IMG/VR virus record: IMGVR_UViG_3300045988_039227
Coordinates: 1-64,000 of that record
Length of the DNA: 64,000 nt
Source of the DNA: a virus
Reading direction: 5' to 3' (one strand)
In this document: in pieces, positions 1 to 64,000 of the stretch
Position numbering within the stretch: the stretch's first letter is position 1
How the letters are laid out: each line of letters opens with the position of its first letter
Notes under the pieces: model-generated
Told to the model about the DNA's origin: nothing
Databases searched by the model: none
Seen by the model: only the letters and a program-made list of their open reading frames with translations
Program-made: the position numbers and the translations under genes

Positions 1-101
1 ATTTTTTTTTATTTTACAAGTGTAAAGACGCGAAACAGTGAAATAGCGCTCCCCCGCCCAAGTACGCGATCCGGGATACCCCCGTCAAAGATTCTAGGCA
101 C

Positions 102-138
102 CTAATAAATCATCTACGCCTTTCAAACGATATTAACA
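102..138 (+). promoter_or_regulatory. conserved bipartite upstream box, copy 1 (CTAATAAA-N17-AACGATATTAACA)
   Basis: Sits 18 nt upstream of ATG 156. The same two boxes recur at 631-666 and 1083-1125. Confidence 0.35.
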
Positions 139-155
139 TTTAAAACATAATCATT

Positions 156-347
156 ATGAATAGAACTCTTTGCGCTATTGTTGCAGTGATTATCATTGCA
201 CTTGCTATCATCTTTGATGCATGTATCATTGCATCATATTCACCAACTATGTTCCTTACTATGAGTGATCGCATCCTCCTCTGTGCTATGTGGAGTGTGT
301 TGTTTAGTGGGATAGCATATGGGATATGGGACTGCAGGGCTTTATAA
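156..347 (+). CDS. small hydrophobic (membrane) protein, 63 aa
   Basis: ORF track. Preceded by the conserved upstream box and the leader TTAACATTTAAAACATAATCATT-ATG. TAA stop lies inside a hairpin. Confidence 0.5.
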   Translation: MNRTLCAIVAVIIIALAIIFDACIIASYSPTMFLTMSDRILLCAMWSVLFSGIAYGIWDCRAL

Positions 348-432
348 GCCTTGCTCCCATTTAGTCAAGCAACTAACAAACACATTCTTCATACAGATGA
401 TAATATTAATAACAATTTAAAACATTACAACT

Positions 433-606
433 ATGAATACAAAGACAGTTTACAAAATCGCAGCAGAGACATCAAAGAACTATTGGCAGCACAGTAAGCC
501 ATATAACTCATTTGATGAGTTGATGAAGGACTTTGGTCCTTGGCTTGCTACATGCAAGAATATCAATGTGCGCTTCTATCAAGAGCAGGTAATGATCCCA
601 GAGTAA
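433..606 (+). CDS. small hypothetical protein, 57 aa (below ORF-track cutoff)
   Basis: Hand translation MNTKTVYKIAAETSKNYWQH...VMIPE*. Leader ATATTAATAACAATTTAAAACATTACAACT-ATG resembles those of neighbouring genes. A GTAA-loop hairpin at 597-612 overlaps the stop. Confidence 0.4.
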   Translation: MNTKTVYKIAAETSKNYWQHSKPYNSFDELMKDFGPWLATCKNINVRFYQEQVMIPE

Positions 607-630
607 TCTGGGGTCTTATCCTCTTAACAG

Positions 631-666
631 CTAAGAAATAAATTCATCTATCGAACGATATTAATA
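631..666 (+). promoter_or_regulatory. conserved bipartite upstream box, copy 2
   Basis: CTAAGAAATAAA...AACGATATTAATA, 17 nt upstream of ATG 683. Confidence 0.35.
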
Positions 667-682
667 ATTAAACATAATCAAT

Positions 683-922
683 ATGAAAAAGATCATCATT
701 ATTTCAACATTAGTATGCCTTGTGTCATTTGTTCTTGGTATGTCAGCTGGTTGGCATGGACACAAATCACAATCTCGTGCTGTCTACAAACTTGCTATTC
801 TCAAAGGACAGCTTGCTGATTCTATTATGTCTAACAACAATGTGTATGACATGGACGGATCAGATCAGATGGCATCTTATCTCTATGTTTCAGCTAGATT
901 GGACACATTGCTCGCTAAATAG
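683..922 (+). CDS. small protein with N-terminal TM/signal anchor, 79 aa
   Basis: ORF track with a hydrophobic N-terminus. It terminates with TAG (920-922). Confidence 0.5.
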   Translation: MKKIIIISTLVCLVSFVLGMSAGWHGHKSQSRAVYKLAILKGQLADSIMSNNNVYDMDGSDQMASYLYVSARLDTLLAK

Positions 923-1082
923 CGGGCTTTGTGCCTAATATGCTCTCTAAGGCACGATCTTAGTACACGTGGGATAATTGTACACGCAAGCTATTTGAAC
1001 GCGTTAGAACGCAAATAAAGGGCATTCTAGAGCATATTCTAGTACACGCTGTACTTGGGGCATTCACACTCTCCCTTAGCAT

Positions 1083-1125
1083 CTAATAAACATCTGCTCC
1101 TAACTAACGATAATCAATATTAACA
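1083..1125 (+). promoter_or_regulatory. conserved bipartite upstream box, copy 3
   Basis: CTAATAAA...AACGATAATCAATATTAACA upstream of ATG 1144. Confidence 0.35.
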
Positions 1126-1143
1126 ATTAAATAATTAGCGCAT

Positions 1144-1371
1144 ATGAAAATGAATAAGATTAGAGTAGCAAAAGCTACAGTGAATGGTAAAGAGTCATTA
1201 ATATTTATCGTAGTTAATCCAGACGGAAGAAAGGTGTGCATGACAATGGCTGAGTTGGACGACGAGGGTATGACGGAGGTTATTGTAGCAGACGATGGAT
1301 TCATCACTTCTAAGGATGAAGTAGGCTACGAAGATTCTGAAGATTGCTATAAAGACGAGTGGGACAAATAA
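1144..1371 (+). CDS. small acidic hypothetical protein, 75 aa
   Basis: ORF track. Followed by the hairpin GGGGAGA-ATTGCA-TCTCCCC. Confidence 0.5.
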   Translation: MKMNKIRVAKATVNGKESLIFIVVNPDGRKVCMTMAELDDEGMTEVIVADDGFITSKDEVGYEDSEDCYKDEWDK

Positions 1372-1597
1372 TGGAGTTAGGGGAGAATTGCATCTCTCCC
1401 CAACTTCACATTCTTGCTTGGCAACTAATAAACAAATTCTCCTTAAAGACGAGATTAAACAAATTAAGTTGAGAATTGAGAACAATGGGTATAGATGAGG
1501 GGAACTATCTCACCCGACACACTATTGCTCCTTTTGCTCATCTTCTTTTGTTTATGCCTCATTAATATATAGCGTAATCATCAAAAACTGCAGAATT

Positions 1598-2347
1598 ATG
1601 AATCAGATTATTCCAGGCGCACAGATTGGCGCATTTAAAACAATTAGTCTCTCAATCGGTCAAGCCAAGAAAGCGAACAGAGACGGTAAAATTAGTAAGT
1701 TCTTGGTAATTGGTATGAAGAACAAGAAGTCTCTCTTAGGCAAGAAACAGAATGTCATCTTATTTGATGATGATCTCAGTCCTGAGATATTCGCTGTTCT
1801 TCAGAAGTATGCTACACCATCAGCTGACCCTAATCATCAGGGAGGATTTGATGTTAATCTGGCAAACTTCAAAACTGGACCAGAATTTGCACAAGACCCA
1901 GATACATGGGGTCAGTTGCTCGAATTTCCTGGTGGCTGTTTTGAAGAGTATGAGTTCGCTAAAGGACCGTGCTATGCTAATCAGATTGATGGTAGCCCAA
2001 CACTGGATGGCAACAATCAGAAGGTAATCCGCAGCAGCATTTCAGTCTTTGTACAGATTGACTTCATTGATGCTAACGGAGTTACTCACTACATTGAGCC
2101 ATACAGCAAGAATGCACAGGGTGCTCGCATGGAACAGCGCTTCTTCCGCAATCCTGTTGAAGGTACAGCCACGCAACAAGCTGCATTTGACCCAACATCA
2201 TTGATGGGTGGCGGTCAGCAGCCAACTGCACAGCAACAGCAAGCTCAGCAACCAGCTCCACAACAGCCTGGTATGGCAGCAGCTCAAGTTCCTCCAGCTC
2301 CACAAGCTCCAGGTGCACCCGCAGCTCCAGGCGCTCAAGCGTATTAA
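1598..2347 (+). CDS. hypothetical protein with Gln/Pro/Ala-rich C-terminal tail, 249 aa
   Basis: ORF track. The low-complexity tail is GGGQQPTAQQQQAQQPAPQQPGMAAAQVPPAPQAPGAPAAPGAQAY. Followed by a UUCG-capped hairpin at 2354-2369. Confidence 0.7.
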   Translation: MNQIIPGAQIGAFKTISLSIGQAKKANRDGKISKFLVIGMKNKKSLLGKKQNVILFDDDLSPEIFAVLQKYATPSADPNHQGGFDVNLANFKTGPEFAQDPDTWGQLLEFPGGCFEEYEFAKGPCYANQIDGSPTLDGNNQKVIRSSISVFVQIDFIDANGVTHYIEPYSKNAQGARMEQRFFRNPVEGTATQQAAFDPTSLMGGGQQPTAQQQQAQQPAPQQPGMAAAQVPPAPQAPGAPAAPGAQAY

Positions 2348-2426
2348 CACATTGTCTCCTTCGGGGGACTTTGTGTTTGGAATGGATATAGCGAAATTAA
2401 TATAGTACGCGTTAAGCATAATCAAT

Positions 2427-2555
2427 ATGAAAGGGACAAATTATATCGATCATAGATTTCCATGCAAAGATATGATTAGAGACGTTGTTGTCGGTAGAGG
2501 ATGGATTGCGGCTCTAGATATTAATGGGGATCTATTATACTTGGTTATACGAGAT
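2427..2555 (+). CDS. very small hypothetical ORF, 42 aa
   Basis: Hand translation MKGTNYIDHRFPCKDMIRD.... Preceded by a GCATAATCAAT-ATG leader like the other early genes. Confidence 0.25.
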
Positions 2556-2757
2556 TAAAGACTCCTTAAATAATTGCACAATACGCAAGAATGAAGGTTT
2601 TGCCAAGTGTGGCAAGGCAGTAGATCGTTTCACATATATCACGGTCTGTGAAGATAGTGATATATTTTTAATGCAAGACAAAATAAGACGCATAATAAAT
2701 ATATCAAAAGTGATACGTTTATCTTACAATACAACCATCTATAAAATAGTATCGTAG
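2524..2757 (+). CDS. hypothetical protein, 77 aa (overlaps 2427..2555)
   Basis: ORF track only. TAG stop. Confidence 0.3.
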   Translation: MGIYYTWLYEIKDSLNNCTIRKNEGFAKCGKAVDRFTYITVCEDSDIFLMQDKIRRIINISKVIRLSYNTTIYKIVS

Positions 2758-2764
2758 ACAGTAA

Positions 2765-3068
2765 TGTGGCGGTCATGGTCCCAAGCCCATGCACTACAAC
2801 ACGTGCTTATAGTACTTGCAAAGCTATAAGATGTCGATTGTGGGACACAGAGGGAGTCGCCCGCTTTTATAGGTAACAGTATTACATGTATGCTGAGTAT
2901 CCAACAGGATCTTGAGAACGTATGCAATAAGGGTTGCGGATACTCTACGACAATCTGGAGAGACGGATAGTGGTGATAATGCACACATCCTAAAATGCAG
3001 GGGGCATATGTGAGGGCATTCTAGTGAACATTTAGGTGAGTCACATGGTTCGAGTCCAGTCACCACTC
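2765..3068 (+). ncRNA. ORF-free structured element ending in a T-loop hairpin (candidate ncRNA)
   Basis: No + strand ORF. The 5' GTGGCGG can pair with the 3' TCACCAC. The 3' end carries GGTTCGAGTCC inside a GGTGA/TCACC stem. It does not fold as a canonical tRNA. Confidence 0.35.
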
Positions 3069-3161
3069 AACTATTATGTTTATGGTTTCTTTCCCAGGTA
3101 TATTGGTTCGTGAGAATAGGTATACCATTATGTGTGATTACTAATCAAACATTATATAATT

Positions 3162-3452
3162 ATGGATGAAAATAAACATTCTTTCATGGACCAATTAAAC
3201 TTGTTCTTTGTAGGAGCAGTTATTGGCGCTATTATTGGATCCTGCTTTAGTATTAATGTCTATAAAGGCAGAAATAATAAGGCAGAGAATAAACTGAAAG
3301 CATATGAACAGTACTATAAATGTACTGAGACATTGCTTGACTCTCTCGATGGCACACATGATCTTGACCTCATGGATACAGACCTTGAGACAGATTATGG
3401 TGTAGATTATTTGGAAGCAAAATCTAAGGTAGATGAATTAATTGTAAAGTAA
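3162..3452 (+). CDS. small membrane-anchored protein, 96 aa
   Basis: ORF track. TM segment LFFVGAVIGAIIGSCF. Confidence 0.55.
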   Translation: MDENKHSFMDQLNLFFVGAVIGAIIGSCFSINVYKGRNNKAENKLKAYEQYYKCTETLLDSLDGTHDLDLMDTDLETDYGVDYLEAKSKVDELIVK

Positions 3453-3475
3453 TATGGCTATATCTGAAATTATTT

Positions 3476-3685
3476 ATGAAATCACTACAGACATCTGGTA
3501 CTCATAAAACGTATAAGCCAGGACAACTAGTCACAATTAATCATCGTGTATTTAGAATTGTAAAAAGATATTGGTGTAAAGATGATTGTTTGTGCTGTTT
3601 TGATAGAAATTATGAAAAATATGATTTCTGTATGGAACTACCATTAGGATTAATGATTAAACCAATATTAAAACATAAGGGTTGA
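3476..3685 (+). CDS. small Cys-rich protein, 69 aa
   Basis: ORF track. Cys cluster CKDDCLCCF...FC. The stop lies inside the 7-bp hairpin GGGTTGA/TCAACCC. Confidence 0.5.
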   Translation: MKSLQTSGTHKTYKPGQLVTINHRVFRIVKRYWCKDDCLCCFDRNYEKYDFCMELPLGLMIKPILKHKG

Positions 3686-3827
3686 GTTGCATCAACCCTA
3701 AGTGTTTAATGTAGCCGTAGGGAGTCCAAAGCCTCCAAAGGGAAACCGAATTACAGATGGAACACAAAGCTCAAGTATAGGTGAGAAGTAGTCCTATGCA
3801 AGTAAATAATGTTTAATTATCAAAATT

Positions 3828-4238
3828 ATGAACATTTTAGAGAAATTAATGGGTAATGATTACCCAAAGTTTGAAACATCAGTTTGCGCTGACAGTGACA
3901 AAACAACTGTAACAGTTCATCGTACACTGTCTCCAGATCATGTCGACTTGGATTCTACAACGTATGTAGAGACCAAGTTTAAGAAAGATATCCCAATTCT
4001 CAAAACAATTTGGGTTTCGAAAGACGATGAAACAGACGAACAGACTATCCATGTGACAGTCGAAGTCAATGGTAAGTTTAATAGTTTTAAGTTTATCAAA
4101 GATCTTGTGAATATCGCAGCAGGTATCAATGAGATTGCAGAAGATAAACTCAGTGAGCCTGAGGTTATCAAGAACATTGGGTTGGATTGTAAACCATTCA
4201 TTGCTAATGAGCCAGAAGAAACAAAAGCAGACGCATAA
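3828..4238 (+). CDS. hypothetical acidic protein, 136 aa
   Basis: ORF track. Leader ATTATCAAAATT-ATG. Confidence 0.65.
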   Translation: MNILEKLMGNDYPKFETSVCADSDKTTVTVHRTLSPDHVDLDSTTYVETKFKKDIPILKTIWVSKDDETDEQTIHVTVEVNGKFNSFKFIKDLVNIAAGINEIAEDKLSEPEVIKNIGLDCKPFIANEPEETKADA

Positions 4239-4462
4239 CCAAGCAGTTAAGCCACAATCGGCAAAAGGGAAACCTGATGCTGAGTATCTTAACTACAAGG
4301 TAGTCGCTAAAGAGGGAGGATCTACAATGATCCTCTCTTCAGGGTTAAGTAAAGTCAATGCTAAATCTCTTGAGAATACTTTGAATAGTTATATTAATAA
4401 CAAGCATTCAAATGTTCCAGGAGCTGGCAAGACAAGTGTTAAATTCATAACAATTCATTAGT

Positions 4463-4825
4463 ATGATTGATATTTTTATCGACGATGATAATAAAGTTAC
4501 AATAAAAACCACAAATGGTCTCGCTGAAACAGAAGTTGCAACAGCAGTAGTACTAGAAGCAATGAGAAATCTCAAAAAACCAGAAGAGGCTATCCCAAAG
4601 GTTCATGTATTATACCTACAAAATTGCGGTGATGCAAAATTACAGTGCGTTAAAGCTGTTAAAGAGAACTTGTTGCTAGGTTTAAAAGAGGCTAAAGATC
4701 TTTGTGATGCAGCATCAGGTAATACAAAACCAGAAATCACAAGATCTCTTGACATAAATTATTTGAATAGACTCAAATGTCGCATTGAAGAGAGTGGCGC
4801 TTCTTGTTTTATTGATAAATTATGA
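4463..4825 (+). CDS. ribosomal protein L7/L12 C-terminal-domain homolog, 120 aa
   Basis: [28 protein letters not shown]...RIEESGA aligns by eye with the E. coli RplL C-terminal domain [27 protein letters not shown]...LEEAGAEVEVK. The L12 N-terminal dimerisation/L10-binding region is not recognisable. Confidence 0.7.
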   Translation: [120 protein letters not shown]

Positions 4826-4831
4826 TCAAAA

Positions 4832-5212
4832 ATGGGTGTAAAATTATACGAAAAGCCGGACAAGCATGGTCCTGGCCCATTAATAGCGATAGTCGTAGTA
4901 ATAATATTATTACTCCTGACATCAAAGTGTCACGCACAGCAAAAAGCTGTAATCGACACAGTGGTTTGTAAGGTTGAGTGTATTAAACAAATAGTACAAA
5001 AACCAAGTGTTAACGGTAAAACCGTTAAGTATATGGCTGTATATGTTGATAAATCGGCAGGATTCTCAGAGGTTATTCCAATCTCAAAGAGTGTTGTAGA
5101 TTATATTAGCACGTGCAAGCAATTCTCTATTGCGCCAAACATTGGTATAAGGTTAAGAAATGGTGTAATCACATCAATAGTACGTTATAAAATTAAATTT
5201 GTACACAAATGA
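4832..5212 (+). CDS. signal-anchored or secreted protein, 126 aa
   Basis: ORF track. Hydrophobic segment LIAIVVVIILLLLTSKC. Confidence 0.6.
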   Translation: MGVKLYEKPDKHGPGPLIAIVVVIILLLLTSKCHAQQKAVIDTVVCKVECIKQIVQKPSVNGKTVKYMAVYVDKSAGFSEVIPISKSVVDYISTCKQFSIAPNIGIRLRNGVITSIVRYKIKFVHK

Positions 5213-5664
5213 AATTTCAACCAAATGATGTTGTGCGCCAAATATTGCCAAGTGGTATAAATGTAGGAGGTTTAATGGTTGTAATAAGTAGTACGCGAGA
5301 TAAGTGTACTGCTGTTAGAGACGTGGTAACCGGGAAGTGTTATATGTACAGATCAATAAGTCTTGAAAAAGTTGGAGAAACTACAAAGATTATGGTTAGC
5401 AAAGAAGATATGGATAGAATTATCTCAACAAAAGAAATAGGTATATTCTATCATATAATATCTCCAGTATACGATAAACTATATGCTAATCCATCAAGAT
5501 TTGTATGTTTTGTACTAGCTAGTAAAGGTAATACTGTACGTAGAACATTTCAACTTGGAAAAATATCTAGAGTATTACGAAAAGTTGGAGAAACTCGTAA
5601 AGGTTATCAAATCGTCTCAGTAAAGCAACCAATGTACAAGCTACAATTAATTGGTGAACTATGA
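5209..5664 (+). CDS. hypothetical protein, 151 aa
   Basis: ORF track. Its start overlaps the upstream stop in an ATGA overlap. Confidence 0.65.
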   Translation: MKFQPNDVVRQILPSGINVGGLMVVISSTRDKCTAVRDVVTGKCYMYRSISLEKVGETTKIMVSKEDMDRIISTKEIGIFYHIISPVYDKLYANPSRFVCFVLASKGNTVRRTFQLGKISRVLRKVGETRKGYQIVSVKQPMYKLQLIGEL

Positions 5665-5846
5665 GCAAAAAACTTAGTCCTGGCAGAATCTACAAAATAA
5701 ATGGCATCGTTGTTAGGGCTAAACGTCAAGCGACATGTGAAGGTTGTATCTTTGATAATTTATTCTCTTGCCCAAGAGTTGTAGATGCAAAAAGAGAAAT
5801 AACTATCACATGTCGTGAAGATAGTGTAATATTTACTAATCCGTAA
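5661..5846 (+). CDS. small Cys-containing protein, 61 aa
   Basis: ORF track. ATGA overlap with the upstream gene. Contains CEGC...C...C. Confidence 0.5.
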   Translation: MSKKLSPGRIYKINGIVVRAKRQATCEGCIFDNLFSCPRVVDAKREITITCREDSVIFTNP

Positions 5847-5850
5847 CAAC

Positions 5851-6123
5851 ATGGCAAAACGTAGAAAGAACGGTCAAATGTCTGACAGTGAATTAGAGAC
5901 TAGAAGACATCACTCATCATTACGTAAGCTTAAAGCTCATTGTAGCGATGTAAATGTGGAATTGAAAAATTTTGAATCTGCGACTCCTGATGATATGTGC
6001 GTATTATCATTAGATGATGTAGATTTGGGATCAAGAAGGAATTATTTAACAGTTGACAACGATTCGTGGTTTGTTGATGAAGACAGCTATGAAGAGATAT
6101 CACAAATAGCATTATACTTATGA
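5851..6123 (+). CDS. hypothetical acidic protein, 90 aa
   Basis: ORF track. Confidence 0.55.
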   Translation: MAKRRKNGQMSDSELETRRHHSSLRKLKAHCSDVNVELKNFESATPDDMCVLSLDDVDLGSRRNYLTVDNDSWFVDEDSYEEISQIALYL

Positions 6124-6320
6124 GAAAAGAATATGGAGAGCTATTAGTATCAATAGTGTTAATAATTATTTCAGCATTCCCACTTTTTGACTTACTATAC
6201 AATGTAACAAATATAAATAACATAAGCGATTTTTCGCTGGTGGTAATAATTGTTATGTTGATAGTAATCTTGATCTCCAGTATTATATATTTTATATCCT
6301 ACTGGATGGAAAAATTTTAG
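6120..6320 (+). CDS. small two-TM membrane protein, 66 aa
   Basis: ORF track. ATGA overlap with the upstream gene. TAG stop at 6318-6320. Confidence 0.5.
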   Translation: MRKEYGELLVSIVLIIISAFPLFDLLYNVTNINNISDFSLVVIIVMLIVILISSIIYFISYWMEKF

Positions 6321-6480
6321 TTGCATTTCAAGGGGGCAGTTTATGCTGTCCCCGAGATTTATTAGGTTAAAGGCCTACATAACAGTTCAAGTCTGTATAA
6401 AATCACGCATTATAGCGCACTGGGGAGAGTTTCGGCAGTATCTAAGAAAGGGGTAAAAACAAGACGAAAAACTGCCATTT

Positions 6481-6554
6481 GGACTTGTAGCTCAGCAGGT
6501 TAGAGCAACAGACTCATAATCTGGAGGTCCTAGGTTCAAGCCCTAGCTGGTCCA
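6481..6554 (+). tRNA. tRNA-Met(CAU): tRNA-Met (anticodon CAU; an Ile2-type lysidine tRNA is not excluded)
   Basis: Hand-folded cloverleaf. Acceptor GGACTTG/CTGGTCC; D stem GCTC/GAGC; anticodon loop CTCATAA (CAT at 6515-6517); T arm CTAGG-TTCAAGC-CCTAG; discriminator A. Confidence 0.85.
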
Positions 6555-6625
6555 CAATAGATGATTCCGTATATCTATAAATCCCGGATAGTTAACATTT
6601 GTTAAATCTCTAATAAATTATCAAA

Positions 6626-7117
6626 ATGAAGAGATTATTTGAAAAGCTTAGCATGTGCTTAATCATGCTTATTGTAGCTATCACAGTGTCATCATGTGAC
6701 TATGTGAAGCAAACGAAAAGCGAAATCAGACATGATGATTCGCTTATGGTGTCAAAAATGATGCAGGAAACTGATAATCCTACATTCGCCAACTACTCTG
6801 ATGCGTTAGTGTATCAGAAAGCTGAAGGTCAATGGAGACATCAGGATTCTGTGTTCTTCCGTATACCTGAAAAGGTTATGCGTGATGTGGTGTCGGTCTT
6901 AGAGAAATCTGGGGAACCGATAAACAAGAGAAGTATATCTCATGAGTTCGAAATGAACAAGCATGTGTATCTGAATCTTCCTGATAAACGGGATCAATAC
7001 AGTGCTATTACTCCTCCTGACATACCCAACACGAAAGTCGTTGACACTATTATCGACGGTAAGCATGTGCAGCTCGTGCAGTCCTCCAGTACAAACATTA
7101 TGACAAAGGAGGATTAG
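6626..7117 (+). CDS. putative lipoprotein, 163 aa
   Basis: Signal peptide ending in the lipobox-like VSSC. Leader AAATTATCAAA-ATG. Confidence 0.7.
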   Translation: MKRLFEKLSMCLIMLIVAITVSSCDYVKQTKSEIRHDDSLMVSKMMQETDNPTFANYSDALVYQKAEGQWRHQDSVFFRIPEKVMRDVVSVLEKSGEPINKRSISHEFEMNKHVYLNLPDKRDQYSAITPPDIPNTKVVDTIIDGKHVQLVQSSSTNIMTKED

Positions 7118-7119
7118 CT

Positions 7120-7542
7120 ATGAAGCGATACATCATTATTTCTTTCGATGGCTCAAGCCTTAGCCCAAATGAAGTTATGTCTATAGCTACAGAGTTAAAG
7201 GCTATAAAGCCAAGCGTCGAGAACGTCCATGCAGTAACGATGGATGAGACAGAGGTTAACTCTGTTATTGTGCGCCATGCAGAGAACAAGAATGCTACAG
7301 AATTGTCTGTTGCAGAATCTGCGTGCATCTACGTAAAAGAGAAGTTTGGTAAGTATTTCAACTCTAAGATGAAATTGTTACTTGCATTGTCTGAGGCTGT
7401 AAATAACGAGCCTAATAACGAATCTCTCAAGAACGCTATTAAGGTTATATCTTGTGGAGTTTTTAGTAAGAAACTCCATGACTATTACGAAATCTCTACA
7501 GATGTTATCCAGGTATTTAAAATGGTTCAAAGTAACATGTAA
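7120..7542 (+). CDS. hypothetical protein, 140 aa
   Basis: ORF track. Confidence 0.65.
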   Translation: MKRYIIISFDGSSLSPNEVMSIATELKAIKPSVENVHAVTMDETEVNSVIVRHAENKNATELSVAESACIYVKEKFGKYFNSKMKLLLALSEAVNNEPNNESLKNAIKVISCGVFSKKLHDYYEISTDVIQVFKMVQSNM

Positions 7543-7656
7543 TTATGTGTAGAACACAACGTAATACAAAGAAAGTGTATCGTCCACGTCACGCAGAAGC
7601 TAAAGCAAAGGCTTATAAGCGTGACAAGTTTCAGAACAAGTTAAATCCTCTCGATT

Positions 7657-7890
7657 ATGTGGAAAATTCCAGTATATACGATCAAGGGTAAGGTGAAGGG
7701 TAAGAATACAAAAACATTAGTATTCGAATCCAAATACCCTAACGAGAATCAAGCTAAAGAGGCTAGATCCGCGCTCATTCATTTGGCTAACTGTACCCAC
7801 AAAGCTCCATGCGATATCACCATTAACAACGATGGTGCAGTGTTCGTTAAGAATCCATCCTGGAGTGTGGGTGAAGTAACAATATGTTAA
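7657..7890 (+). CDS. hypothetical protein, 77 aa
   Basis: ORF track. An alternative 48-aa basic ORF (7545..7691) overlaps its start. Confidence 0.45.
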   Translation: MWKIPVYTIKGKVKGKNTKTLVFESKYPNENQAKEARSALIHLANCTHKAPCDITINNDGAVFVKNPSWSVGEVTIC

Positions 7891-7926
7891 TTAATTTTAT
7901 TTACAAACATTTTAAACATTATCAAA

Positions 7927-8421
7927 ATGGCAAAAGCAGAAACAAAAGGCGCTGCTAAAGAGCAGCAGAATGCGTCAGTAGACAACGTGGTAGAGAAGTT
8001 GGTTAAGGGTAATCTCGTAACCGACATCGCAGACAAGGCGGCAGAAGAGATCCGCCAGGACGAAGAGAAACGTAAGATTTCTCAAGTCAAGGAGATCGTT
8101 AAGTGTGCTGACTACTTGAGAATCAAGGAACTTCTCAATGTCCGTAAGGACCGTGCGAAGGCAAAGATCACTCTTGATATTCTGAAGAAGCGTACAGATT
8201 TGCTGGCTCGTCTTCTGGGCAAGGACGAGAATGGTACCGTCGTTCCTGACGACCAGAAGATTACACCAAATCAGTTCCGCGATCTTTCGCAGAAGATCGA
8301 TGAGGATCAGCGTAAGCAGATGAACGAATTGAACCAGGAATACGAGAAGCACGACCGTGAGTTGCGCAGTAAGTATCCTAACAATTGGTATTATGCCAAC
8401 TATCAATTCGATCGCTTCTAA
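7927..8421 (+). CDS. charged coiled-coil-like protein, 164 aa
   Basis: ORF track. Has the strong leader CAAACATTTTAAACATTATCAAA-ATG. Confidence 0.7.
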   Translation: MAKAETKGAAKEQQNASVDNVVEKLVKGNLVTDIADKAAEEIRQDEEKRKISQVKEIVKCADYLRIKELLNVRKDRAKAKITLDILKKRTDLLARLLGKDENGTVVPDDQKITPNQFRDLSQKIDEDQRKQMNELNQEYEKHDRELRSKYPNNWYYANYQFDRF

Positions 8422-8432
8422 TTCTTCTTCTA

Positions 8433-8457
8433 GTACAAGTATCTTCGTATCACGTAC
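8433..8457 (+). repeat. conserved-loop hairpin, copy 1 (loop AAGTATCTTCGTATCAC)
   Basis: The loop is closed by GTAC/GTAC. Confidence 0.6.
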
Positions 8458-8527
8458 ATGGATTCTGAGGTACTGTAGAGGGTCTTAAGAAGACGGGTCA
8501 GTGAAGGAATCTCAGAATGAATTAACA

Positions 8528-8560
8528 TTCTCATCAAGTATCTTCGTATCACGATGAGAA
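8528..8560 (+). repeat. conserved-loop hairpin, copy 2
   Basis: The same 17-nt loop is closed by a perfect 8-bp stem, TTCTCATC/GATGAGAA. Confidence 0.7.
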
Positions 8561-8701
8561 GAAGAGATGTGAACCCACACAGTAAATTGGGACAGTAGAT
8601 CAAACAATATGTTTTGTGCGTATCATTGTATCGGGGAGATTTAATTGCTCTGAGAAAGTTAATTGAACCCTGCAAAATATATCAAAAATGCTGAATATAG
8701 C

Positions 8702-8727
8702 CCTCTAAGTATCTTCGTATCATGAGG
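8702..8727 (+). repeat. conserved-loop hairpin, copy 3
   Basis: Loop AAGTATCTTCGTATCA is closed by CCTC/GAGG. Confidence 0.55.
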
Positions 8728-9222
8728 ATTCCTATATATTTTTAGCCATGTTTTAAGCGCTCTGAGGCAGAGTATGTCACCAAGTGGAGTAATTAACCAC
8801 GAGTGTCGCAAAAATGTCTTAGAGCGCACCTGAAACGGCTTAAACCGAATGTTCTGACTGATCATCGGAACATTTACAAGAATGTACAGTGTGTATGAAA
8901 TAATCTGTTTGGACAGGGGTTCGACTCCCCTCACGTCCACGGTTCCTCCTCTACGCTATTGTGTAGACTCCCTTTGGGCAACCTAGGTATGTTGTAAAAC
9001 TACCTACACGGGCGTGTTTGGTTTTGACAGACAGAGGAGATAAATACATTAAGCACTATACTATAAATTAAACGACAATGTAAATAACATTGTAGACTAT
9101 ACTAACGTAGCGTAAGTTTAGTCTAGGTGTTTCCTACCAAAGTGGAGAGAAGAAAGAAGTTGGTACCGTCGCCTTTTTGGTTTGGGTCTGGGGTTCGATT
9201 CCCCAGCTTCTTCCTATTAGTT

Positions 9223-9744
9223 ATGACAAAGGGATATAAAGCGATGATAAAGGACAGGTGTCCTTATGTCGTCAACCTCGCATTTAAATGGTGTACAGAG
9301 TTTGGTAGATTATCTAATATAGGTAAGGAGCCACATGAAAGAATTAAGTATGCTGTAAAAACGCGATGGATAGACCGTGTATACCAAGAAAACGTAGCAA
9401 TCTATAACACTGGAAGAGGAATACCTCGAACAGATGAAAAGAATGCATCGTTAAGAAAAGCACTTGGAATACATGAGGGGTCTCAAAATTTTAATTTTGC
9501 AGACTCTATAAACCTAGATTGTATCAACAAAACATTTAACTCTGGAGAACGAGCATTTTGGATATGGGTTAATAGCTGGGTAGTATGGTTTCAAGAGAAC
9601 TATAAGTACCTAGAAAACTATTATAACATATCATGTAAATGTGGTAATATGGTTTTATTTGATAATGCATTGTCAGAGAAAGCTAGTTTTCTAGATGAAT
9701 ATTTTGAAGATTTTTCTAGATTTATTAAGAAAACATTTAATTAA
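9223..9744 (+). CDS. hypothetical protein, 173 aa
   Basis: The ORF track entry 9127..9744 starts at a GTG inside the T-loop hairpin. The first ATG (9223, MTKGYKAMIK) is the more plausible start. Confidence 0.6.
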   Translation: MTKGYKAMIKDRCPYVVNLAFKWCTEFGRLSNIGKEPHERIKYAVKTRWIDRVYQENVAIYNTGRGIPRTDEKNASLRKALGIHEGSQNFNFADSINLDCINKTFNSGERAFWIWVNSWVVWFQENYKYLENYYNISCKCGNMVLFDNALSEKASFLDEYFEDFSRFIKKTFN

Positions 9745-9755
9745 ACAAAATAAAA

Positions 9756-10172
9756 ATGGAGTATTTCCCTAAAATGCTAATTTACAGAGCTAGTCTGTTA
9801 GGCTATAAGACTGAAAGTGTAGAAGATGTACTTAACTGGTTCCATAACAACCTTAAAAAAGGATTTGTCTATGATCCACACATATTCTGCGCTGGAGATA
9901 GCCTAGATGAAGATTGTTTGTACGAATACTGTTGTAATGAACATTTACGTAGAGTTGGTGATTGGATTATGAAAACGATGATCCTAAGCAGTCCTATGAA
10001 GTTCAAGACACTTACAACTCGTATGCGTATAGGTTCAGGACTACTTGAAAAAGTAGAAATGAAGACAGGAGGAAAAGATCTTAAGATCATCCTCTTTAAC
10101 AATTTTCTCAACAACGTTTGGTCATTGTATCGTCAAAAGATGATATATGATCTCCCGTTTTATCAGGAGTAG
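9756..10172 (+). CDS. hypothetical protein, 138 aa
   Basis: ORF track. TAG stop at 10170-10172. Confidence 0.6.
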   Translation: MEYFPKMLIYRASLLGYKTESVEDVLNWFHNNLKKGFVYDPHIFCAGDSLDEDCLYEYCCNEHLRRVGDWIMKTMILSSPMKFKTLTTRMRIGSGLLEKVEMKTGGKDLKIILFNNFLNNVWSLYRQKMIYDLPFYQE

Positions 10173-10201
10173 GGTGAGAGAGATCTCCCCTACCCCACAA
10201 T

Positions 10202-10759
10202 ATGGAGTATCAGCGTATCACTCAATCTGAGATTGAGACCATAAAAGAAGCTCAAAAGGGAAATGAGCTTGCGTTTAATAAATTGTTTAACCGTTACAAA
10301 GAGTTTATTGACAACGTACTCTTTTGTTACGTGAATGACATGGATGAAGCTAAGGATCTTACAAATGTTGTATTTCTTAAGGTTCACCAAAAACTCTCGA
10401 CATTCACAGATTATTCGTCTTTTGGCGGATGGCTGAGAATTATAGCTAATCGAACAGCTATAGATTATCTACGAAAAGTAAAGGAAAAATCAATGGAATT
10501 AGGAGAAGATTCAGGCCGACTACCTGTTGAATTAACTAATTCTTCAGAAGAAGAGGATCTTGTCAATCTTCTTGAGTACGAATCTCTTCTAAAGGAGTTT
10601 GAAAAGCTCCCAAAGAAGACACAGAAGATTTTTAATTTATTCTACGTAGAAGATCTTACAGTTGATGAAATTAGCAAAGTGCTAAAAATTCCTACAGGCA
10701 CTATAAAAGCTGCGTTAAGTCGCACTCGTAGGAAAATTAGAAATAACTTAAAAGTTTAA
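10202..10759 (+). CDS. ECF-type RNA polymerase sigma factor (sigma-70 regions 2 and 4), 185 aa
   Basis: Region 2-like: DEAKDLTNVVFLKVHQKLSTF...FGGWLRIIANRTAIDYLRK. Region 4 HTH-like: LPKKTQKIFNLFYVEDLTVDEISKVLKIPTGTIKAALSRTRRKIR. Confidence 0.85.
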   Translation: MEYQRITQSEIETIKEAQKGNELAFNKLFNRYKEFIDNVLFCYVNDMDEAKDLTNVVFLKVHQKLSTFTDYSSFGGWLRIIANRTAIDYLRKVKEKSMELGEDSGRLPVELTNSSEEEDLVNLLEYESLLKEFEKLPKKTQKIFNLFYVEDLTVDEISKVLKIPTGTIKAALSRTRRKIRNNLKV

Positions 10760-10764
10760 CAAAA

Positions 10765-11157
10765 ATGACTTCACTTTTATTATTGATTCTCTCGATTTTT
10801 GTAGCTCTTGGTTTCGCAAGATACAATAAGAGCAACAAGTTGTTCTGGATCATTCTCGTAAGTCTCTTGCTTGGTTTTACTGGTAAGAGTATGGTCAACT
10901 ATGCCTTTGTTGACCATAAAAGTGAAGCTAGTACAGTTAAAGCTACAGCTCCCATGCTGGCACCGACGTGCTCATTTCAGGCTTTGGAACCCTCAGAGGG
11001 CGCCGGTACATGTGCCGAGACAAAACCAGCAGGTAAGGACACAATTGTAGTTGACACTGTTACTATGCTTAACTTGGGTGAAGACGAGCATATTAATGTG
11101 CTCACTAAACCTCCACGAGATTGGTTAAAAACGAACTTCATATTCGACACAAGTTGA
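10765..11157 (+). CDS. two-TM membrane protein directly downstream of the sigma factor (anti-sigma role is speculative), 130 aa
   Basis: 5-nt gap after the sigma gene. N-terminal TM segments LLLLILSIFVALGFA and FWIILVSLLLGF. No anti-sigma motif was recognised. Confidence 0.55.
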   Translation: MTSLLLLILSIFVALGFARYNKSNKLFWIILVSLLLGFTGKSMVNYAFVDHKSEASTVKATAPMLAPTCSFQALEPSEGAGTCAETKPAGKDTIVVDTVTMLNLGEDEHINVLTKPPRDWLKTNFIFDTS

Positions 11158-11226
11158 ATTTAAGTTAGTTGCCCAGAAAAAAGTATTAATTAATTTTAGT
11201 AAATAACATTTAAAAACATTATCAAA

Positions 11227-12738
11227 ATGGCTAACAAAAAGAATAAGGGCAATGTAAGAGTTGCTCAGAATAATAACAATGGTGATAACGGTGCAAATGC
11301 AGCTGTTGATGCTGCAGCTATGCTCACAACAACAGGTGGATCAAGTATGGATCGTAATCACCAGGTAGACTTGTTGAGGATGGCTCATGATCGCTTCTTC
11401 TTGGATGAGAAGGCTGCTGAGCATACTGGTTTCCCACAGGGAACTATCGACAAGCTCAATCATATTAATGCCCTCGGTATCGCTGTATGCGTATGTAATG
11501 AGGTCAAGTATGGTACTAGTGACTTTGCGGTTGTAATCCGTAAGGCTGCTCTTCCAGAGCTTACTGAAGCCTTGAATGAGATCGGTGTAAAATTCGATGA
11601 CACAAAGCTTTTGCCTTCGAAAGACGATCCGAATGCAGTTGAGGTAACAGGTTCAGCTGTAGAGGTGTCAGAAGAGACTTCTAAGAAGCTCGAAGATGAC
11701 GCTAAGGCTCGCGCAGCTACAGCAGGTAAAGTTTTTGATCCTACAAAGATCAAGGACGAAAAAGAGCTTAAGGAGGCTTTGTCTGGTTTCTTGGCTATGA
11801 ATCGTGATTCTAAGCTGATGGATAGCATCATGCAGTGTGTAAACTTCTATAAGGCATATCGCTCTATTGTGGCTAAGCGCGCTATCGAGTCTGCCGAGAA
11901 GACACTTAAGGACACCAAGGACAAGGAGTATAAGGCTAACGCTGAGAAGGCTCTTGCTTCCGCAAAGAATGACCTTGAGCGCATCAAAGACATGAGTTTC
12001 CATGACACATTTCGCAAGATTGTTGAGCTTACGGGTCGTGTCGGAACACTTACTTATGGAATTGGTGCTCACTTCTTCAACGTTACCGCTACGTCAGGAT
12101 CTCCTGTATCTGCGTTCTGTGAGCTTCATGACCATTCTACTGACAAGAACACCGGCGTATGCAAGTATACCGATGATCAGATTGCAGACGCTGTAAAGTG
12201 CCTTGTAATCATTGGTGCAGACGAAGTTCGCTCAAAGGGAAAAGCTTTGCTTGAAGCAGAGAATAAGCTGCCAGAAAAGGATCGTGTTAAGGAGCATATC
12301 GATGCTGCTAACAAGAACATCGCATTCGCAGACAAGGCTACTGCAGCGGTTCTTGCAGCTCCAGGCGAGTTTGTCGAGAACTTGAAGAAGAACTTCTTGG
12401 AGGGTAACAACTTTGCAAAGAAGACTGTTATCGCCATTAAGCGTGCATACTATCGTGACGTTACTCCAGAGATGATGGCTAAAGTTAAGTCTGATTCAAT
12501 GCTTGATAACGCTACCCAGTATGCTGGTATCATCTCTAATATGTTCCGTAATCCTTCTGATCCGCTCGTAGGTTATGCCAAGGAAAATATCATCGACTTG
12601 GAATTCAAGTCCGATGAGGAGATCAAGGCTGAGGAAGAGGCTGTTGCCAAGGCTGCTAAGGAAGCAGCTGATAAGAAGGCAGCTGAGGATAAGAAGAAGG
12701 CAGCTAAGGGTAAAGCCAAGGCTCAGGTAAAAAAATAA
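11227..12738 (+). CDS. hypothetical protein with Lys/Ala/Glu-rich C-terminal tail, 503 aa
   Basis: ORF track. Has the strongest copy of the leader, TAACATTTAAAAACATTATCAAA-ATG. The tail is EEAVAKAAKEAADKKAAEDKKKAAKGKAKAQVKK. Confidence 0.8.
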   Translation: MANKKNKGNVRVAQNNNNGDNGANAAVDAAAMLTTTGGSSMDRNHQVDLLRMAHDRFFLDEKAAEHTGFPQGTIDKLNHINALGIAVCVCNEVKYGTSDFAVVIRKAALPELTEALNEIGVKFDDTKLLPSKDDPNAVEVTGSAVEVSEETSKKLEDDAKARAATAGKVFDPTKIKDEKELKEALSGFLAMNRDSKLMDSIMQCVNFYKAYRSIVAKRAIESAEKTLKDTKDKEYKANAEKALASAKNDLERIKDMSFHDTFRKIVELTGRVGTLTYGIGAHFFNVTATSGSPVSAFCELHDHSTDKNTGVCKYTDDQIADAVKCLVIIGADEVRSKGKALLEAENKLPEKDRVKEHIDAANKNIAFADKATAAVLAAPGEFVENLKKNFLEGNNFAKKTVIAIKRAYYRDVTPEMMAKVKSDSMLDNATQYAGIISNMFRNPSDPLVGYAKENIIDLEFKSDEEIKAEEEAVAKAAKEAADKKAAEDKKKAAKGKAKAQVKK

Positions 12739-12839
12739 TACGGCCAATTAAGAAAGCTAGTTCACAACTAGTTGGTCGTGTTAAGAAAGCCTTCGATATC
12801 CAGTGGCAAAGTGAACGCAAATAATTTAACTATCAAAGT

Positions 12840-13241
12840 ATGAAAAAATTAGTAATTACGTTGCTAGGAGCAGCATTTCTTACTATTGGCATGAATATTG
12901 CCGATCTTAAGAATGTTCCCCTTCCAACGACAGTGCAAACAGTAGCAGCATCTACTGTACAGCAACCAATGGATCATTTATTTGGTCAAGTGAATCGTGC
13001 TAATCCTGATACAGTGCATGATACCGTTAGGGTAGAAAAGCCTGTAGCTTGTAACCATAAACAGTCGCCTGTAAAGACGATTGTTAAACGCACCATAATT
13101 AAGAAGACAGATACGTCGTATGTACCACTTCTGTATATTATGGAACCTGGAGAAAAGGTCGACTCCACTAATCACAACTCTACCATTCGTAAGGGAGAGC
13201 TCCGTGATTATATTCAAATCGCCTCTAATGTATGCAAGTAA
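12840..13241 (+). CDS. secreted or signal-peptide protein, 133 aa
   Basis: N-terminus is MKKLVITLLGAAFLTIGMNIA. Confidence 0.6.
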   Translation: MKKLVITLLGAAFLTIGMNIADLKNVPLPTTVQTVAASTVQQPMDHLFGQVNRANPDTVHDTVRVEKPVACNHKQSPVKTIVKRTIIKKTDTSYVPLLYIMEPGEKVDSTNHNSTIRKGELRDYIQIASNVCK

Positions 13242-15367
13242 ACATAAGAACCCTGTATACCATAATTAGGTAAGTACATATAGTAGATCCCATTAGTCTA
13301 CGTACGAATATTAACTGGATCCGAGAATATGTTAACCCTGTCTTGCAGGGCGAGATCACTCAAAAGGTAGGATGAAATGTATCAAACATTGAAACAGTTT
13401 GATATAGGTAGGAGAAGCGTTGTATCAGCTCCTATAATTGCACAGCTGGACTTGTGAGAACCGTCTGGAGACAAGCTGGATGAGGCTGAATACACCTTAA
13501 AAAGATGTAGTGTAATTAAAAACGCATAAGTCCCAAGAAGGGCGTAATGAACCGTATCGTAATTATATGTGATAATACTAAGCATATACAAACGTTACAC
13601 GAGACGAACTATGTTGGTCCCCAGTAGGTGAACAGAATTGCATACATGGTATGGTGCATGGTGCTGGAAGAACCGAGGATACCCCAAACAACATAGAAGT
13701 ATTATTAGCCGTAGGTAGTGTTTCTAGTGTCCAAAGCTAGTATAAAGGCCGAAAAACTGCATCAATACTGTGGGAGTAATACCACACAGAGTAAACTAAA
13801 TGAGTTTGCTGACTATACCAAAACCTTACTGTTCGATTCAGTACAACTCCGTTGAAGGGGTGCCAGGGATGGGGTAGAAGTGTCTGATTGCGACCGCCAG
13901 GCTTTTCTTGTTTATGCGGTATATAAAAGTGAAACAAGCACAAGGGTTGGGCAGTCCCTTAATCGAAGCTCTACGGGAGTATCGTACGCGGGTGAAGATC
14001 GCGGTGAAAATCTATTCCAGTTATAATTAGGATGTTAGGCCATCCGAACTTATAGCCAATTTCCATGAAAATTAAATCGTTCATGAGATTATGATCGATG
14101 ACTCCGTTACAGTCAAAGAAAGTTGATGGAGAGCTATCCTAGAATAAGAAATAGCAAAAGCAGGTAGAAAGTTGATTCGAGATATATCCAGCCAGGATCG
14201 TTTGACCTCCACTTTCATCCAAAACGATTTAGACTAATAGTTTATTTGCACTATGATATACAATATTACATAGTCTCTACAGAGTAGTAAGCTGGTATAT
14301 TATGTATGCGTATGTTGTATGCAAGAGATATAAGCTATGAAAATCTAGAAAGTTTAAAAGATAACATGTTTAACAAAAATTGATGTCCCTTCATAGAGTG
14401 GATCTTACGTTGTAAGTAAGGGCTTGAGGTGAAGAAATCGAGTGCCAACCGATATGCCAACCATGCTAAAGTGTACTGCGCAACAGTATATGTAAACATA
14501 AAGGTTCGAAGCAATACAGGAAATTAATGGGCAGCTTATATTCTATGTTGTAAAACGACTGTGTATATTATATGTGTATACTGTCTCTATACATGTATAT
14601 TACGTTTATAAGTGGGTGACAAGATGAAATGTATGGGTTGAATTCCCAATATTCGTGCACTATAAATAGGAGGTAGTAATACCGGTACAGAAAAATTGCA
14701 AATATCAGCAAAGATACAAAAAGCCGTAAAGTCTGTGATGGGTTTGATCCTGAGACGTTCCGATAACCAACCGCTGGGTACATGCCATAAGCCGAGTACC
14801 GCAGTAAGGAGACCTAGCTGACAGTCGCTTCTAAGTTAGCAGTAGAGATCATCTGCTTTAATGACAATCGTGTAGGAATATCTTGTAAGTATAGTAAGGG
14901 AAATACGACCGAGATTCTACATATTTTCGTGGGTTATAAAGATTCTATGATTCTATGAGTGTTAGTTGCTCTGCAAAATTTCACCAACGAAGATTAGAAT
15001 AGTTAAGTTAGATAAAAACGTGAACAAAATAGCAGAAAACAGTTCAGCATTTGATTATGCAAAGAAAGCATTCAAAGCTTTAGACGATGGGCCTGGATAA
15101 TCCAGTAAATGTTAATTGCATCTTATGTATGTAATTCCTGTCACAAGCCTATTACCCTATTGTTGTAATAGGAAGAGTGTGACTAAGTCTATTAAAAGCG
15201 TCTACAATAGTAGAACTTTCTTTAGAAACTAAGTAAGCAAAAGCAGTAACCAAGTATCTTCGTATCAGCGTTGCTTTATTCAATAAACAACGGCAAAGGT
15301 GTAGCCAAAATACACCATATTTTTAAAATCATATCGTTAGTTAATCAATAACGATATCAAAAAGGAT
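13242..15367 (+). ncRNA. 2.1-kb ORF-free region, candidate large structured ncRNA(s) and/or replication/regulatory region
   Basis: There is no + strand ORF of 60 aa or more, and the three short - strand ORFs look spurious. Sampled local GC reaches about 45-53 percent. Hairpins include CCCTG-TCTTG-CAGGG (13335-13349) and GGTGAA repeats at 13990-14010. A perfect T arm TACTG-TTCGATT-CAGTA lies at 13826-13842. A conserved-loop hairpin lies at 15245-15275. Confidence 0.4.
15245..15275 (+). repeat. conserved-loop hairpin, copy 4
   Basis: Loop AAGTATCTTCGTATCA is closed by AGTAACC/GCGTTGCT: 7 bp with one G.T pair and one bulge. It lies about 100 nt upstream of ATG 15368. Confidence 0.55.
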
Positions 15368-15961
15368 ATGATTATGTCAGAAATTAATGTAAACATCGTG
15401 GAAACAACAATTAAGTCAAATCGTACCCCACTGAGTATTCTCGGTGGCAAAATGTTTGGTCAGGACGTATTTACTCCTCAGACCCGCTTCTTTAACCCAG
15501 ACCATGATAAGGTCTTGGAGCAGGCTAAGCAGAATTCTAACGTAGACCTTGTGCTCAATCGTTCTCCTCGCCGTTTCGCGATCGGTTATATCACGATCGA
15601 GTCTATGGCGACCAAGCAGAATGCAATCGGTGATGTCGTTTGCCGTCTTAATGAGGGCACAGACCATCAGATTGATATCCCTCTCGGTGAGAGTAGCACC
15701 AAGTTTGGTGAGACTACTGAAGAGGCAGTTCAGAAGGCTCTTAAGGACAAGAACTCTAAGGCAGTGTTCGCAGACCCTAAGGATCTGTGTGGTATCCTTA
15801 ATGACCTTAACCGCGGTGAGATCACTCGCCTTGACGGCATTATTGAGAAGGCTCAGAAGGCTAAGGCGCAGTGCTTGTCTGCCATCGCAGCAAATGAGAA
15901 GATCGTCGCTGATTATGAGCGCGAGAAGGCAGAGTCAAAACCAGCTGATCATATAGCATAA
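15368..15961 (+). CDS. hypothetical protein, 197 aa
   Basis: ORF track. Confidence 0.7.
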   Translation: MIMSEINVNIVETTIKSNRTPLSILGGKMFGQDVFTPQTRFFNPDHDKVLEQAKQNSNVDLVLNRSPRRFAIGYITIESMATKQNAIGDVVCRLNEGTDHQIDIPLGESSTKFGETTEEAVQKALKDKNSKAVFADPKDLCGILNDLNRGEITRLDGIIEKAQKAKAQCLSAIAANEKIVADYEREKAESKPADHIA

Positions 15962-15965
15962 ATTC

Positions 15966-16550
15966 ATGGAGGCTGTTTTAACAGAGAAGAGTGTTAAGCT
16001 TATTGCTGTAATGCTCTCCGAACCGAAGATTAAGGCAGCCGTTTATGAAAAGTTGGATCATACAGAGAAGTACAAAATCTACACCATTAACGATGATGGT
16101 AGTGTTACTCTCGGTTCAACCAGATTCCATTTTTGGAACAAGATAATCGGCTGCGAGCAAACCTTACCATTTGAGAGTTTCGCTCTCAAGGTATGGGATG
16201 CACTAGTGAGTCTTTCCACAGGGCTTAACCAAAAAGCTATTATGGAAGGACTATCACAAGAAATTGTGATGAAAGGAGTTAAAGACAAAAACTTTAACTG
16301 GGTTGTAGAACGACTGTATGATGTTGCGACAAAAGTATGTCAGAATTCTAGTATTGCTGATGGCGTAGGAGCGGACCCTGCGGGGTCCCGGGTGTTAGGG
16401 CCAAGGCTTAACGCTCAGCAAGACTATCCTGATAAAATTGTTATCAATATCAACGGTCGTAAAGAAATTTTTCAGGTGAAAGACTGTATAGGTAAACCAA
16501 TGATTGAGTTGGAGTACGGAATTGTAAACGCTAAACGAGTAATGCCATAA
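15966..16550 (+). CDS. hypothetical protein, 194 aa
   Basis: ORF track. Contains an internal UGCG-capped hairpin at 16373-16388. Confidence 0.7.
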   Translation: MEAVLTEKSVKLIAVMLSEPKIKAAVYEKLDHTEKYKIYTINDDGSVTLGSTRFHFWNKIIGCEQTLPFESFALKVWDALVSLSTGLNQKAIMEGLSQEIVMKGVKDKNFNWVVERLYDVATKVCQNSSIADGVGADPAGSRVLGPRLNAQQDYPDKIVININGRKEIFQVKDCIGKPMIELEYGIVNAKRVMP

Positions 16551-16828
16551 ACAGAAACATTCCTGCGGGAATGGTGTACGAACTGTGCGCAGAAGAGTAC
16601 ACATTCATGCATGCCGTTACCGTTATTGTTTACAAAAGAAGTGCAATAACAATATTATTAGTTTATATTAAAGGGCATCCTTAAAAGTTCTCTGCGGAGA
16701 GCAGGTAATCCGCCCTGCGGGGTAGGATTACCAATGGATACCCTTTTATCCTTTATTACAGTAATATGTAGTATAGGAGCTAGGTAAATGGCTGATTCAA
16801 GTAAATTGTTTAATTTTAATCAAACTAT
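16551..16828 (+). promoter_or_regulatory. structured intergenic region with three UGCG-capped hairpins
   Basis: The hairpins are CATTCC-TGCG-GGAATG (16558-16573), TCTC-TGCG-GAGA (16689-16700), and an 8-bp GGTAATCC/GGATTACC stem enclosing CCC-TGCG-GGG (16704-16732). Confidence 0.4.
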
Positions 16829-17377
16829 ATGAATAAGAAATCAATTAAATTGAACTCAGCAAACATCATTACAATTCGTAAGAACATTGATATTACTATC
16901 AATAAGTATTGGCGAATCATTCGAGCAGAGAACCTTATGTCTAAGAAGGCAATTGCAGCAAAGCAAGGTTCTGGCTTAGATCTCAAGAGCTTGTATAACC
17001 AGATTATGCAGCTTAGTGAGAAGCGTATTATGATTAAGGGTATTTTGGTAGCTCTTAATACAGGTACAACTACATTCTCTTATGAGGATTTTAAGAAGAC
17101 AAATAACTATAGTATTTTCGCAGCATGCGAGGCAAAAGAGGCAATAGCACAACTTAAGATGATCAAGACACTTGATCCATCAACTAAGGCAAAAAAGGGA
17201 TTGAAGGCTATGCCTAAGCGCGAGGTATTCTCATCAGCTAAGATTGCACAGCTTATTCATGAGCAGCAGCTACTAGCAAATAAGTTTGACGCTAATCTAG
17301 AGAAGTTTAATAATGAGACTTCTATTGAGATTAAGGATACTATTGCAGATAAGTTCGAGATGGATCTTGCAGCTTAA
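16829..17377 (+). CDS. hypothetical protein, 182 aa
   Basis: ORF track. Confidence 0.7.
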   Translation: MNKKSIKLNSANIITIRKNIDITINKYWRIIRAENLMSKKAIAAKQGSGLDLKSLYNQIMQLSEKRIMIKGILVALNTGTTTFSYEDFKKTNNYSIFAACEAKEAIAQLKMIKTLDPSTKAKKGLKAMPKREVFSSAKIAQLIHEQQLLANKFDANLEKFNNETSIEIKDTIADKFEMDLAA

Positions 17378-17502
17378 ATGCTATAGGTTCGAGACAAATA
17401 TAAGGGTCGCCGAAAGGAGTAAGATCGAGGCTTACACGAACCACAAATAAGGAATCCCTTGCCTTAAAAATAACATTATTAACACATTAAATTATCAAAA
17501 TT

Positions 17503-18489
17503 ATGTCAAAGAAGAATAAGAAGAACCAGAAAAAGGTTCAGGCTAAGATAGGAACTACACCAGCTAAGGCTGAGGCAGCTAAGAAGGAAGAGTCTAATGC
17601 TGCTAATAAGACAATAGAGAACATTCAGAAGCGTCGTGCTGCTGATGCAGAAAAGGCTAAGAAACATGCAGAACTCAAGGCAGCTAAGAAGAAGGCCAAG
17701 GCTGAGAAGGAAGAGGCTAAGTATGCTGCTTCCAAGGCTCGTATAGAGGCCCGTAAGGCACGCAAAAAGAGCATCATGGATAAATTGATCGACTCCAAGA
17801 AGACAAAGGCTTCAGAGCCTGTTAAAATCACTCTGGAGGACCGTTTGAAGAAGCAGGAGGAACGTCGTAAAGTTGCTCAGGCTCGTCATATCGCATCAAT
17901 TACCCGTCGGTGCAAGCGTATGCATCTCAATGATGCCGACACCAAGAAGGTTGTAGACATCGCAAAGAAACAGTGGGACAACGCTACTGTATACAATATA
18001 ACAGTTGTATGCGACTCTGTTCTGAAAAAGAAGAAAGAGCTTGAGAAGTTGGTAAAAGACTGCGGAATTAAGTCTGCATGTATTACTAACTCAACCGCAT
18101 TCTTTAAGGATGTGCCAGCAAGCGTAGTCGCAAAACTGCGTGACCTCGTAGGTAACGCTACATTCTATCAGTATCGTTCTGATAGCAAGTCTCCATTTGA
18201 GGAGGCTGGGATAGACGTTTCCACAGGTAACCATAACAAGCACAAGAAGGGAGGTGATCCTCATACTATTGAGTGCTCAAAGAACGCTAGTGTTAACTTC
18301 TATAACCTCCGTAAAGCTAAGAAGAAGGCTAAGGAGGATCTTGAGAAGAACACTTACAATTTCCGTCACGGCTCTAAGGCCGAAGGACGTAAGCTTCGTC
18401 GTGGGCTCAAAGTTAAGGCTAAAGCCGTAAACAAGAAGCCTACACAGGTTAAAGAAATTAAACAAAAGTCAGTTAAACAAGCAGCTTAA
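17503..18489 (+). CDS. basic Lys/Ala/Glu-rich (histone H1-like composition) protein, 328 aa
   Basis: The N-terminal 100 aa are KKNKKNQKKVQAK...AKKKAKAEKEEAKYAASKARIEARKARKK. Has the leader ATTAAATTATCAAAATT-ATG. Confidence 0.75.
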   Translation: MSKKNKKNQKKVQAKIGTTPAKAEAAKKEESNAANKTIENIQKRRAADAEKAKKHAELKAAKKKAKAEKEEAKYAASKARIEARKARKKSIMDKLIDSKKTKASEPVKITLEDRLKKQEERRKVAQARHIASITRRCKRMHLNDADTKKVVDIAKKQWDNATVYNITVVCDSVLKKKKELEKLVKDCGIKSACITNSTAFFKDVPASVVAKLRDLVGNATFYQYRSDSKSPFEEAGIDVSTGNHNKHKKGGDPHTIECSKNASVNFYNLRKAKKKAKEDLEKNTYNFRHGSKAEGRKLRRGLKVKAKAVNKKPTQVKEIKQKSVKQAA

Positions 18490-18506
18490 TCATAGGAGGC
18501 AACGTT

Positions 18507-19169
18507 ATGAATACCCAGAATAATCAATATTTGGACGATTATGTTGAAAAATATCGTGACATCAAAGAGAAGTGGCTTAAGGACTTTAATAAGTCTCACG
18601 GAACTACTTCTAAGTTCTGTAAAGAACGCAATATCCATGGTCTTTCCCGGAAGAAACCTTGGTTTATACTGCTAAAGCGTGATTCGATCAAAATTGAATC
18701 TAGCAGAAAGGTTACGAAGTTTAACCATACCGAGCTCATGGAATGGTATGTTCAACACAAGTTGCAGAAATGGGAGCGAAAGCACCCATGCCCGGTTAAG
18801 AAAGACGACTTGTTCTACGCGCAGCAGTTCCCAGTTTGGGAAGCAGAAAAGAATGCTGCAGAAGAACATATTAGAGACTTAGTTGTCGCTAAATATGACA
18901 AATTACAACTTGTTGGACGATTCCAGCATTCAGATGACAAGTTCTCTGAGCAGGAAGTTGCTCAGATAAAAGACAATGGCGAAACTACTAAGTATGGAGG
19001 TGTAAACAAACTTCCAGAAAGTAGTAAAGTCATCAAGATGGCTCGTAAGGAGACAAATAAGGTAAAAGCAAAGCGTGGTAATCTTGTTTGTACAAACCTT
19101 AAAGACCATCGCAAGAAGACGGGACGACTCCTGTTACCAGGCGCAAATAAGATGCGAATGGCAGCTTAA
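18507..19169 (+). CDS. hypothetical protein, 220 aa
   Basis: ORF track. Confidence 0.7.
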   Translation: MNTQNNQYLDDYVEKYRDIKEKWLKDFNKSHGTTSKFCKERNIHGLSRKKPWFILLKRDSIKIESSRKVTKFNHTELMEWYVQHKLQKWERKHPCPVKKDDLFYAQQFPVWEAEKNAAEEHIRDLVVAKYDKLQLVGRFQHSDDKFSEQEVAQIKDNGETTKYGGVNKLPESSKVIKMARKETNKVKAKRGNLVCTNLKDHRKKTGRLLLPGANKMRMAA

Positions 19170-19265
19170 GGCGTACCTTCTTCAAAACCGACCAGGATAC
19201 CACTGGTCACCCTAGTGTGCTCCGAAAGGATATGACTGCGAGGTGCAAACCCTCACTAGGGAACT

Positions 19266-21176
19266 ATGATAGTAAAGGAAAGACCAGTAGTTCTATATGA
19301 CATAGAAGTTTTTCCAAACTGTTTTCATTGTACTTGTAAAGATTCAGAGAGTCATAAACTATATAAATTCGAGATATCCTGTCGTAAAAATCAACTAGAA
19401 GAACTAGTTGACTTCTTCTACACCAACAGAACTGATCATATAATGTGCGGCTACAACAATAAGCATTATGATGACATAATCATAAGTTACATTATACATT
19501 TCTGCAGTAGAATGAAGCGACTAGGATACTCGAGAATTTGTAGTTCTCTCTATTATCTTAGTAAAGAAATAATAAGTTCGGAAAAAACAGGAAATATTGA
19601 TAAAATTAAAGTGTATAAGTATTCAAACTACTTCTACTCATTTGATCTTATGTTGATGCTCTATAGTGCCAAACAGCAGAAAAGCTTAAAAGAAATAGAA
19701 ATACTCTTACATATGCCAAATGTACAAGAGTATGAAGGAAGTTTTGATCTGCAGATCCAGGAATGTGATATTGACGCTATGATAGAGTATAACGTGAACG
19801 ACGTAGAAGCTACTGAAACTTTGCTTAACAAAGTAAAAGAAGATGTAGAACTACGTCTTGAAGTTGAAAAAGAATGGGGGTTTGATGCACTGTCGATGAG
19901 TGGTGTGCGATTTGGAGAAGAAGTGCTCTTGCGCAAAACTCTAGATATTGCCAAAACTACAAAAGATGAATTGAAAACACGTACTCGAAAAGTCGGGAAC
20001 ATTCGTCTAGGTGACATTATACTCCCATTTATACAATATTCTAATCCAAAGTTGAAAGAAGTCTTATTGGATGTAAAGAATGCTACTTGCAATGCAAGTA
20101 AGTCTGATAAGAAACAAGAAAACTATGAGAAGAAGTTTGTTCTCTCAAACATTTGCTACTCTATAGGTGAAGGTGGTATACACACCATCAATGAACCTAG
20201 AGTCTACAAACCTACAGATGAACAGTTTATAGGACACTCCGACGTTACGTCTATGTATCCTTCGTTAGCCATTATAAACCATTGGCTTCCGGTTCACTTA
20301 GGAGAAGATTTTTGGAATGTGTACAGTGCTCTATACGAGGAGCGCTTGGCTGCCAAACGTAATGGAGAGTTATTAAAGTCTAAGGCATTTAAACAGGCTC
20401 TTAATGCTCTTACAGGAAAGATGCAACAAGAAAGTAGCTGGGCTTATGATCCACTTAACGTGTATAAGATACGTATAAATGGGCAACTTATACTACTTAT
20501 GTTAGTGGATAGGCTTCTAGAATTGAATTGTAAGATTGTACAAGTCAATACAGATGGTGTCGTCTACATTGCAGATAAATCCAGCCGTAGCTCCATAATG
20601 GACGCTATTAAGGAAGTTGAGCAATTAACCCAGTTGACATTCGAGTCCGATGATTACGAGTCGTTTTATCAGTACGACGTGAACAATTACTTTGGTGTTC
20701 GCAAAGGATATTCCCAATCTGGAGATCCGAGACTGATAGAAAAGAAAGGCAGGTTTATCACAGAAATTGGTCTTAACAACAGCATGACACCGGTTGTTAT
20801 TTCCAAAGCTGTGATAAACTATTTTTTGAACAATGAACCGATAGACAAGTTTATTAAGAAGGATAGAGATATCCGTGATTTCTTAATGTCACAAAGCGTA
20901 AATAAGGAATCAAAAGTTGAATATGGCGGAAAACAGATTCAACGTATTAATAGATACTACGCGTCAAGCAGTGGATACTATCTTATAAGAATTAAGGACA
21001 AAATGTACGAAAGTCGTTCTGAAACAAAAATAACAGAATATGGAGTACGAATTCTTAATAAGATAGATGCCACACCAATAGATAAACGTCACCTGGATTA
21101 CCAGTACTACATTAGCAAAGCAAAAAAGATAGCTAGTGAGTTTGTTAACCGCCAGTTGACAATATTCGATGATTAA
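19266..21176 (+). CDS. polB: family B DNA polymerase (compact, 636 aa)
   Basis: Exo I-like YDIEVFPN; Exo-like YNVNDVEAT; motif A DVTSMYPSLAI (DxxSLYPS); motif B KQALNALTGK; motif C QVNTDGVVY. Confidence 0.88.
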   Translation: MIVKERPVVLYDIEVFPNCFHCTCKDSESHKLYKFEISCRKNQLEELVDFFYTNRTDHIMCGYNNKHYDDIIISYIIHFCSRMKRLGYSRICSSLYYLSKEIISSEKTGNIDKIKVYKYSNYFYSFDLMLMLYSAKQQKSLKEIEILLHMPNVQEYEGSFDLQIQECDIDAMIEYNVNDVEATETLLNKVKEDVELRLEVEKEWGFDALSMSGVRFGEEVLLRKTLDIAKTTKDELKTRTRKVGNIRLGDIILPFIQYSNPKLKEVLLDVKNATCNASKSDKKQENYEKKFVLSNICYSIGEGGIHTINEPRVYKPTDEQFIGHSDVTSMYPSLAIINHWLPVHLGEDFWNVYSALYEERLAAKRNGELLKSKAFKQALNALTGKMQQESSWAYDPLNVYKIRINGQLILLMLVDRLLELNCKIVQVNTDGVVYIADKSSRSSIMDAIKEVEQLTQLTFESDDYESFYQYDVNNYFGVRKGYSQSGDPRLIEKKGRFITEIGLNNSMTPVVISKAVINYFLNNEPIDKFIKKDRDIRDFLMSQSVNKESKVEYGGKQIQRINRYYASSSGYYLIRIKDKMYESRSETKITEYGVRILNKIDATPIDKRHLDYQYYISKAKKIASEFVNRQLTIFDD

Positions 21177-21197
21177 TCGTTTATCAACGTATATAAG

Positions 21198-21764
21198 ATG
21201 ATTATTGAACTAAACACAAAACTCCTGGATATTCCAGGACTAAATTCAAATCAATTAATATTCCTAAGTTTGGTATTGGATAAGAATCAAAAAACTTATA
21301 ATCAAGACGTCCGCAAAATTGTCAGCCTAGTTAGCGACGAAGAAATATCAAACTTAATTTCTCAGGGACTTATTACCTCGATCGAGAGAGGTAAGTCAAT
21401 TACATATCATGCAACAGACACGCTCAATAATATAGTTCGCCCAAAAAAGGACTATTTCGATCTGTTCTATGAAATGTACCCAATATACGTTCTACGACCA
21501 GATGGTACCAAAAACTATCTGAGAGCCAACGTTAACAAATGTAGACATTTATTTAATGTTTATGTAGGTCAAAGCGAAGCTATGGCTCAACATCTTATTC
21601 AGTGTCTTGACTTCGAAATGAAGAAAAAGACTAACGAAGGTAAACTAAGTTATATGAAGACGATGTGGAGATGGCTCGTAGACCATCAATGGGAAGAATC
21701 TGAGGAAGAAATGCAAGACAACTCTAAAATTGAGGAATCGACTTATGGAACAGAACTTATCTAA
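21198..21764 (+). CDS. hypothetical protein (a replication-initiation or helicase-loader role is possible from position only), 188 aa
   Basis: ORF track. Sits between polB and the helicase. Confidence 0.6.
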   Translation: MIIELNTKLLDIPGLNSNQLIFLSLVLDKNQKTYNQDVRKIVSLVSDEEISNLISQGLITSIERGKSITYHATDTLNNIVRPKKDYFDLFYEMYPIYVLRPDGTKNYLRANVNKCRHLFNVYVGQSEAMAQHLIQCLDFEMKKKTNEGKLSYMKTMWRWLVDHQWEESEEEMQDNSKIEESTYGTELI

Positions 21765-22671
21765 TCTTATACGACCAATGTCAGTTGTAGCCCAAGAGGC
21801 TATAAACTATATATCTGGTCGAAGAGAACACTCTATAACTTCTCTTAAGACTAGATGGGCTAAGTTTAATAAGCAGTGTATGGGAGGTATTGAACCTAAT
21901 ACCGTTTATACCATAGCTGGTATTTCAGGAAGTGGAAAGAGCTCATTCGCTAATGAGATCTCAACTGATATTATTGATTTGAATCCTGGTGAAGAAATAG
22001 TGATTCTGATTTTCTCATTAGAGATGGTTGGATTTAGGCAAGTTGGAAGAACGCTTTCTAGTAAGCTTAGGAAAACGACTTCGACTTTGTATAGTTCGGA
22101 AACGGACCTGGATGACGATACCTTCAGAAAAGTCATCTCAGTATCCAATCAACTAAAGGAGTATCCTATATGGTTTGTAGATAATCCTACAACTCCCAAG
22201 GAAGCAGAAGACATTATTAAGTATTTCTATAATACATATATAAAGGGTACCGATAAGCATTTTGTGATAATGTATGACCATGCTCTATTAACGAAGCCTA
22301 TAGGCAGCGTTATAGAAACCATGCAGGAACTCGAAAGAGTTTTCATAAGTGCTAAAAAGTATCCTATGACATCAGTGTTACAACTAGCACAGATGAATAG
22401 AAATATTGAATCACCAGAAAGAATAAATAATCCTTTGTCGCATTATCCTATGAGAAGCGACATTTCATCTGCTGATGCTTTATTTCAAGCTAGCGATTAT
22501 GTTATAGTTATTCATAGGCCTGAAATTCTTGGAATACAAGAATACGGCCCGAGCCATTTACCTACTCAGAATAAGGTGTATTTACACATCTTAAAGAATC
22601 GAGACGCGGGAAAGCCCTGCATACTTGAATTCCAGAATGACTTAGCATATAACAACTTGATAGAAAGTTAA
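21745..22671 (+). CDS. dnaB: DnaB-like replicative helicase (RecA-fold C-terminal domain)
   Basis: Walker A GISGSGKSSF; Walker B-like FVIMYDHALL; LQLAQMNR. The ORF track start 21730 is a TTG, so the first ATG at 21745 was chosen. Confidence 0.75.
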   Translation: MEQNLSNLIRPMSVVAQEAINYISGRREHSITSLKTRWAKFNKQCMGGIEPNTVYTIAGISGSGKSSFANEISTDIIDLNPGEEIVILIFSLEMVGFRQVGRTLSSKLRKTTSTLYSSETDLDDDTFRKVISVSNQLKEYPIWFVDNPTTPKEAEDIIKYFYNTYIKGTDKHFVIMYDHALLTKPIGSVIETMQELERVFISAKKYPMTSVLQLAQMNRNIESPERINNPLSHYPMRSDISSADALFQASDYVIVIHRPEILGIQEYGPSHLPTQNKVYLHILKNRDAGKPCILEFQNDLAYNNLIES

Positions 22672-22694
22672 GCAATTAAAATTTAGGCTGAATT

Positions 22695-23153
22695 ATGACA
22701 ACATACGATATTAAGTTTACTGACAACAACATTAAGAACACTAACAATGGTAACTTTTATTCTCAGATTCTCGATGATATTATTCTTTCTACTGTAAAGA
22801 AGAACAACTCTTATTTGTTTAACACAAAGAAGAAGGAGGAGGATGATTTGATTGATGCCATGTTCGACGAGTTGGATCATACTTATATCTACAAGCCTCT
22901 GAAGGGCAACGATTTGTTTGCAAAGGCTTGTGATATTCTTGCTAACTATGGCAAGAAGAAGAGTATCATGAAGGGTATTAAGCTCGGTAAGATTTACCGT
23001 CTTGAGAATGGTCTCCCTATCATTTTCTACAATGATGAGATTCAGATTGGTACCGACATTTATAGTTACTCTGATTTTAGTGATTACAACTTTATCTCTT
23101 CACTTAGTCCAGAGGTTAAGAAGACAATCATTAATATTAACATTAAGCTTTAA
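22695..23153 (+). CDS. hypothetical protein, 152 aa
   Basis: ORF track. Confidence 0.6.
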   Translation: MTTYDIKFTDNNIKNTNNGNFYSQILDDIILSTVKKNNSYLFNTKKKEEDDLIDAMFDELDHTYIYKPLKGNDLFAKACDILANYGKKKSIMKGIKLGKIYRLENGLPIIFYNDEIQIGTDIYSYSDFSDYNFISSLSPEVKKTIININIKL

Positions 23154-23178
23154 TTAAAACTTTTAGTATCATTGTATC

Positions 23179-23919
23179 ATGAGTTTAACATTACCTACTA
23201 GTAAAATTCCTGCAGTTTCTGAAAATCCTAGATATCTTATACTCTATGGTCTTCCAAAGGCTGGTAAGACATCCTGTCTTGCACAGCTGGATAATAACCT
23301 TATCATAGACCTTGAGGGAGGCTCTGTCTTCGTTGATGCGATGGCCATCCAGTGTCGTACGATCAATGATTTAGGAGAAGCGGCAAGTGCCATTCGTGCC
23401 AAGAATAAAGAAGTAGGTCATAATTTCTATAAGCATATCACTATCGACAATGCTACACGACTCGAAGATATTTGTATGAGCTATGCTTGTACACTTTATC
23501 GCCAAACTCCAATGGGTAAGAAATGGGACGGCACAGACGTAACGACTCTTCCTAATGGTGCTGGCTATAAGTATCTTAGAGATGCAGTAAAGAAGGTAGT
23601 TGATATGTTCCGAGATTTGTGTGACGAATTTATTCTTGTAGGTCACGTTAAAGACACTGTAACTGAAAAGGACGGTGTTGAAGTTTCTGCAAAAGAACTA
23701 GACTTGGTTGGCAAACTGAGTAAAATCGTGTGTGGATTAGCCGATGCGGTTGGTTATGTATATCGCAAAGGAAATGAAACACATATATCCTTTAAGGGTG
23801 GTACATCTGATACCATTATGGAGGCTCGTGCAAGACACATAGCTGGAAAGGATATCGTTATTGCAGAAGGTAATGAAGATGGGACACTTACAACACATTG
23901 GGATAGAATATTTAAGTAA
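23179..23919 (+). CDS. AAA_24 / Sak4-like RecA-fold ATPase, 246 aa
   Basis: Has the P-loop LILYGLPKAGKTS at the N-terminus. Size and position match phage Sak4-type recombination ATPases. Confidence 0.65.
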   Translation: MSLTLPTSKIPAVSENPRYLILYGLPKAGKTSCLAQLDNNLIIDLEGGSVFVDAMAIQCRTINDLGEAASAIRAKNKEVGHNFYKHITIDNATRLEDICMSYACTLYRQTPMGKKWDGTDVTTLPNGAGYKYLRDAVKKVVDMFRDLCDEFILVGHVKDTVTEKDGVEVSAKELDLVGKLSKIVCGLADAVGYVYRKGNETHISFKGGTSDTIMEARARHIAGKDIVIAEGNEDGTLTTHWDRIFK

Positions 23920-24009
23920 ATTGATATATCGGTTTGTTCGATCAACAGCATATTATGCTGAGAACAAACTAGATATGTTAGCATTACGTATATTAAAATA
24001 ATAGAGATT

Positions 24010-24615
24010 ATGTTTAGTACAAAGACAGCCACAACTAGCAACGAAGAATTTAGTAATAGTAGTTATATGCCAGTAGGCATTAACCAGAATATCACTCTTA
24101 AAGAGGTAAACTGTAACAAGTCTCCTCAGGGTCTCGATTTTCTCGAGATTGTATTTGAGAATGAGAATGGTCAGACAGCTACTATGACTGAGTGGAAGAA
24201 TACAAAGGGAATGTATATTAAGACAGACGAAGACTTGCAGAAGCGTGATAACGCTCAGTTTGGACGAGTTTGTCAGATTCTTGATTGTTTCTATCCACAA
24301 CGACCAGATGCAGAGCTTTCTACATTTAAGGAGATGATCGACTGGACAAAGCAGATGCTTGACCCTATGATCGCTACCAAGAAGAAGCTCCGTTTGAAGG
24401 TTATTTACGATAAGAAGGGTTATACTCAAGTAAGTAAGCTCGGAATTTTCGTTGAAGACATGTCTAATACAGATTCGCAGATTAAGCTCTTTAAGAACGA
24501 TCTTATGGAGCGACCAGTTGTTGCCGACAAGGAGAACAACGATCCGCTTAACGTGCCACCAACAGTTACTCCGGAGACTGCGGATGCAGCAGGCGCATCT
24601 GATCTTCCCTTTTAA
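24010..24615 (+). CDS. ssb: single-stranded DNA-binding protein candidate, 201 aa
   Basis: Has an acidic C-terminal tip, ...ETADAAGASDLPF, comparable to the bacterial SSB tip DDDIPF. Sits in the replication block. Confidence 0.55.
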   Translation: MFSTKTATTSNEEFSNSSYMPVGINQNITLKEVNCNKSPQGLDFLEIVFENENGQTATMTEWKNTKGMYIKTDEDLQKRDNAQFGRVCQILDCFYPQRPDAELSTFKEMIDWTKQMLDPMIATKKKLRLKVIYDKKGYTQVSKLGIFVEDMSNTDSQIKLFKNDLMERPVVADKENNDPLNVPPTVTPETADAAGASDLPF

Positions 24616-25181
24616 GGGGTTTACGCCTGAAGAAATAGAAATACTGCTTGATTGTATGAAATCCGGTAAATGGTTCTTGTACCGTTTACATAGCAGGAGT
24701 GTCAAACTATACAGCAAGTGGATACACCCAGGGGGATAATACCGCCATGAAAGGGTGTTGGTGGAGCTAGGTAATTCAGTTACCCTATGGAGGTGAAATG
24801 CCTCCAATAAGGCTCGCAGGGTGTCGTGAGACACAAGCATGGACGAATGCGAAAACTACTCTAAAATGACGTTTTTAATCAGTGTATTATTTTCATTCTA
24901 AGTTTGTTATATAGACAACAGTCCAGTAGGGTTCGAATCCCTACAGAGCCACAACATTTCTGATGATAAGAAGAGTTACAACTTGCGAAAGTAATAGCTC
25001 TGTCCGCCTGTGAAGGCCGATATTATCTATGATGCACAGCTTACCTGGCATCAGATTTCATACGCGCGTACGCTACGTAAGTGCGGGTTTGAATAACCTA
25101 AAGTCCGAGCTTAGCATCTCCGTAAACTGCTATACGTCCGTCAACGTAGACCCGAGCATGTCATTAAACTGCTCATTTTTA
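24616..25181 (+). ncRNA. ORF-free structured island upstream of the tRNA-like genes (candidate ncRNA)
   Basis: Hairpins include GGAGG-TGAAATG-CCTCC, GTGTC-GTGA-GACAC (GNRA loop), GCAT-GGACGA-ATGC and the T-loop hairpin TAGGG-TTCGAAT-CCCTA (24927-24943). GGCTC (24809-24813) can pair with GAGCC (24946-24950). The palindrome TACGCGCGTA and the hairpin TACGT-CCGTCA-ACGTA are also present. Confidence 0.35.
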
Positions 25182-25285
25182 GGGAAGTTAGTCTAATGGT
25201 AAAACAAGGGCATTGATAGATTGGAATGTGTGCAAGCTTAAAAGAAACACTACCCTGCTTATCGGTTCGAATCCGATACTTTCCA
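25182..25285 (+). tRNA. aberrant tRNA-like gene, 104 nt, with a roughly 35-42 nt insertion in the anticodon region
   Basis: Good acceptor GGGAAGT/ACTTTCC; U8 A9; D arm GTCT-AATGGTA-AAAC; perfect T arm ATCGG-TTCGAAT-CCGAT. I found no 5-bp/7-nt anticodon arm, so isotype and anticodon cannot be assigned. Confidence 0.45.
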
Positions 25286-25300
25286 CTCGTTTTTATATTT

Positions 25301-25381
25301 GGGGTATGTATGTGCGCACTGAGAACGGTGACCTTCTTACGGAAAAGAAGGCAGTACGGGTTCGACTCCCGTATACTCCAC
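25301..25381 (+). tRNA. aberrant tRNA-like gene with Gln-like acceptor start and an expanded anticodon-position loop
   Basis: With T25300, the 5' end reads TGGGGTA as in E. coli tRNA-Gln. Acceptor GGGGTAT/ATACTCC; T arm ACGGG-TTCGACT-CCCGT. The hairpin at the anticodon position is CCTTC-TTACGGAAAA-GAAGG (10-nt loop, or 8 or 6 nt with a longer stem). There is no CTA triplet, and the D arm is non-canonical. Confidence 0.45.
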
Positions 25382-25394
25382 TAACTTATAAGTT

Positions 25395-26366
25395 ATGTAT
25401 AGTACTAGAACAGCAATTACTATGTCCTTGAGAGACATCTTGGACAAGGTAAATGATTTAGACATCTATACGTATTGTTTAGGGCAATTTAAAGTTGGAA
25501 GGCTTATGAATAGTCCTTTAAGGTCTGGAGATAAAAATCCTTCATTTGGAATATTTCATTCCAAAACAGGAGGGTTACTATGGAAAGACCTTGGAACTGG
25601 AGAGTATGGAAATGCTTTAAAGTTCCTAAAAGAATATAAAGGTATAACGACTAGAGAAGAACTTGAACGAGAATTATTGAGAATTGTGCGCAGAATAAAT
25701 CCTAACACAACTGTAAGGACAAATACGTACGATAAACCGAAAGGAGATACCGATATCGGAATAGTTCGACAGCCGTTTACCAATGTAGACAAACAATACT
25801 GGAAACAGTTTGGAATACATATTGATACCTTAAAAAAGTTCAATGTGTTCAGCATTAAATACTTTCTTTGTAATAGTATCGTCAGAAGTATCTACAAAGA
25901 AAATAGTCCTATGTATGCATATAAAGTGTATGATAAGTTTAAGATTTATCGTCCACTTGCTTCCAAGTTTACTAAATGGCGTACCAATCTGACAAATCGG
26001 CACGTACAGGGATTATCCGAATTGCCTAAGGAAGGAGGCGACCTGCTCATAATAACAAAGTCATTAAAAGATGTCATGTGTTGCTACGAGATGGGTTTTA
26101 ATGCAATAGCTGCTGCTAGTGAAACTGTATTTATACCTGAAGACATACTCAAGTCTCTACGATCCAAATGGAAACATATAGTAATACTGTATGATAGAGA
26201 TCAAACCGGTATGCATAAGGCTAGACAATACAGCAAACAATACAAATTAGATGCTTTTTTCATTAATAAGAAATTTAAAGCCAAAGATCTATCAGATGCT
26301 GTTCGTGACAACGGATTTAGCACCATGAAAGACTGGTTAATAAAAACGTTACAGAAATATGATTGA
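25395..26366 (+). CDS. DNA primase (TOPRIM domain), about 315-323 aa
   Basis: TOPRIM-like LLIITKSLKDVMCCYEMGFNAIAAASE...HIVILYDRDQTGMHKA (E...DxD pattern). An alternative start is ATG 25422 (MSLRDILDK). Confidence 0.72.
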   Translation: MYSTRTAITMSLRDILDKVNDLDIYTYCLGQFKVGRLMNSPLRSGDKNPSFGIFHSKTGGLLWKDLGTGEYGNALKFLKEYKGITTREELERELLRIVRRINPNTTVRTNTYDKPKGDTDIGIVRQPFTNVDKQYWKQFGIHIDTLKKFNVFSIKYFLCNSIVRSIYKENSPMYAYKVYDKFKIYRPLASKFTKWRTNLTNRHVQGLSELPKEGGDLLIITKSLKDVMCCYEMGFNAIAAASETVFIPEDILKSLRSKWKHIVILYDRDQTGMHKARQYSKQYKLDAFFINKKFKAKDLSDAVRDNGFSTMKDWLIKTLQKYD

Positions 26367-26673
26367 TGTAGTAATAGGATGCCTACTTGGTGTGCTGGGA
26401 GGTGCAGTAATGTCTCCTCTATTGCATAAATGGCTTACAAAAAAGCTGACTAAGAAAATTCACCTTGAAAAAGGTGGATTTATGCGTATTTGTCTTCCAA
26501 ATAAATTGCAGATGACTATCTGGGATAGTTATAGTGATGATGGATGTATATGCGCATGCGTCCACCATGGAGGTGAACAAAAAGTAACTGACGGCGAAAT
26601 TGTCTATTTTAATAGAACTTCTGTATCCAAGATAAGGGGAAAGAATTTTTATTATGATAGGCAAGAAATCTAA
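26359..26673 (+). CDS. hypothetical protein with N-terminal TM, 104 aa
   Basis: ORF track. Confidence 0.5.
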   Translation: MIDVVIGCLLGVLGGAVMSPLLHKWLTKKLTKKIHLEKGGFMRICLPNKLQMTIWDSYSDDGCICACVHHGGEQKVTDGEIVYFNRTSVSKIRGKNFYYDRQEI

Positions 26674-27040
26674 AGGCAGAGTACGGAATGCGACAAAAGT
26701 CGATAAGTATGGTCTCCATTTTAGGAGCAAACTCGAATGCTATACTTATGAAGCTTTTATGAAAGCTGGAATACCAGTTAAATATGAGCCAAAGCATTTC
26801 GTATTACTGGACAAATTCGAGTATTTAGGCGAAAAAATAAGACCTTTAACATATCTACCTGACTTCATAGGAAAAGGGTTTGTAGTAGAATGTAAAGGCC
26901 TTATGGGAGATTCATTCCCTCTTAGATGGAAATTGTTTAAGTATTATCTTAAGCGACATCGAAGTAAAATGAAGTGTTATCTCGTACGTAACCATAAACA
27001 GGTAGACGAGATGATAGAAGAGATAAAAACCAATATTTGA
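26654..27040 (+). CDS. PD-(D/E)XK nuclease (DUF1064/VRR-NUC-like; resolvase candidate), 128 aa
   Basis: Motif TYLPDF-x8-VVECKG fits the PD...(D/E)xK signature. Confidence 0.55.
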   Translation: MIGKKSKGRVRNATKVDKYGLHFRSKLECYTYEAFMKAGIPVKYEPKHFVLLDKFEYLGEKIRPLTYLPDFIGKGFVVECKGLMGDSFPLRWKLFKYYLKRHRSKMKCYLVRNHKQVDEMIEEIKTNI

Positions 27041-27060
27041 GTATTATAATATCAGTAAAT

Positions 27061-27978
27061 ATGGAAAAGAAATTTTTGAAAGTAGGTAAGAGTATAAACT
27101 TTAAGTTTAACACAGAAGGTCTTGAGTGTGATTTAACTCCAGGAATGGTTTACAGTATTGATGTAGATCGTTATACTGATGCTATTTCGCTCGAGGAAAC
27201 TAGTGGCTTATCTTTACCTTCTAAGGTATATTGTACACAGCGTGACGAACGTTTTATCGATAAGGTTATTAATAGTTATAACCTGTCCGAAAGCGGATTT
27301 ACTGGTGTAATGCTTGCAGGATTAAAAGGATCTGGAAAGACCGTAATGGCTAAAGTAATTGCCAATAAGAGCGGACTCCCAATTATAAATATAGACAAAA
27401 ACATACGTCCATATATCCTTCGAAATCTTGTAGAAAAGCTTGGCGACACAAGTGTTTGTTTCTTGTTTGATGAGCTTGATAAAGTCCTTGAAGATTACGA
27501 TGACTCTGTATTATTACAGGTATTGGATGGTTCTGATACTAAAGGTAAGCATATGATTTTGTTTACTTGTAATGATGACAATGAAATATCAGAGTATCTG
27601 ATAGATCGTTGTTCTCGTATCCGTTATTGGCGTGAGTTTGATGAGATGTCTCCATCTCTTATAATGGAGGTATTGAACGACAAACTTAACGACAAGAAGG
27701 AAGTTAAGTCTTTGACCGACTTTATCAAGGATAACTTCGAGGTATGCAGTTTTGATAACATAGCGTCTTTTGTAAAGGAGGCTAATGATTATCCTACTAC
27801 GACATTTGAGGAGTTGTTCGAGGATATGAATCTTTCCTCTAAAGGTTCTATAAAGCCTCATCCAAGAAATAAGAATAAAAACATCCCTATTGGCTGTAAG
27901 TTAAAGACCAAATCTAATATTGGTGTAGCTGTTGACCGGGGATGCGATTGTGATAAGTGTTGTTGCGCAGGATGCTAA
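27061..27978 (+). CDS. AAA+ ATPase with Cys-rich C-terminus, about 305 aa
   Basis: Walker A LAGLKGSGKTVMAK; Walker B CFLFDELDK. The C-terminus is DRGCDCDKCCCAGC. The ORF track start 27037 is a TTG, so ATG 27061 was chosen. Confidence 0.72.
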   Translation: MEKKFLKVGKSINFKFNTEGLECDLTPGMVYSIDVDRYTDAISLEETSGLSLPSKVYCTQRDERFIDKVINSYNLSESGFTGVMLAGLKGSGKTVMAKVIANKSGLPIINIDKNIRPYILRNLVEKLGDTSVCFLFDELDKVLEDYDDSVLLQVLDGSDTKGKHMILFTCNDDNEISEYLIDRCSRIRYWREFDEMSPSLIMEVLNDKLNDKKEVKSLTDFIKDNFEVCSFDNIASFVKEANDYPTTTFEELFEDMNLSSKGSIKPHPRNKNKNIPIGCKLKTKSNIGVAVDRGCDCDKCCCAGC

Positions 27979-29018
27979 TGATTACACCAGAGTACAAAAT
28001 ACCAGAGTATGATATCCCTTACTACGAGGATTCTACTCGAATCTCAAATTCTGCGATAGGCTGGTTCTTGAATAAGGGGCCAGCCTATTTTCGTAGGATG
28101 TTAGATGGTAAAGAGAAAGGCTTAGATTTGCCACAGTTACGTAAAGGAACCATGATACATGAGTTTTTACTTCAGCCAGATAAATTCTGGGATGATTACG
28201 TGCTGTTCGATGGCGACAAGCCTAAGAGTGCGCAAGCACAAAAGTTCTGTGAAAACTTAATAAATACCGTTGAAATAGAGCTAAATAAACAGCTCTCAGA
28301 CGCTTATCGTAAGTCTTATAGTATAGTTGGCAAGAGTGAAGATAAAATCCTCTCAGAGGCGCTTAAAATAAGCGTAGAGTATAAGGATTATATCGAAGCT
28401 ATCAGGTCTAAAAAAGTACTTATATCTCAGTACGACTTAGATCAACTTATGAAGATTCAGCACAATGTTGGAGAACATAAGTTAGCAAGACAACTAATAC
28501 GAAGAGCAGGTGAGCATGGTAATATTCATGTATACCACGAGTTCCAGATAAACTGGGACTATTTTGCAGAAGACGAATTAAATCATGAAGCGTATACTCC
28601 TATTGCTTGTAAATCATTACTTGATAGTTGTACATTTAACTTCGATACAAGGACGTGTACAATTATGGATATCAAGACTACAGCTAAACTGTGGCATTTT
28701 GAAGACAGTATGAAAGAATTTGATTACTGTAGACAATTATGCTTTTACAAGAAAGCTGTATATTGGTATTTAACCAACATATTGGAATTAAGTACTGATG
28801 AATTCTATAAATGGACATTTAGATATTATATCATAGCTATCGACACAACAGGTAGCAATGAGATAAGAGTGTTCAAATTAGATTCTACTCAAGTTGATTC
28901 AAGAAGTGATACGATACATGATTTTATGACCTTGTATTTGTGGCATTTGGGAACAGATAACTGGGACCATAGCTACGATTATTACACTGGAGACGGTAGT
29001 GAAACTTTAAACCTATGA
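27972..29018 (+). CDS. PD-(D/E)XK superfamily nuclease (RecB/Cas4-like), about 348 aa
   Basis: IMDIKTTAK fits a D-x-K core, and the gene sits next to the replication/recombination genes. The track start 27957 is a GTG; in-frame ATGs are at 27972 and 27978. Confidence 0.5.
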   Translation: MLMITPEYKIPEYDIPYYEDSTRISNSAIGWFLNKGPAYFRRMLDGKEKGLDLPQLRKGTMIHEFLLQPDKFWDDYVLFDGDKPKSAQAQKFCENLINTVEIELNKQLSDAYRKSYSIVGKSEDKILSEALKISVEYKDYIEAIRSKKVLISQYDLDQLMKIQHNVGEHKLARQLIRRAGEHGNIHVYHEFQINWDYFAEDELNHEAYTPIACKSLLDSCTFNFDTRTCTIMDIKTTAKLWHFEDSMKEFDYCRQLCFYKKAVYWYLTNILELSTDEFYKWTFRYYIIAIDTTGSNEIRVFKLDSTQVDSRSDTIHDFMTLYLWHLGTDNWDHSYDYYTGDGSETLNL

Positions 29019-29479
29019 GTAAATTTGCAAAGGTAGTAATACCTTTGATTATGAACGATATTAAGCTAGATGATTTCTCTGAAAAATCAGGGTTTGTAGA
29101 TATCTATACATATGACCCTGACAATCCAGGGGATTATCGTAGTATCTACTTCGTCGTTAATGACGATGTACGGAATGCTTTATCTATAGATAGAGCACGA
29201 CGTTTTGTTAAATCACCTAGTTTGAAAGGCGTTTATACTAAGCGGTGCAATAATATGCCATACATGGTATATAAACTTAGTATGACGCCATCAACATATA
29301 AGATGAAAGATGGAGTAATCTCTCCAACGCTAGAAGAAAGGGCTCGAATTTTGCAGTTTTGGGGTCTTACTTCAGATATAGGGAGATTATTGCTATGTAA
29401 TAGCACCTTGTCTGTAGAAACGGATTACGCTATGCCATTAGCAGACGAGGCTCCACTCTTTTTAGAAAACCTTATATAA
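29015..29479 (+). CDS. hypothetical protein, 154 aa
   Basis: ORF track. ATGA overlap with the upstream gene. Confidence 0.6.
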   Translation: MSKFAKVVIPLIMNDIKLDDFSEKSGFVDIYTYDPDNPGDYRSIYFVVNDDVRNALSIDRARRFVKSPSLKGVYTKRCNNMPYMVYKLSMTPSTYKMKDGVISPTLEERARILQFWGLTSDIGRLLLCNSTLSVETDYAMPLADEAPLFLENLI

Positions 29480-29485
29480 CAATAA

Positions 29486-29518
29486 AGGGGAACAGTACCT
29501 TGTCGGTATTGCTCCCCT
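29486..29518. terminator. bidirectional intrinsic terminator between the convergent modules
   Basis: A 13-bp imperfect hairpin, AGGGGAACAGTACC-TTGTC-GGTATTGCTCCCCT. It is flanked by an A-run upstream and ATTTTGTTTGG downstream. Confidence 0.6.
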
Positions 29519-29560
29519 ATTTTGTTTGGTTTAGTTTATGTGAAATGTCTTAGTACGCGT

Positions 29561-32500
29561 TTAAAATCCAGGCATTGGTGCCATTGGCGCCATTTTTGGC
29601 ATAGGCTGCATTGGAGCCATTTTAAACATATTACTAGAACTAGTTTTCTTTTCTTCGCCACCTTTCCATGTGTAGCCACCCATCTTAAACACAGTTCCCG
29701 TTACAGTATTATCGAAATACCATCTACCAACCTTGTCATTACCTCTGCTAGAGCCCCATGTTTGTATATTGTTGAGGACCCCAGAGGCTGTCATTAAAGA
29801 TCTTTGCCAACGTGGGAAATATTTATACTTCGAGTCAGACGAAATAATGTCAGTTGGGTTATTTCCTGTTAATCCAGCAGCATCGGCAATAGCCGTAGGT
29901 ACTTCTGTGAACTTTTCTACAGCAGATGTTACGGTTGTAGCAGATTTAACCATATCTACAAACTGGTAGACATTATACAGCTAGAATTGCGAGTCAATAG
30001 TTCTAAACATACACTGGTCTATAAGTCTGAGATAAACTTTCTGATCTATAAAATTCTTTATTGTAGGTAAAGAATCTTCGTAGGTCTTAGGTTTAAGATC
30101 CTTTGTTTCTTCCTGTACATATCTATGAAATGCCATCCACCCTACAGAAAGCAATGCAAGACAAAGCCCCCAGGTCAAAAACTCTTTGAGAGACTTTACT
30201 TCGTTTTTATTAAACTTAACTGGATCTGTAATAGTGGCTTGACGATTAAACATCTACTGATTAAACCATTTAAGTTGAGTATGAGCTCCTCTCATAAGAT
30301 TTACCAATACAGCTGGATTAGCTTCACCAGTACTATAGTCATACATACATCTCTATGCTTTCTGCTCATTTGTTAAAGGTTTGCGAACAGTTTTAGTTTT
30401 AATAGTAGTAGTTCCACCTCTCTGTACTGTTTCTTTTACCTATTCGATCTCCCTTACAACATTATCTGGTGTGTATCCAGCAAACCAATGTTCTGCTCTA
30501 CGTATAAAGAAGTTACGCATTAAAAAGAAGAATTTATGCAAGACATTGTTACTAACAGCTGATTGATCATTTTTTGGCGAGTTACCATTAAGCAATGCCA
30601 TAGTTTGCTATATGGTAGCAGATAGCTTACTGTCCTATACCTAAGCATTAGCATATGACGGTTTAATCTTTGCTATGCCATGATCGAAATAGTAAGCATT
30701 CCACATAGATTCTCCATGGTTATCTTTCCATTCTCTATTAATCTGCTTCTATGTAAGATTACTATTAACCATAAGCCTATCAAACTCAGACTTCGTATAA
30801 AACCCTTCTTTGACAATAGGATTTCCAGGATAATATTTCTTTGCATTATACGTAGCCCTTTGAGCGAGCATATTCATCATATAGTCACCCATTGTGTAGC
30901 CTCCTGTAGCAGATTGCTTTAAAGCCTTTGTAATTCTATTGCGATAAATATCTTTAAACGTCTCATCATTTGTCCTAACGAGGCCATCTTTCTACATCAT
31001 GGCTACAGCTTTACAATTAGCTATAGGATTACCAATATTAGCTAAAGCCTTCATGAGACCAAACCCTGTATAAAGGTATGCTTTCATTAGGTCTTTAAAA
31101 CCAAACTAGTCATTTCTAGCAGCTTGTGCTGGCATCTGTGTGAAAGAATCCCATACACCTACAAACATTGATGGAACGTTGGCAGCAAGCATAAGATAAG
31201 CCGAAACTCCTCTTGTCTTATTTACAAGCTTTGCTGCTGCAATAGCTTTCTTTGAAGGTTTTTCTCCAGGATTATCATTTGTTTCTCTAGATTCGTAAAA
31301 CAATTGTTTTAGCATCTTAGCATATCGCTCTTGCTATCTAGTGCCAGTTCCTTGGTGTTCGGAGTCTCTTGTTTCGTCAGACAAGTTATAACCCAATGTC
31401 TCAAGTTTAGCTTGTACTTTAGACTTATTTACAAAGTTGTTAGCCATATTTACAAACATACCAACAGTATAAGCTAGATCAGAACTAATCATAGAAGGAT
31501 CTTCCATTTCGTTTATAAAACGTGTTGGAGCAGTTTTGAGAACCCATTTACCATTACGCTATACGAAATCACCTTCATCCCTCATGTTTGTATCATCAGA
31601 TGTAGCGCCAGTTGCATTTTGAAGTTTATTCTTAATGAACTTTTTAGGGCTACCCAAAGCTCTGGACCTCTTCATGTCAGAAGTTCCCTCCATCTACGGA
31701 AGTTTAAATCTGTTATATGATGGATCGAGTCCAAGCTTATCCCATTGCTATTCCATCGTTTGTACAAGTAGGTTATAGTACTATGCTCTAGCATCTCCTT
31801 TCTAGATGAATTTAACAAACTCTTTGTCTCCATACTTATCGAAGTCTGGTTGCAAACCACTTCTGTCACCATCATAGAACTTATCGTCGTATATAGAAGA
31901 TATAGATGACCCTTTCTTTGTTGTAAAACGACCCTTAGGAATATATCTTGATGTAGGCTAATTGTTGCCAAACGTAGCACGCTTAGGAATTATCTGAGAA
32001 AATATTGTAAGAGGTACTTGCTTTGATTTCATAGAGCCATCCTTACCTTCCCATGTCTTTGTATACATAAGAATATTCTCAGCTATCCATCTCTCTACAG
32101 ACTATCTATTACCACCAAGTGTAGAGAAGTCTATTGCTATCTTACCATCAAGCGATATATATCTAGGCATCCTGCCATCAAGAGCTGCATCTGTATACTG
32201 TTTAAGTATGTATTCAAACCACGACATAGGTTCTACGCCATTTGGATTGTTGCGTGGGTCAAATTTTGTTACTCCATCTTTAGCTAATTGCATTCCAGAA
32301 GGATCTGTATAAGGAACTTCTCTAATATCAAAAGCGTCTCTAAATTCTTCTGGATCTATACCAGTAGCATTATTCTCTTCATTATTTTTAATATCAGCAG
32401 ATCTTGAATAGAACCACATGTCTGGTATCTTTACTGTACCGTCAGGCTACTAAGAAAAGATTACATTACTAAAATCTTTAACAAAGCCATTCTTTGTCTT

Positions 32501-35500
32501 AATAAGCTTCTTCATTGAACTCTAGAACATTCTCTACAAACTTTCTTTAGCAGACTTATTTTTACCAAAGATGTATTCGAGATATTCTGGGTTTATACCA
32601 TATTCTGAATTAGCATCAATAAACTTATACAGATCCTGCGTAGTTTTTTCTCCAGCTTTAATCTAATCTACTATATTCTGGTACTCTTTATCAAACTCCT
32701 CAAAATCTGTAGAATAGTCTGTTTGTTTAGCTAACCAATTATTCCAAGACTGTATCTCAAGAGCCGTCTGTAACTCATCGCCTTCTTTGAGATTACCTTC
32801 TTGATCAAATGGGTTACCTAAGTCTTGTAAGGCATCCTTCCACATCTACAGTTTCTGATAATCGTGAGGATTAAGCTTTTCTGGGTAGGATAAACCAGTC
32901 TACTTATCTGAACATTTCTATAATAAATAGTTAAGTTGGTCTTGTATATACTGCTGCCTAGAAAGTGTTCTTGGAGATAAACCGTGACCAGTTCTAGTCT
33001 TTGGATCGTAAGGTTTACTCAGACGCTCCATAAAGTATATCTTAGAATATCTTCTGTGCGCATGATCACACAGCCATTCCTCATATCTTCTTTGATATGT
33101 TACATAGTTTGGTTCTTGATCTCCGATCCACTACTCTTCTTCTACAGATGATTCTGTGTCGCTTCTTAAAGTCTCTCCAGTTATAGGGTCTTTATAATAG
33201 AAATAGCCATATTTATCTTGCCATTCTTTATTAAGCTTCTCTTTAAAGTTTTCCTAATCTTGTTTAAACTAACCTCTATTAACAGCTGATCTAAACAAGC
33301 CTGTGAACTCTCCCTTCTTAGGACCGTCTGTATACCTCTCCATCAACATTGTCTACCAGTTTCCTGGAGTAAGGTCATCTATGATAGAGTTGGCTTTATC
33401 AAACGCTTTAGCTATCTACTGCATAACAGGAAGAGATTCTTTTCTAGTCTGTTGATCTGCATCCTGTATCATCTAGAATGCTTGGCGAATAATAGGGCTG
33501 TTCTATCTAGAATAGTTAAAGAATAATGTAAGTTTAGACTCATCTCCATACATATCGTTCTTATGAAGCCAATCTTTAGCTACTGTCTTTATTTTATTCT
33601 TCTCTTCCTCTGACTCGTTAATATACTTATCCACATTTTCATCAACTATTTTATCTGCTACAATTTGTGCGGCATCTTTCCATAATTGATTAATCTATCT
33701 TACTGTAGCATTAAGTGTATCAACATCAGCCTAATCTCTAGCATCGAGATCCATCTAGTTATCAGACAATGTTTTGACAAGATCGTTGTAGAAGTCTATA
33801 ATATTAGACTTCATATCGTGTATCTATTCAGCTGTAAGGCTATCGAAATTATTCTTCTAACATTCCTGCAAGAAGCCTAAAATAGTGTCTCTACGAGCCT
33901 ATAAAATAGTATTGTCAATAGGGTCACGCGCAAACACACCAATGGTCTTTAAAGCAGACTGTATAGCTATTCTTGAGGACTCTTTCTTTTCTTGTGACTT
34001 GAGCTCCTATATTGTAGACCACACTTGATCTTCTCTACGCTGTCTATTAGCGCCCTTGTTAAGCTATTTTTTATAATCCTTGTACAATCCCTAGAAAAGC
34101 TCAGTTATTCTATGATGTATCTGATTAATCTTATCTTCAGAAGCTTGTATTGAAGCTAATCTATCTTTGGCTTCCTTATCAGTTATATTGTCTTCTTTCT
34201 ATTCGTTGTGAGACATAACTGTAAACAAATCGCTAACAGCGGCTTCGTATACATTATCTGAACCAATAAATCCTTTATAGCTTGTAAATATCTAAGAATA
34301 TATTTTCTTTATAGTCTGCTTAATCTTTTCGAACAGTGTTTGTTTACGATTATATTGTATAGACTTTAATTTTTCTACAAATTGCGCATTACTTAATTCT
34401 GCTACAAATTCATACACGTCGCTCAAACCGTAGTCCTACGCATCTTCTCCAAGAGCTTTCTTTGTTTTCTCATAGAGATCTGTAAATGACTTTCTTATTC
34501 TAGAATCATTACCAATCGCATGTTCTGTTACAGCATGTAGCATTTCATGGACGATTGTCTATACTTCAGGCGCTTGCGACTTACTTTCGTTTCTGAATCT
34601 AGCATTTTTGTTTATACGGATAACCTTATCGACTCTATCGTAATGTGCAGCCTCTCCTCCAGGAAGATTATCAACTATTTCATATGTAATTCCAGTCTAT
34701 TTATCATTAAAATACCTATTTACGGCAGCCATAACGAGCTTTAAAGCTGTACTAGATATGCCACTTCTATGAGATTTTAAATACTGCTACAATGTTGATA
34801 TGTCGCCCTTAGAAGGTATGTTAGACAACCTAGTTGCTGCTCCCATATTCGATTCTCCTTGAGAAGATGCATATATGTCATCTGGATTAGCAAACTGTCC
34901 ATTGTTGAATACAGATTTTACCTATGAATTATCTATACATTCATATACAGTATGAGGAGAATACGTTTCGGCGGAAGACCCATAATCAACAACGTTGTTT
35001 ATTATTACGCCATCATGATGAAAATCAGGATTGTAAAAGTGTATATTATTTTTCTAGTATTCCTACTTTATTTGATTTATATCTAAATCCAAATACCTTT
35101 TTATAGTAATAATATTATCTTTTATGTAAAAATTAGCATCTCTATTTTTATTTATGCTAACAGTGACTCCATATATATTAAATTTAGAGAAATCTTTATT
35201 CCTATATCTAGTATAAAGATCTGCTCTTGAATCGGATATTTCTGCATCAGAATAATTAGTGGTAAGGTATGTTTTTTCTAAATCCCTAGTTGATAGTGCT
35301 TTCTATCTTTCTTTTGCATAATATATAAGGTCATCTTCTGATATGCCTTTAAATAATGATGAAAGATATCTAGACTCCATAATATTTTCGTATATTGTTT
35401 TAGCCTATTCGGCACTAAAAACATGAACAATACTATAGATTATATCGTCGAAATTAAATTTTGAATCATATTTGTCGTCATCAAATGGAAGAATATCGTC

Positions 35501-36463
35501 AACAAGTCTATCTTTAAATTTATTTAATTTGTCATCAATTTCGTAATATCTTTTTTCATGAATATTGCTCCAACTATGACCATATGCATCAATTATTTTC
35601 GGGTTTTTGATATTTAAATAGTCAACTTTTATATTATCATAAAGATTATTTTCAAATCTGTTTTTATATTTTTCCGGATTAGCGTTATTATGTATATCAC
35701 TAAAATTGTAAAACGACCCTATTATATCTTCATATACAGAAGTAATTAATTTAAAAGGAACATTTGGATCCTAATACTCAACAAATAGTCCATCTAATTT
35801 TAACAAACAATCTTCTGCGTCTTTTATGTTACCATAATTTATCGCTTCTATAATTTTTTTCTTAAGAATATTATTAAACCAATCAAAATTACGTTTATCT
35901 TTAAAATCAGATTCTTCAACATTGTTCAAAATGCTAATAACAGTCCTTTTGGAATCTGTGTACCACTATGAATATTTTTTTAATGTGGCGTCATTAAACG
36001 ACGATAATATATAACTAGTCACATCGTTATAAGTCGATGACATAGTAATGCTATCTGTATGATATATAGCAGTTTTAAAACCTTCTATATTTGTGTCAAA
36101 CTTCTTAAAATTAGGACTATATTTACTGTTTACTGTATGATATGTAACCTACGGCTCTCCATTCTTATCTACAACTTTAGATACATTTTCTTTATCTTCA
36201 GAAGTCCAATCCCCAAACCATTTAAAGAATTCGTCAGAATATACTTTTGCCTTAAGTATAAGGGCTTGTGTTCTGTCGCCGTTTGCAATATGCAATAGCT
36301 CTCCAAATAATATAGAGTCGGCGCCATTTGGCGCCTTATCTATACTATATCCATTATTTTTGCTCCAGAGTAAATACGCAGTATCCTCATCGAACAAATC
36401 TTTTAATTCACCAAATTCTTTGGCTACTTGTTTATTATGTAAATTAGGACATATTTCTTTCAT
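29561..36463 (-). CDS. giant virion-associated protein, 2300 codons, zincin HExxH motif, C-terminal TM and Met/Pro-rich tail (requires TAG as sense)
   Basis: ATG 36463 overlaps the upstream TAA (TAATG). I checked every in-phase triplet by hand: no TAA/TGA occurs until TAA at 29561-29563, and there are about 56 in-frame TAG. Track fragments 36149..36463, 32663..32845, 32102..32419, 31106..31315, 29981..30253 and 29561..29953 are all in this frame. HEMLH lies at 34536-34550. The C-terminus ends MAPMQPMPKMAPMAPMPGF. Confidence 0.75.
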
Positions 36464-39400
36464 TATTTACCTCCTTTGCAATGTTTTCTAATTCTTTCAG
36501 CTTCTTCTATATCTTCCTTAGTAAGATTAATCTATGCCAAAGCCTACTTCTGCTGTTCTTCTTTAATTAGTGTATTAGCGTAATTATCACCTACAACTCC
36601 TTCTATTGATAATCCGTAGCCAGTATAACCTGCTCTAGTATTTTCCTAAACTGTTGATTTTATGTTAAATCTAGAAAGTAATTGTAAACTAAGCCATTCA
36701 GCAGCCTCTCTAGGTAACGCTGCTTTGCCAAGAGCTATAGCGGATGGGAATACAATTGGTTTACTATTGTCTATTCTTGCAAGCATATGGTTAACCCATG
36801 ATTTAAATGCCATTATATCACCTTGATTATCCTAGAAACATCCATCTTTAGCAAGCCATCTACCAGAAGCATCTTGCTGATTAACTTTTACTACAAGACC
36901 AAACGCATTAGGTGTAATTTTGCCATCACTACCAGTTCTGATGCAAGCTTGATTTGTACCAGTAGCACCAGAGCTTACATTTAATACCGGATTCTAATTA
37001 GCAAAACCTTGCATAGACAAACCTTGCGCCTTAGCATAAGCCTAAGCATTATCTGTGAATACGTACTGTACATTTGGGTGTTGTTGAGGCTAGTCTTTAT
37101 AGAATAACTGTTTGCTTATATACACAGTCTATCCAGAAGGACCTTTACCATCAAGATTAATATTAACAGCACTTTGTGTACTTTGTTGTTCTACAGCTTG
37201 TGATATTGTAGGATATTCTGAATTAGCATTATAGTACATCTAATTGAACCACGACATCCAGTTATTGCGCTGCTCGTCAGTAATATTTGGCTTCATCTGA
37301 CTAAGATAAGTCATAAGTTTACTAAGTTGGTTTTCAATAACTTCTTGACTCATAGGAATTCCATTTATATTTAGGTTAATATCACCAGCTTCGTAGATAT
37401 TAAGACCATCTCTATCTGACCAGCCCCTCTTAGGTAATAACGCATATACGGCACGCTTGGATCCATTAATCATAGCCTCTCCAACCTTTTTATACAATGT
37501 GTATGACGTTGGATCGCTATATACTGCTCCATCATTTCGTACTGATATATACAAAGCATCATGTTCGTGAGAGTCCTTGCTAATTATTACAGCAGGAGAA
37601 TACTAAGCATTGAAAGCGTAATAGTAATCTTTGAATGTAGCTCTGCTTACTAAATCGCTATCCATATAGTTGTTCTAAGCTATAAGATCGTGATTAATTT
37701 CTGGGGCTTCAAGTTGTTCCCTAATATAATCAGAGAATGGCACCGTACTTTCGTCGTGTCTAGCTTCAAGCCAACTCATAGGAATGTATTTAGCTATTTT
37801 ATTAAAGCCCTTTGTATCGCCAGATGTAAGCATTGCATACAATATAAGATCATTCGCAAATCTTCTAACATTAGCCTAATGGTCATTAAGAAGCTCCTCC
37901 CAAGACTCTATAAACATATCAGAAGACATCTTACTCTCATCCATACTATTAATAACGCTTATAAACTTAGGTTTGTTAGTAGGTTTTCCGTTTACAAAAA
38001 CATCCTAATCCTAAATATATGGAGCAAGATGTGATAATAGATAGTTATCTTTTAATCTACCTAAACCGTATGCATCACGCTGAATACAAGCCTGTATAGA
38101 GTTCAATCTATCAAATATTGTAGCATTACCGTCAAATAAACCTTTAACATCAATACCTAAAGACTTAGCTAATCTAAGAGCGTATCTAGCTTTAATCTAA
38201 CTACTAGCAGCCTATGATATCTTCTTCATAGTCTTAGCGTTTCTAAGCAAATCGGACTCTCTGTCATTCGTCTTATATTTAAAGTCATCGGATAAATTGA
38301 TAAGCTATTCCATAAACTAAGGTGTACCCTAGAATGATTGTCCAGCCATAACTCTCATAGGCTCTTGAATAGCGTCTCTTGTTTTCTACTCAATCCAAGT
38401 ACCATGTATAAGATTATTGATAGAGTTCGTATCAAACAGCTAATCAGTTTCTGGGTTTGTAAGATTCTCGTAACCTCTAAGATAAGCTTGCATCTCAAGG
38501 AAATTCTTACCTTGCTTACGAGTATCAATCTTAGTATACTGTACCAAACTATTTAATGCGTTAGAATACTTTTCAAGACACTTCCATGCTATGTAGCAAT
38601 TAACCTAGAAGGCTCTAGCTCTTTCTCCCTCTTCGGTCTAAGCATAGACTAAATCTGGGTTCTTAGCAATCTTCTAAAGCATATCCATATTATTGAGTAC
38701 AGAGTTTACTATCTCTGCTCGTCTAGCTGGTTCGCCTTTAGATTTATTTGGTTCAGTAGCGTCTTTAATATACTAATCGTCTATTGTTTTGCCAGTAACG
38801 CTAGGGAATATCTCTGCGAGTCTCTTATCTCTCATTTCGAAAGCTGACCTAAATACCTTAGGATCTCTAGTAAACTGAGACTTTGCATCAATATCTGCTT
38901 TAGCCATCTCTCTAATAATAGGCTAACATAAGAAATAAAGACCTTGTTTACCCTTACCGTTTCTAGCAAGTAAGTTGATCATATTATATGTAAACCCATT
39001 TACATTAAGCTTAGAGATATATGGATCTTTCACAATATCTACGTGGGCATTAATGAATGCTGATAACCAAGATGAAATCTGATTATTATCTTCATCAAGA
39101 ATCTAATCGAAACCGGTAATACCTGTCATCCGTGTAAAGCTAGACTCTTTAAATTTAACACCATACAATGTTGTAAGAATATGGTTTGTTACATTCAACG
39201 CAAATGGACCAATACCAGTCTTACCTGTAATGTAGTCATTTTTACGGGTAACCTGTTCATGCAGTGTACCAAAGTTGTACGCTACGCTCTTTGTGTTACC
39301 CTGTTCTGGAATCTCATCTGCAATGCTTGTTACAAGCTCTGTATCATTATCGATAGATTTATATAAGATATTAAGTGACTTTTTATCCTTAAGTACTGTA

Positions 39401-42400
39401 AGAATACTTTCTATAATGCTATTCTACAATCCTTCTGCGCTTTCTGGATCAAATTCATAACCTCCATTCTCATTAACATTATAACGTGCTAAATAAAGGT
39501 GGTCTATATCAAAATCCGAACCAGTAATCTTGGTAAACTCAGTTGGAAGTATTACTGTAGATTTAACAGCAGGTACAACATCAACAAAACGTAAAGCATG
39601 TATAGATGACTGAGCCTGTGTAGGAATACGATAACCAATCGTATTAGATGTGGCATTTTCTCCGATTATATTATGATCTAAAAGCCATTGTCTAGCTTCG
39701 TTGTAAGATAAGTTCTTTGGAAGTATATCCTAGAAGTAATCAATAGATATTACAGCATCCATAGAGCCTTCTTCGTTTATCATCTACAATCTCTTACCAT
39801 TATAGATCTCCTATCCTTGTATACCGCCTTCGCCATTTTTGCCTTCTATAGCAAATACTGATCTCTGAATAAACGAGCTACCAGGAGTCATAATGTCAAT
39901 AATATCCTTATTAGCCGCAGATATAAGCATAGACTCCATCCAGCTAGCATCAGCAGTAGATGCAATAGGCGCATTCATTGAGCCCGTCTATGGATTATAT
40001 GTAAGAGCGTCTATAAGATTCTTATTAGCATTTCTTGTGCCAAGTTGCTCTATAAGGTACTCGCTAAGCTTCTTTTGGTCTATAATTCCGTTAGAGTAGA
40101 ATCTATCTTTAAATTTGTCTACACCAAGTTTAGAAAGCTTATTAATAGAGCCCATTAACTTGTCTCTAAGCTGTTCTCCAGTCATGTCGCCATACGTTCT
40201 ATCAAGTCGCAAACTAGATAAACAAACCTTAATCATCTGTGTACCGGCTGCTACAACATCACCTTCCTCTGGATCAGTATTAAGCTGTCTACGAAGCGCA
40301 GATAATCTCTGTGTATAAACGTTCAGCGGCTTACTAATAGTCTCTCCATCGAACTCAGAATGGCCTTGTAGACCAACCTTTACAGCAGATGTCATAAGAA
40401 GATTATCAACCTTATTTTCCTTCATCTTATCATACACATTCTTAAGTTTACCTGTGGCTATACAATCAAATATAGGGAACAACGCAAACTTATTATAATA
40501 TGGAACAGATAAGTTAGAAACCTTCTTTCCATTCGTTGTATGATCCCTAAATCCGTATGCTGTATATTTTGTTGTTACAAGATTCACTTTATTATACACA
40601 AGGTCGTATGCATCTTTTTGATCCATCCACGAATATTTATCAGAACTTTCAAGGATATTAATAGCCTTTGCTACGTCGCCGAATAGCGCACCTCTAGAAC
40701 GAAGCATTCTTTTGCACATATCTGCTGTAATGTAAGATGCACCATCGGCTACATTGATTCCACCAGTATAGGCTTTATAGAAGTTGTTAGCTCTAGTTTC
40801 TATCTTCTTAACAGCATCCTCGCCAAAGTCGTCTACAAGCCTAGCTCTTACTGCGCCTATATCTAAATCATCAACACCTTTAAATCCGTAACGGTTTCCA
40901 TAGATTTCCCTAAGTTCACCATCACGCATCTTCTCTTGGAGTTCGCTCATTACATCGGCATTTGAAGCTACTTCATAGTCTGCTATCTCTGCACATCTAT
41001 AAAGTTCTCCATCTGAACCATCATAGTTTGGCAACGATGGGACGTTGTCATCACCTGTAGACACAAGGCCACCGATACGTTTCTGAATATCCTCTACGTT
41101 CTTAAAGAATCCAGGGTTGCCAATATATAATCTCAAGCATTCTTCTGATGAAATCATACCCCTATTTGTAACATCTTGTAATATAGCTGCTATAGCCATA
41201 CTATACGCTGTACGCTGTAAATTTTGTGTATTAGGCGTTATTCCTTTATCGGTGAGATCTTTATACATCTAAGCGTATAAAGTGCGTTCTACAGCATCTA
41301 TTTGGCTCTAATTAAGGTTTATGTTATTAAGGCCAAGGTAACCAAGCTTTTCATCTTTTGACACTATACCAAGACTAACGGCTTTATCTACCTCAAGTTC
41401 GTACTGCTCCTAAAGTGTTAAAGCCATTATCTACTCTTGCTCTTCTCTAGACTTATCAAAGAACTGTTCATTAAGAGTCTTAAGCTATTCGTCAGGAGAC
41501 ATATTGCTTATTTCGTAGCGTTTAATCTAGCCGTCTTCATACACTCTAAGTGTCGTAAGTGATTTAAACTGAATACCACCAGGCTACTTTCCTTTCTTGC
41601 CGATGTGATAATTCATTATCTTGTCTTCATCATTAAGTACGGGTAAGCCCTTAGGGTTATCTACATGTAAACCAAGTTGTTCTCTACAATCAAGTATAGC
41701 TTCACGCTCTGTATAAGCATATTCGATAAACTGATTTAATACAGATTGATTAGGCTGCAAATAGTAGTGAGAGCTATCTAAGAATATCATCTTTGGTGCA
41801 CCGGATACAGTATAAGCACCATTGTCTAACTACCCGAACTACATTCCAGGGATATTTATACCACCAAGAACCATATATGTACCCTTATCGGCAAGGGTTG
41901 GGAATACACAATATCCATTCTGAAGCATTGCGAACTTATTAATATAATCTTCAGCTTCAGCAAGATTGCTATATTTAGAACCATTGTCACCACGATTATC
42001 AGACTTGAAGCCAATAGGAGTATAAATACTAATATTGAAATCTTCTCCGTTCTGCAATTGCTTTGCAACAATAGAACCCATGTTCACGCCATTATTATTC
42101 ATAATGTTGTAACTAGACTACAAAATAGTCCTTACTACCATATTGTTCTTATCATGACTATTAAGGTTCTCTGTAGTATTGCTAATACTATTGTTCTATG
42201 ACTCGTTATACAGCTTAGTACCATCCATACCATTAGACATCTTATCTGTAGTAATCTTCATATAGGCTCCAGCCCAGTTACCTAATTCGCTAACAAAACC
42301 AGTCTTAAATATCTCGTCTACAGCCTTCTGTGTTGTATAACCATTTGTTTGTACGACTTTGCCGACTGCATCAATAAAACTATTAATATTAGATACACCA

Positions 42401-45400
42401 GTAGATGCAATCCACTTTTTAAGGGCTTCTCTACCAACGCCATTATACTTTGTAGATAACATATGATCGAGCATTTCTTTTGTAAAGTTTATACCAAGCA
42501 TATTAAACTCTTTGCATATATCATCTTTAAGTACCTCGATATCACTATTAGATGCTGCGCTTCTAATCCTTCCGTTTATCTTAAATTCACTAGCAGAATC
42601 ATTAAGTATCTACGATTGTAAATCAGAGAAGAACTGAGATATAAATCTAAATGCGTTTCTTGCTACAGTCGTAGGCATATCTACCTAAGTATTCTTTGTG
42701 TTATACTTTGTAGAAAGAAGCAATTGTCCATTCTACCCAACATACCTCTACAATAAGCCAGATTGACCAGAAGATAAGAACGAGTTCCAAAGCTTAGGGT
42801 ACATTCTGGCATCTCTGTCGAAGTTTGCATCAGATATTTTGACTTCAACACCTCCGTTCTTATTACGTATAGACCTACCAATAATAAAGTTGTGTTCATG
42901 GCCCTTTATAGCTGTAAAGATTTGTATCATAAACGCTTCTTTATCGAAGTCTATCTTTTCAAGCTAATTATCGTCGTTGAATGTATAGATAGAATTGTAT
43001 AGATCGCTATACTTCTAATAGATTGCCATATACATAGGGTTCTGCGTAGATAACTCCTGCAGTCTATTTAATAAGTCTAAAGGAGTTTTAACATCATGTA
43101 ACTTGCTAACAACTACATTAAATACCTGCTTAATAGGCATAAATGTAGGAACGCCATATATGTTCTTAGATGTATCAAGAGCAAGTTTACCGTTATCATC
43201 AAACTTATAGTAAGGTATTGTAGCAAAGAACATCTTCACTGGCTTACTTACAGAATCAAGCTTATTGAACTCAAATGCGGACTTATCGTATCTTTCGATA
43301 GACTTTCCATAATCATTCTCTTCCTGGTCACTTGTCTCAGAATCGTCATCATGCTGATATTTGCCGTCATAGGCATCCATTATTTCGGTAAGATACTTCT
43401 ATACTTCTTTTGATATAGCTGAGAAGTTAGGGAATACAACATCACCTTTATCATTTAATTCTGCGTAAAACACTTCTCTAAATGCTTGCTGTGTAGGAGT
43501 AACTGAATCAACAGACATATACTATCCATTCAGAACGGGCTTAACAGAACCTGGCTCGCCAATAAGGTTGTTTATAACCTTCATTGGTATATATTTAATA
43601 GGAAGTTCTGAAGAGCTGTGTACTGCATCATATATATCAGTAGCATCTTTAGCAGACTTTACTATAATATATCCAAGAGCTCTAGCCATATGTTCCTTCT
43701 CAGCGGCAGAGCCTATATGATCGAATTTGCGTCCATTTATTTCATAATGCAAGTCTTCGCCAAACAGCTTTTTAAATCTATCTTGCTGTTCTTTGCTTAC
43801 CTATTTATCTGCATATTTTCCAGACTTAATATCGTTGAACAAAGTAAGAACCGTTTTAGCATTGTTTCTGTAATGCCACAAGATACTTAATCTGTTAGCT
43901 ACTTTCTTTATATTCCTCTTAATCCAGCCTTGTTTCTTTATAGCATTAGCGTCTTTTGTGCCGAGCATATAATCGACGAATAAATCAGCCAATCCCTCAG
44001 CTACATCTCTTTCTGTAGCAGCTTCTGGATGAGCTTTTCTGTATGCAGAATACATCTATTCTCTTACAGATGGCTCTACAAGTAATTCTAATGCCCTATG
44101 GAATCCTTCATGGAAGCCAATAGTATAAGGAACTGAATTAGACATCTAGATAACAGCATCTGTACACCTAGCAAGTACTGCGCTATTCTTTTTATAAGCT
44201 ACATCTGATAACCTTTCGCTTTCTACCCACTATGGAGTAATACCTGTTGTCTTTCTGACCCATTCATCAACGGCACTAGCAAATGATGGCTTTTGTTTCT
44301 AGCCTTCAAACTCTGATAAATCTTGTTCATAGAACAAAGACATAAATGTGTCTTCGGCCTACTTTTGCTGCTATTGAATATCTTGTTTAGCAACTGTTTT
44401 AGATGCTTGCTGAGCGCTTCCATTTGGATGATTTTGTACAAGCTCTACATTATCTACGTATACTGTAGGAGGATCAAGTTTAGCTGCATATGACATTAAA
44501 TAACCATTGCGCAGCATATAACCAAGACCGGTAGTACCTTTGCCATCATGAGTAAAGTCTTCTCTTGTAAACGTAAGACCATTTGGAAGTTCTACTTTAT
44601 CAAGGTTAGGATTTGATGCATATTGCGCATTAAGCTTAGCTAATACACTATTATGTGATGACTATATATATTGCTGCATATTCTACTGAACAAATGCAGC
44701 ATCTTTTGTCATATACATATTACACAGAGCATTGTAGATATTAGCGTAGTCTACACTAGGATTTTGCGTAGGGTAAATAACATTACCTATTATAACTCTC
44801 TTATTAGCCGGATCTAATGTAACAAGACCTTCTATTGAGTTATATTTCTCATTTAATACTTTATTGTCAGCCTTAATATAAAGAACCTGCTTAAGTAAAT
44901 CGTCTATAGAATATCCTTGATACTCATTTAAACCTTGATAACATTTATACCATATAAGGTCTGCAATCTTATTAGCCTAACCACCTTGACCAGCAGTAAA
45001 TTTAGGCTGTATTAACGGCGTACCAATACATCTATTATCTACAGCTTTCTCAGTCTGACCAGTATCATAGAAGTATACAATATTACCAGATTGTGTTATA
45101 GCTGTACGTTTTATATATTCTAGATCAAATCCACTAATTAAAGTTGATAATTCTGGGCCACCATATACCATCTTCGTTACGTCACCAGTGTTTACGTTTT
45201 GTGTAGCCTTAAGGAAACCTATTCTGTTACCAGCGTCGCATGTAATATTGTACAAATCATGCTAATTAAGCGTTCCTGCGAACAAGAATTTACTTACAGG
45301 CTATAATTCACTACCGTTCTTAATTGAACCCTTAGAACGGCTTAATTTCATGCTTATATGGTATCCTGGATGTGTTTTCATAAAGTCGAGCATATACTTA

Positions 45401-48400
45401 ACTTTCTATACAAACACAGCATCTGCAGCTTTCTTTCTAGCAAAATATACCGGATCAACACCCCTTGGACCAGCGTCATTACCCTGGTCGAATGTCATAA
45501 AGATTGTTCTGCCTTTAGAATCTGTAAGCTTAAGCTATACTTCATTATTTCTCCACACAAGCTCAGCATTACCAGATTTTCCAGAAGCATCTGGGTAAAT
45601 CAAATGCGGATCAAGCGCTATAGAGAAGTAATGCGGGTCAAGTTTAGCCCTAAATGCAGGGAAATGTTTAGTAGTATCACTATACAGCTCTCTCCATTGA
45701 TCGTCAATCATATTGATACTCTACGCGCTGTTTGTATCAAGTATATCGTCAACATTTGGATCTACAGGGAATCTCTGGTTATATTCTCTAATGAAGTCTT
45801 CTGCATCATAAATAGTATCAGTAAGCGCATTATCAAGAGCTGTATTTGTTTTCTATACATTCTTTGTATTATCAGTCAAGAACTTAAGCTAATTATTTAT
45901 AACCGTACTCCAGAATCTTTGCAAACTCTTGTTGCCAACAAGGCTATTCATAAACTCGCCATCAAATGTAGCAAGGAATGACTTAATCTTGTTAAAATAA
46001 GTAAAGCTAGGATTACCAATATTAGATGAAAATTGAGTCTGCCACATTTGTAAGGCCTTATTTGCAGCGTCTCCGTACATCATCCTATTGTCTACTAGCT
46101 TATTAATAGCTGCTGCTATAAGCTTCTGCTCTGGAAGGGTATCGCCAACTTCAAACTAATCGCTACCGTAGAATTGGTCAAGAGCTGTCTAGGCATCATA
46201 TATTGAGTAAATAAGCTCATTAACTTGAGCTCGTTCGTCTGCTGTTGTAATATTAAGGTTTGTAATAGAACTTAACAGCGTATCAAGTTTCTTGCAGATT
46301 TCATGAATAGTATCAAGACCCGCCTAATATTGTTCATCTACAATAACGTGATCAAACGCATCTTCTGGGTAGAATCCAGGTACAGTATTCTCGTGCTATT
46401 TAGGCTACATGAGCTAATTTAAGCGCATCTGAGCGTCTTCTTTTAAGCTCTGGATAGATTCTATAGCTGAGTAAAGATCTCTCATCTGAAGTAATAATTC
46501 GTCCTTATTTGAGCCTTCTTTAAATATATCGTAAGATGGTACAGTTTTATGTTCGCCACCAGCTTCAGCAATACTATCGTATATACTTTGCAAATCAGAC
46601 ATAAGATCGTTTACTTTATTCTGCAAAGGTCTGACAACTTCGTTAGAAATATCTTCATTAGATTTATTGTAATATGGTGTTACAGGCTTGTTGAAATCAA
46701 GCATTTCTACTTTAAATACAGGTTCTGCTACAATTCCACTCGCTGTTCTATCATAGTAGAATGGCATTACGTATGTGCCTTCAATATTAGAACCAAATGT
46801 ATCGTAAAGTACCTAATTTAATCTTTGAAGCTATCTCTATTCCTACTGGATCATTGTTTCTTTAGCTCGACTATTGGACTTCTAATTACCAAGCATTCTG
46901 GTTTTTATGTCTGGTTTAAATGAAGATCTAACATCTATAACAAGAAGCTATCCATCATTATCAACAAGTACAATATCAGCCTATGATTGTATAGCTCTGC
47001 CTTTGTCATCATAGCCATAAATAGGAATGTCTGTATCAAGTACTCTATACTGACCGCCGTTGAGCATTCTGTCTCTAACAGACTTAACATACTGCTTAGC
47101 ATCTTCTAGTCCATTCGGATTATCTAACAGCGTGTCGGCAAAACTATCGTCATTTCCTAACATTATAGCCTATGCTAGTTCCCTAATAGTTTCTCCATCC
47201 CTTATAGACTGAGAATTAAAATAAGCTGTATCTATTGATGCTAAATAATGAGCAAATCCCTATAATAATTCCCCTTTATTTGGCTGAGAAAATATTGTGT
47301 CAATTATATCAGAATAATCTTGATCTCCGAATCTATCTGTATTATCTGCAAGATATCCAAGTATCTACTATTTGTCAGAGATGTTTATATTTTCCTCAAT
47401 TTCTGGATAATGAGACTGATATTCAAGTCTGTCTATCTCGTCTATATTTTCAAATACATGTAGATTATTATTATCGTCGTACGCTATTGTTGTATGGAAA
47501 CAATGTACAATAGCTCTGTTCTATTGACGCTTTAAAGCCTTTCTGTATCCATCGAATGATGTATCTTGAGAGGCATGTGTGGCAACTTGTGCTCCATAAG
47601 ATTGTACATCCATAGGAGTATTCATATTCTCCTTTTCTTTACGTGTTGATGTAAGGTAATGGCGAATATACATTGCTTTTGCTAAAGCTAATACTGAAGG
47701 TCCGCCGTCCTAACCAGTCTCTTCTTGAAGAATAGTTTTTATATCATTGTAGAGCTATTCAAACTTATAGAAACCAACCTTAGCGTTCTCCATAAGACCA
47801 TCGAATGACTACATTGCAAGTTCATCAAATCCAAGTAAAAATGATACTCTTGCTTTATTGCGCCTAGCTTTGCGCTTCTTTCTATAATGCTCTCTAGCCT
47901 TATCTCTACGACGTTTATATTCTTCTGCGTGTTTCTAAAGCTCCTCTGTAGTAGCTATATGCTTTTGCTAAGTTTCTGTTGGGTCTACAGCTTGCTTAGC
48001 TTGAGTATTAATGTCTTTTATATCTTCCTATGCAGCTTTAAGTATATCATTCTAGTAATCCTCTGTAAGCTTTGTTACAGCGTCTCCAGAATATATATCG
48101 GATAACATCCAGTCTATATTTTCATTCTGTTTGTTTGCATCGATAATCTTTGTGATACGCTCGTTAAGCTTACTCTTTGACCCGTCTTTAGCCGCAGCTC
48201 TAGTATGTTCTTCTGGCTTATATTTATCACCGAGCTTCTGCTTTAACTCAGCCTGCTTTCTCTGATACCTAAGCTCATCTGGATTATACTCAAGATTACC
48301 ATTATCATCACGTGTAACGCCTTCTGTGTGAATTGATAATGTAGAGTTAAGTAAGGATTCGTTAGCTGTATACATAGCTCTAGCTTGTTCGAGCTCCTGG

Positions 48401-51400
48401 ATCTCGTTATCATTAAATCCAACAGACTCGCTAAAATTGTTCAAGAATTGTAATGTCTATTCGTCTGTAGACTTCTCGTCGAAATTCTTATAAGCTTTAG
48501 CTAAACTTTGCTTTGCGCGAGCAATTTGTTTATCTATATTAGCAGACAACAACTTAGCGTCAGGTCTAACGGTCTTTAATCCAAGCTTATCGTGAGCAAA
48601 CTTAAATATGTCATCAATAGAATTCATCTTTGCTTTAAGTGTAAGCAATGCTTTCATTCTATTGTGAGCTTCAGAATTTCTCTGGAAGTTATTTATATGT
48701 CTATCGTGCTCTTCTTTCTATGAGCGCTCAACAAACTTTTCGCCATATTCGTTTGCTTCATCTTTGATAGATTCTTTGTATTCTACTACAGATTTTTCTA
48801 CTTCCTCTTGAGGCAAAGCTGCTGTATCAAGAGACTTCTTGTACTCATCCACCTTTCTGTTAACATAAGACTCGATTGCCTTAGTCTTTGCTGTAGCTGC
48901 ATTTATAGCAGTTAGCATAGGATCTCTTGACTATTCCTATCTATTTACAGCCTGTTCTACCTGATTTTGATAACCTTGCTGTCCGTAAATCTACTGAAGT
49001 CTAGCCTCGGCTTCCTACTAAGCTTTTCTGTTAGCAGTTAACTATTGCTCGATGTTAGCCCTATCAGCTATAGCTACATTGTATTGTTCTGTACCTTTAC
49101 TGATACCTTTAAGACGATATTGCTGTTCAGTCTACTTATTGTTTACGAGAGCAGAAATACGCTCCACATTAGACTGTAAATCATTCCAATACTGTTCACC
49201 AAAACGTGGTCTCTCTCGCTTCAAATCAGCCTCTCTGAGCTACTATATTTCTGTAGTCAGCTAATTATACCTTCCCTTAGAGATCTGGTCTGAAATAACA
49301 GCATTACTAGCTCTATTCATCTTTCCTTGTTCTCTATCAAGAAGCGCACTGTGCATTATAGCGTCTTTTACTTGTACGGTGTTCTTAATGTCATTAACGG
49401 CATGATAGATGTTCATGGCTACCATAGGATGCATACCACCCATAGCAAAACCACCTCGCCAGTTTGACAACATCTCCATATCGTTATAAAGTTCAGATTC
49501 GCCAAGACCAAACATACCTTTATAGAAGTCTGATACCTCTTTGCTATGAGCCATATCCTGGAATGCAAGACTGAGCAAATCAGCTGATCCGTATCCATAT
49601 GTCTTAGCAAACTCTTCAGCAGCATTAGCATTCAACTGCTGTACAATTTCTTCATTTCCTTCAGACGCTCTATCTATAATACCTTTTCTAACCGTATTGA
49701 TACCGTATTTGTTAAGCATTTTGAGAGCAGTAACTGTATTAGGATTCTTTACGGCTGCTTTCAGTAGTTTTCTCTTCAGCGTTTTAGCTCCAACCATAGT
49801 TGCTAATGCTTCAGCCTTCTTCGCTATAGCCTCACTAGCCATAACTCCTGCGTCTTTTAGAGCTTGCGGCATGACTTCTTTTGCAAGCCCCTTTACTCCC
49901 CTAGCAACTTCTCCTGCGGCAGCACCAACTCCAGCGCCAACATAATGTCCAAGAACACCACCACCAAGTACATCCATTGTTGTTGAGCCAATCTTTGCAC
50001 CAGTTTTGCCAGCTGCACTTGTAAGAGAGTTAACATACTGTCCAGCCTGTGCAAATTTACTTTCAACAGCTCCGTTTAATCCCGCGAGAGCATAGTCTGT
50101 ACCAATAACCAATCTTCCAGCTTTACTAGTGGCAAGCTTTGCCCCAAGTTTTGTTGTAGGAAGTTTATAGATGGCTTGTCTATAAAGACTTGATAGACTA
50201 TTGCCTGGCTATACATATGATATAACGTTTTGAACAACTTCTGTACCCATCGTTCTAGCGTTATCTACCATAAATTGCTATTCAAGACCTTTTGTTGTAC
50301 CGAGTTTAGCTTTAGATAAACGTGGATCATTACTCTTTGTAACGCCCATTAGGTAATCACTAAGAACTTTTTCCTTACCTTGCTGTGTATTAAGATTATA
50401 TCTATCCTCGGCATCTTTCTTAGACATACCATTCTACATTGCAAATTTTACAGACTGCTTTTGCAAATCTTTATACGATGCAGAAATACCTTGTGCTTTA
50501 CCGGAAGCTTCCTACGCTTCGTATTTATTAAGATTCTATTGATAGTTCTAGGTCCAACGTTGAGCAATTTCAGCGTAGTTCTCATCTTCTGCACCTTGCA
50601 GATTAAATGGAAGTGCAGCTGCATTAGCAGCGTTGTACAAAGCAAAACCAGCTTCTGGATGTCCGGCTGCTCCCAAAGCAAAAGAACCGACAGTACCAGC
50701 AGTTGTTATAAGATTACCAATATTACCTGTGTCTGAAGACCAAGAAGAACCCATCTGTTGAGGCAAATTCCACAACCAATAATCAGGTGTTAATAGATCA
50801 TCATTAGCATGTATATTTGCAAGATTCTCAGCATGTTTACTAACGTTCCAGAACTTCTTCCACTTAGACGCTCTACGCATCTAATCGTCAAGAGTTTCTT
50901 TGTAATCCTTAAGATCTTGCTAACGCTTAGCTTTAAATTGATTTGCTTCTATTTCTTTTTGATCCAAACTCATTCCTTGATGAGCCTTTTCAAATCTATT
51001 GGATAGCTACTTATTATAGTTATCAAGCCAATCCCTAGCCATCTACTCTTTGGATCTACCTGTGCCGTCAAACATATCATTTGTGACAGCAAATGCCTTA
51101 GTCATAGCAGCCTGAAATCCTTCCCACATAGATGTATGATCTTTCATCCATGTAGCCTTGTATGCATCGGCGAGTTCATTTAAATCTTTGTCTTGCAGCT
51201 AATCGTATGTTGACAAGATTTCTTTACCAAGTAAATACGTATCTTTCCACGCATCTCCTTTAACCTAAGCTTTAGGATTAGCTTTAAGGTAATTCCATTG
51301 GTCTTCCTTTGATTTAAGATCTCTTTTAAGTCGCTCCCTTTTGGACCATGCATCAGCTTTTGCCTAGTCTGTCTAAGCTAAAGCGATTTTACCCTTTGTG

Positions 51401-51948
51401 CTTTCAATTCCAAGATCGCTAGACTGATTTGAAAACAAACCAATTCTCTAGCCAATCTTCCATAACGTGAATTGAAAACTATCTTTTCCAAGTTCGTTTA
51501 TACCGCCAATATCAGAGCCAACAGAATTTTTGTAGATATCAGTCTTTTTAAAGTCTTCAAACAGCTTATCTTCCTCAAGCTATGTTTGCTTCTCTTTCTC
51601 TGCGTCAGAAAGTATACCTTCCGAGTCATCTTGGGCATCAATCTTTTGTCTGTTTGATCTTTCTTGTTGCTTGTATAAGCTGTCAATATGTTTATTCCAG
51701 TCATATTCAGCTATAGCATTTTTCTATCTCTGAATAGATTTTTGACTAGGCTTATACCAATCCCCGTGCGGCATTATATCAGACTCTAATCTAGAACCAG
51801 ATTGTCTTGATATGTAACTTGGTACATTAGCCTAAGTCCTTTTATTAGGAACGGATTGGCGTTGATTTGGTAGCGTTATACCAAATCTTTTAGCCTATCC
51901 TCTAAAATAGTCCTCTGCTGGGGACTTAAGTAAATTGTAATTTGCCAT
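36463..51948 (-). CDS. giant 5161-codon ORF containing a crAss-type two-barrel virion RNA polymerase module (requires TAG as sense)
   Basis: ATG 51948 follows an in-frame TAA (51952-51954). The hand phase scan found no TAA/TGA until TAA at 36463-36465, and about 124 in-frame TAG. IGYRIPTQAQSSIHALRF...ILPTEFTKITGSDFDIDHLYLA parallels the beta-prime segment NRAPTLHRLGIQAF...NADFDGDQMAVH, with DFDID at 39502-39516. HEGFH lies at 44098-44112. A TAG-free 426-codon block lies at 39988-41268. Confidence 0.75.
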
Positions 51949-51955
51949 AATTTAA

Positions 51956-53401
51956 TTAATTTGCTTTGTTAGGTGCTTTTCCTATATATCCAGGTTTGAC
52001 TTCAACCCAGATTGTTTGTCCAACTGCTCCAGCTGATTGATTATTATTTACAGATACAACGTTAGCCTTGATATAATACCTACCAAGTTTCTTGTTATAT
52101 GTAGGACCAGATGTTACTGTTGCAGTAATCTTCCTTCCAGGTGTTCTATAGAGTCCAAAGTTAACTCTCTTTGATCTACCTTCATTTAACTATCTAAACG
52201 CTCCAGACTTGGCTATATATTGTCCGTCATTAACGGTAATAATCTATTGTTTAGTAGATTGTGTCTATTTATTATCGCTATCACCCTGCGATCGAGACTA
52301 TGTATATTCATTCCATTGAGCATCTGGGTCTGCAAGTGTTACACCGTTAGCTCTAAGGTCATCTATTGATGTTGATACTGGAGTATAAGGCTACTCTCTA
52401 GCTGTATCAAATATAGTCTTATAATTACTTCCGGAGGAACTGTGATCCGGAATACCATTTGCAGCTCTTTTTACATCATCTGCGTATTTGTAATCCAAAA
52501 TAGCCTTTTGATTAGCGAGGTCTCTAGCAGATTTCTTTGCATCAAGCTAATCAGCAAGTATATTCTAATAGTTGAGTAAAGAATATTTATTAGGATCCCA
52601 TGCTATATTCTTCTTTCCTTCCCAAAGTTGCGCAACAGTACTCTACAATTGCTGTTTAACCTAATCGTCTGTAGGATTAGTTACACCAGCCTACTGTAAC
52701 TGCTATTTGGCTTTATCGTAATAATATTCGCCTGCTGCTGTAGACATAACAGACGGGATTGCCTTGCCGGCTGTATCCATGATCATCTAATCTGTAATAC
52801 CAGTGTAATCATTCTTTGGATCATACTTATATCCCATAGCCTCAACTTGTTTCTATGTAAGATTACTAGGTTTGAGTATACTATAAGGAATCTTTGTAAG
52901 ATCTTCTAGTGTGTCCATCTTCGTTGGAGCTAATGTATTCCAACTTTGTGTATATGGGTCAAACTTATCATAATCTAACCCATACTTCTACATTTGCCAA
53001 CCAAGCTAATCCTATGTAAGTTTTCCTTCAGCAACCATAGAAGCAGCTGCTTTCTAAAATGTCTTCATATTGTCAGCGTCAGCTTTCCATTTAGAGATCT
53101 TATCATAAGGTGTCTCTCTAATGATCTTGGCTATATAAGCTCTACCTTCTGCAGATCTAAGTGGGTCTATACCGTTCTAATACAAGTAATTAAGACCAGC
53201 GTTAACCCTGCCCTTTGTCTAATCATAGTAAGCTTTATTTAAACTAGCGCTTGGGCTATATAGGTCTCCGAATTCCTTAGCAAACTCCTTCTATTCTTGT
53301 ACAGCCTAATTATATTGTTCTCTTGCAGCACTAATGTACTACGACATCATACTGCTATCCAGTAGGTCTATAATAGGGACCGCTACTGGTTCATCATACA
53401 T
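51956..53401 (-). CDS. virion module protein, 481 codons (TAG as sense)
   Basis: ATG 53401 (MYDEPVAVPIIDLL...) lies 9 nt after the upstream TAA. The phase-checked reading reaches TAA at 51956-51958 and ends ...VKPGYIGKAPNKAN*. Confidence 0.7.
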
Positions 53402-53409
53402 TCCTATCA

Positions 53410-55011
53410 TTATCTCAATCTTAAGCTAGTTATATTGTATGGGTTGTAATCAAATATACCTCCAGCCCATGTTGGTAAGAATAATCCATTAGGACCAAAT
53501 CCGCCAGTATAATCGCTAGAGAAATTAATTCTCTCATACGGCGTACCAAATGCGCCTCTCTAGTATTGCTCTTTAGATTTAGCCCAATTTCTTGTATACT
53601 TTGCAGAATCGGCAACTTTATCTGGATCTATGTACCAATACTTTCCATATGGTGCCTTTAAATTATTTAAAGAATAATCATCATATTTTAAATCAAGCAC
53701 ACCTCTATTTATTCCTGTGTCCTAATTTGGTACATTAGGTGATCCAGAAAACAACTAATACTTACCAGGAGTCCAACCTGGAGCTATGTTTTTATAATTA
53801 ATAGAGGTTGATCCAGGTGTATTGTCTGCTTTGTTTGTAGATCCGCCCTTTATACCATCTGCACCTATACCGTATATTGCTTTTAAAGCAGCATTCTTAT
53901 TATCTATATCCTATTGATACATATCAAGAATATCGCCATACTGCTTGTTTTTAATACGCTGAGACAGCCATTTCTGACCAATAAGACCAAGGTTAGACAA
54001 GTGTGTTTCAATACCCTTAGTCTTAGCGCCGTGTGCTCTATTATAAGCCTCCCATCCATATTGGTTAGACTGCTGTAATCTCTATGCGTCACTATCACCA
54101 AGTCTAGCAGCCATTTCGGCATAAGCGTTTCTATATGCAGCGTTCTTCTCCTGCACATTCATTAGCGCATCTGCAACGTTTCTCTAATTACCCAAAGCTA
54201 AGGCTACTCTATTAGCCTATCTTTGACCACCTGTATAACCACCAGAATTAGCGAGCTAATAAGCAGCCTATCTATCTTGAGCGTACAGCTTTTCAAGAAT
54301 AGGATTAGCTGATACTCTATTACCAGCCATAGTCTGTAAAGCTATTGGCGCGTATTTATTAGCTGCATATATATTTGGCATTACAGGATTTTCTCTACGC
54401 CAATGATTAAGCATCTGTGTTTCAAGCAGCGCTGGGAATGCATATCCTGCATCAAGCATAAGATTTGACACCTTTCCTTTACCTGATTTAGACCAACTCG
54501 AAATAGCCTATTTTGTTTTATCCCATAAGCTTTTGCCATTATCAAATCTATCTTTGCCACAATTATGCTTAATCTGAGCTGCATAATCCTCGATCTAATG
54601 CTACTTCTCTTGTCTATCTGTAATATTCTTCATAGCCTACAAAATAGGGGCTTTAGCGCGATCCAGCTGATTCTTCTAAAGTTCCATCGTCTATTTTGAT
54701 AAAGAGCTAAGTTCGGATTTCTTTCCAGCTCTTTTCTCAATGTTGTTATACATCTAAAGCTTTGCTGTTAATGGGGCTATTTGATCAGAAAATTTCATAC
54801 CGTTGCTCCAGTCTACATCATTACCAGCTATAACATTATTATCGTTTACACTAACAGAGCTAGGCTAATTATCAACTCCAACCTTTCCTTTGGTTACAAG
54901 AGTTCCTGTGCCATTAGTATAATCTATAATGGACTCCCCTTTGCCAACTAAACTATTTACAGGACCACTCTAATATCCATTAGGTGTCCATACTTTATTT
55001 CCTTTTAACAT
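53410..55011 (-). CDS. virion module protein, 533 codons (TAG as sense)
   Basis: ATG 55011 (MLKGNKVWTPNGY...) follows an in-frame TAA at 55021-55023. The phase-checked reading reaches TAA at 53410-53412. It contains track fragment 54268..54471. Confidence 0.7.
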
Positions 55012-55705
55012 ATCTTGGTTTTATTAAATCTTTTCCTCGGTTGGCGTATAATACATCATCATACGTGTTACCATTATCTAAATAATATTGCTATGTAAGA
55101 CCTTCTGTTGCAGCTGATGATTGATTAACCTAGTTAACAAGATTAACTTTCTATTGCGCATTAAATATTTTTCTACGCTGTCTTTCTCTAGCTTTCTTAC
55201 TTCCAAACAGACCTCCGAATAATCCTGTGATGGCTCCAACCGCTCCACCTATAACAGTTCCAAGTCCAGGGAAACAGGAACCTATAGCAGCTCCTGCAGC
55301 AGCTCCAGATCCAACCATGCCTAACGTTGCGTTTCTGTTTGACTTGGATATATCTTCCATTGCTTTCTGTCTGTTAATATCATTCTACGCTTGGTAGTTT
55401 ACACCAAATGCCTAGTCTGTTCTTTGTCCAGAGTAAGCCATAAGTTCATTTGATCCCTTTACTGCGTCCTACATGGAATTATATCCCTGTATCATTCCTA
55501 TTGTGCCATTAACAGCTCCTGTTACTGCACCAGCGCTTATTCCGCCTCCTCCGAAATTTGTACTGCTAGGAATTTTCATTCCATTTATTTCTTTAATTGT
55601 TGGTAAAGATGTCAGCTATTGCTTATACGTATTAATTCCAGATATATCACCACCAATACTCTTTACACTACTTGATAAGTCTATACCATTATTGTATTTT
55701 GGCAT
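54995..55705 (-). CDS. Gly-rich protein with a glycine-zipper TM segment, 236 codons (TAG as sense)
   Basis: Phase-checked. Contains GMVGSGAAAGAAIGSCFPGLGTVIGGAVGAITGLFGGLFG. An alternative start is ATG 55738. TAA stop at 54995-54997. Confidence 0.6.
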
Positions 55706-55728
55706 ATTATTTATCTTCTTTCTCTATT

Positions 55729-58700
55729 TTAGCTCCATGACTATCTATATTTTGTTATTATATATTGTATTGCCATAGCTGGATTTGGTTTTATATCTTC
55801 TATACTGCAAATCATAACCTTGCCTCTAGCTCTATTGCCAAATAATCCATCAGCCCTAGGTATGGCAAATCTATGATTATTTTCTCTAAGTGTTATCTGC
55901 GCTTCTAGGTTGGATTCTATCTTCTAAGATTCTGTCTACCATACGTATTTATGATTCTTTGAAAAATAATCATCCTAATCAGATATCATTGCCTATAACT
56001 ATAGGTTTTCATATGTAACAATTTCTTGATTATCAAACACCTTTGTAACAAGCGGCTATTGAGCAACAACGTATTTAACGTAGCTTGAAAGCAGCTGCTG
56101 AGTTGTTGATTTAGGTGATCCATCAAGGTAGTCATACTAATATATGCATACGGTATCGTTTTTCTTTACAAGATATTCTCCGTTAAAGAACTGTATAGCT
56201 CCATCAAATGGTATTGTTAATGTTGATGTAAACTTGCCAAGCATTTCGTTGTACACAATCTACATATCATTACTTAAGACATTAAATACAACTTCATTAT
56301 ATCTATTATTGTAGAACACCTTAAAGTTGTAGTCCTTTTTATACTTGTTCAGTATATTCTATACTTTACCTTGCTTTGAAAGCTATGTTACACTCTATCC
56401 ATCAAACAAACAAATTACATTATTATGACTATCAAACCAATACAAACCACCGGTAGTGCATGCTGCACAGAATTGCTGTTTATGCATTCCATAGGTATTG
56501 CTGTAGTAGTCGTATCTATCAAGTACTCCTCCTGTTCCGAGCACTATGTTTTGCCCAGAGTTGTCTGTAGCAACACTACGGTCATTAACACTTAATATGC
56601 CAAACGATTGTTCTTGACAAAATGTAAGAACATTCTTAAATGTGCATATATCAGTTATAGGACCATACTCCTGATCAACATCTATAAAGTTAGAGCTTCT
56701 AAATTTACACCAACTATCTATGATTTCATCATTTTGTTTCAAATCAGAATAATATACTCTTGTATCTATAGTTTTATTATAATCTTGTGGATTAAGATCA
56801 TCGTATACAGCAAGTGGAATACTTGTATTCTATACACTATAGACAGAATTATAAACATACTCTGGCTCCTTTTGTACGTAAGCCTCGGTTATCTCGCATG
56901 GTTCAGCCTATATAAAAGATGCATAGTTATCTCTTGCATTAGAACTGAATGTCCATCCATATTGGAACTTGCACCATATATTTGATTCTGTTGGTATAGA
57001 GTATGTTATCATATGTGTGTTAGGGAACTATAACTCATCTTTTCCGCCCTTTGTATAAGCTCCGTACACTTTGTGCATGGATGTATATTCGAATGTCTCT
57101 ACATGACAATCTCCGTCGAATACGGTATTCCAATCGTTTTTAGACTCGAAGTAGTTACCGTCTCCGTAATATATATTTGTAAGTCTATTTGTAAACGAAT
57201 ACCCGCCATAAGGAGTTATTTGCTATCTAAGATTAGTTAAATAAGTTCCAAGTAGAGTCGGCCTAATTATCTTGAGTATTTCACCAATTTCACCAGGTTC
57301 TGTCTAATATGCTTCCTGTTTAAAACTATCGTAATAATTGCCATTCTCTGGATAATAATAAGAAGTTGCACCAGCTGTACCATTTTCTTTGTACTAGCAG
57401 CTCAACAGTAAACATTTTCCGCCAGTTCCAAAACATGCGTTTTTATTACCATGCTTACCAGTTCCATCGCCTTTAAATCCACCATTATAATTACCAAATG
57501 ATTCAAATATATTGCCATTAGTGTCATTACAAATGCCACCGGTAACCATATTTGCAAACAGCGCTCCTCCAGCAGAAACTGCATAGTTAGGATAAGATTT
57601 TGATGATGCCTATTCGTCATTATCTTTATTAAAGTTTCTTTTGAATGCCTAATCCCATTTTATCTGGTCAACTAACTAAAAGTCTTGTATATACTATGTT
57701 CTCTAAAACGCATTATTCCACCAATCACCTGGATCAAAAACACCAGTACTAAATTCGTATGGCTAAGTGCTCTATTCATACAATTTTATATACGCAAAAG
57801 CTTTCTGTATTATAAATTTACCAGCTTTTTCCTACCTTTTGTCTGCCGACTCATTATCCTTATTGTATAGTCTATCAAAATTTAAAATACAATCTTTAAC
57901 CAAAGAGTATGAATAAGGTCTCACATTTCCCAATCCGCCAATTGTTCCGGAATCTAAAATATTATCTATAATTTCGTTGCCAGTATTACCACCTCGTGCT
58001 TTATGTGATTGTGGATTCACTTTATAGAAGTAGCTAGGATTATATGGTGTATCTAAATAGCATATTGTACTGTCTTTGCTAAAATGGCTATCTACAGTTA
58101 AATCATTAACATAAAATATTCCTCTTGAATCATCACTATCTTTTGGACCAGGAAATAGCTCTACGGCACAGTTTGATATACATGGTATTATAAATTTGAA
58201 GCTTGTCCTACCATTAAAGCCTCTTAAGCTTCCATAATCTGTATTTGTTTCACCATCCCTATGTGAATCATATTGGTTGTCTTTAAACTTATAATCTCCT
58301 CTAGCTCCAAACAAAAAAGACTGTTTTTGCAAATAATATTTTTTGTCTTTTGTAAATTGTTTAAATGATTCTGGCTGATAACAAATTTCTTTTGAGACAA
58401 ATTGCAATAATTTATCATTATCTATATTTGTCATACACTGTGATGAAAGATCGTCTCCGTCTCCAATAAGCTATTTGAGTGAATTATATCCTTCTATAAA
58501 CTTGTTGGTTGTTAAAAATCCGGTTGGGCAAAACATATGATATTTCGTTACCTGATACTCGCCATTTGCTTCATATTGCTTACTATACGTGTTAGACACA
58601 GGAGAGCTAAGTACACCTTGTGATATTGTAGCAATATCAGATTCGTGTCTAGCGCATCTAACTATCTGATAGCCAGTACATCCTTCTGGCAAACTTTTTA

Positions 58701-60441
58701 TCATGAACTATATTCCTAGATTTCTGATAACTAGTTCATAACGTTTACCATTAACAATAGTATTTGATGACATCAACTAAAAGCCTTCTTCTGTAACATT
58801 TGGAGTTCTTATATCAGCGATCCATTTAACTGGGGATGCTTGGCAATATTTATCATACAAAACAATTCCATAACGATAAATCTCGTTTCGTCTAAGTGAC
58901 TTTATTAACCATGTGTTGTTATTTATTCCTGGATCAAATTCTGCTTTCTCTATTTCAGATGGTTTAAAATCTTTATCTATGTAAAAGACGTTGTTCTACT
59001 TTACGTTTTCTTTTTGAGAATAATTGTACAATGTTCCTATTTTTCTTGTATTATTCTCTTTTACGCAGGAGTCTTCAACCTAAGGGCTTATAACAAATCT
59101 CCATTCTATGTTTTTACCAGATCCACCTACCCATCTATATTTTGAATCGAATACAAAATTAGCAGAATATAATGAAGCTTCTTTATTTATGTTATTATAA
59201 GTATCATCATAACAATCGTGATCAAATGGAGGAACGGCAACGGAGTCACTTTCTATGTCGTATTTGTGCGCATCTATTGTAAATGTGTCATTACCATTAA
59301 CATCTGTTACGATACTTTTGTTTTCGTAATTGAACCTAAATGCTCTCGCGTCCCATTTATCGAAATCCTTAATAGTAGTCTGTATTGTCTTTGTGTTTGC
59401 AGCAAACAGGAAACCATCTTTAGACGCTAATGAGTTAGGTATTATTCTAACACCTTGTAATGAATTTAACTCTTCGACACTGATCTATTCTATTGGATCA
59501 TTGCCAACGTCGTTTATTATTAATTCCGAAGAATTATATTCATCAAAATTTATTTTAGCATCGTATATCACAGATACTATTGGCATCTATCCGTTTTGTG
59601 TATACTGTACCCTAAATACTTTGATGTAATCAAGGTGCCAATAATCGCTAGGAATTTGTATAGATATCTTTACTCCACAATTTGATTGCGCGCCCTATTT
59701 GCCACCGCACTTTACATATTTGCTATCGAAGTCATAATTACCAATTGGTATTTGCTGACATTGTATAGATGCTCCCGTATGTATTCCGTACCTATTGTAT
59801 AACTGGTAACAATAGCTTACAACACCAAACTCTATCTTTCCTGGCACATACTCTTCAAATACTGGCGGTTTACAAACCGCTTCTGGATAAGATAAACATT
59901 TGTTAAGATCACTGTATATTAAAGGATCATCTCTATTTATATTAAAAACCATTATCGGATGCTTAGAGTCAGCCAAGTATAGCTTGATATTATTTTCGCT
60001 CTCATAATTAAGCTAAATATCAAACACATCTGGATACTTCTCTCCTTTATCTAAAGGTAATAATTCTGCATCTACAACAAGTTTACTCTTCTATATATCG
60101 TTGAAGTCCTGGTCGTGCACTGTTCCACCTATCGCATTTTTAAAACTATAGACCTTAAGTCTGTTTTCATTTTCATCAACGCAAACAACTACTCCATAAT
60201 CTCTTATTGAACCAGTAGCAACAACTTTGTTACCCTCACCAGCAAGTAATCCAGCTAGCTTTACACCCTAGACTGGCATTAATGATCCATGTCTATTATC
60301 TCTACCTTCTCCACCTCTGTATGATGATATTTTTATATTTCTAGCATCAATATACTAGTTTGTAGCAACAACAGAGAGATCATCATCACTATTTAATCCT
60401 CCTGCGAAACTATTAATTTGTGGTTCAGTATTAGTATCCAT
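55729..60441 (-). CDS. large virion structural protein, 1570 codons (tail hub/nozzle-type role inferred from position only; TAG as sense)
   Basis: ATG 60441 follows an in-frame TAA at 60460-60462. The phase-checked reading reaches TAA at 55729-55731, with about 38 in-frame TAG. It joins track fragments 59695..59976, 58471..58704, 57832..58434 and 56395..56742. Confidence 0.7.
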
Positions 60442-61249
60442 AGCAATAATCGTTAAAGTTTAACTATTTCTTTCCGGTGTTATTGAAGAAGTTCTCATCA
60501 TCATCCCATTCTGGTATAAGCTTAGTCCACTCATTCTTAATAGTGAGCATCTCACTTTCGTTTGGCATCATTGCCTCAGCGTAAGCCTGGTTTCTATAGA
60601 AATTCCACTGCTGCTATATATAGAAGTATGTGTTCTAATTGTATCTAGCTTTTCCTCCAAGTGATCCTCTAAGGAATTTTGGGAAGCTTAACTTCATCAT
60701 TACGTACCAGTATATAGCTTCCTAATATGAAGCTAAGTCTGGAATAAGTGGGTAACCCCTTTCATCTGTAGCTATTGCCTTGTATGACAATTTAACAAAG
60801 CCTTTGTCTTTATTAAAGACTATCCAACCTGGTTTAATCCAGTATGTAGGAACATCTATTTTCTTGTCTCTAATAGCATCCATCAGCGCAGTGCTACCAT
60901 TGATGCCAAGAAGCTATGATCTATGCGTAATCAACGGTACGCCAGCAGGCTACTCTGGATGATGGTGATGCATAGGTTTTGTATCAGCCTTAGACTTAAA
61001 TGAGCTCTCATCTTTTAGTGCCTATACCCAATTTGTTCCATTGTTTGAATAGGCTACAGTTGTCAATGATTCTAAGTCTTCTGGTATTGGAACTTGATGT
61101 TCGTGTATTTCAAATATTGGAACGCAATCTTCACCAGACTCCTTCTATACATACTATACAGGGGCACCAATTTTTTCAACAGCTTCAAAGATCCATTCTC
61201 GTATATCTGTAATACGCATGTTCTTTTCTTGCATGTTTGAGTCAGCCAT
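60431..61249 (-). CDS. virion module protein, 272 codons (TAG as sense)
   Basis: ATG 61249 (MADSNMQEKNMRITDIREW...) lies 20 nt after the upstream TGA. The phase-checked reading reaches TAA at 60431-60433. Confidence 0.65.
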
Positions 61250-61268
61250 AATTTTAGCTATAACTGAC

Positions 61269-61739
61269 TCACATTTTGTATACTTGTATATCATCTATAT
61301 TTATATAATCTTGTTTATTAAATATAAGTTGAGCAAGGTGCCTTTTGTTTTCCCTAACCATACATAGCTAGTATTTATATCTATCAGAAAACATCCTGGG
61401 TATTTTTGACCAATATAATCTATATTTATATCCATTAGAGTGCTCGTTTAAATGATAAACCCTTTTGCCTACTTCTTTAGTTGATTTGTAATCTGTAGAC
61501 AATGACTAACTAGAGTAGCTCTTTGGTTTATATTTTACTATGCATACAGTGCCTAGCCCATAAGGCATTTTAAAGGGCTGTGAGCGCTCTAAAATTTCTT
61601 CCTTGACAACTTTATTAAATTCGTCTATAATGCGCTTATATCGCGCGTAATTAAGCTCTACATCGTTCTTTTTAATGTAGTCTCTATATATATCAGCTAT
61701 TGTGTAGCTTTTCTTATTCTTCCTTATCTTGAGGACCAT
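61269..61739 (-). CDS. IHF/HU-like DNA-bending protein, 156 codons (2 in-frame TAG)
   Basis: The beta-arm-like motif FKMPYGLGTVCIVKYKPK resembles the HU/IHF sequence LPGFGTFxVxxR. After TAG read-through at 61506 the ORF ends at TGA 61269-61271. Confidence 0.55.
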
Positions 61740-62406
61740 TTGGTTTAACGCTTGCTAATGTTGAATTATTGCTATCGTCACTAGGTCTTTTTAACATAAA
61801 TGCCAATTCGTTGGTCATGATAGCTCTTTTTATGTCAGGTATCATCCACCCAGGTATTATTACATCATCTTCACTATCAGCCGTTTGCGTTGGATCAAAT
61901 ATTCCTGTAACGTATATATATTTAAAATTTTCCACACCATCACCATCAACATATATATACTAGTCGTCAAACCAACATATTGGCTCGTTGTATGTATATC
62001 TCCTAAAGTTATGATAATGTTTTCTAGACTTATTCATGATCTAGATAACACAACCGCTAATATCTGCAACATTAACTATGTCGTCGCTACTATCTTCCAT
62101 TGTGTACAATTTCTTTTTTGTTCTCTTCCTTGTACTACAATGACAGCAACAAGAGTCCTCTGATCCAGGAGTTGGATCGTCTATAAGCTCAAGTGGTCCA
62201 ATGGTTGATAGCTAACTATCATCTGGATCTTCATCATCTCCAGTTTCAGAATCTTTATCATTCTACTTCTTGGACAAATAGGCCTTATACTACATTATCC
62301 AAGATAAGATCTAATCCCTAGACATATCCTCGCTCTCGCTTATGTTATTATTTCGTACAATAAGAAGTATGTCATCTATCAATGTACGAGCTGAGAATGT
62401 TTTCAT
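61714..62406 (-). CDS. acidic virion module protein with a CCCHC cluster, 230 codons (TAG as sense)
   Basis: ATG 62406 overlaps the upstream TGA (ATGA). The phase-checked reading reaches TAA at 61714-61716. The track entry 61714..61935 starts at an internal GTG. Confidence 0.6.
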
Positions 62407-63068
62407 ATTGCTTCTATTATTCTTATACTATCTTCTTTAAGTATATCATTTGTATTATGTATCTTATATTTATACACATCTTTCTTTTTCCAGTCAAATG
62501 TTATTAATCTCTTAAAGAAGTTCTTTTTGTTCTTATATTCTCTATGCTTATAAATGTAGAGGTACTAAGTATTCTATACATCTAGCTTAATATTAACACT
62601 ATCTTTACCGATTGTATAGTATACTTTAGTTAGGTTGTTATACTGTAAACTATCTCTGTAAACAGAGTCTTTAAGTATAGTTATAATATTACCCCCTACC
62701 CCCTTACTTTTATTAACGTTTATAATCTACTTCTAAGTTGCTGCTACCTAAATTTCTTTACTCTTTAGCTTCTCTACTTTGCGTACAGAGTCCAACTACT
62801 ATACAAGCTTATCATTATAATCTTTAAGCTTTTTCATGTCTAGCCTTAAAACACCAGAAGCCTACTAGGCACCATTTAAGGCATCCTAATAGGCTTCGAT
62901 GTTATTATTAGCCATTTTAAGCTCCTCTGAGAGCCTATTAGCTTTGTTGTGGTAGAATATACCAGACGCTAAACAAAAGGCTATTAGAAGCCCAGCAATG
63001 GCGTTAAGCAGCGTTTTGTAGTTGTTCTTTATCTTGTTTAATATCTACTACATCAGCATTGCTTTCAT
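62403..63068 (-). CDS. spanin-like protein (N-terminal TM plus coiled coil), 221 codons, 12 in-frame TAG
   Basis: Translation is MKAMLMQQILNKIKNNYKTLLNAIAGLLIAFCLASGIFYHNKANRLSEELKMANNNIEAYQDALNGAQQ.... The phase-checked reading reaches TGA at 62403-62405. It overlaps the holin-like gene by 65 nt. Confidence 0.5.
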
Positions 63069-63309
63069 TATTGTTCAAATATTCTTTTAAATATGTTTTT
63101 ATCTCACCAAACTTACCTTGTATATAAATAGATACTCCATAGATACTAGCTGAATAAACTAATGTTTGGGCTACAAACCCTAGTACACCTGTGGAGATTT
63201 CACCCTACTATAAATACTGTACCCAGGTGAGAACCTAACCGCTCAAGAACGCGAGACATGCGGTTGAATACTAAATTTTCTCGCGCCATGTTCCTGTTAC
63301 TTTGCTCAT
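63004..63309 (-). CDS. holin-like small membrane protein, 101 codons, 4 in-frame TAG
   Basis: ATG 63309 overlaps the lysin-like gene's TGA (ATGA). Hydrophobic segments are YSTACLAFLSGQVLTWV and GVLGFVAQTLVYSASIYGVSIYI. TAA stop at 63004-63006. Confidence 0.5.
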
Positions 63310-63731
63310 TTTATCTCAATAGTTACCTTTCCTTTAGCACAAGCATCCTTTATAATTGGATAGAACTTGTTTATGGTAGCTCTTGAGTTAAGGACCATTC
63401 CAACTTTCTTATTTTCCCCAAGCAGCAAACAACCGGCCGTATCTTCATGTGTTGAGCCAGCGTGTATACGAATACCTTCAAATGATGGTACATTCATCAG
63501 TTGAGGAGTATACTTCTTAAATCTAGGCGAATAGGTCCACTTAATCTCATAAGTTCCGTAAGGTATTGCTGTTTTGGCATATACCTTTTTCTCTCCGTTA
63601 TCAAATTTACCGTTCTTATTAAGATCTCTAACTGTATCTTCAAGTGTGTCGCAAAAATAATTACCATCAATATATAATCGTCCGATGGTATACGTAGAGC
63701 GTAAGGCTATTCTTTTAAGTGTTAATTTCAT
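63306..63731 (-). CDS. DUF5675-like / YkuD-fold-like putative cell-wall hydrolase (endolysin candidate), 141 aa, no in-frame TAG
   Basis: This is an intact ORF in the track. The motif GIRIHAGSTHEDTAGCLLLG resembles the H...GC catalytic signature of L,D-peptidase folds. It lies immediately upstream of the holin- and spanin-like genes. Confidence 0.5.
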   Translation of the reverse strand: MKLTLKRIALRSTYTIGRLYIDGNYFCDTLEDTVRDLNKNGKFDNGEKKVYAKTAIPYGTYEIKWTYSPRFKKYTPQLMNVPSFEGIRIHAGSTHEDTAGCLLLGENKKVGMVLNSRATINKFYPIIKDACAKGKVTIEIK

Positions 63732-64000
63732 TAATAATTAAGCGTATAGGGGCATACGAGTACACCGTTGTCAATATGTATTAAACGCACATGTATATTA
63801 TATTGCAGGTTAAAGCTATCTATAGACGTAAGCTTAGGGCCACCCTAAGTTGTTTTCATCACTTTAAATAAATTTTTGTAGTCTCCTGAAGATAATTTTC
63901 CTCCCATCAAACCACATGGATACATGTCTAAGACATTTCCTATAGAACTATAATCGTACCAATCGGAAATACTATAATTACCTGATGTATCTAATAAAAC
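63731..64000 (-). CDS. C-terminal part of a late gene that enters from beyond the window (1 in-frame TAG)
   Basis: The frame is open from 64000. It ends ...VCPYTLNY* with TAA at 63731-63733 overlapping the next ATG (TAATG). Confidence 0.5.

Follow-up and report, generated by a model that had tools for sequence, protein, structure and literature searches.

A two-pentamer hairpin family in gut crAss-like phages of the Suoliviridae, a candidate RNA operator for translation control

Introduction

In the CsrA/RsmE systems of gamma-proteobacteria, a non-coding RNA (CsrB/RsmZ) carries one short word on several hairpins with variable stems, and the same word overlaps the translation initiation regions of target mRNAs; the protein, a symmetric dimer, binds two words simultaneously. 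In phage T4, early and replication genes are controlled at the AUG by RNA-binding proteins, namely RegA, which acts on many early mRNAs, and the DNA polymerase gp43, whose operator, a hairpin over the ribosome-binding region of its own mRNA, is not the same in T4 and RB69. The boxB hairpins (nut) recognized by N of phage λ and the put sites of HK022 are small, present in few copies in early transcripts, and possess a phage-specific recognition sequence. The N4 virion RNA polymerase uses hairpin promoters arranged in tandem, in which stems of 5-7 bp vary around a conserved loop region, the loop being 3 nt long; they form on the template strand entirely upstream of +1.

The hairpin family described here, from a crAss-like phage, has features of all of these. 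Like the CsrA/RsmE targets it places one word on variable stems both in an apparently non-coding array and over translation starts, and a dimeric factor is predicted. Unlike the A(N)GGA of CsrA, its word is GWRYC, twice within one hairpin; the system is phage-borne, the word switches by lineage, the array lies beside a tmRNA, and no CsrA homolog was found. To our knowledge, Bacteroidetes generally lack CsrA. As in T4 the affected genes are early or replication genes, but searches found no homolog of RegA (PF01818), a sigma factor is among the targets, and a defined tandem pentamer is common to several genes and non-coding RNAs. Unlike nut and put, the sites abut start codons, number 6-7 copies including a four-site array, are associated with no boxA that we could find, and possess a far larger, pseudo-symmetric loop. 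As with N4, the host of the elements is a phage that packages its RNA polymerase; the loops here, however, are 16-20 nt long, sense-strand folding is favoured, and coding starts are overlapped. The family is without match in Rfam or in the literature.

Results and Discussion

Inventory of sites

The window, a stretch of 64,000 nucleotides from IMG/VR record IMGVR_UViG_3300045988_039227, belongs to a Burzaovirus (Suoliviridae). Four hairpins with an identical loop sequence and differing stems had been noted in the initial annotation; these are real, with coordinates and arms as described, and the shared 16-mer, AAGTATCTTCGTATCA, is found at 8437, 8536, 8707, and 15252, always on the + strand. 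A motif search of both strands revealed two further members (10207-10219 and 23166-23178), so the family is larger than reported; together with the site at 8620 it has seven members (Table 1). The sequence GTATC-N3-GTATC occurs seven times on the + strand and not at all on the - strand, against approximately 0.16 occurrences expected from the pentamer frequency, and is absent from the other 39 kb (late half) of the closest complete genome. When up to two mismatches are allowed there are eight matches, where 1.9 are expected, a number reached in none of 100 shuffles. Because no two copies share their flanks, the motif does not belong to a longer dispersed repeat, a possibility raised earlier.

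Table 1. Members of the hairpin family and adjacent features in the window
Feature	Position	Strand	Description
Array site 1	8429..8462	+	Hairpin TCTA-GTAC / GTAC-A-TGGA (GTAC/GTAC stem extended, with one bulge); core GTATC-TTC-GTATC at 8439-8451
Small hairpin	8515..8530	+	GAATG-AAUUAA-CATTC; adjoins site 2, with a 3-nt overlap with its 5′ arm
Array site 2	8528..8560	+	Hairpin TTCTCATC / GATGAGAA; core GTATC-TTC-GTATC at 8538-8550
Array site 3	8620..8632	+	Core GTATC-ATT-GTATC; no enclosing stem in the window phage
Array site 4	8702..8727	+	Hairpin CCTC / GAGG; core GTATC-TTC-GTATC at 8709-8721
Permuted (two-piece) tmRNA gene	8880..9115	+	Rfam RF04321, 64.2 bits, E 4.5e-10
Sigma-start site	10207..10219	+	Core GTATC-AGC-GTATC; codons 2-6 of ORF 10202-10759
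Downstream hairpin (copy 4)	15245..15275	+	AGTAACC / G(C)GTTGCT; core GTATC-TTC-GTATC at 15254-15266
Terminator-like hairpin	15298..15326	+	GGTGTA/TACACC + ATATTTTTAA; between the 15245 copy and gene 15368
Sak4-like start site	23157..23186	+	Hairpin AAACTT / GAGTTT; core GTATC-ATT-GTATC at 23166-23178

Structure and covariation

The hairpins are best described as a variable outer stem of 4-8 bp around a pseudo-symmetric core, A-GWRYC-(N2-3)-GWRYC-A, in which the R-Y dinucleotides of the two pentamers are predicted to pair with each other (2 bp). This inner helix is unstable by itself. The loop had been called invariant, which is true of the two pentamers, but the 3-nt spacer varies and positions 3-4 covary as two base pairs. 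These positions are Watson-Crick complementary (R3-Y4′ and Y4-R3′) in 155 of 190 sites, compared to 58 of 190 (maximum 76) when pentamers are recombined at random, and 15 of 58 in the reverse-strand background. Consistent with this pairing are the hetero types observed, GAACC/GAGTC (20) and GAGTC/GAACC (19), while neither GAACC/GAACC nor GAGTC/GAGTC occurs.

A flank helix of at least four Watson-Crick pairs is found in 85 of 125 distinct instances; shuffling the partner flanks gives a mean of 27 and a maximum of 38, and where the 16-mer occurs by chance in unrelated viral contigs, 2 of 16 instances have such a helix. Across 33 unselected orthologs the core stem of site 1 is 97% paired, with two-sided change in three of its four pairs (versions GTAC/GTAC, GGGC/GCCC, GGAC/GTCC, AGAC/GTCT, and GTGC/GCAT), and the stem of site 2 is 100% paired with two compensatory pairs, which gives five pairs that change on both sides. 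The one-sided changes of site 2 involve five pairs and are all G.U (33 G.U cells, no A.C); ortholog substitutions in bona fide helices comprise seven compensatory changes and approximately 10 of the G.U type versus one or two A.C. Nearly every one-sided stem change thus gives G.U on the + strand, consistent with a folded sense-strand RNA, though it is only the ortholog-based counts that favour this strand, the unconstrained count of G.U versus A.C matching the compositional background. The comparison of folding energies between the two strands was not decisive.

A selected structure with covarying stems and a repeated loop word, as originally proposed, is therefore supported and extends to other Suoliviridae subfamilies. 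Two members of the window, at 8620 and 10207, have no enclosing stem; copies of this kind had been named as evidence against the proposal, and tell weakly against it.

The four-site array

The core of site 1 begins 18 nt past the stop codon of ORF 7927-8421, successive sites are approximately 85-100 nt apart and bound structured segments, and site 4 is found some 160 nt upstream of the permuted tmRNA, for which the ARAGORN call spans 8850-9206. The copy at 8620, earlier considered degenerate, is instead the third site of an array present in every related lineage examined; of the 15 loci compared, 14 have this conserved site, +199 to +228 past the upstream stop codon, and in the window lineage its pentamers are invariant and its spacer variable. 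The loop of the small hairpin, AAUUAA, is kept in most lineages examined (variants AACTAA and AAATAA), and its stem, read directly from the sequences, covaries between lineages (GATG/CATC, GGTG/CACC, AGCG/CGCT). With this covarying hairpin alongside and the permuted tmRNA after it, the whole array region is RNA-like. The tmRNA is directly downstream of the array in the window, the same order holds in most lineages, and the two probably constitute one transcription unit.

Distant Suoliviridae, including Loutivirinae and Boorivirinae, possess the same layout: the array of four sites comes after one conserved gene and, as a rule, ahead of a permuted tmRNA. Measured from the stop codon of this gene family, the sites are at approximately +18-37, +117-145, +199-228, and +279-316; all four are present in 12 of the 15 loci. 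Several lineages have one more site at the end of a conserved non-coding region of approximately 2.1 kb. The word itself is characteristic of the lineage (GAGCC, GAACC/GAGTC, GAATC, or GTGCC; general form G-W-R-Y-C) and, where it changes from one lineage to another, does so at every site of the genome; the architecture is conserved although the word is swapped. The array of the relative L116, for instance, contains GTACaa[GAGCCTTGAGCC]acGTAC, with flanks identical to those of the first window copy.

This arrangement would also suit a sequence-specific endoribonuclease, like T4 RegB or a Cas6-like enzyme, which would release units from an array-tmRNA precursor and from the 2.1 kb RNA, and inactivate or mature the mRNAs discussed below (sigma, Sak4-like, and DNA polymerase) at their translation starts. 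Such an enzyme would account for the same anatomy and positions as an RNA operator: the array sites delimit structured segments, site 1 lies 18-37 nt past a stop codon, and the 15245 copy lies at the 3′ end of the non-coding region. A two-piece tmRNA requires processing, and relatives have self-cleaving ribozymes as well as introns in these early regions, which indicates that RNA processing is frequent there. However, a nuclease domain was found in none of the neighbouring ORFs and no conserved cleavage-type feature was recognized, and we consider this explanation unlikely; binding and cutting cannot be told apart by the tools used here.

Sites at translation starts

Since the two additional members are located at gene starts, not every copy resides in ORF-free DNA, contrary to what had been stated. 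The first is situated within the gene for a phage ECF-type sigma factor. In relatives this gene has GAATC-N3-GAATC at +5 to +25, made up of different codons (for Arg, AGA instead of the CGT of the window), and in the relatives L104, L105, and L108 an enclosing stem lies beside or over the start codon; the site is missing from many lineages. The core of the second ends at -1 of the ATG of a Sak4-like AAA_24 ATPase gene (23179-23919). A lineage-matched core occupies this exact position in four lineages, the window and three others, where it reads GAACC-AAA-GAGTC, GAGCC-ATT-GAGCC, and GATAC-TA-GATAC, the last of which falls outside the GWRYC form; in the L167/L168 lineage the flanks of the site are unchanged. 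The DNA polymerase gene likewise has a core ending at -1 of its ATG in four lineages, in the lineage's own word; the window lacks this site. In the hairpin of the window's Sak4-like gene the 3′ arm consists of the G of the AUG and codons 2-3. RNAfold places its A and U in an internal loop with the G paired, and in the relative L124 places the AUG in the 3′ arm.

A core that ends at -1 of an ATG could alternatively yield leaderless mRNAs, in the style of a T7 promoter, and the elements might act as DNA, either as promoters (hairpin or sequence) of the crAss virion RNA polymerase or as double-stranded operators or iterons for a repressor or replication initiator. The N4 promoters P1-P3 are tandem sites, and the three to four tandem sites heading a non-coding region resemble them. 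No Bacteroides-type promoter (TAnnTTTG) was seen nearby, and lineage-specific direct repeats are also typical of iterons and cosB R sites. In vitro the virion RNA polymerase of phi14:2 requires single-stranded DNA for activity, and early promoters have no known motif (bioRxiv 10.1101/2020.03.07.982082). Against these points, the sigma site at +5 to +25 is inside the ORF, and transcription initiated there would leave out the start codon; 3′ arms are found beyond the position where a transcript would begin, and at the Sak4-like and DNA polymerase genes they form the first codons. Where a stem has changed on one side only, the G.U pairs are those of the sense and not the template strand, loops of 16-20 nt on 4-bp stems should not extrude from duplex DNA, and a terminator-like hairpin follows the 15245 copy within approximately 30 nt. 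For double-stranded DNA binding, moreover, covarying stems and R-Y/R-Y covariation would be purposeless. We regard a DNA function as improbable, and the N4-type hairpin promoter suggested in the initial annotation is unsupported, given its 3-nt loop, the sigma site, and the sense-strand G.U pairs.

The downstream copy and the search for a binding partner

The 15245 copy is located at the 3′ end of the 2.1 kb non-coding region, and its stem has two imperfections, a single bulge and a single G.U pair; in orthologs an altered 5′ arm (AAGCATCG) still pairs with the same 3′ arm. An equivalent site is present approximately 5 kb downstream of the sigma gene in several lineages, though not all, and is often followed by a T-run, as in L105, L110, and L112. 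The copy is indeed upstream of gene 15368, as had been observed, but a terminator-like hairpin (15298-15316, then ATATTTTT) that starts some 30 nt past it intervenes.

This neighbour brings to mind nut-like or put-like elements of processive antitermination, or a protein-dependent termination system, in which a factor on the nascent hairpin would modify RNA polymerase for read-through of the tmRNA, tRNAs, and terminators, and at the 15245 copy would decide whether the adjacent terminator works. The T-runs of L105, L110, and L112 agree with such a role, the array precedes highly structured RNA genes, and lineage-specific words with presumed lineage-specific factors resemble boxB/N of the lambdoid phages. 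The p164 family, encoded next to the array, is a helical hairpin with a basic helix that carries an arginine-rich LRxRRRE; no significant structural match to it was obtained. Its sequence, basic helix included, does not track the word type. Nor would nut sites be expected at exactly -1 of the ATG in two genes and in the first codons of a sigma gene, and no boxA-like element was recognized, all of which leaves antitermination a doubtful explanation. Pfam and PHROG scans of approximately 40 window ORFs revealed no RegA, CsrA, KH, S1, RRM, or coat-like domain.

Proposed function

We lean towards the explanation that the cores are an RNA operator, recognized by a putative lineage-specific factor that is probably a dimer, and that the array serves as a multi-site decoy or scaffold. 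On the assumption that each site is transcribed in the window phage, the hairpins would form in sense-strand transcripts of the early/middle region, leaving the G, W, and C of each pentamer unpaired and open to recognition. The core would be bound by a sequence-specific trans-acting factor, most simply a two-fold symmetric dimeric RNA-binding protein, which may be phage-encoded or a host factor that differs between hosts. Its specificity would have been switched between lineages mainly through pentamer position 2, where Burzaovirus has U and most relatives have A. The earlier interpretation, a site for a dimeric RNA- or DNA-binding protein, is partly supported: RNA binding is favoured because of the pseudo-two-fold core, the genome-wide word switch, and the overlap with translation starts, and the DNA version is disfavoured.

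Binding at the cores that adjoin or come after the AUGs of the sigma, Sak4-like ATPase, and DNA polymerase genes, where the stem involves the start codon, would control translation initiation; repression, on the pattern of T4 RegA and gp43 or of CsrA, is the likelier outcome. By analogy with CsrB/RsmZ, the array, after the p164-family gene and upstream of the tmRNA, may serve as decoy or scaffold for the factor, and the site at the far (3′) end of the 2.1 kb region may do likewise; or else the factor could control the stability or processing of those non-coding RNAs. Long intergenic regions rank among the early RNAs with the highest transcription in phi14:2, also a crAss-like phage (bioRxiv 10.1101/2020.03.07.982082). 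Taken together, the two-pentamer hairpin family suggests that these gut crAss-like phages possess a translation-control circuit not previously described.

Genome setting

The phage belongs to the genus Burzaovirus (Crassvirales; Suoliviridae; Oafivirinae), and the window is approximately 92% identical to cr124_1 (NC_055899) and cr7_1 (NC_055895). The first ~30 kb carry plus-strand genes in the standard code, among them many small ORFs, together with one tRNA; the rest consists of late genes on the minus strand in which TAG is read as a sense codon. The late ORFs at 30000-64000 (e.g. 36463-51951, minus strand) are open only if TAG is sense, giving products of, for instance, 5162 and 1576 aa, and the early and middle genes keep to the standard code.

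Features of the window referred to in the text
Feature	Position	Strand	Remark
Permuted (two-piece) tmRNA	8880-9115 (ARAGORN 8850-9206)	+	Rfam RF04321, 64 bits
ECF-type sigma factor gene	10202-10759	+	
DNA polymerase gene	19266-21176	+	replication module
DnaB-like helicase gene	21745-22671	+	replication module
Sak4-like ATPase gene	23179-23919	+	replication module
Primase gene	25395-26366	+	replication module

The tmRNA encodes the tag DNVNNIVDYTNVA, in a phage whose late genes recode TAG. Among related loci, L018 and L064 have an insertion of ~0.9 kb within the permuted tmRNA, and L119 and L124 have group I introns beside it. T-arm-like repeats (GGGTTCGAATCCC and similar) are clustered in 24860-25390 (at 24929, 25085, 25263 and 25358), where Rfam calls a single tRNA (25182-25285, 104 nt) and ARAGORN none; these may be intron-containing or otherwise unusual tRNAs, perhaps including a suppressor. 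ORF 4463-4825 (plus strand) is a homolog of the C-terminal domain of ribosomal protein L7/L12 (PF00542, E 3.6e-9, above the curated cut-off). Directly 3′ of the sigma gene, and with conserved synteny, ORF 10765-11157 (plus strand) shows two N-terminal hydrophobic segments which, when the translation is read by eye, resemble membrane helices; its product may be an anti-sigma factor. RAGATH-12 RNA and RAGATH-1 hammerhead ribozymes occur in related phages, within their early regions (L105 3285-3366; L109 2107-2186; L107 2997-3067), none of which is found in the window at the gathering threshold. A recurrent AT-rich leader, TTAACATT...(A)ATCAA(N)ATG, lies ahead of start codons; it is seen at 133, 6592, 8522 and 23137 and in the leaders of many plus-strand genes.

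A family of plus-strand hairpins

The sequence GTATC-N3-GTATC occurs seven times on the plus strand of the window (8439, 8538, 8620, 8709, 10207, 15254 and 23166), where approximately 0.16 occurrences are expected, and is found neither on the minus strand nor in the other 39 kb of the closest complete genome. The initial annotation had described four hairpin copies, all of which were recovered at the same positions and with the same arms. As a description of the family this set was incomplete, and the site at 8620, regarded as a degenerate version, is instead the conserved third member of a four-site array. When IMG/VR was scanned for the 16-mer, ~40 related contigs were retrieved along with 21 unrelated matches due to chance, which served as a negative control.

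The possibility that the motif is simply part of a longer dispersed repeat with conserved flanks, raised at the outset, is not borne out, nor is a repeat of the REP or MITE type: the copies have only 13-16 nt in common, and their flanks and stems differ. A CRISPR array was likewise rejected, as no cas genes were found and stems and flanks differ between copies without whole-unit identity. Within the primase ORF, a strong plus-strand hairpin (25863-25902; z -4.3; stem CTTTGTA/TACAAAG) presents the family word at a different spacing, GTATC-N7-GTATC, in its loop.

The pentamer pair

Among Burzaovirus relatives both pentamers are invariant and the 3-nt spacer varies freely (TTC, TTT, TTA, ATC, ATA, AGC, TGC and others). 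More distant relatives, fetched with the sigma factor as anchor (45-85% identical), keep the architecture with other words, namely GAGCC, GAATC and GTGCC, as well as hetero pairs (GAGTC with GAACC, for example); the general form of the core is A-GWRYC-(N2-3)-GWRYC-A. Most of the motif's information lies in the pentamers, and scanning by pattern sufficed. Positions 3 and 4 of the two pentamers (R3-Y4′ and Y4-R3′) are both Watson-Crick complementary in 155 of 190 distinct sites, compared with 58 (maximum 76) when pentamers are randomly recombined and 15 of 58 reverse-strand matches to the pattern. The hetero types GAACC/GAGTC (n=20) and GAGTC/GAACC (n=19) are both common, and GAACC/GAACC and GAGTC/GAGTC are absent from the 190 sites. 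From this complementarity it follows that the core holds a 2-bp R-Y/R-Y helix, with G-W left unpaired 5′ of it and C left unpaired 3′ of it on each strand. We infer that the core is a two-fold pseudo-symmetric object, and as such a natural target for a homodimer. An inner register of four "pairs" (GWRY/GWRY, drawn by RNAfold as GUAU/GUAU) is lineage-specific and leaves the hetero types unexplained, and the R3-Y4′/Y4-R3′ register is preferred.

Outer stems

The core is enclosed by stems of 4-8 bp, the enclosed region being 16-20 nt. Taking all related loci together, four or more Watson-Crick pairs form a helix between the flanks in 85 of 125 distinct instances; shuffling the partner flanks lowers this to 27 on average (maximum 38), and among the chance 16-mer matches only 2 of 16 have such a helix. 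We aligned 33 orthologous array regions selected by homology alone. In these, all 264 cells of hairpin 2 are paired (100%); two of its pairs are compensatory, and five vary on one side only, the variants being G.U throughout, without a single A.C. For the core of hairpin 1 the paired fraction is 97%, with double-sided changes at three of the four pairs (GTAC, GGGC/GCCC, GGAC/GTCC and AGAC/GTCT). The proposal of a selected structure with covarying stems is thus upheld, and we are almost certain that the hairpin element is real, structured and under selection.

Since a G.U pair becomes a C.A mismatch on the complementary strand, it is the plus strand that folds, most simply as sense RNA. For this purpose wobbles were counted in orthologs in place of an unconstrained G.U versus A.C count, which reflects compositional background; comparison of folding energies between the strands was not decisive. 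That the element acts as sense RNA is, in our judgement, very probable.

Sites at translation starts

In the Sak4-like gene the core (23166-23178) ends at -1 of the ATG, and the hairpin AAACTT/GAGTTT pairs the G of AUG and codons 2-3. Three other lineages have their own word in the identical place: GAACC-AAA-GAGTC, with the same flanks as in the window, GAGCC-ATT-GAGCC, and GATAC-TA-GATAC, which falls outside the GWRYC form. The core also ends at -1 of the DNA polymerase ATG in four lineages (GAGTC-TTA-GAACC, GAACC-TTT-GAGTC, GAATC-ATA-GAATC and GTATC-TTA-GTATC), and in the hairpins of both genes the first codons form the 3′ arm. In several lineages the sigma gene carries a tandem pentamer among its first codons (codons 2-9, +5 to +25). 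It is built from different codons, ATG GAG TAT CAG CGT ATC in the window and AGA ATC ACA GAA TC elsewhere, so that the choice of Arg codon (CGT vs AGA) follows the word of the lineage; in L104, L105 and L108 the stem adjoins or covers the sigma start codon. This placement at the AUG, shared by different genes with lineage-matched words in constant flanks, is the strongest clue to function.

Conserved array and the 2.1 kb region

At all 15 loci compared, which are drawn from lineages with a p164-family gene, an array of sites lies 3′ of that gene (here ORF 7927-8421; its product is a helical protein of ~150-190 aa), at offsets of ~+18-37, +117-145, +199-228 and +279-316 from its stop codon; 12 of the 15 have all four. 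A small hairpin with an AAUUAA loop and a covarying stem adjoins site 2. The sequence TTAACATT was considered as a promoter box and rejected, since it belongs to this hairpin and to the AT-rich leaders. The permuted tmRNA lies 3′ of the array, replaced in one lineage by a tRNA. The motif also occurs in Loutivirinae (cr53_1) and Boorivirinae (cr50_1), and has no clear counterpart in the single Uncouvirinae genome inspected.

Several lineages, though not all, have a further site ~5 kb 3′ of sigma. It lies at the downstream end of an ORF-free region of ~2.1 kb whose position is conserved throughout the family. In the window this is copy 4 (15245-15275), followed by a terminator-like hairpin (15298-15316) and then gene 15368; in some relatives a T-run directly follows the site. 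Intrinsic (Rho-independent) termination by the motif was rejected, a scan finding no terminator at the seven sites and a sole nearby match in that hairpin downstream of copy 4.

The region itself (13242-15367) contains no ORF of at least 140 aa in the standard or stop-reassigned codes, the longest being 131 aa; stop-codon recoding as the cause of the ORF-free regions was rejected, there being no long ORF in any code. Every Suoliviridae lineage examined has a gap of 1.9-2.5 kb in the same place. Over its full length the region is 80% nucleotide-identical to that of the related locus L109, whereas the flanking 503-aa protein (p503) is only 32% identical. Conserved blocks (13270-13380, 13892-13934, 14362-14451, 14609-14672 and 15316-15367) are retained in comparisons in which neighbouring proteins are 25-35% identical. 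The region has no Rfam match and may be a giant non-coding RNA or a replication origin.

Promoters and known regulatory systems

A hairpin-type promoter, such as that used by the N4 virion RNA polymerase, was among the roles first suggested. The virion RNA polymerase of phage phi14:2 uses a single-stranded DNA template and has no known promoter (bioRxiv 10.1101/2020.03.07.982082), and the idea therefore keeps a small probability. We disfavour it because the sigma site lies inside the ORF, the 3′ arms at the Sak4-like and DNA polymerase genes are coding sequence, one-sided stem changes are wobbles on the sense strand, and copy 4 precedes a terminator-like hairpin. The loops are also large: N4 promoters have a stem of 5-7 bp and a loop of 3 nt and, unlike the present hairpins, lie on the template strand wholly upstream of the start of early-gene transcription. 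The Bacteroides promoter consensus TAnnTTTG is absent near the sites and from early-region intergenic regions. A reading of the pentamers as ECF sigma -35 and -10 elements was rejected because their spacing is 8 nt and the sigma factor is conserved across word switches.

A parallel is Csr/Rsm, where, as here, hairpins in non-coding RNA share a word with translation starts on mRNAs (sigma, Sak4-like and DNA polymerase); GWRYC, however, is not a GGA-containing word, and Pfam reveals no CsrA among ~40 window ORFs. Like the operators of T4 RegA and gp43, the motif occupies the initiation codon region of early and replication genes of a phage, but no RegA domain was found in those ORFs. By analogy, the motif appears to work as these systems do while belonging to neither, since its word is a different one and the ORF scans yielded no homologous protein.

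Cleavage at the hairpins, in the manner of RegB, is a possible alternative to binding. So is nut-like antitermination. No boxA was recognised; an AAUUAA hairpin precedes site 2, and the p164 family has an LRxRRRE helix that does not track word type.

Search for a partner

A partner was sought by co-variation, comparing Burzaovirus (GTATC) ORF by ORF with L104 and L109, the nearest relatives that carry GAGCC. Identity drops sharply for the p164 and p503 proteins from one word type to the other, but neither protein clusters by word, and no partner emerged. Profile searches with the p164 family retrieve phage hypothetical proteins only, and its AF2 model (pLDDT 80), a helical hairpin, has no structural match in the PDB at E<=0.001. 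Pfam and PHROG scans of ~40 window ORFs reveal no RNA-binding or nuclease domain. Apart from the tmRNA, Rfam 15 has no match in 8380-9260, whether the gathering threshold or an E value of up to 5 is applied, and no match in relatives covers the hairpins, even at permissive thresholds. No description of the motif was found in the searchable literature.

Proposed role

We propose that the hairpin is an RNA operator for a lineage-specific trans-acting factor, probably a dimeric protein, through which the sigma and replication genes would be regulated at translation initiation. Decoy, scaffold, stability or processing functions would fall to the four-site array and to the site ending the 2.1 kb region. 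This operator-plus-decoy mechanism ranges from doubtful to about an even chance, according to how much of it one claims. A Csr/Rsm-like circuit of the Suoliviridae, in which a dimeric factor reads the GWRYC-N-GWRYC hairpin and gates sigma and replication translation, a four-site decoy co-transcribed with the tmRNA titrates it, and specificity is switched between lineages, is a tentative and rather unlikely reading. We rate the motif as a new RNA family of a known general kind, the protein-binding hairpin operators.

The crAss-like phages are the most abundant group of human gut phages. To our knowledge almost nothing is known of their gene regulation, and early promoters, operators and regulatory RNAs have not been defined. 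The Csr/Rsm-like reading, if true, would give that group its first defined cis-regulatory RNA regulon. The motif offers a concrete, testable handle, being short and having exact boundaries: it marks where replication genes start, and likewise the sigma gene, the likely switch to middle and late transcription, and forms a conserved multi-site non-coding array beside the phage tmRNA. Natural word swaps in constant flanks (GTATC vs GAGCC; GAACC/GAGTC pairs) provide ready-made specificity mutants, and the motif could serve both as a key in the annotation of Suoliviridae genomes and as bait for the factor. It may also help to explain the timing of the switch from standard-code early genes to TAG-recoded late genes.

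Follow-up and report, generated by a model that had tools for sequence, protein, structure and literature searches.

The long gene-free stretch that precedes the replication module in a Burzaovirus phage (Suoliviridae, the "delta" crAss-like phages) almost certainly encodes a genuine large structured RNA element, as judged from comparative analysis of its homologs. In the 64,000-nt stretch of DNA analysed here (the window), the plus strand from ~13283 to ~15325 is, on balance, best explained as the gene for a ~2.0-kb highly structured noncoding RNA that is specific to Suoliviridae, a family of abundant phages of the human gut, is kept throughout this family, and would be trans-acting and architectural. 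This RNA appears to represent a new, very large class of structured noncoding RNAs matching no catalogued family.

The first-pass annotation had described positions 13242-15367 as devoid of open reading frames, and we confirm this stretch (hereafter the gap) between an upstream gene ending at 13241 and a downstream gene starting at 15368. The longest start-to-stop ORF within it is 71 aa, and the longest stop-free run is 82 codons, vs 91 +/- 20 when the same sequence is shuffled. Stops are abundant in all six frames (12-27 TAA, 9-17 TAG, and 6-17 TGA per frame), and reading any single stop codon as sense yields a maximum of 131 codons. Codon-phase diversity in the gap is flat (0.038/0.049/0.042, vs, for example, 0.054/0.030/0.205 in one flanking gene), whereas both flanking genes demonstrate the strong third-position diversity of periodic sequences. 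Of 35 indel events in the gap among close relatives, 30 are not multiples of 3, and most involve 1 nt. Nevertheless, diversity of the gap among 35 close relatives is 0.043, compared to 0.033-0.097 in four flanking genes, and is lower than in three of them. The DNA of the gap does not code for protein and evolves under purifying selection.

Two observations might suggest a pseudogene in decay, or a protein-coding gene concealed by recoding or frameshifting: TAG is clearly a sense codon in the late genes (minus strand, 29.5-63 kb), and minus-strand frames of 150-200 codons, a few of them carrying a CDS annotation, occur in some homologs. A recoded gene is ruled out by six-frame translation of the gap with TAG, TGA, or TAA as sense. 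Minus-strand open frames of 120-209 codons do recur in the gap homologs with apparent protein similarity, which we attribute to nucleotide conservation and to the purine-rich composition of the plus strand, with which such long frames are consistent. A minus-strand gene is ruled out by codon periodicity, by the indels, and by an annotated Bohxovirus minus-strand CDS in the gap, which carries a frameshift in six of eight close relatives and whose diversity is flat across codon positions; in no homolog does a real protein gene occupy this place. Given also the absence of 3-nt periodicity and a gap that is more conserved than most neighbouring genes, we assign a hidden or decayed gene a negligible probability. 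The 44-aa ORF at 14966-15100, where a slight third-position variability was observed, was rejected as well: a 1-nt indel disrupts it in cr124_1, a stop does so in cr130_1, and its region forms a covarying hairpin.

The gap is bordered by the following two genes:

12840..13241, plus strand: upstream flanking gene of 133 aa with a signal-peptide-like N-terminus, the left syntenic border in all subfamilies
15368..15961, plus strand: downstream flanking gene of 197 aa with a C-terminal long helix, the right syntenic border

The hydrophobic N-terminus of the 133-aa protein is apparent in the alignment consensus, and every real cluster has a plus-strand ORF of ~130-150 aa ahead of the gap. The genes after the gap encode proteins of 197 aa and 194 aa and, further on, DNA polymerase (the replication module); in cr273_1 and cr109_1, the annotation places DNA polymerase and helicase after the gap. 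Neither flanking protein belongs to a Pfam or PHROG family, and a search of the neighbour proteins against Pfam, PHROGs, and PDB sequences matched nothing; their homolog searches yielded almost only close relatives, and the AF2 model of the 197-aa protein was unusable (pLDDT 55, pTM 0.30).

A gap of 2.0-2.9 kb between the same two genes was identified in 29 sequence clusters from four Suoliviridae subfamilies (Oafivirinae, Loutivirinae, Bearivirinae, and Boorivirinae), so that the collection of homologs proposed in the first-pass annotation revealed a region kept across all four. The distance from the invariant block M2 (see the map below) to the downstream ATG is 1770-2073 nt across lineages. 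Five IMG/VR loci (L045, L057, L067, L083, and L088) were discarded as chance 17-mer matches, since they have no other motifs, no stem, and no covariance model match, and the motif lies inside ORFs. The RNA locus is also present in many metagenome contigs beyond the human gut, and a scan of 185,579 species genomes gave only three matches, all on phage-sized contigs; the RNA is phage-specific, with no bacterial or cellular homolog. Every examined lineage gives ~2% of its ~100-kb genome to this locus, which all inspected public records leave unannotated or mis-annotated with spurious CDSs. The tRNA genes are not adjacent to the gap: in some lineages they are found 1-3 kb downstream of it, and in the source phage tRNA-Met and tmRNA (8880-9115) lie 4-7 kb upstream. 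The early region of this phage holds a tmRNA and unusual tRNAs.

Collinear motifs were detected in 18 clusters, and an RNAalifold consensus fold was obtained from an alignment of 18 lineages at 50-60% identity. The plus-strand fold has an energy of -263.7 kcal/mol, vs -92.5 +/- 7.2 for column shuffles; it contains 106 covarying well-paired pairs (9.1 +/- 3.7 in shuffles) and 21 supported helices (0.7 in shuffles). In an ungapped alignment, covariation of the M2 stem is 0.627, vs 0.216 +/- 0.035. Compensatory changes are seen even within species. The covariation analysis that the first-pass annotation had called for therefore gave a massive signal, which survives both shuffle and slide controls. 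Dozens of helices are kept by compensatory substitutions, in at least six locally closed domains with variable linkers between them; among the features of these domains are invariant loops and junctions, a pair of GNRA-type tetraloops, and a hairpin resembling a T-loop. The map of the element is as follows:

13283..13301, plus strand: hairpin P1, GTAGAT / GTCTAC with loop CCCATTA (consensus TCTCATTAG), the first conserved element
13313..13480, plus strand: 5' domain (covariance model R1), helices P2-P5 and the M2-loop hairpin
13361-13374, plus strand: invariant block M1, inside the 5' domain
13455-13471, plus strand: invariant block M2, TGAGAACCGTCTGGAGA; the 15-nt hairpin loop is M2
13481..13905, plus strand: multi-helix domain II, from RNAalifold helices and alignments
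13551-13559, 13644-13654, and 13897-13905, plus strand: invariant blocks M3, M5, and M6 of domain II
13772-13783, plus strand: GTAA-tetraloop hairpin of domain II
13790-13810, plus strand: hairpin of domain II
13827-13843, plus strand: T-loop-like hairpin of domain II
13904..14018, plus strand: domain III, a 13-bp hairpin (13904-13941) and a hairpin at 13991-14018
14019..14379, plus strand: AT-rich linker (GC 0.34) of low cross-genus conservation, containing the TATGTATGC repeat
about 14099-14115, 14186-14198, and 14268-14305, plus strand: covarying hairpins of the linker
14380..14540, plus strand: central domain (covariance model R2), five helices
14440-14451 and 14527-14535, plus strand: invariant blocks M8 (GAGTGCCAACCG) and M9 (ATGGGCAGC) of the central domain
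14575..14593, plus strand: hairpin TGTATA / TATACA between the central domains, canonical pairing 0.90, six covarying pairs
14608..14768, plus strand: 3'-central domain (covariance model R3), seven helices
14612-14623 and 14650-14663, plus strand: invariant blocks M10 and M11 of the R3 domain
14672-14683, plus strand: second GTAA-tetraloop hairpin, in the R3 domain
14769..15046, plus strand: variable segment, hypervariable at ~14790-14940, with the GATTCTAT repeat and the start of the 14966-15100 ORF
15047..15219, plus strand: 3' domain, hairpin GCAT/ATGC (15047-15060), closing helix 15077-15081/15195-15199, and inner helices
15298..15325, plus strand: terminator-like hairpin GGTGTA-GCCAAAA-TACACC and then ATATTTTT, where the RNA probably ends
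15331..15367, plus strand: leader hairpin ATATCGTTA-GTTAATCAA-TAACGATAT and ribosome-binding site ATCAAAAAGGA of the downstream gene

Support for individual helices is distributed along the whole element. In P1, present across Oafivirinae 10-98 nt past the upstream stop codon, both sides of the two outer pairs have changed in 5-7 of 16 lineages. Helices of domain II have canonical pairing of 0.84-1.00 with 2-6 covarying pairs each, those of domain III 0.89-0.90 with 4-5 covarying pairs, and those of the 3' domain 0.83-0.94 with 2-7 pairs per helix. In particular, a stem of domain III varies between CTTGT/ACAAG, GTAGT/ACTAC, and GTCGT/ATGAC.

Three covariance models (R1, R2, and R3) were seeded from the lineage of the source phage only. 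Model R1 matches 28 of the 29 real clusters and none of the five chance loci. The 13 matches of R2 each lie ~1 kb downstream of an R1 match, and the 18 matches of R3 are collinear with both; the spacing is kept across genera, with 937-1068 nt from R1 to R2 and 228-348 nt from R2 to R3. The fraction of paired cells is 90.2% for R1 (60.6 +/- 1.2 in shuffles), 98.6% for R2 (84.8 +/- 1.2), and 90.9% for R3 (80.6 +/- 1.0), in alignments that, being fitted to the models, are biased in favour of the model structure and of G-U pairs. Covariation is 0.604 for R1 (0.167 +/- 0.012 in shuffles, 0.07-0.12 in slid controls), 0.357 for R2 (0.155 +/- 0.015; slid 0.03-0.06), and 0.269 for R3 (0.129 +/- 0.012; slid 0.03-0.09); for each model, none of 500 shuffles reaches the observed value, and the slid controls are 3-8 times lower. 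The R3 domain also shows a within-species compensatory change, at 14703/14716. Outside Oafivirinae, R2 matches occur at the right position and are individually weak (E 0.01-0.26), and the central and 3' domains are strongly confirmed only within that subfamily. For the 5' domain alone, MAFFT with RNAalifold recovered only two helices because its variable hairpins were misaligned, and the curated covariance models were used instead.

The folded strand is the plus strand. Its consensus fold is more stable than that of the minus strand (-263.7 vs -220.3), and G-U pairs exceed A-C mismatches (492 vs 130 in the 18-lineage fold, 145 vs 39 in a second count), which points to a plus-strand RNA, although the folding and alignment methods both favour G-U. 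P1, as the first conserved element, sets the minimal 5' boundary. At the other end, 15298-15316 is the only terminator-like plus-strand site between 12875 and 15600; in most Oafivirinae lineages the downstream ATG is preceded, at a distance of 50-75 nt, by a stable hairpin whose sequence varies, and the T-run past this hairpin is not kept in all lineages. The 5' and 3' ends, abundance, and processing of the RNA are all predicted. The hairpin of the downstream gene is probably a separate cis element outside the large RNA: it is found family-wide with the conserved loop GGTnnATCAA and a covarying stem (ATCGTT/AACGAT, TCCGTA/TACGGA, or TTTCGTG/CGCGAAA; canonical pairing 0.99, six covarying pairs).

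Several smaller details reported in the first-pass annotation were re-examined. The hairpin in the last 120 nt is present at 15331-15357; its designation as copy 4 of a conserved-loop hairpin is at most partly borne out, as the exact hairpin is unique in the window and only one other with a similar loop was seen, at 3131-3158, just before an ATG. The T-arm-like hairpin TACTG-TTCGATT-CAGTA exists, one base away from its reported coordinates (at 13827-13843). A tRNA-like reading of this region was rejected, since no cloverleaf is formed, U33 is missing from the 7-nt loop next to it, and ARAGORN and the Rfam tRNA model both give no match. Two GGTGAA copies were found at 13991-13996 and 14004-14009, within the hairpin at 13991-14018, and both short repeats noted in the AT-rich and variable parts are in place (TATGTATGCGTATGTTGTATGC at ~14302-14323 and GATTCTAT twice at 14941-14956). 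The reported GC enrichment relative to neighbouring genes holds only in part: 300-nt windows reach 0.45 at 13600-14050, with 0.377 for the gap as a whole and 0.39-0.49 for the flanking genes.

That the element forms one transcription unit seems likely from its sequence, and the question is complicated by the locality of its structure. All supported helices of the 18-lineage fold are local, within close domains of 150-450 nt, and none that covaries links distant domains; two long-range RNAalifold helices join invariant blocks and show no covariation. By eye, no consistent covariation was seen for a long-range pairing of the M2 loop with M6 or of the P1 loop with the AATGAG block in the R3 domain, and no consistent palindromic kissing-loop signature was noticed. 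Since no long-range covarying helix connects the 5' and 3' halves, the element could be several adjacent RNAs, i.e., a cluster of independent small or medium-sized noncoding RNAs in fixed order (for example, six of 150-450 nt), and the AT-rich, poorly conserved linkers between domains, as well as three segments hypervariable in the diversity profile of close relatives, fit such a cluster. We consider it unlikely, because domain order and spacing are kept across genera at constant total length, the domains co-occur wherever tested, there are no internal plus-strand terminator-like sites, and promoter-like matches (14, vs 9.9 +/- 3.4 in shuffles) are not above chance. A giant cis-acting leader or attenuator controlling read-through or translation of the downstream replication-module genes is slightly less probable still. 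The element is co-oriented with and directly upstream of these genes, with the terminator-like hairpin just before them and a conserved leader hairpin and ribosome-binding site following; in some lineages P1 begins only 10-14 nt past the upstream stop codon, which leaves no room for a dedicated promoter and makes one doubtful there, and co-transcription renders a cis role conceivable. However, known cis-regulatory leaders, such as riboswitches, T-boxes, and put/nut RNAs, span tens to a few hundred nucleotides, compared to 2 kb with more than 50 helices here, and invariant loops distributed along 2 kb are more suggestive of a globular fold than of a switch. Moreover, the downstream gene has its own conserved leader hairpin, and thus the large RNA is not needed to explain its control.

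The position next to the replication module, the AT-rich part at 14.05-14.65 kb, and hairpins that could form in single-stranded DNA would also suit a replication origin or a primer-RNA region (a ColE1 RNA II-like pre-primer or folded single-stranded DNA), an alternative raised in the first-pass annotation. It gained no support and is improbable: the gap contains no iterons, direct-repeat arrays, or tandem repeats, and the cumulative GC skew has its extreme at ~30 kb, where gene orientation flips, with no inflection at 13-15 kb. The G-U wobble pairs are abundant and strand-asymmetric, the GNRA tetraloops and the T-loop are RNA motifs, and 2 kb of covarying structure would be far more than in any known origin. 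Even less probable is a mobile or catalytic RNA; examples would be a self-splicing intron without an ORF, a twintron, and a large ribozyme of a new type. The element resembles a ribozyme in its size and invariant junctions, and group I introns are numerous in crAss-like phages of the delta group (PMC7886860). Nevertheless, no group I/II intron, RNase P, or small-ribozyme model matches at E<=10, nor at gathering score in 12 other lineages; the element interrupts no gene, the flanking ORFs being complete with their own stop and start, and its position is fixed in four subfamilies, unlike that of sporadic mobile introns.

For the favoured ~2.0-kb trans-acting RNA, we propose the following scheme. 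The RNA would be transcribed with, or processed from, an early/middle operon beginning close to the gene for the sigma-like factor, and most transcription would end within 15298-15325, at the hairpin and its T-run. A stable, compactly folded RNA may accumulate and act in trans during infection, neither as an mRNA leader nor as an origin, and its invariant loops could form RNA-RNA contacts at the tertiary or quaternary level or serve as binding sites for a protein or a ribosomal partner, as proposed for GOLLD and ROOL. By analogy, a trans-acting architectural mechanism of the GOLLD/ROOL kind has, in our estimate, slightly less than an even chance of being correct. More speculative, and rather doubtful, is the suggestion that a single ~2-kb RNA folds as a compact particle and performs a function without known RNA precedent in phages. 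One possibility for such a particle is a ribosome/translation machine or decoy tied to the TAG-as-sense switch of the phage; another is a self-assembling RNA compartment. If true, this would be the largest non-ribosomal structured RNA known in the bacterial and phage world, and one indispensable for the most diverse crAss-like phage family of the human gut; an action on translation or the formation of a compartment would add a new chapter to the biology of phage RNAs. For structural biology, the RNA is a new target (RNA-only or RNP particles could be studied by cryo-EM); it also gives a new handle on the poorly understood infection biology of the uncultured Suoliviridae, the three covariance models provide a marker for finding these phages, and the locus corrects phage genome annotation.

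Comparison with known RNAs was performed by Rfam 15 cmscan, at gathering score for the window and for 12 other lineages and at E<=10 over 12800-15800. No family matched, including those named for testing in the first-pass annotation (GOLLD, ROOL, HEARO, raiA, and group I/II introns) as well as RNase P and tmRNA; no match to the OLE and rRNA models was found in the region either. The sole permissive match, CRISPR-DR65 (E=0.97), was judged to be due to chance. Together with the homologs and covariation, these scans support the large structured RNA suggested there. A literature search, with most subscription journals outside its coverage, found no publication describing the element.

Among structured RNAs of mobile elements, ColE1 RNA II-type primer transcripts and phi29 pRNA function in replication or packaging and are 120-550 nt long. 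The present RNA resembles them in being a structured RNA of a mobile element, and it adjoins a replication module; no homology to them or origin features were found. Three ornate bacterial and phage RNA classes have been described, GOLLD, ROOL, and OLE, of which GOLLD is the largest (PMC12286853). OLE is an ornate RNA of ~600 nt in which many helices are conserved and some nucleotides highly so (PMC9723947). It is encoded in the chromosomes of Gram-positive anaerobes and extremophiles and functions together with dedicated Oap proteins, whereas the present RNA is phage-specific and has no sequence or structure match to it. ROOL (rumen-originating, ornate, large), which is thought to act without protein partners (PMC12286853), is likewise a phage- or prophage-encoded large ornate RNA; the present RNA does not match its Rfam model, is about three times longer than a 659-nt ROOL example, and belongs to a different phage group. 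RNAs of the GOLLD/ROOL kind form homo-oligomeric RNA-only nanocages.

GOLLD combines a conserved part with a more variable part (PMC12286853). Like GOLLD, the RNA described here is a large structured noncoding RNA encoded by phages or prophages and found via covariation, with many helices, invariant loops, and variable linkers. It differs in showing no sequence or structure match to the GOLLD Rfam model, in its hosts (Bacteroidota-infecting crAss-like phages, compared to Lactobacillales, Mycobacterium, or marine phages for GOLLD), and in its surroundings, as GOLLD is often found beside tRNA islands and the nearest tRNAs here are 1-7 kb away. It also differs in size: GOLLD has "many members exceeding 800 nt", and an RNA of ~2 kb would be more than twice as long as this largest of the three ornate classes (PMC12286853).

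The gap at 13242-15367 lies between a plus-strand gene for a 133-aa protein, ending at 13241, and a plus-strand gene for a 197-aa protein, starting at 15368. The first-pass annotation had described it as a 2.1-kb stretch without ORFs, and this is borne out: its longest ORF is 71 aa, and its longest stop-free run (82 codons) is at the chance level of shuffled sequence (91 ± 20). The six frames each contain 12-27 TAA, 9-17 TAG, and 6-17 TGA codons, and making any single stop codon sense does not rescue a gene, the resulting open frame being at most 131 codons. The counts matter because TAG is clearly a sense codon in the minus-strand genes of the window at 29.5-63 kb. In these late/structural genes (29561-63074) ORFs of 5162, 2301, 1576, 536, and 497 codons appear only with TAG read through; the plus-strand early/middle genes use the standard code. 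The sequence details listed in the first pass were also found, namely a T-arm-like hairpin (13827-13843), two GGTGAA copies, a terminal hairpin (15331-15357), a TATGTATGC repeat, and two copies of GATTCTAT, while its claim of GC enrichment over neighbouring genes is correct only in part.

In public records of homologous loci the gap is either blank or annotated with short CDSs that we judge to be spurious, one of which (Bohxovirus) was tested.

CDSs annotated inside the RNA locus
L002 4378-4860: cr7_1 gp52; public record, hypothetical protein
L039 4709-5215: Bohxovirus ECCNAKDA_00150; tested, spurious
L165 6012-6449: cr109_1 gp34; public record, hypothetical protein
L164 2865-3050: cr10_1 gp22; public record, hypothetical protein
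L041 3971-5979: about a dozen tiny CDSs of Dulem virus 42; public record

Some homologs of the gap contain minus-strand open frames of 120-209 codons, annotated as CDSs in a few records; the plus strand is purine-rich, and stop codons are therefore scarce on its complement. The best case for a gene, the Bohxovirus minus-strand CDS, is intact in only two of eight close relatives, and its diversity by codon position is nearly flat (0.038/0.058/0.066, versus 0.011/0.004/0.100 in the neighbouring gene). Thus, the intact protein gene in homologous genomes that would have pointed to a pseudogene was not found, and a decayed or recoded gene in the gap is excluded.

The same absence of coding signal is seen in a comparison of 35 genomes with 86-98% identity across the gap neighbourhood. 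Their identity to the window is 93-98% in the gap and 86-97% in the flanking genes. Mean nucleotide diversity of the gap is 0.043 and does not depend on codon phase (0.038/0.049/0.042); in the flanking genes it is up to 0.08-0.21 at third codon positions and 0.01-0.05 at first and second positions. Of 35 distinct indel events in the gap, 30 have lengths not divisible by three, and 22 involve a single base. Among genomes more than 90% identical, the RNA has three hypervariable segments (approximately 13740-13890, 14790-14940, and 15090-15240) with diversity of 0.08-0.13, versus 0.01-0.04 elsewhere. In these three segments whole hairpins are swapped for other, still-pairing sequences, the alleles of cr7_1 and cr124_1 being examples, so the segments may be diversifying or akin to expansion segments.

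The crAss-like phages cr124_1 and cr7_1 (Burzaovirus, Oafivirinae, Suoliviridae) share 91% identity with the region. Orthologous genes flank an equally sized gap in Chuhaivirus, Cacepaovirus, Bohxovirus, Buhlduvirus, and Dulem virus 42, and, as reached via an invariant 17-mer, in Loutivirinae (cr53_1, cr109_1), Bearivirinae (cr6_1), and Boorivirinae (cr10_1). Across 29 sequence clusters, this 17-mer stands 190-440 nt into an ORF-free gap of 2.0-2.9 kb and 1770-2073 nt from the downstream ATG, with plus-strand ORFs of about 130-150 aa upstream and 190-230 aa downstream. Five other database matches to the 17-mer, located in ORFs and having no other motifs, stem, or covariance model match, were rejected as chance and used as negative controls. 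A metagenome scan added 120 loci, with the 5' domain in 53 of 95 tested. Among 185,579 species-representative genomes of bacteria and archaea, a two-block pattern matched three, in each case on a phage-sized contig, hence no cellular homolog was detected by this pattern. These RNA-bearing matches in GTDB representatives are two Segatella copri MAG contigs of about 101 kb (L286, L288) and one from a Bacteroidaceae MAG (L287); the binning hints at the host of these Suoliviridae, and complete phage-sized contigs are a sign of phage contamination of the MAGs.

In cross-genus alignments, invariant blocks alternate with hairpins whose stems differ by lineage yet stay complementary. RNAalifold was applied to an alignment of 18 Oafivirinae-type clusters, each represented by a single sequence with 50-60% identity to the window, and 14 conservation-matched column shuffles served as the null. 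Consensus energy was -263.7 kcal/mol for the plus and -220.3 for the minus strand (shuffles, -92.5 ± 7.2); on the plus strand, 106 well-paired pairs had changed on both sides (9.1 ± 3.7 in shuffles) and 21 helices were supported (0.7 ± 0.8). The cleanest single test, independent of alignment method, is the invariant block M2 (13455-13471), a hairpin loop whose flanks stack ungapped. Its closing stem differs in nearly every lineage (CTTGT/ACAAG, GTCCAT/ATGGAC, TGTAATAT/ATATTACA, GGAAGT/ACTTCT, CGTTATT/AATAACG, GGCCTT/AAGGTC, CCCT/AGGG, and others), and over all 33 representatives, chance matches included, its covariation is 0.627, versus 0.216 ± 0.035 in shuffles (0 of 500 reach it) and 0.14-0.22 in slid registers. 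The invariant 15-nt loop of M2, GAGAACCGUCUGGAG, may loosely resemble the sarcin-ricin loop region of 23S rRNA (AGUACGAGAGGACCGGAGUG), which is at most a tentative lead.

Covariance models with curated structures were seeded solely from the species-level cluster of the window (R1 also from the 79% identical locus L053), so that other lineages serve as independent tests.

Covariance models of the RNA; shuffled values in brackets, with 0 of 500 shuffles reaching the observed covariation in each model
R1, 13313-13480, 5' domain: 32 base pairs; matches 28 of 29 real clusters and 0 of 5 controls; cells paired 90.2% (60.6 ± 1.2%); both-sides-changed cells 230 (68 ± 7); covariation 0.604 (0.167 ± 0.012), slid controls 0.07-0.12
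R2, 14380-14540, central domain: 26 base pairs; 13 matches; cells paired 98.6% (84.8 ± 1.2%); both-sides-changed cells 37 (9.5 ± 2.4); covariation 0.357 (0.155 ± 0.015), slid controls 0.03-0.06
R3, 14608-14768, 3'-central domain: 34 base pairs; 18 matches; cells paired 90.9% (80.6 ± 1.0%); both-sides-changed cells 52 (18.9 ± 3.7); covariation 0.269 (0.129 ± 0.012), slid controls 0.03-0.09

Compensatory change was observed at 30 of the 32 R1 pairs. It is also seen among genomes more than 90% identical (CCCTG/CAGGG versus CTCTG/CAGAG, TTCAT/GTGAA versus TTTAT/GTAAA, and T-A versus C-G at 14703/14716). Two counts of G-U pairs against A-C mismatches (492:130 and 145:39) both lean to G-U, as expected if the plus-strand RNA is the folding strand, although the two methods behind the counts are themselves somewhat biased towards G-U. 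Two GTAA tetraloop hairpins (at 13772-13783 and at 14672-14683), together with the T-loop-like hairpin at 13827-13843 and its covarying stem, are motifs of a sort usual in large folded RNAs. Two short motifs occur twice within the RNA, GATGAAATGTAT (13371-13382 and 14623-14634) and the GTAA tetraloop hairpin sequence GGKAGTAATACC; they may have arisen by modular duplication, or may be modules for tertiary contacts that recur.

What the data establish in the gap is a structured plus-strand element, about 2 kb in length, that has several domains, is under selection, and is present family-wide. Covariation, conservation, and the lack of coding signal strongly support the large structured RNA favoured in the first pass, and the element is almost certainly a genuine one. 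We consider a single transcription unit probable, the rival being several adjacent RNAs. Wherever found, the R1, R2, and R3 matches follow one another collinearly on a single strand at similar distances (937-1068 nt between R1 and R2, 228-348 nt between R2 and R3); outside Oafivirinae, with filters off, R2 matches are weak (E 0.01-0.26), five of seven lying on the correct strand 1.1-1.26 kb 3' of R1. The 5'-most conserved element, hairpin P1 (13283-13301), is the putative 5' boundary of the RNA; it starts in other lineages 10-98 nt past the upstream stop codon, which makes a dedicated promoter doubtful in some of them. The only plus-strand terminator-like site between the flanking genes, and the putative 3' end, is 15298-15316 followed by ATATTTTT; in most Oafivirinae lineages this position is taken by a stable hairpin whose sequence differs.

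Another rival is a cis leader or attenuator. Directly 5' of the downstream RBS is the small hairpin 15331-15357 (loop GGTnnATCAA, covarying stem), followed by ATCAAAAAGGA (element 15331-15367). In each of the four subfamilies this element immediately precedes the 197-aa reading frame; it probably belongs to that gene as a separate element, perhaps a leader or translational operator. At 3131-3158, a further ATG is preceded by a hairpin whose TAATCAA loop is similar. An origin or primer RNA is disfavoured, since the gap has no iterons, tandem arrays, or feature in cumulative GC skew, which peaks near 30 kb where gene orientation flips. Against a ribozyme or intron stands the lack of any Rfam match to group I/II introns or RNase P.

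Three genes 5' of the RNA lies a sigma-factor-like gene (10202-10759; PHROG 1740, E=1e-25), in synteny with it across all the subfamilies, whose product may direct transcription of the RNA-containing operon. The RNA would be transcribed with the early/middle operon downstream of this gene, with termination at the hairpin and T-run at 15298-15325, and would then serve as a stable, trans-acting RNA of the architectural kind, its invariant loops mediating RNA-RNA or RNA-partner contacts; this trans-acting architectural mechanism is a tentative proposal. The neighbouring proteins offer no hint as to function: they have no relatives in Pfam, PHROG, or PDB, and homolog searches returned almost solely close relatives. 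The 133-aa protein looks membrane-targeted, and for the 197-aa protein the AlphaFold prediction is unusable (pLDDT 55). About 4 kb 5' of the RNA is a permuted (two-piece type) tmRNA (8880-9115; ARAGORN 8850-9206) with tag peptide DNVNNIVDYTNVA; Bohxovirus has a tmRNA as well (L039 112-301). Besides tRNA-Met (6481-6555), the window has a tRNA-like gene at 25182-25285 (Rfam, 40.9 bits; missed by ARAGORN) with an anticodon-loop region of 42 nt instead of 9, thus containing an insertion or intron; it could be an unrecognised suppressor tRNA, a candidate in a phage with TAG-sense late genes.

The Rfam scan proposed in the first pass (Rfam 15, 4227 families) gave no match in the region, at gathering score or E<=10, and none at gathering score in homologous regions of 12 other lineages; the element is thus not GOLLD, ROOL, OLE, HEARO, raiA, RNase P, tmRNA, or a group I/II intron. 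Our literature search found no description of it, and it is absent from the main comparative-genomics paper on crAss phages (PMC7886860), from a survey of structured RNAs in the human microbiome (PMC8040213), from the UG/Abi RT paper, and from a 2026 S. copri crAss preprint. It constitutes a class of very large structured RNA, not described before, in the crAss-like phages of Suoliviridae. Closest in kind are GOLLD and ROOL, ornate RNAs of large size that phages encode and whose function is unknown; they form RNA-only nanocages, are often near tRNA islands, and measure often >800 nt (GOLLD) or, in one example, 659 nt (ROOL) (PMC12286853). In contrast, the present RNA shares neither sequence nor structure with them, has no adjacent tRNAs, belongs to a Bacteroidota-phage family, and is about 2.0 kb long.

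What the first reader, a model, noticed from the sequence alone, without database searches (positions are those of the whole stretch)
25182..25381. Two adjacent aberrant tRNA-like genes, and no recognisable CUA suppressor tRNA in the window
Both genes have textbook acceptor stems and T arms but abnormal middles. Gene 1 is 104 nt, with a 42-nt stretch where a 7-nt anticodon loop is expected. Gene 2 starts like tRNA-Gln (U-GGGGUA) and carries CCTTC-TTACGGAAAA-GAAGG at the anticodon position, a 10-nt loop (8 or 6 nt with a longer stem). A phage that reads TAG as sense is expected to carry a suppressor tRNA. I could not find a CTCTAAA/TTCTAAA-type anticodon loop in a proper stem anywhere in the window. 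These odd genes may be processed (intron or trimming), may decode unconventionally, may be decoys, or the suppressor may lie elsewhere in the genome.
Basis: seen in the sequence. Interest (0 to 1): 0.65.

Follow-up and report, generated by a model that had tools for sequence, protein, structure and literature searches.

The report
Non-decoding tRNA-like cassette in crAss-like phage
The two odd genes are real tRNA-shaped RNAs that cannot read codons; they belong to a rapidly shuffled set of tRNA look-alikes in front of the primase gene of a gut crAss-like phage, and the tRNA that reads TAG most likely lies just outside the window.

Summary
Gene 1 (25182-25285) scores as tRNA (Rfam 40.9 bits), but 42 nt replace the anticodon loop. 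Gene 2 (25301-25380) has only a tRNA acceptor stem and T arm. No tRNA(CUA) is in the window.

The link to recoding does not hold. TAG is read as Gln in the late genes. Close relatives, including four that carry gene 1, have a canonical tRNA(CUA) beside dUTPase, a locus outside this window. In other relatives that tRNA is disrupted by, or displaced behind, insertions carrying HNH-type ORFs, so finders miss it.

Genes 1 and 2 are two of at least 14 interchangeable tRNA-like modules. In 72 of 83 related phages a tRNA or tRNA-like element ends 14-32 nt before the primase start codon. In the closest relatives the modules follow a conserved ~565-nt structured RNA with covariation support. Modules share only the acceptor stem and T arm. 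They are better conserved than their flanks and recombine within the T loop.

Best reading: these are non-decoding tRNA mimics that RNase P and RNase Z excise, which punctuates the transcript. They may also act as decoys or payload scaffolds. No expression data exist.

The parts
25182..25285 (+). Gene 1: tRNA-like gene with canonical acceptor stem (25182-25188 / 25278-284), D arm (25191-25205), T arm (25261-25277) and discriminator A (25285). It has G3:U70.
   Evidence: Rfam tRNA 40.9 bits. Sequence read. It is 99-100% identical in 8 relatives whose flanks are 91-95% identical.
25211..25252 (+). 42-nt segment that replaces the anticodon loop of gene 1 (CATTGATAGATTGGAATGTGTGCAAGCTTAAAAGAAACACTA). 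It has no stable fold of its own.
   Evidence: cmscan shows *[42]* against *[9]* model positions. Fold z = +0.99. It is unique in the window. Only one substitution is seen among 9 copies.
25286..25300 (+). 15-nt A/T-rich spacer (CTCGTTTTTATATTT) between the two modules. The trailer starts with C, as after the phage's canonical tRNAs.
25301..25380 (+). Gene 2: tRNA-like gene with acceptor (25301-307 / 25373-379), T arm (25356-25372) and discriminator A (25380). It has G3:U70. The D and anticodon arms are replaced by hairpins 25317-25330 and 25332-25351 (6-nt loop ACGGAA).
   Evidence: Homologues in L025, L030 and L181-L185 are 94-96% identical, and the 3 substitutions in stems all keep pairing.
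25381..25394 (+). 14-nt stretch between the discriminator of gene 2 and the primase ATG. It would be the mRNA leader after 3' processing of gene 2.
   Evidence: In 72 of 83 related loci a tRNA or tRNA-like unit ends 14-32 nt before the primase ATG.
25395..26366 (+). DnaG/Toprim-type primase ORF directly downstream.
   Evidence: Pfam Toprim_2 and Toprim_4. Annotated as DNA primase in cr7_1 and cr124_1.
24616..25181 (+). Conserved ~565-nt structured non-coding RNA directly upstream. It ends in the hairpin GAGCATGTCATTAAACTGCTC followed by T5, 2 nt before gene 1.
   Evidence: Alignment A1 of 21 relatives. 163 pairs, 99.1% of cells paired, 16 pairs with compensatory changes against 6.4 +/- 1.3 in shuffles (0/500). 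No Rfam family.
24811..24951 (+). tRNA/tmRNA-like domain embedded in the upstream RNA: GGCTC/GAGCC stem, T arm 24926-24944, TGGAC/GTCCA helix and a hypervariable segment that holds the CTCTAAA at 24859.
   Evidence: RNAalifold helices 10, 13 and 17. A distant relative, L076, has a bona fide tmRNA at this position.

Best explanation
Genes 1 and 2 are non-decoding tRNA-like RNA genes. They keep the acceptor-stem/T-arm half of a tRNA, and gene 1 also keeps the D arm, but neither has a usable anticodon loop. They are two interchangeable modules of a hypervariable cassette. In this phage lineage the cassette lies between a conserved ~565-nt structured RNA and the primase ORF. Proposed mechanism (inferred, not shown): the cassette is co-transcribed with the early replication operon. 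Host RNase P cuts at each module's 5' end, and RNase Z or 3' trimming cuts after the discriminator. This releases the upstream structured RNA with a defined 3' end, stable tRNA-shaped small RNAs, and a primase mRNA with a 14-nt leader. The arrangement parallels plant-mitochondrial t-elements and MALAT1/mascRNA. The modules descend from ordinary phage tRNA genes, which occupy the same site in more distant relatives. They are shuffled by recombination within the shared T-loop sequence. They do not read TAG: TAG = Gln is served by a separate tRNA(CUA) near dUTPase, outside the window.
For: Shown: (1) The acceptor and T arm are intact and the anticodon region is unusable. (2) In 31 close relatives the same slot holds 1-4 modules (up to 6 in metagenome contigs) drawn from at least 14 unrelated families. 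These share only the acceptor and T arm, and some are 43-49-nt minihelices. Only two families pass the Rfam tRNA threshold. (3) Position is conserved. A tRNA or tRNA-like unit ends 14-32 nt before the primase ATG in 72 of 83 loci spanning 70-98% primase identity. The first module starts 2-6 nt after the terminal hairpin of the structured RNA. (4) Canonical tRNAs (Leu, Lys, Trp, Thr, Asn) occupy this site in distant relatives. (5) Canonical tRNAs and odd modules have the same 3' trailer, discriminator then C(A/T)A, with no encoded CCA. (6) The same layout occurs elsewhere in the window: permuted tmRNA, then a 60-nt minihelix at 9154-9213, then a CDS start near 9219. (7) Gene 1 is 103-104/104 identical while its flanks are 91-95% identical. 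Gene 2 is 75/80 identical where primase is 85% identical. (8) L182 is a chimera joined inside GGTTCGATTCC. (9) TAG = Gln, and the suppressor is elsewhere. From established knowledge: the acceptor/T-arm minihelix is sufficient for recognition by RNase P, RNase Z and the CCA-adding enzyme.
Against: There are no expression, end-mapping or cleavage data. Pure punctuation does not need the diversity seen, and it does not explain apparent constraint on the middles. All 3 stem substitutions in gene 2 keep pairing. One module's 21-nt loop is almost invariant between copies whose stems covary (L026 against L028). The 42-nt insert of gene 1 is as conserved as the rest of the gene. Seven of 18 module families carry G1-C72, G2-C71, G3:U70 and A73, the alanine/tmRNA identity set, which punctuation does not explain. 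A weak hairpin followed by T5 precedes gene 1 and could terminate some transcripts, though the simple scan calls no terminator.
Confidence: 0.5

Rival explanations
1. tRNA mimics that act as decoys or sponges, or as scaffolds that display a payload. The tRNA body gives processing and stability. The variable middle binds or titrates a host factor, such as a tRNA-targeting defence nuclease, a tRNA-binding enzyme, AlaRS or EF-Tu. The locus is an arms-race cassette.
For: Content varies greatly among 93-98% identical phages. Modules are more conserved than their flanks. Stems covary while loops stay conserved. Insertions fall exactly at the anticodon loop in four unrelated tRNA bodies: 42, 21, 26 and 86 nt. 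A second tRNA island holds otherwise perfect cloverleaves with 6- or 8-nt anticodon loops and a covarying anticodon stem. G3:U70 is enriched. Perfect palindromes of at least 10 nt occur in 7 of 18 module families, against 1.3 expected.
Against: No target is known. Minimal 43-49-nt modules have no middle to display. No antisense target was found in the window: the best match is 14 nt on the non-transcribed strand, and 7 of 200 shuffles do as well. No paper in the searched library describes such decoys in crAss-like phages.
Confidence: 0.25
2. Decaying tRNA pseudogenes and recombination debris in a tRNA island, with no selected function.
For: The anticodon regions are aberrant. Chimeras exist (L182). 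Some copies have broken T stems (L004, L024). tRNA islands of large phages are known to turn over (own knowledge).
Against: Gene 1 has 0-1 differences in 104 nt where the flanks predict about 6. Acceptor and T stems are perfect. The slot is occupied in nearly all relatives. Substitutions preserve pairing.
Confidence: 0.12
3. Functional decoding tRNAs. Gene 1 would be a tRNA (Ile-GAU or other) with a new kind of short intron. Gene 2 would be a tRNA with an expanded or contracted anticodon loop that decodes unconventionally, possibly at TAG.
For: ARAGORN -i calls tRNA-Ile(GAU) with a 31-nt intron. Insertions recur at the anticodon loop, the classic intron site. Low-threshold ARAGORN calls gene 2 tRNA-Arg(ACG).
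Against: The predicted splice site is 36/37, not 37/38. The predicted anticodon stem has a C.A mismatch. The prediction flips to Val(GAC) with one mutation. At 31-42 nt the insert is far below group I size, and no ribozyme hit was found. No RNA ligase or splicing endonuclease was found among the 20 early-region ORFs scanned. Bacteria lack the tRNA splicing endonuclease (own knowledge). TAG = Gln, but both genes carry Ala-type G3:U70 and neither has CUA in a loop. A separate suppressor exists in relatives.
Confidence: 0.07
4. Alanine-accepting tmRNA-like domains that act in ribosome rescue or another Ala-tRNA-dependent process.
For: G1-C72, G2-C71, G3:U70 and A73 are present in both genes. The ends of gene 2 match the tmRNA model at 18 bits. 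The phage encodes a tmRNA.
Against: There is no ORF or resume codon and there are no pseudoknots. The score is far below the gathering score of 47. Many sister modules lack G3:U70.
Confidence: 0.05

Closest known systems
Plant-mitochondrial t-elements (Forner et al. 2007, PMC1920247)
   Same: They are tRNA-derived elements that keep the acceptor and T arm but do not decode. They sit next to mRNA ends and are cut by RNase P and RNase Z to form 5' and 3' ends.
   Different: They are organellar, not phage-encoded. They are not arranged as a shuffled multi-module cassette. Cleavage is demonstrated there and only inferred here.
MALAT1 mascRNA / MEN-beta tRNA-like 3'-end elements (Rfam RF01684; own knowledge)
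   Same: A tRNA-like element lies directly after a long structured ncRNA. RNase P cleavage defines the ncRNA 3' end and releases a small tRNA-like RNA.
   Different: They are eukaryotic nuclear elements and there is no sequence relation. Here the element is also directly upstream of an ORF.
Phage T4 stable RNAs (species 1 and 2, RNA C and D) in the tRNA cluster; MHV68 viral tRNA-like TMERs (own knowledge)
   Same: They are virus-encoded, tRNA-shaped, non-decoding RNAs processed with tRNAs, and their function is still unclear.
   Different: The sequences and architectures differ. No hypervariable cassette is known for T4. TMERs are pol III units linked to miRNAs.
tmRNA tRNA-like domain (RF00023 / RF04321)
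   Same: It has an acceptor stem with G3:U70, A73 and a T arm, and lacks an anticodon arm. The phage has a permuted tmRNA at 8850-9206.
   Different: Genes 1 and 2 have no mRNA-like part and no pseudoknots. The scores are 18 bits or nil.
Group I intron-containing bacterial tRNAs
   Same: The interruption is at the anticodon loop.
   Different: The insert is 42 nt, against roughly 200 nt or more, and has no P1-P9 core.
GOLLD / ROOL large ornate RNAs of phages (own knowledge)
   Same: They are large, highly structured phage ncRNAs that often lie next to, or contain, tRNAs.
   Different: The 565-nt RNA here matches neither Rfam model.

Membership tests
Canonical tRNA (RF00005) | 7-bp acceptor stem plus discriminator | tested here: met
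   Both genes have 7/7 pairs and discriminator A.
Canonical tRNA (RF00005) | 5-bp T stem with 7-nt T loop TTCRANY | tested here: met
   ATCGG-TTCGAAT-CCGAT in gene 1 and ACGGG-TTCGACT-CCCGT in gene 2.
Canonical tRNA (RF00005) | D arm with G18 G19 | tested here: inconclusive
   Gene 1 meets it (GTCT-AATGGTA-AAAC, 3 of 4 pairs). Gene 2 does not: it has CACTG-AGAA-CGGTG preceded by 9 unpaired nt.
Canonical tRNA (RF00005) | 5-bp anticodon stem closing a 7-nt loop with U33 and a purine at 37 | tested here: not met
   Gene 1 has 42 nt between a 4-bp stem. Gene 2 has a 6-, 8- or 10-nt loop.
Canonical tRNA (RF00005) | Covariance-model score at or above the gathering score (29 bits) | tested here: inconclusive
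   Gene 1 scores 40.9 bits and meets it. Gene 2 has no hit at E<=10 and does not.
Amber suppressor tRNA(CUA) | CUA at positions 34-36 of a 7-nt anticodon loop | tested here: not met
   Neither gene has it, and there is none in the window. Relatives have it next to dUTPase.
Amber suppressor tRNA(CUA) | Identity matching the inserted amino acid (Gln) | tested here: not met
   TAG alternates with CAA/CAG. Both genes carry the G3:U70/A73 alanine determinants. That these determine alanine is from own knowledge.
Group I intron in tRNA | Self-splicing core (P1-P9), roughly 200 nt or more | tested here: not met
   The insert is 42 nt. No Rfam intron or ribozyme hit at E<=10.
Protein-spliced (BHB) tRNA intron | Intron at 37/38 or within a bulge-helix-bulge, with a splicing endonuclease and ligase available | tested here: not met
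   The ARAGORN solution is at 36/37 with a mismatched stem and is unstable to one mutation. No such enzyme was found among the 20 early-region ORFs scanned. That the host lacks the endonuclease is from own knowledge.
tmRNA | tRNA-like domain with G3:U70 | tested here: met
   Both genes have it.
tmRNA | Tag ORF with resume codon, pseudoknots, and a CM score of at least 47 | tested here: not met
   Gene 2 scores 18.1 bits on its ends only, and gene 1 has no hit.
tRNA-like processing element (t-element / mascRNA type) | Acceptor/T-arm minihelix retained and decoding parts dispensable | tested here: met
tRNA-like processing element (t-element / mascRNA type) | Placed exactly at the boundaries of other mature RNAs | tested here: met
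   It lies 2 nt after the terminal hairpin plus T-run of the structured RNA and 14 nt before the primase ATG. 72 of 83 loci show this.
tRNA-like processing element (t-element / mascRNA type) | Cleaved by RNase P and RNase Z in vivo | not testable with these tools
   This needs end-mapping or enzyme assays.

The most novel reading that the evidence does not exclude
Oafivirinae crAss-like phages carry an exchangeable library of tRNA-scaffolded small RNAs. These are tRNA bodies, many with alanine/tmRNA-type identity, in which the anticodon loop is replaced by a 20-86-nt payload or shrunk to 6 nt. Host tRNA enzymes mature them, and they act as mimics or decoys against host tRNA-targeting defences or translation factors. 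The set is shuffled by T-loop recombination and is coupled to a new ~565-nt ornate RNA.
Probability: 0.25. Interest if true: 0.8.

Novelty: new variant of a known kind. Interest (0 to 1): 0.55.

Why it matters
First, it removes a false lead. The odd genes are not the missing amber suppressor. It also shows why suppressors go undetected in TAG-recoded Suoliviridae, a question left open in PMC7886860 and in the 2026 Segatella copri crAss preprint. The suppressor can lie in another tRNA island, and in several relatives it is disrupted by, or displaced behind, insertions with HNH-type ORFs. In others it is replaced by a non-canonical cloverleaf that tRNA finders miss.

Second, it exposes an undescribed RNA island in an abundant group of human-gut phages: a covariation-supported ~565-nt structured RNA followed by a shuffled cassette of non-decoding tRNA mimics. 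If the mimics are processing signals, this is a bacterial-virus counterpart of organellar tRNA punctuation. If they are decoys, it is a new class of RNA-based counter-defence. Either reading can be tested directly by small-RNA sequencing.

Tried and rejected
1. Intron reading of gene 1. ARAGORN -i gives Ile(GAU) with a 31-nt intron, but the site is 36/37, the stem is mismatched, and the call changes with one mutation. Rejected as the main reading.
2. Small ribozyme or known RNA family in or around the genes. A permissive cmscan (E<=10) of 24300-25700 gave nothing credible.
3. Antisense payload. The longest complement of the gene 1 insert elsewhere in the window is 14 nt, on the non-transcribed strand, and 7 of 200 shuffles do as well. 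For gene 2 it is 10 nt. A duplex-energy scan timed out.
4. Repeat or mobile copy of the 42-nt insert. It is unique in the window.
5. Insert-less ancestor of gene 1. An exact 3'-half search in IMG/VR found only the same gene plus one unrelated class II tRNA.
6. RNA ligase or splicing enzymes. Pfam on 20 ORFs of the early region found only replication proteins.
7. Finding the window's own genome beyond its ends. A 53-nt pattern from the left end gave no metagenome hit. The first ~2.6 kb of the window has no DNA match in cr7_1. The presence of the suppressor in this exact genome is therefore inferred, not seen.
8. Ala as the meaning of TAG, prompted by G3:U70. Rejected by the TAG to CAA/CAG alternation. 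Distant alignments also favour polar residues and Gln.
9. A permuted acceptor pairing in the upstream RNA (ACAGAGC with GCTCTGT). Rejected because GCTCTGT covaries with a local hairpin instead.
10. The CTCTAAT motif in the cr7-type module as a hidden anticodon. There is no flanking stem.
11. Literature. No description of these modules was found.

Full report
**Observation**

The sequence is as described. Gene 1 (25182-25285, + strand) is matched end to end by the Rfam tRNA model at 40.9 bits against a gathering score of 29. It has a 42-nt stretch (25211-25252) where model positions 31-39 belong. The acceptor stem has 7/7 pairs, and the D arm and T arm are canonical. Standard ARAGORN misses it.

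Gene 2 is best bounded at 25301-25380. It has a perfect acceptor stem and T arm. Its middle consists of two hairpins, CACTG-AGAA-CGGTG and CCTTCTT-ACGGAA-AAGAAGG. It gets no tRNA hit even at E<=10. Only its ends match the tmRNA model, at 18 bits.

No tRNA(CUA) exists in the window by ARAGORN, Rfam or a direct loop-and-stem scan. CTCTAAA does occur, for example at 24859, but never in a stem.

**Context and recoding**

The window is a crAss-like phage of Suoliviridae/Oafivirinae/Burzaovirus. Its early region is about 90-95% identical to cr7_1 and cr124_1. The minus-strand late block (29.5-64 kb) yields ORFs of 2301 and 5162 codons only if TAG is sense. In a late gene compared with 21 relatives, TAG columns alternate almost exclusively with CAA/CAG, so TAG = Gln. 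Distant alignments agree weakly.

**The suppressor**

cr7_1 has a canonical tRNA(CUA), with anticodon arm GGAGU-CUCUAAA-ACUCU, at 9123-9194 next to dUTPase. By the collinear offset (tRNA-Met at window 6481 = cr7_1 18263) this is about 2.6 kb before the window starts. The window's first 2.6 kb has no DNA match in cr7_1, so collinearity there is assumed.

ARAGORN finds a tRNA(CUA) directly upstream of dUTPase in 15 of 28 relatives. These include all four gene-1-bearing contigs that cover the locus.

Six TAG-recoded relatives seemed to lack it. They still contain the exact 3' half of this tRNA, separated from the 5' part by insertions carrying HNH-type ORFs.
- In five of them, the part upstream of the ORF folds as a complete cloverleaf with loop C(C/U)CUAAA but a non-TΨC T loop. 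tRNA finders miss it.
- In the sixth, about 1 kb sits inside the anticodon loop (CUCU|...|AAC).

The recoding therefore does not need genes 1 and 2. That the suppressor exists in this exact genome remains an inference.

**The cassette**

Primase-anchored loci from 80 IMG/VR contigs plus two RefSeq genomes show the stretch between a conserved upstream sequence and the primase ORF to be hypervariable.

Among 31 close relatives it holds 1-4 modules from at least 14 families. Metagenome contigs hold up to six. Gene 1 occurs with gene 2 only in the window. Elsewhere it is alone, or paired with a 49-nt minihelix or another module. Gene 2 occurs with other partners.

All modules share only an acceptor stem, a GGTTCGAnTCC-type T arm, short A/T-rich spacers and a trailer of discriminator then C(A/T)A. 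The phage's canonical tRNAs have the same trailer. Only two families reach the Rfam tRNA threshold.

Across 83 loci (70-98% primase identity), 72 have a tRNA or tRNA-like unit ending 14-32 nt before the primase ATG. In distant relatives that unit is often an ordinary tRNA: Leu, Lys, Trp, Thr or Asn.

tRNA-scoring genes with 26- and 86-nt insertions exactly at the anticodon loop recur in unrelated bodies. The dUTPase-side tRNA island holds perfect cloverleaves with 6- or 8-nt anticodon loops and a covarying stem. L182 is a chimera fused inside the T loop, which shows how modules are shuffled.

**Are they selected?**

Gene 1 differs at 0-1 of 104 positions from copies whose flanking structured RNA and primase gene are 91-95% identical. 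Gene 2 is 75/80 identical where primase is 85% identical. All three substitutions in the stems of gene 2 preserve pairing. This argues against plain decay. It is compatible with strong constraint or with recent horizontal spread.

**Upstream RNA**

24616-25181 is a conserved structured RNA. RNAalifold gives 163 pairs in 25 helices with 99.1% of cells paired. Sixteen pairs show compensatory changes, against 6.4 +/- 1.3 in shuffles (0/500) and 0-5 in slid registers. It embeds a tRNA/tmRNA-like domain (24811-24951). It ends in a hairpin plus T5, 2 nt before gene 1. It has no Rfam match. A distant relative has a genuine tmRNA (91 bits) at the same position.

**Mechanism**

What all occupants of the slot share is the part of a tRNA that RNase P, RNase Z and the CCA-adding enzyme recognise (established knowledge). 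Their placement is exact: right after one RNA and right before an ORF. The same layout follows the permuted tmRNA, where a minihelix at 9154-9213 precedes a CDS starting near 9219.

I therefore favour tRNA-derived, non-decoding modules that are excised like tRNAs and so punctuate the operon. This step is inferred. The apparent constraint on the middles, the G3:U70 enrichment (7 of 18 families) and the palindrome excess (7 against 1.3 expected) suggest an added role as mimics, decoys or payload scaffolds. I rate that as the main rival or complement.

Spliced or unconventional decoding is unlikely.

**Comparison with known systems**

Functionally, the closest known systems are plant-mitochondrial t-elements (PMC1920247) and MALAT1/mascRNA. 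Among viruses, the closest are the T4 stable RNAs and the MHV68 tRNA-like RNAs. Gene 1 passes the tRNA covariance model but fails the defining anticodon-loop feature. Gene 2 fails both. Neither is a tmRNA or a group I intron host. I found no description of this cassette or of the 565-nt RNA in the searched literature.

**Limits**

There are no transcript data. The genome outside the window was not seen. Module families were defined by eye and by a simple stem/T-loop finder. Variation within the gene 1 and gene 2 families is small, so structural support for their middles is thin.

Noticed in passing
window 24616-25181: A conserved ~565-nt non-coding RNA with strong covariation support (16 compensatory pairs against 6.4 in shuffles). 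It has long-range helices and an embedded tRNA/tmRNA-like domain (24811-24951). It has no Rfam family and may be a new large phage ncRNA. The distant relative L076 has a genuine tmRNA (91 bits) at the same position.
   Followed up: partly
relatives' loci L187, L194, L208, L217, L243 (insertion of ~490 nt) and L193 (~1 kb); canonical copies in L141-L152, L156, L158, L160: In several TAG-recoded relatives the amber-suppressor tRNA(CUA) gene is disrupted by, or displaced behind, insertions carrying HNH-type ORFs. One type sits after the anticodon stem, upstream of which lies a complete but non-canonical cloverleaf(CUA) with T loop AUGGACA. The other type sits inside the anticodon loop. ARAGORN and Rfam miss these, which may explain 'missing suppressors' reported for Suoliviridae. 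There is no Rfam group I hit, and splicing was not tested.
   Followed up: partly
window 8850-9213: A permuted (two-piece type) tmRNA (Rfam RF04321, 64 bits; ARAGORN tag DNVNNIVDYTNVA). A 60-nt acceptor/T-arm minihelix at 9154-9213 follows it and ends a few nt before the next CDS (~9219). cr7_1 annotates that minihelix as 'tRNA-Cys'.
   Followed up: partly
relatives' loci L147, L148, L150, L152, L154, L155, L159-L161 (tRNA island upstream of dUTPase): Otherwise canonical cloverleaf tRNAs with 6- or 8-nt anticodon loops (UUAAAG / UUUAAAGA / UUUGAAGA, and AACAGA). The AACAGA type has an initiator-like C1xA72 mismatch and a covarying anticodon stem. It sits next to an initiator-like tRNA-Met.
   Followed up: partly
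module families listed (e.g. L003 mini TCCTTGCAAGGA, L006 CTAGGCGCCTAG, L012 GTCTGCAGAC, L008 AAGGCGCCTT; window gene 2 GTGCGCAC at 25312-25319): Perfect palindromes of at least 10 nt occur in 7 of 18 module families, against 1.3 expected (maximum 5 in 1000 shuffles). Many have GC-rich cores (GGCGCC, TGCGCA, CTGCAG). They could be tetraloop hairpins with self-complementary loops, RNA dimerisation sites or DNA protein-binding sites. Genes 1 and 2 are not individually significant.
   Followed up: partly
both genes (25184/25282 and 25303/25377) and 5 other module families: G1-C72, G2-C71, G3:U70 and A73, the alanine/tmRNA identity set, occur in 7 of 18 module families. This is far more than expected for a random tRNA set and is unexplained.
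   Followed up: no
L182 (OGFM01016528.1) versus L184/L185: A chimeric module. The 5' part of gene 2 is fused inside GGTTCGATTCC to the 3' part of another module, with ~380 nt deleted. This is direct evidence of recombination between T loops.
   Followed up: yes
L009, L025, L070, L181, L183-L185 (between modules and primase): An extra ~300-nt element (CTATGCAAAAAGAGCTAGG...TTGCAGTTTATATAGATAC) is present in some cassettes. Its nature is unknown.
   Followed up: no
window 36463-51951 (-) compared with cr7_1, cr124_1 and cr130_1: Mosaic genome. The early region is 90-95% identical in DNA to Burzaovirus cr7_1 and cr124_1. The giant late ORF (virion RNAP-like) is only 31-36% identical in protein to them, and 49% identical to Chuhaivirus cr130_1.
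   Followed up: no
L179, L180 (JAJWOH010000001.1, JAJXAL010000002.1): Two ~101-kb contigs filed in GTDB genomes as 'MAG: Segatella copri' are relatives of this phage and carry gene 1. They are probably mis-binned phage genomes. This is a weak hint at the host.
   Followed up: partly
cr7_1 NC_055895.1 4850-5809: A reverse transcriptase lies next to tail and fibre genes in the closest relative. It is likely a diversity-generating retroelement. It lies outside the window.
   Followed up: no
window 13241-15368 and 1-1598: Long stretches of the early region without ORFs of at least 100 codons. They were not examined for further RNAs.
   Followed up: no

Follow-up and report, generated by a model that had tools for sequence, protein, structure and literature searches.

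The window analysed here, a stretch of 64,000 nucleotides of viral DNA, raises the question of how the minus strand between positions 29561 and 64000 is to be read. Standard-code gene calling yields only short open reading frames in this region: under code 11 it is divided into 313 pieces with a median length of 25 codons, and the longest minus-strand ORF specifies 427 aa. When TAG was treated as a sense codon, the region resolved into 13 contiguous minus-strand genes with a coding density of about 100% under code 15. The resulting stop-to-stop ORFs comprise 2302, 5163, 498, 537, 285, 1577, 290, 174, 241, 224, 104 and 144 codons, along with a 90-codon piece that runs past the edge of the window. 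The 13 gene models contain 300 in-frame TAG triplets in 11,495 codons (2.61%) and not a single in-frame TAA or TGA, and all 12 complete genes terminate at TAA or TGA. These data clearly confirm that TAG is a sense codon in this late block, which carries virion, lysis and virion-RNA-polymerase genes and extends past the right end of the window.

The initial annotation of this DNA had claimed that the whole block needs TAG as a sense codon and that the standard code would shatter it into more than 200 pieces. The latter figure is borne out by the count given above, and the former claim holds for the TAG-bearing genes, with the exception of gene m12, which is devoid of TAG and therefore readable in either code. 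The fragment ends that had been cited as examples (positions 39988, 41269, 37240 and 32102) are all in-frame CTA triplets on the plus strand, and the reported start-stop overlaps (TAATG or ATGA) are present at five junctions. Termination at TAA or TGA, proposed for 13 genes, was confirmed for the 12 complete ones; the start of gene m13 is located beyond the window. The proposed TAG density of about 2.4% agrees with that of the three largest genes (2.40-2.43%). The suggested comparison of codes 11, 15 and 4 clearly favoured the TAG-sense reading: ORFs of at least 100 aa add up to 51.1 kb with TAG as a sense codon, 27.8 kb with code 4 and 16.7 kb with code 11. A reassignment of TGA, which brought no comparable gain, was rejected.

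The short frames of the standard code would also be expected if TAG were a true stop and the block consisted of decayed or fragmented genes or of an assembly artefact. This reading has almost no probability, as both the statistics of the reading frame and the alignments with homologues have refuted it. The off-frame rate of TAA and TGA is 7.4%, so that a run of 11,495 codons with neither would arise by chance with a probability of about 1e-386; the frame is nevertheless maintained through 300 TAG triplets. Protein-level conservation continues 3' of the TAG triplets in related phages, including those using the standard code, whose orthologues run uninterrupted across many TAG positions in the homologue check that had been proposed. 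Moreover, several studies arrived independently at an assembly of this sequence, and related contigs of about 100 kb number in the hundreds.

The window represents about 60% of the genome of a crAss-like phage of approximately 105 kb that belongs to the Oafivirinae (Crassvirales, Suoliviridae), near Burzaovirus; we take the Suoliviridae to be the 'Delta' group of crAss-like phages. The Crassvirales signature in the part of the genome covered by the window (the genes for TerL, portal and MCP lie outside) comprises the gp66-type virion RNA polymerase and the stabilization, tail tubular and IHF-like proteins as well as the DnaB helicase and the primase. Matches in tblastn searches were confined to Crassvirales records, and a megablast comparison of a 20-kb query with Burzaovirus yielded only 6.2 kb matched at 86% identity. 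In the regions compared, the gene order is that of Burzaovirus faecalis cr124_1 (NC_055899.1) and Burzaovirus coli cr7_1 (NC_055895.1), which share with this phage a tmRNA, a tRNA-Met and a tRNA(CUA). The protein identity to cr124_1 reaches 87-97% for the tail genes but only 23-36% for the giant genes, so these modules apparently have separate histories. Furthermore, two tRNA-like genes at 25.2 kb differ from the tRNA-Val pair of cr124_1.

All genes of the late block are located on the minus strand. The last of them, m01 (29561..36463; 56 TAG, stop TAA), encodes a protein of 2,300 aa with an HEMLH (HExxH) motif that can be aligned with standard-code relatives over 894-953 aa and shows an identity of only about 23% to its cr124_1 counterpart. 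It is preceded by m02 (36463..51948; 124 TAG, stop TAA), which specifies a giant protein of 5,161 aa with a virion RNA polymerase domain matching PDB 6VR4, the DNA-dependent RNA polymerase gp66 of phi14:2, with an E-value of 1.3e-19 and a conserved GSDFDID motif. Its orthologues in the standard-code phages cr10_1, cr50_1 and cr118_1 are uninterrupted proteins of 4,461-4,947 aa that align across many TAG sites; the counterpart in cr7_1 is annotated as a CDS of 5,443 aa, and that in cr124_1 is 31-36% identical. The late proteins encoded by m03 (51956..53410; 484 aa, 22 TAG) and m04 (53410..55011; 533 aa, 18 TAG) have homologues in relatives and 76% identity to the cr124_1 orthologue, respectively, and m05 (54995..55738; 8 TAG) specifies a glycine-zipper protein of 247 aa whose cr124_1 orthologue is annotated as 'peptidoglycan-associated protein'. 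The m06 gene (55729..60441; 38 TAG) encodes a virion structural ('stabilization') protein of 1,570 aa that is 87% identical to its cr124_1 orthologue, has tblastn matches in 50 Crassvirales records and is related to database proteins bearing PF25729 and PF25731.

The genes m07 (60431..61294; 287 aa, 9 TAG; phrog_33740, E-value 1.7e-65) and m08 (61269..61739; 156 aa, 2 TAG; phrog_12177) occupy the positions of a tail tubular protein and an IHF/histone-like protein, their equivalents being annotated as 'putative tail tubular protein' in cr50_1 and cr10_1 and as 'topoisomerase, histone-like DNA-binding' in relatives. They are preceded by m09 (61714..62406; 6 TAG), coding for a virion structural protein of 230 aa (phrog_9863), and by m10 (62403..63068), a candidate gene for an Rz-like spanin of 221 aa (phrog_739, E-value 1.4e-4). 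The small hydrophobic protein of 101 aa deduced from m11 (63004..63309; 4 TAG) may act as a holin, judging from its position and sequence. The m12 gene (63306..63731) encodes a putative transpeptidase or endolysin-like protein of 141 aa (phrog_1501) whose counterpart is annotated as 'putative transpeptidase' in cr124_1 and cr7_1. Finally, m13 (63731..64000; 1 TAG) represents the C-terminal 89-90 codons of a gene of about 2,500 aa, a reading that is based on the cr124_1 gene gp19 (2,497 aa, 60 TAG), which adjoins the transpeptidase gene on its upstream side.

The amino acid specified by TAG, which the initial annotation had only deduced from precedent, was assigned by two independent lines of alignment, both of which support glutamine. 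At well-aligned sites of cr124_1 orthologues with 76-97% identity, TAG is paired with TAG in 60 cases, with CAG in 18, with CAA in 6 and with other codons in 5, and the CAG and CAA codons of the phage display the mirror-image pattern of exchange. In addition, 364 TAG sites could be compared with three standard-code Suoliviridae (cr50_1, cr10_1 and cr118_1); here glutamine is the commonest partner with a frequency of 12.9%, compared with a background of 3.1% and a value of 17.9% for true glutamine positions. TAG would thus account for 44% of all glutamine codons in the late block, and counting it as such raises the glutamine content of the late proteins to 6.0%, which is high when compared with 3.1% in the early proteins, yet not implausible.

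A sense codon with another meaning, namely pyrrolysine, tyrosine, glutamate, lysine, leucine or tryptophan, is very unlikely. Codons for the latter five amino acids are a single base change away from TAG, a few TAG sites are paired with AAA, GAA, CAT or TAT in cr124_1, and glutamate and lysine are the next commonest partners in the distant homologues. However, 24 of the 29 changed sites carry CAG or CAA in cr124_1, even though CAA differs from TAG at two positions, and the likelihood ranking derived from the standard-code relatives places glutamine 62 nats above glutamate and lysine.

The interpretation of TAG as glutamine is further consistent with the tRNA genes of this phage. No tRNA(CUA) gene is present inside the window, but two metagenome contigs of about 105 kb (L005 and L007) that are identical to the window over the 12,347 nt compared (0 mismatches) carry a canonical cloverleaf tRNA(CUA) on the late strand, 5.9 kb to the left of window position 1. 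A tRNA(CUA) is thus present in the same genome as the recoded late genes. The same tRNA is found in cr124_1, where it is annotated as tRNA-Gln. A likeness search that was seeded with the suppressor's own D arm showed agreement with tRNA-Gln(UUG) of Bacteroidia/Bacteroidales in the D arm, the T arm, the U1-A72 pair and A73. This resemblance suggests that it would be charged with glutamine. In a relative with an identical early protein (L004) no suppressor was detected within the 20 kb examined. The default label tRNA-Pyl, which ARAGORN assigns to any CUA tRNA, might point to pyrrolysine. Nevertheless, tRNA-Pyl is characterised by odd, atypical shape features that are absent from this tRNA, whose D loop is standard and contains GG, whose T loop (GGTTCGAATCC) is likewise of the standard type and whose stems are unremarkable. 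Pyrrolysine decoding was rejected in view of this canonical structure, the lack of pylS and of the biosynthesis genes pylBCD among the ORFs scanned and the alignments pointing to glutamine.

The remaining part of the window (1..29479, plus strand) represents a replication and regulation block of 41 ORFs with 7,478 codons that follows the standard code. Its genes encode a DnaB-like helicase, an AAA_24 (RecA-like) ATPase, a primase, an AAA ATPase, a PD-(D/E)xK nuclease, a DNA polymerase and an ECF sigma factor as well as a tRNA-Met and a tmRNA; no gene for a release factor or an aminoacyl-tRNA synthetase was found among the plus-strand ORFs tested. In-frame TAG is completely missing from this block, where the frequency in the late genes would predict about 195 occurrences, and the ORFs terminate at TAA (27), TGA (9) or TAG (5). 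The sign of the GC skew flips at about 30 kb. Within the window, these observations support the earlier claim that recoding is module-specific. An equation of module with strand does not extend to the entire genome, as a plus-strand gene located 2.3 kb to the left of the window contains five conserved in-frame TAGs.

Taken as a whole, the data are very probably explained by a crAss-like phage that replicates with the standard code, reads TAG as glutamine in its late genes by means of its own tRNA(CUA) and may use this recoding as a translational gate. TAG would serve as a third glutamine codon in the virion, lysis and virion-RNA-polymerase genes, and the decoder would be an amber suppressor tRNA derived from a Bacteroidia-type tRNA-Gln and encoded a short distance beyond the window, close to where the late-gene strand has its head. 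The host glutaminyl-tRNA synthetase (GlnRS) would presumably charge this tRNA with glutamine, and the charged suppressor would compete for UAG with release factor 1 (RF1) of the host. Full-length late proteins would be produced only after the suppressor had built up, so that the recoding may act as a translational gate delaying late and lysis functions.

The timing model is not clean, since a small late-strand gene upstream of the tRNA(CUA) gene contains four TAGs and TAG is also used in the plus-strand gene mentioned above. It is conceivable, albeit unlikely, that the recoding is real and no temporal gate exists, the suppressor being present from the start and the TAG-free early block reflecting ancestry, module exchange or drift in codon usage. 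The location of these TAG-bearing genes and the mosaic conservation of the late genes relative to cr124_1 are in line with such a scenario, and the sequence does not fix when the tRNA is expressed. On the other hand, the change from no TAG in the early codons to 2.6% in the late ones is very sharp for a single genome, and 12% of the early ORFs end in TAG, which would be clean only without the suppressor. Moreover, TAG makes up 12 of the 13 codons of the glutamine family (TAG, CAA and CAG) in the spanin-like m10 gene, a share of 0.92 compared with 0.44 overall (binomial p = 4e-4), matching a convergent bias of lysis genes that has been reported across phage lineages. These observations favour a translational gate.

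[quoted passage not shown] Codon, amino acid, order and 'Delta' group coincide with those of the present phage, as do the recoding of mostly structural and lysis genes next to standard-code replication genes, the phage tRNA(CUA) and the preferentially recoded lysis gene. Nothing essential differs, and the phage is one more example, the TAG-rich replication-strand gene outside the window and the extreme TAG usage of the spanin-like gene being details. The RefSeq CDSs of cr124_1 and cr7_1, such as the 5,443-aa CDS of cr7_1, are already annotated as reading through TAG. The recoding is therefore real but, given this annotation and the published precedent, already known. Lak, Jade, Agate and some crAss-like phages follow the same late-gene logic of turning a stop into a sense codon via a suppressor tRNA, but with a different codon and amino acid (TGA to tryptophan, code 4), and some of them bear genes for a release factor or a tRNA synthetase. 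Bacterial amber suppressors that arose from tRNA-Gln (E. coli supE, for example) combine a tRNA-Gln body with a CUA anticodon and insert glutamine at UAG in competition with RF1; in contrast to this occasional suppression, the tRNA described here belongs to the phage and is needed for hundreds of obligatory sense codons.

Two further features of the standard-code block deserve attention. An ORF-free stretch of 2.1 kb on the plus strand (approximately 13280-15370) is conserved and shows strong base-pair covariation; this structured RNA has no match to an Rfam family, and searches by DNA similarity located it solely in Oafivirinae. TAG recoding occurs in every Oafivirinae genome checked. In addition, the block contains a permuted tmRNA, a gene for a protein with an L7/L12 C-terminal domain and the two odd tRNA-like genes. 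There is a small chance that the code switch of the Oafivirinae belongs to a wider set of phage-borne tools for translational reprogramming that includes, besides the tRNA(CUA), the tmRNA, the L12-like protein, the tRNA-like genes and the 2.1-kb RNA. If so, help in using UAG as a sense codon, or protection from RF1, would come from the large RNA or the L12-like protein, and the spanin gene saturated with TAG and the TAG-rich plus-strand gene would be specifically gated targets. The covarying RNA is more interesting than the recoding itself, which raises no new question, whereas the RNA could.

The value of the present analysis lies in a clean and quantified assignment of TAG to glutamine from DNA alone and in the independent confirmation of preferential recoding in a lysis gene. 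Public resources already apply this assignment, both in the RefSeq CDSs of cr124_1 and cr7_1 and in the protein catalogue searched here, in which glutamine accounts for 89% of the residues aligned to the 38 TAG sites of m06. Annotation of this abundant group of gut phages needs TAG to be read as glutamine in the late module; otherwise, about 34 kb of genes break into approximately 300 fragments.

The initial annotation had claimed that the late block on the - strand (29561-64000) is readable only with TAG as a sense codon, and a re-reading of the window under different stop-codon sets bore this out. With the standard code (code 11), the - strand yielded 39 ORFs of at least 100 aa, with a total length of 16.7 kb and a maximum of 427 aa, whereas 51.1 kb were contained in ORFs of at least 100 aa when TAG was treated as a sense codon, including a single ORF of 5,163 codons. 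A reassignment of TGA provided no comparable coding gain. With TAG as sense, 13 consecutive - strand ORFs (m01 to m13) extend from 29561 to the end of the window and contain, in this order, 56, 124, 23, 18, 11, 38, 10, 3, 7, 12, 4, 0 and 1 in-frame TAGs, as counted prior to the assignment of start codons. After start assignment, the late block comprises 300 TAGs among 11,495 codons (2.61%) and not a single in-frame TAA or TGA, and all complete late genes terminate in one of the latter two codons. Since TAA and TGA together account for 7.4% of the off-frame codons, the chance of such an open block is about 1e-386 and chance can be excluded. The four fragment ends cited as examples in that annotation (39988, 41269, 37240 and 32102) were recovered as in-frame CTA triplets, the start-stop overlaps as TAATG or ATGA at five gene junctions, and the shattering into more than 200 pieces as 313 fragments with a median length of 25 codons under code 11; code 15, which reads TAG as glutamine, resulted in a coding density of ~100%. 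The change of the coding strand at ~30 kb coincides with a sign flip of the GC skew.

The nearest records were those of cr124_1 (Burzaovirus faecalis) and cr7_1 (Burzaovirus coli), which belong to the Crassvirales, family Suoliviridae, subfamily Oafivirinae. Both share the gene order of the window over the compared regions, and their RefSeq coding sequences are already read through TAG, as in this phage: the m06 orthologue of cr124_1 contains 36 TAGs and a 2,497-aa coding sequence of the same phage 60, and a 5,443-aa coding sequence is annotated in cr7_1. In comparison with cr124_1, the tail and lysis genes (without m03 and m04) were 87-97% identical at the protein level, whereas the giant m02 protein was only 31-36% and the last large protein (m01) ~23% identical. 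Judged by these values, the window duplicates neither cr124_1 nor cr7_1. The late block is a mosaic, with divergent giant genes (29561-51948, - strand) beside conserved tail and lysis genes (within 53410-63731, - strand). The m06 gene product (1,570 aa) represents the crAss-like 'stabilization / virion structural' protein, and tblastn matched it to 50 records, all from Crassvirales; the small late proteins matched the phage families of a virion structural protein and an Rz-like spanin, as well as several families without an assigned function. A Pfam search of m02 (5,161 aa) matched no family. A domain of this protein matched the virion DNA-dependent RNA polymerase gp66 of the Cellulophaga phage phi14:2 (PDB 6VR4, E 1.3e-19), with the catalytic motif GSDFDID being retained. 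In a look-up with an early protein, ~105-kb ENA and JGI contigs were additionally retrieved; two of these showed no mismatch to the window in their 12,347-base overlap.

The decoding of TAG as glutamine had only been inferred in the initial annotation. Homologues from the large protein database were dismissed as circular evidence for this assignment, because TAG had been translated as Q when the proteins of this catalogue were predicted; codons were instead compared at the DNA level with close orthologues and with standard-code genomes. When the count was restricted to sites with identical residues on either side, in genes of 76-97% identity, the partners of TAG in the cr124_1 orthologues were TAG (60 sites), CAG (18), CAA (6) and any other codon (5). 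Moreover, CAG and CAA match TAG as often as they match each other, which does not apply to AAG, GAG, TAT, TAC, TGG and TTG. The second comparison included cr50_1, cr10_1 and cr118_1 (Suoliviridae), which use the standard code and contain no in-frame TAG in the same genes. The residues opposite TAG were tabulated, as had been proposed, and Q was the top partner, with 12.9% of 364 aligned TAG sites, relative to a Q background of 3.1% and a Q-to-Q match of 17.9% at true Q sites. With substitution frequencies drawn from the same alignments, the likelihood placed Q ahead of the next candidates, E and K, by 62 natural-log units. An alignment with gp66 of phi14:2 also placed Q opposite two TAG sites. 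These alignments showed that TAG is a sense codon with the same meaning as CAA and CAG.

A tRNA with a CUA anticodon was absent from the window according to ARAGORN, run with and without introns, and Rfam; the only RNA matches were a tmRNA, a tRNA-Met and an odd tRNA containing a 31-nt insert, none of them carrying CUA. On the contigs identical to the window, the late-gene strand carries a tRNA(CUA) gene 5.9 kb to the left of window position 1, flanked by a tRNA-Met gene and a dUTPase gene. Its product folds as a canonical cloverleaf, and the orthologous tRNA of cr124_1 is annotated as tRNA-Gln. The 19-nt D-arm sequence was found at 12 genome loci and lies inside a tRNA-Gln at five of them; two of these five tRNAs, from Bacteroidia/Bacteroidales, also share the T arm, U1-A72 and A73 with the suppressor. 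In a relative from a Hadza metagenome (contig L006, 1653-1914, - strand), the tRNA(CUA) gene is split after position 35 by ~190 nt; this insert matched group I introns below the threshold (25.5 bits, E 2.8e-4). No suppressor was present within the 20 kb examined of another relative's contig (L004).

Further genes with a relation to translation are located on the + strand. The permuted tmRNA gene (8850-9206; Rfam RF04321, 64 bits) specifies the tag peptide DNVNNIVDYTNVA, and a tmRNA is annotated in cr124_1 as well. Two adjacent tRNA-like genes were detected at 25182-25383: the first (Rfam tRNA, 40.9 bits; labelled Ile(GAU) by ARAGORN) has its anticodon loop enlarged by an insert of 31-33 nt, less than a group I intron would require, and the second consists of an acceptor stem and a T arm only. 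In cr124_1, the corresponding position is occupied by a tRNA-Val pair; homology between the two pairs was rejected, as they do not align. The 120-aa product of an early gene (4463-4825) contains the C-terminal domain of ribosomal L7/L12 (PF00542, E 3.6e-9), the stalk protein by which translation factors are recruited to the ribosome. Genes for release factors or aminoacyl-tRNA synthetases were not found among ~20 + strand ORFs, including the largest ones.

The functions encoded on the + strand include a DnaB-like helicase, an AAA_24 (RecA-like) ATPase, a Toprim primase, an AAA ATPase, a PD-(D/E)xK nuclease, an ECF-type sigma factor and a DNA polymerase, in addition to the RNA genes for tRNA-Met and the permuted tmRNA. 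The 41 ORFs of this strand (7,478 codons) are devoid of in-frame TAG, with ~195 being expected at the late-gene rate, and stop at TAA (27), TGA (9) or TAG (5). The split within the window therefore follows strand and function. Accordingly, the claim of a module-specific recoding held within the window, but the split does not apply strictly across the genome. A + strand gene of 156 aa, located ~2.3 kb to the left of window position 1 (6094-6564 on the identical contig L005), contains five in-frame TAGs that are conserved in four relatives, so that recoding is not exclusive to the late strand; its cr124_1 counterpart has one extra TAG where this genome has Q. An HESFH (HExxH) motif occurs in the small protein specified by the preceding gene. 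A small late-strand gene near the head of that strand, upstream of the suppressor tRNA gene, contains four TAGs. The ECF-type sigma-70 factor gene (10178-10759, + strand) belongs to the standard-code block; the adjoining gene ends in TAG, and read-through with the suppressor would proceed for 24 codons into the sigma start region.

The genome itself thus encodes a Gln-like tRNA(CUA), and TAG is avoided by its replication genes. According to published models, this tRNA would be charged by the host GlnRS and would compete with RF1, so that late and lysis proteins would remain incomplete until the suppressor accumulates. In the spanin-like lysis gene m10 (62403-63068, - strand), 12 of 13 Gln codons are TAG, compared with a TAG share of 44% among the Gln codons of the entire late block (p = 4e-4), which is consistent with such a gating. 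The same kind of TAG bias was described for lysis genes of crAss-like phages by Borges et al. (10.1101/2021.08.26.457843). Recoding of TAG to Gln or TGA to Trp was reported for 243 crAss-like phages, mostly Beta, Delta and Zeta (Yutin et al. 2021, PMC7886860), and peptide proof of TAG-to-Q exists for two other crAss-like phages (Peters et al. 2022, PMC9523058). The closest RefSeq genomes are annotated in this way. The recoding of the late block is thus correct and well described, but already known.

An ORF-free stretch of 2.1 kb (about 13280-15370, + strand) is located between the ORFs 12840-13241 and 15368-15961. A gene in another code is rejected by the presence of all three kinds of stop codons in all six frames, a replication origin was unsupported as the stretch lacks significant repeats, and Rfam detected no family at E values up to 0.1. 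In this stretch, identity with both cr124_1 and cr7_1 amounts to 91%, and other genera of the Oafivirinae contain patches that are 70-87% identical, although the respective m06 proteins share only 26-32% identity. The position of this gap without ORFs is maintained in five additional genomes (cr124_1, cr130_1, cr131_1, cr273_1 and Bohxovirus). A conserved motif pair retrieved 92 copies from IMG/VR, and the contigs carrying them are mostly of crAss size (roughly 50-105 kb); the 75 copies with full flanks formed 25 clusters at 90% identity, and 24 cluster representatives showed a median pairwise identity of 56%.

The first ~200 nt can be folded into five helices with conserved loops and covarying stems. 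In a plain MAFFT alignment of this part, 85% of the cells pair, compared with 33-49% when the 3' partners were slid; changes on both sides were observed in 20 of 24 pairs versus 2-9 in the slid controls, and none of 500 shuffles reached the observed score. Moreover, complete pairing of a stem half was far more frequent with its own partner than with the partners from other variants. For the whole region, RNAalifold predicted 171 pairs across 13283-15371, of which 94% are canonical versus 33-47% in slid controls, with 714 versus 98-158 double-change cells, a comparison that is inflated because RNAalifold selects for such pairs. Helix counts in the whole alignment were enriched ~3-4-fold over column shuffles; this measure was too noisy and was replaced by the helix-specific tests. 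The G-U pairs point to the + strand. A near-invariant hairpin (15329-15371, + strand), consisting of ATATCGTTAG..TAACGATAT and then CAAAAAGGAT, directly precedes the start of ORF 15368-15961 and represents either the terminal helix of the large RNA or an operator for translation.

Owing to its conservation across Oafivirinae genera, the strong covariation of the stems and the conserved loops, the 2.1-kb stretch is a candidate for a very large structured RNA, of which a literature search retrieved no published description. All Oafivirinae genomes checked are TAG-recoded, and the stretch has no DNA match in other subfamilies; a connection of the putative RNA with TAG recoding is only a lead, since these observations come from a single clade. 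The covarying 2.1-kb RNA is a side observation that deserves a separate follow-up.
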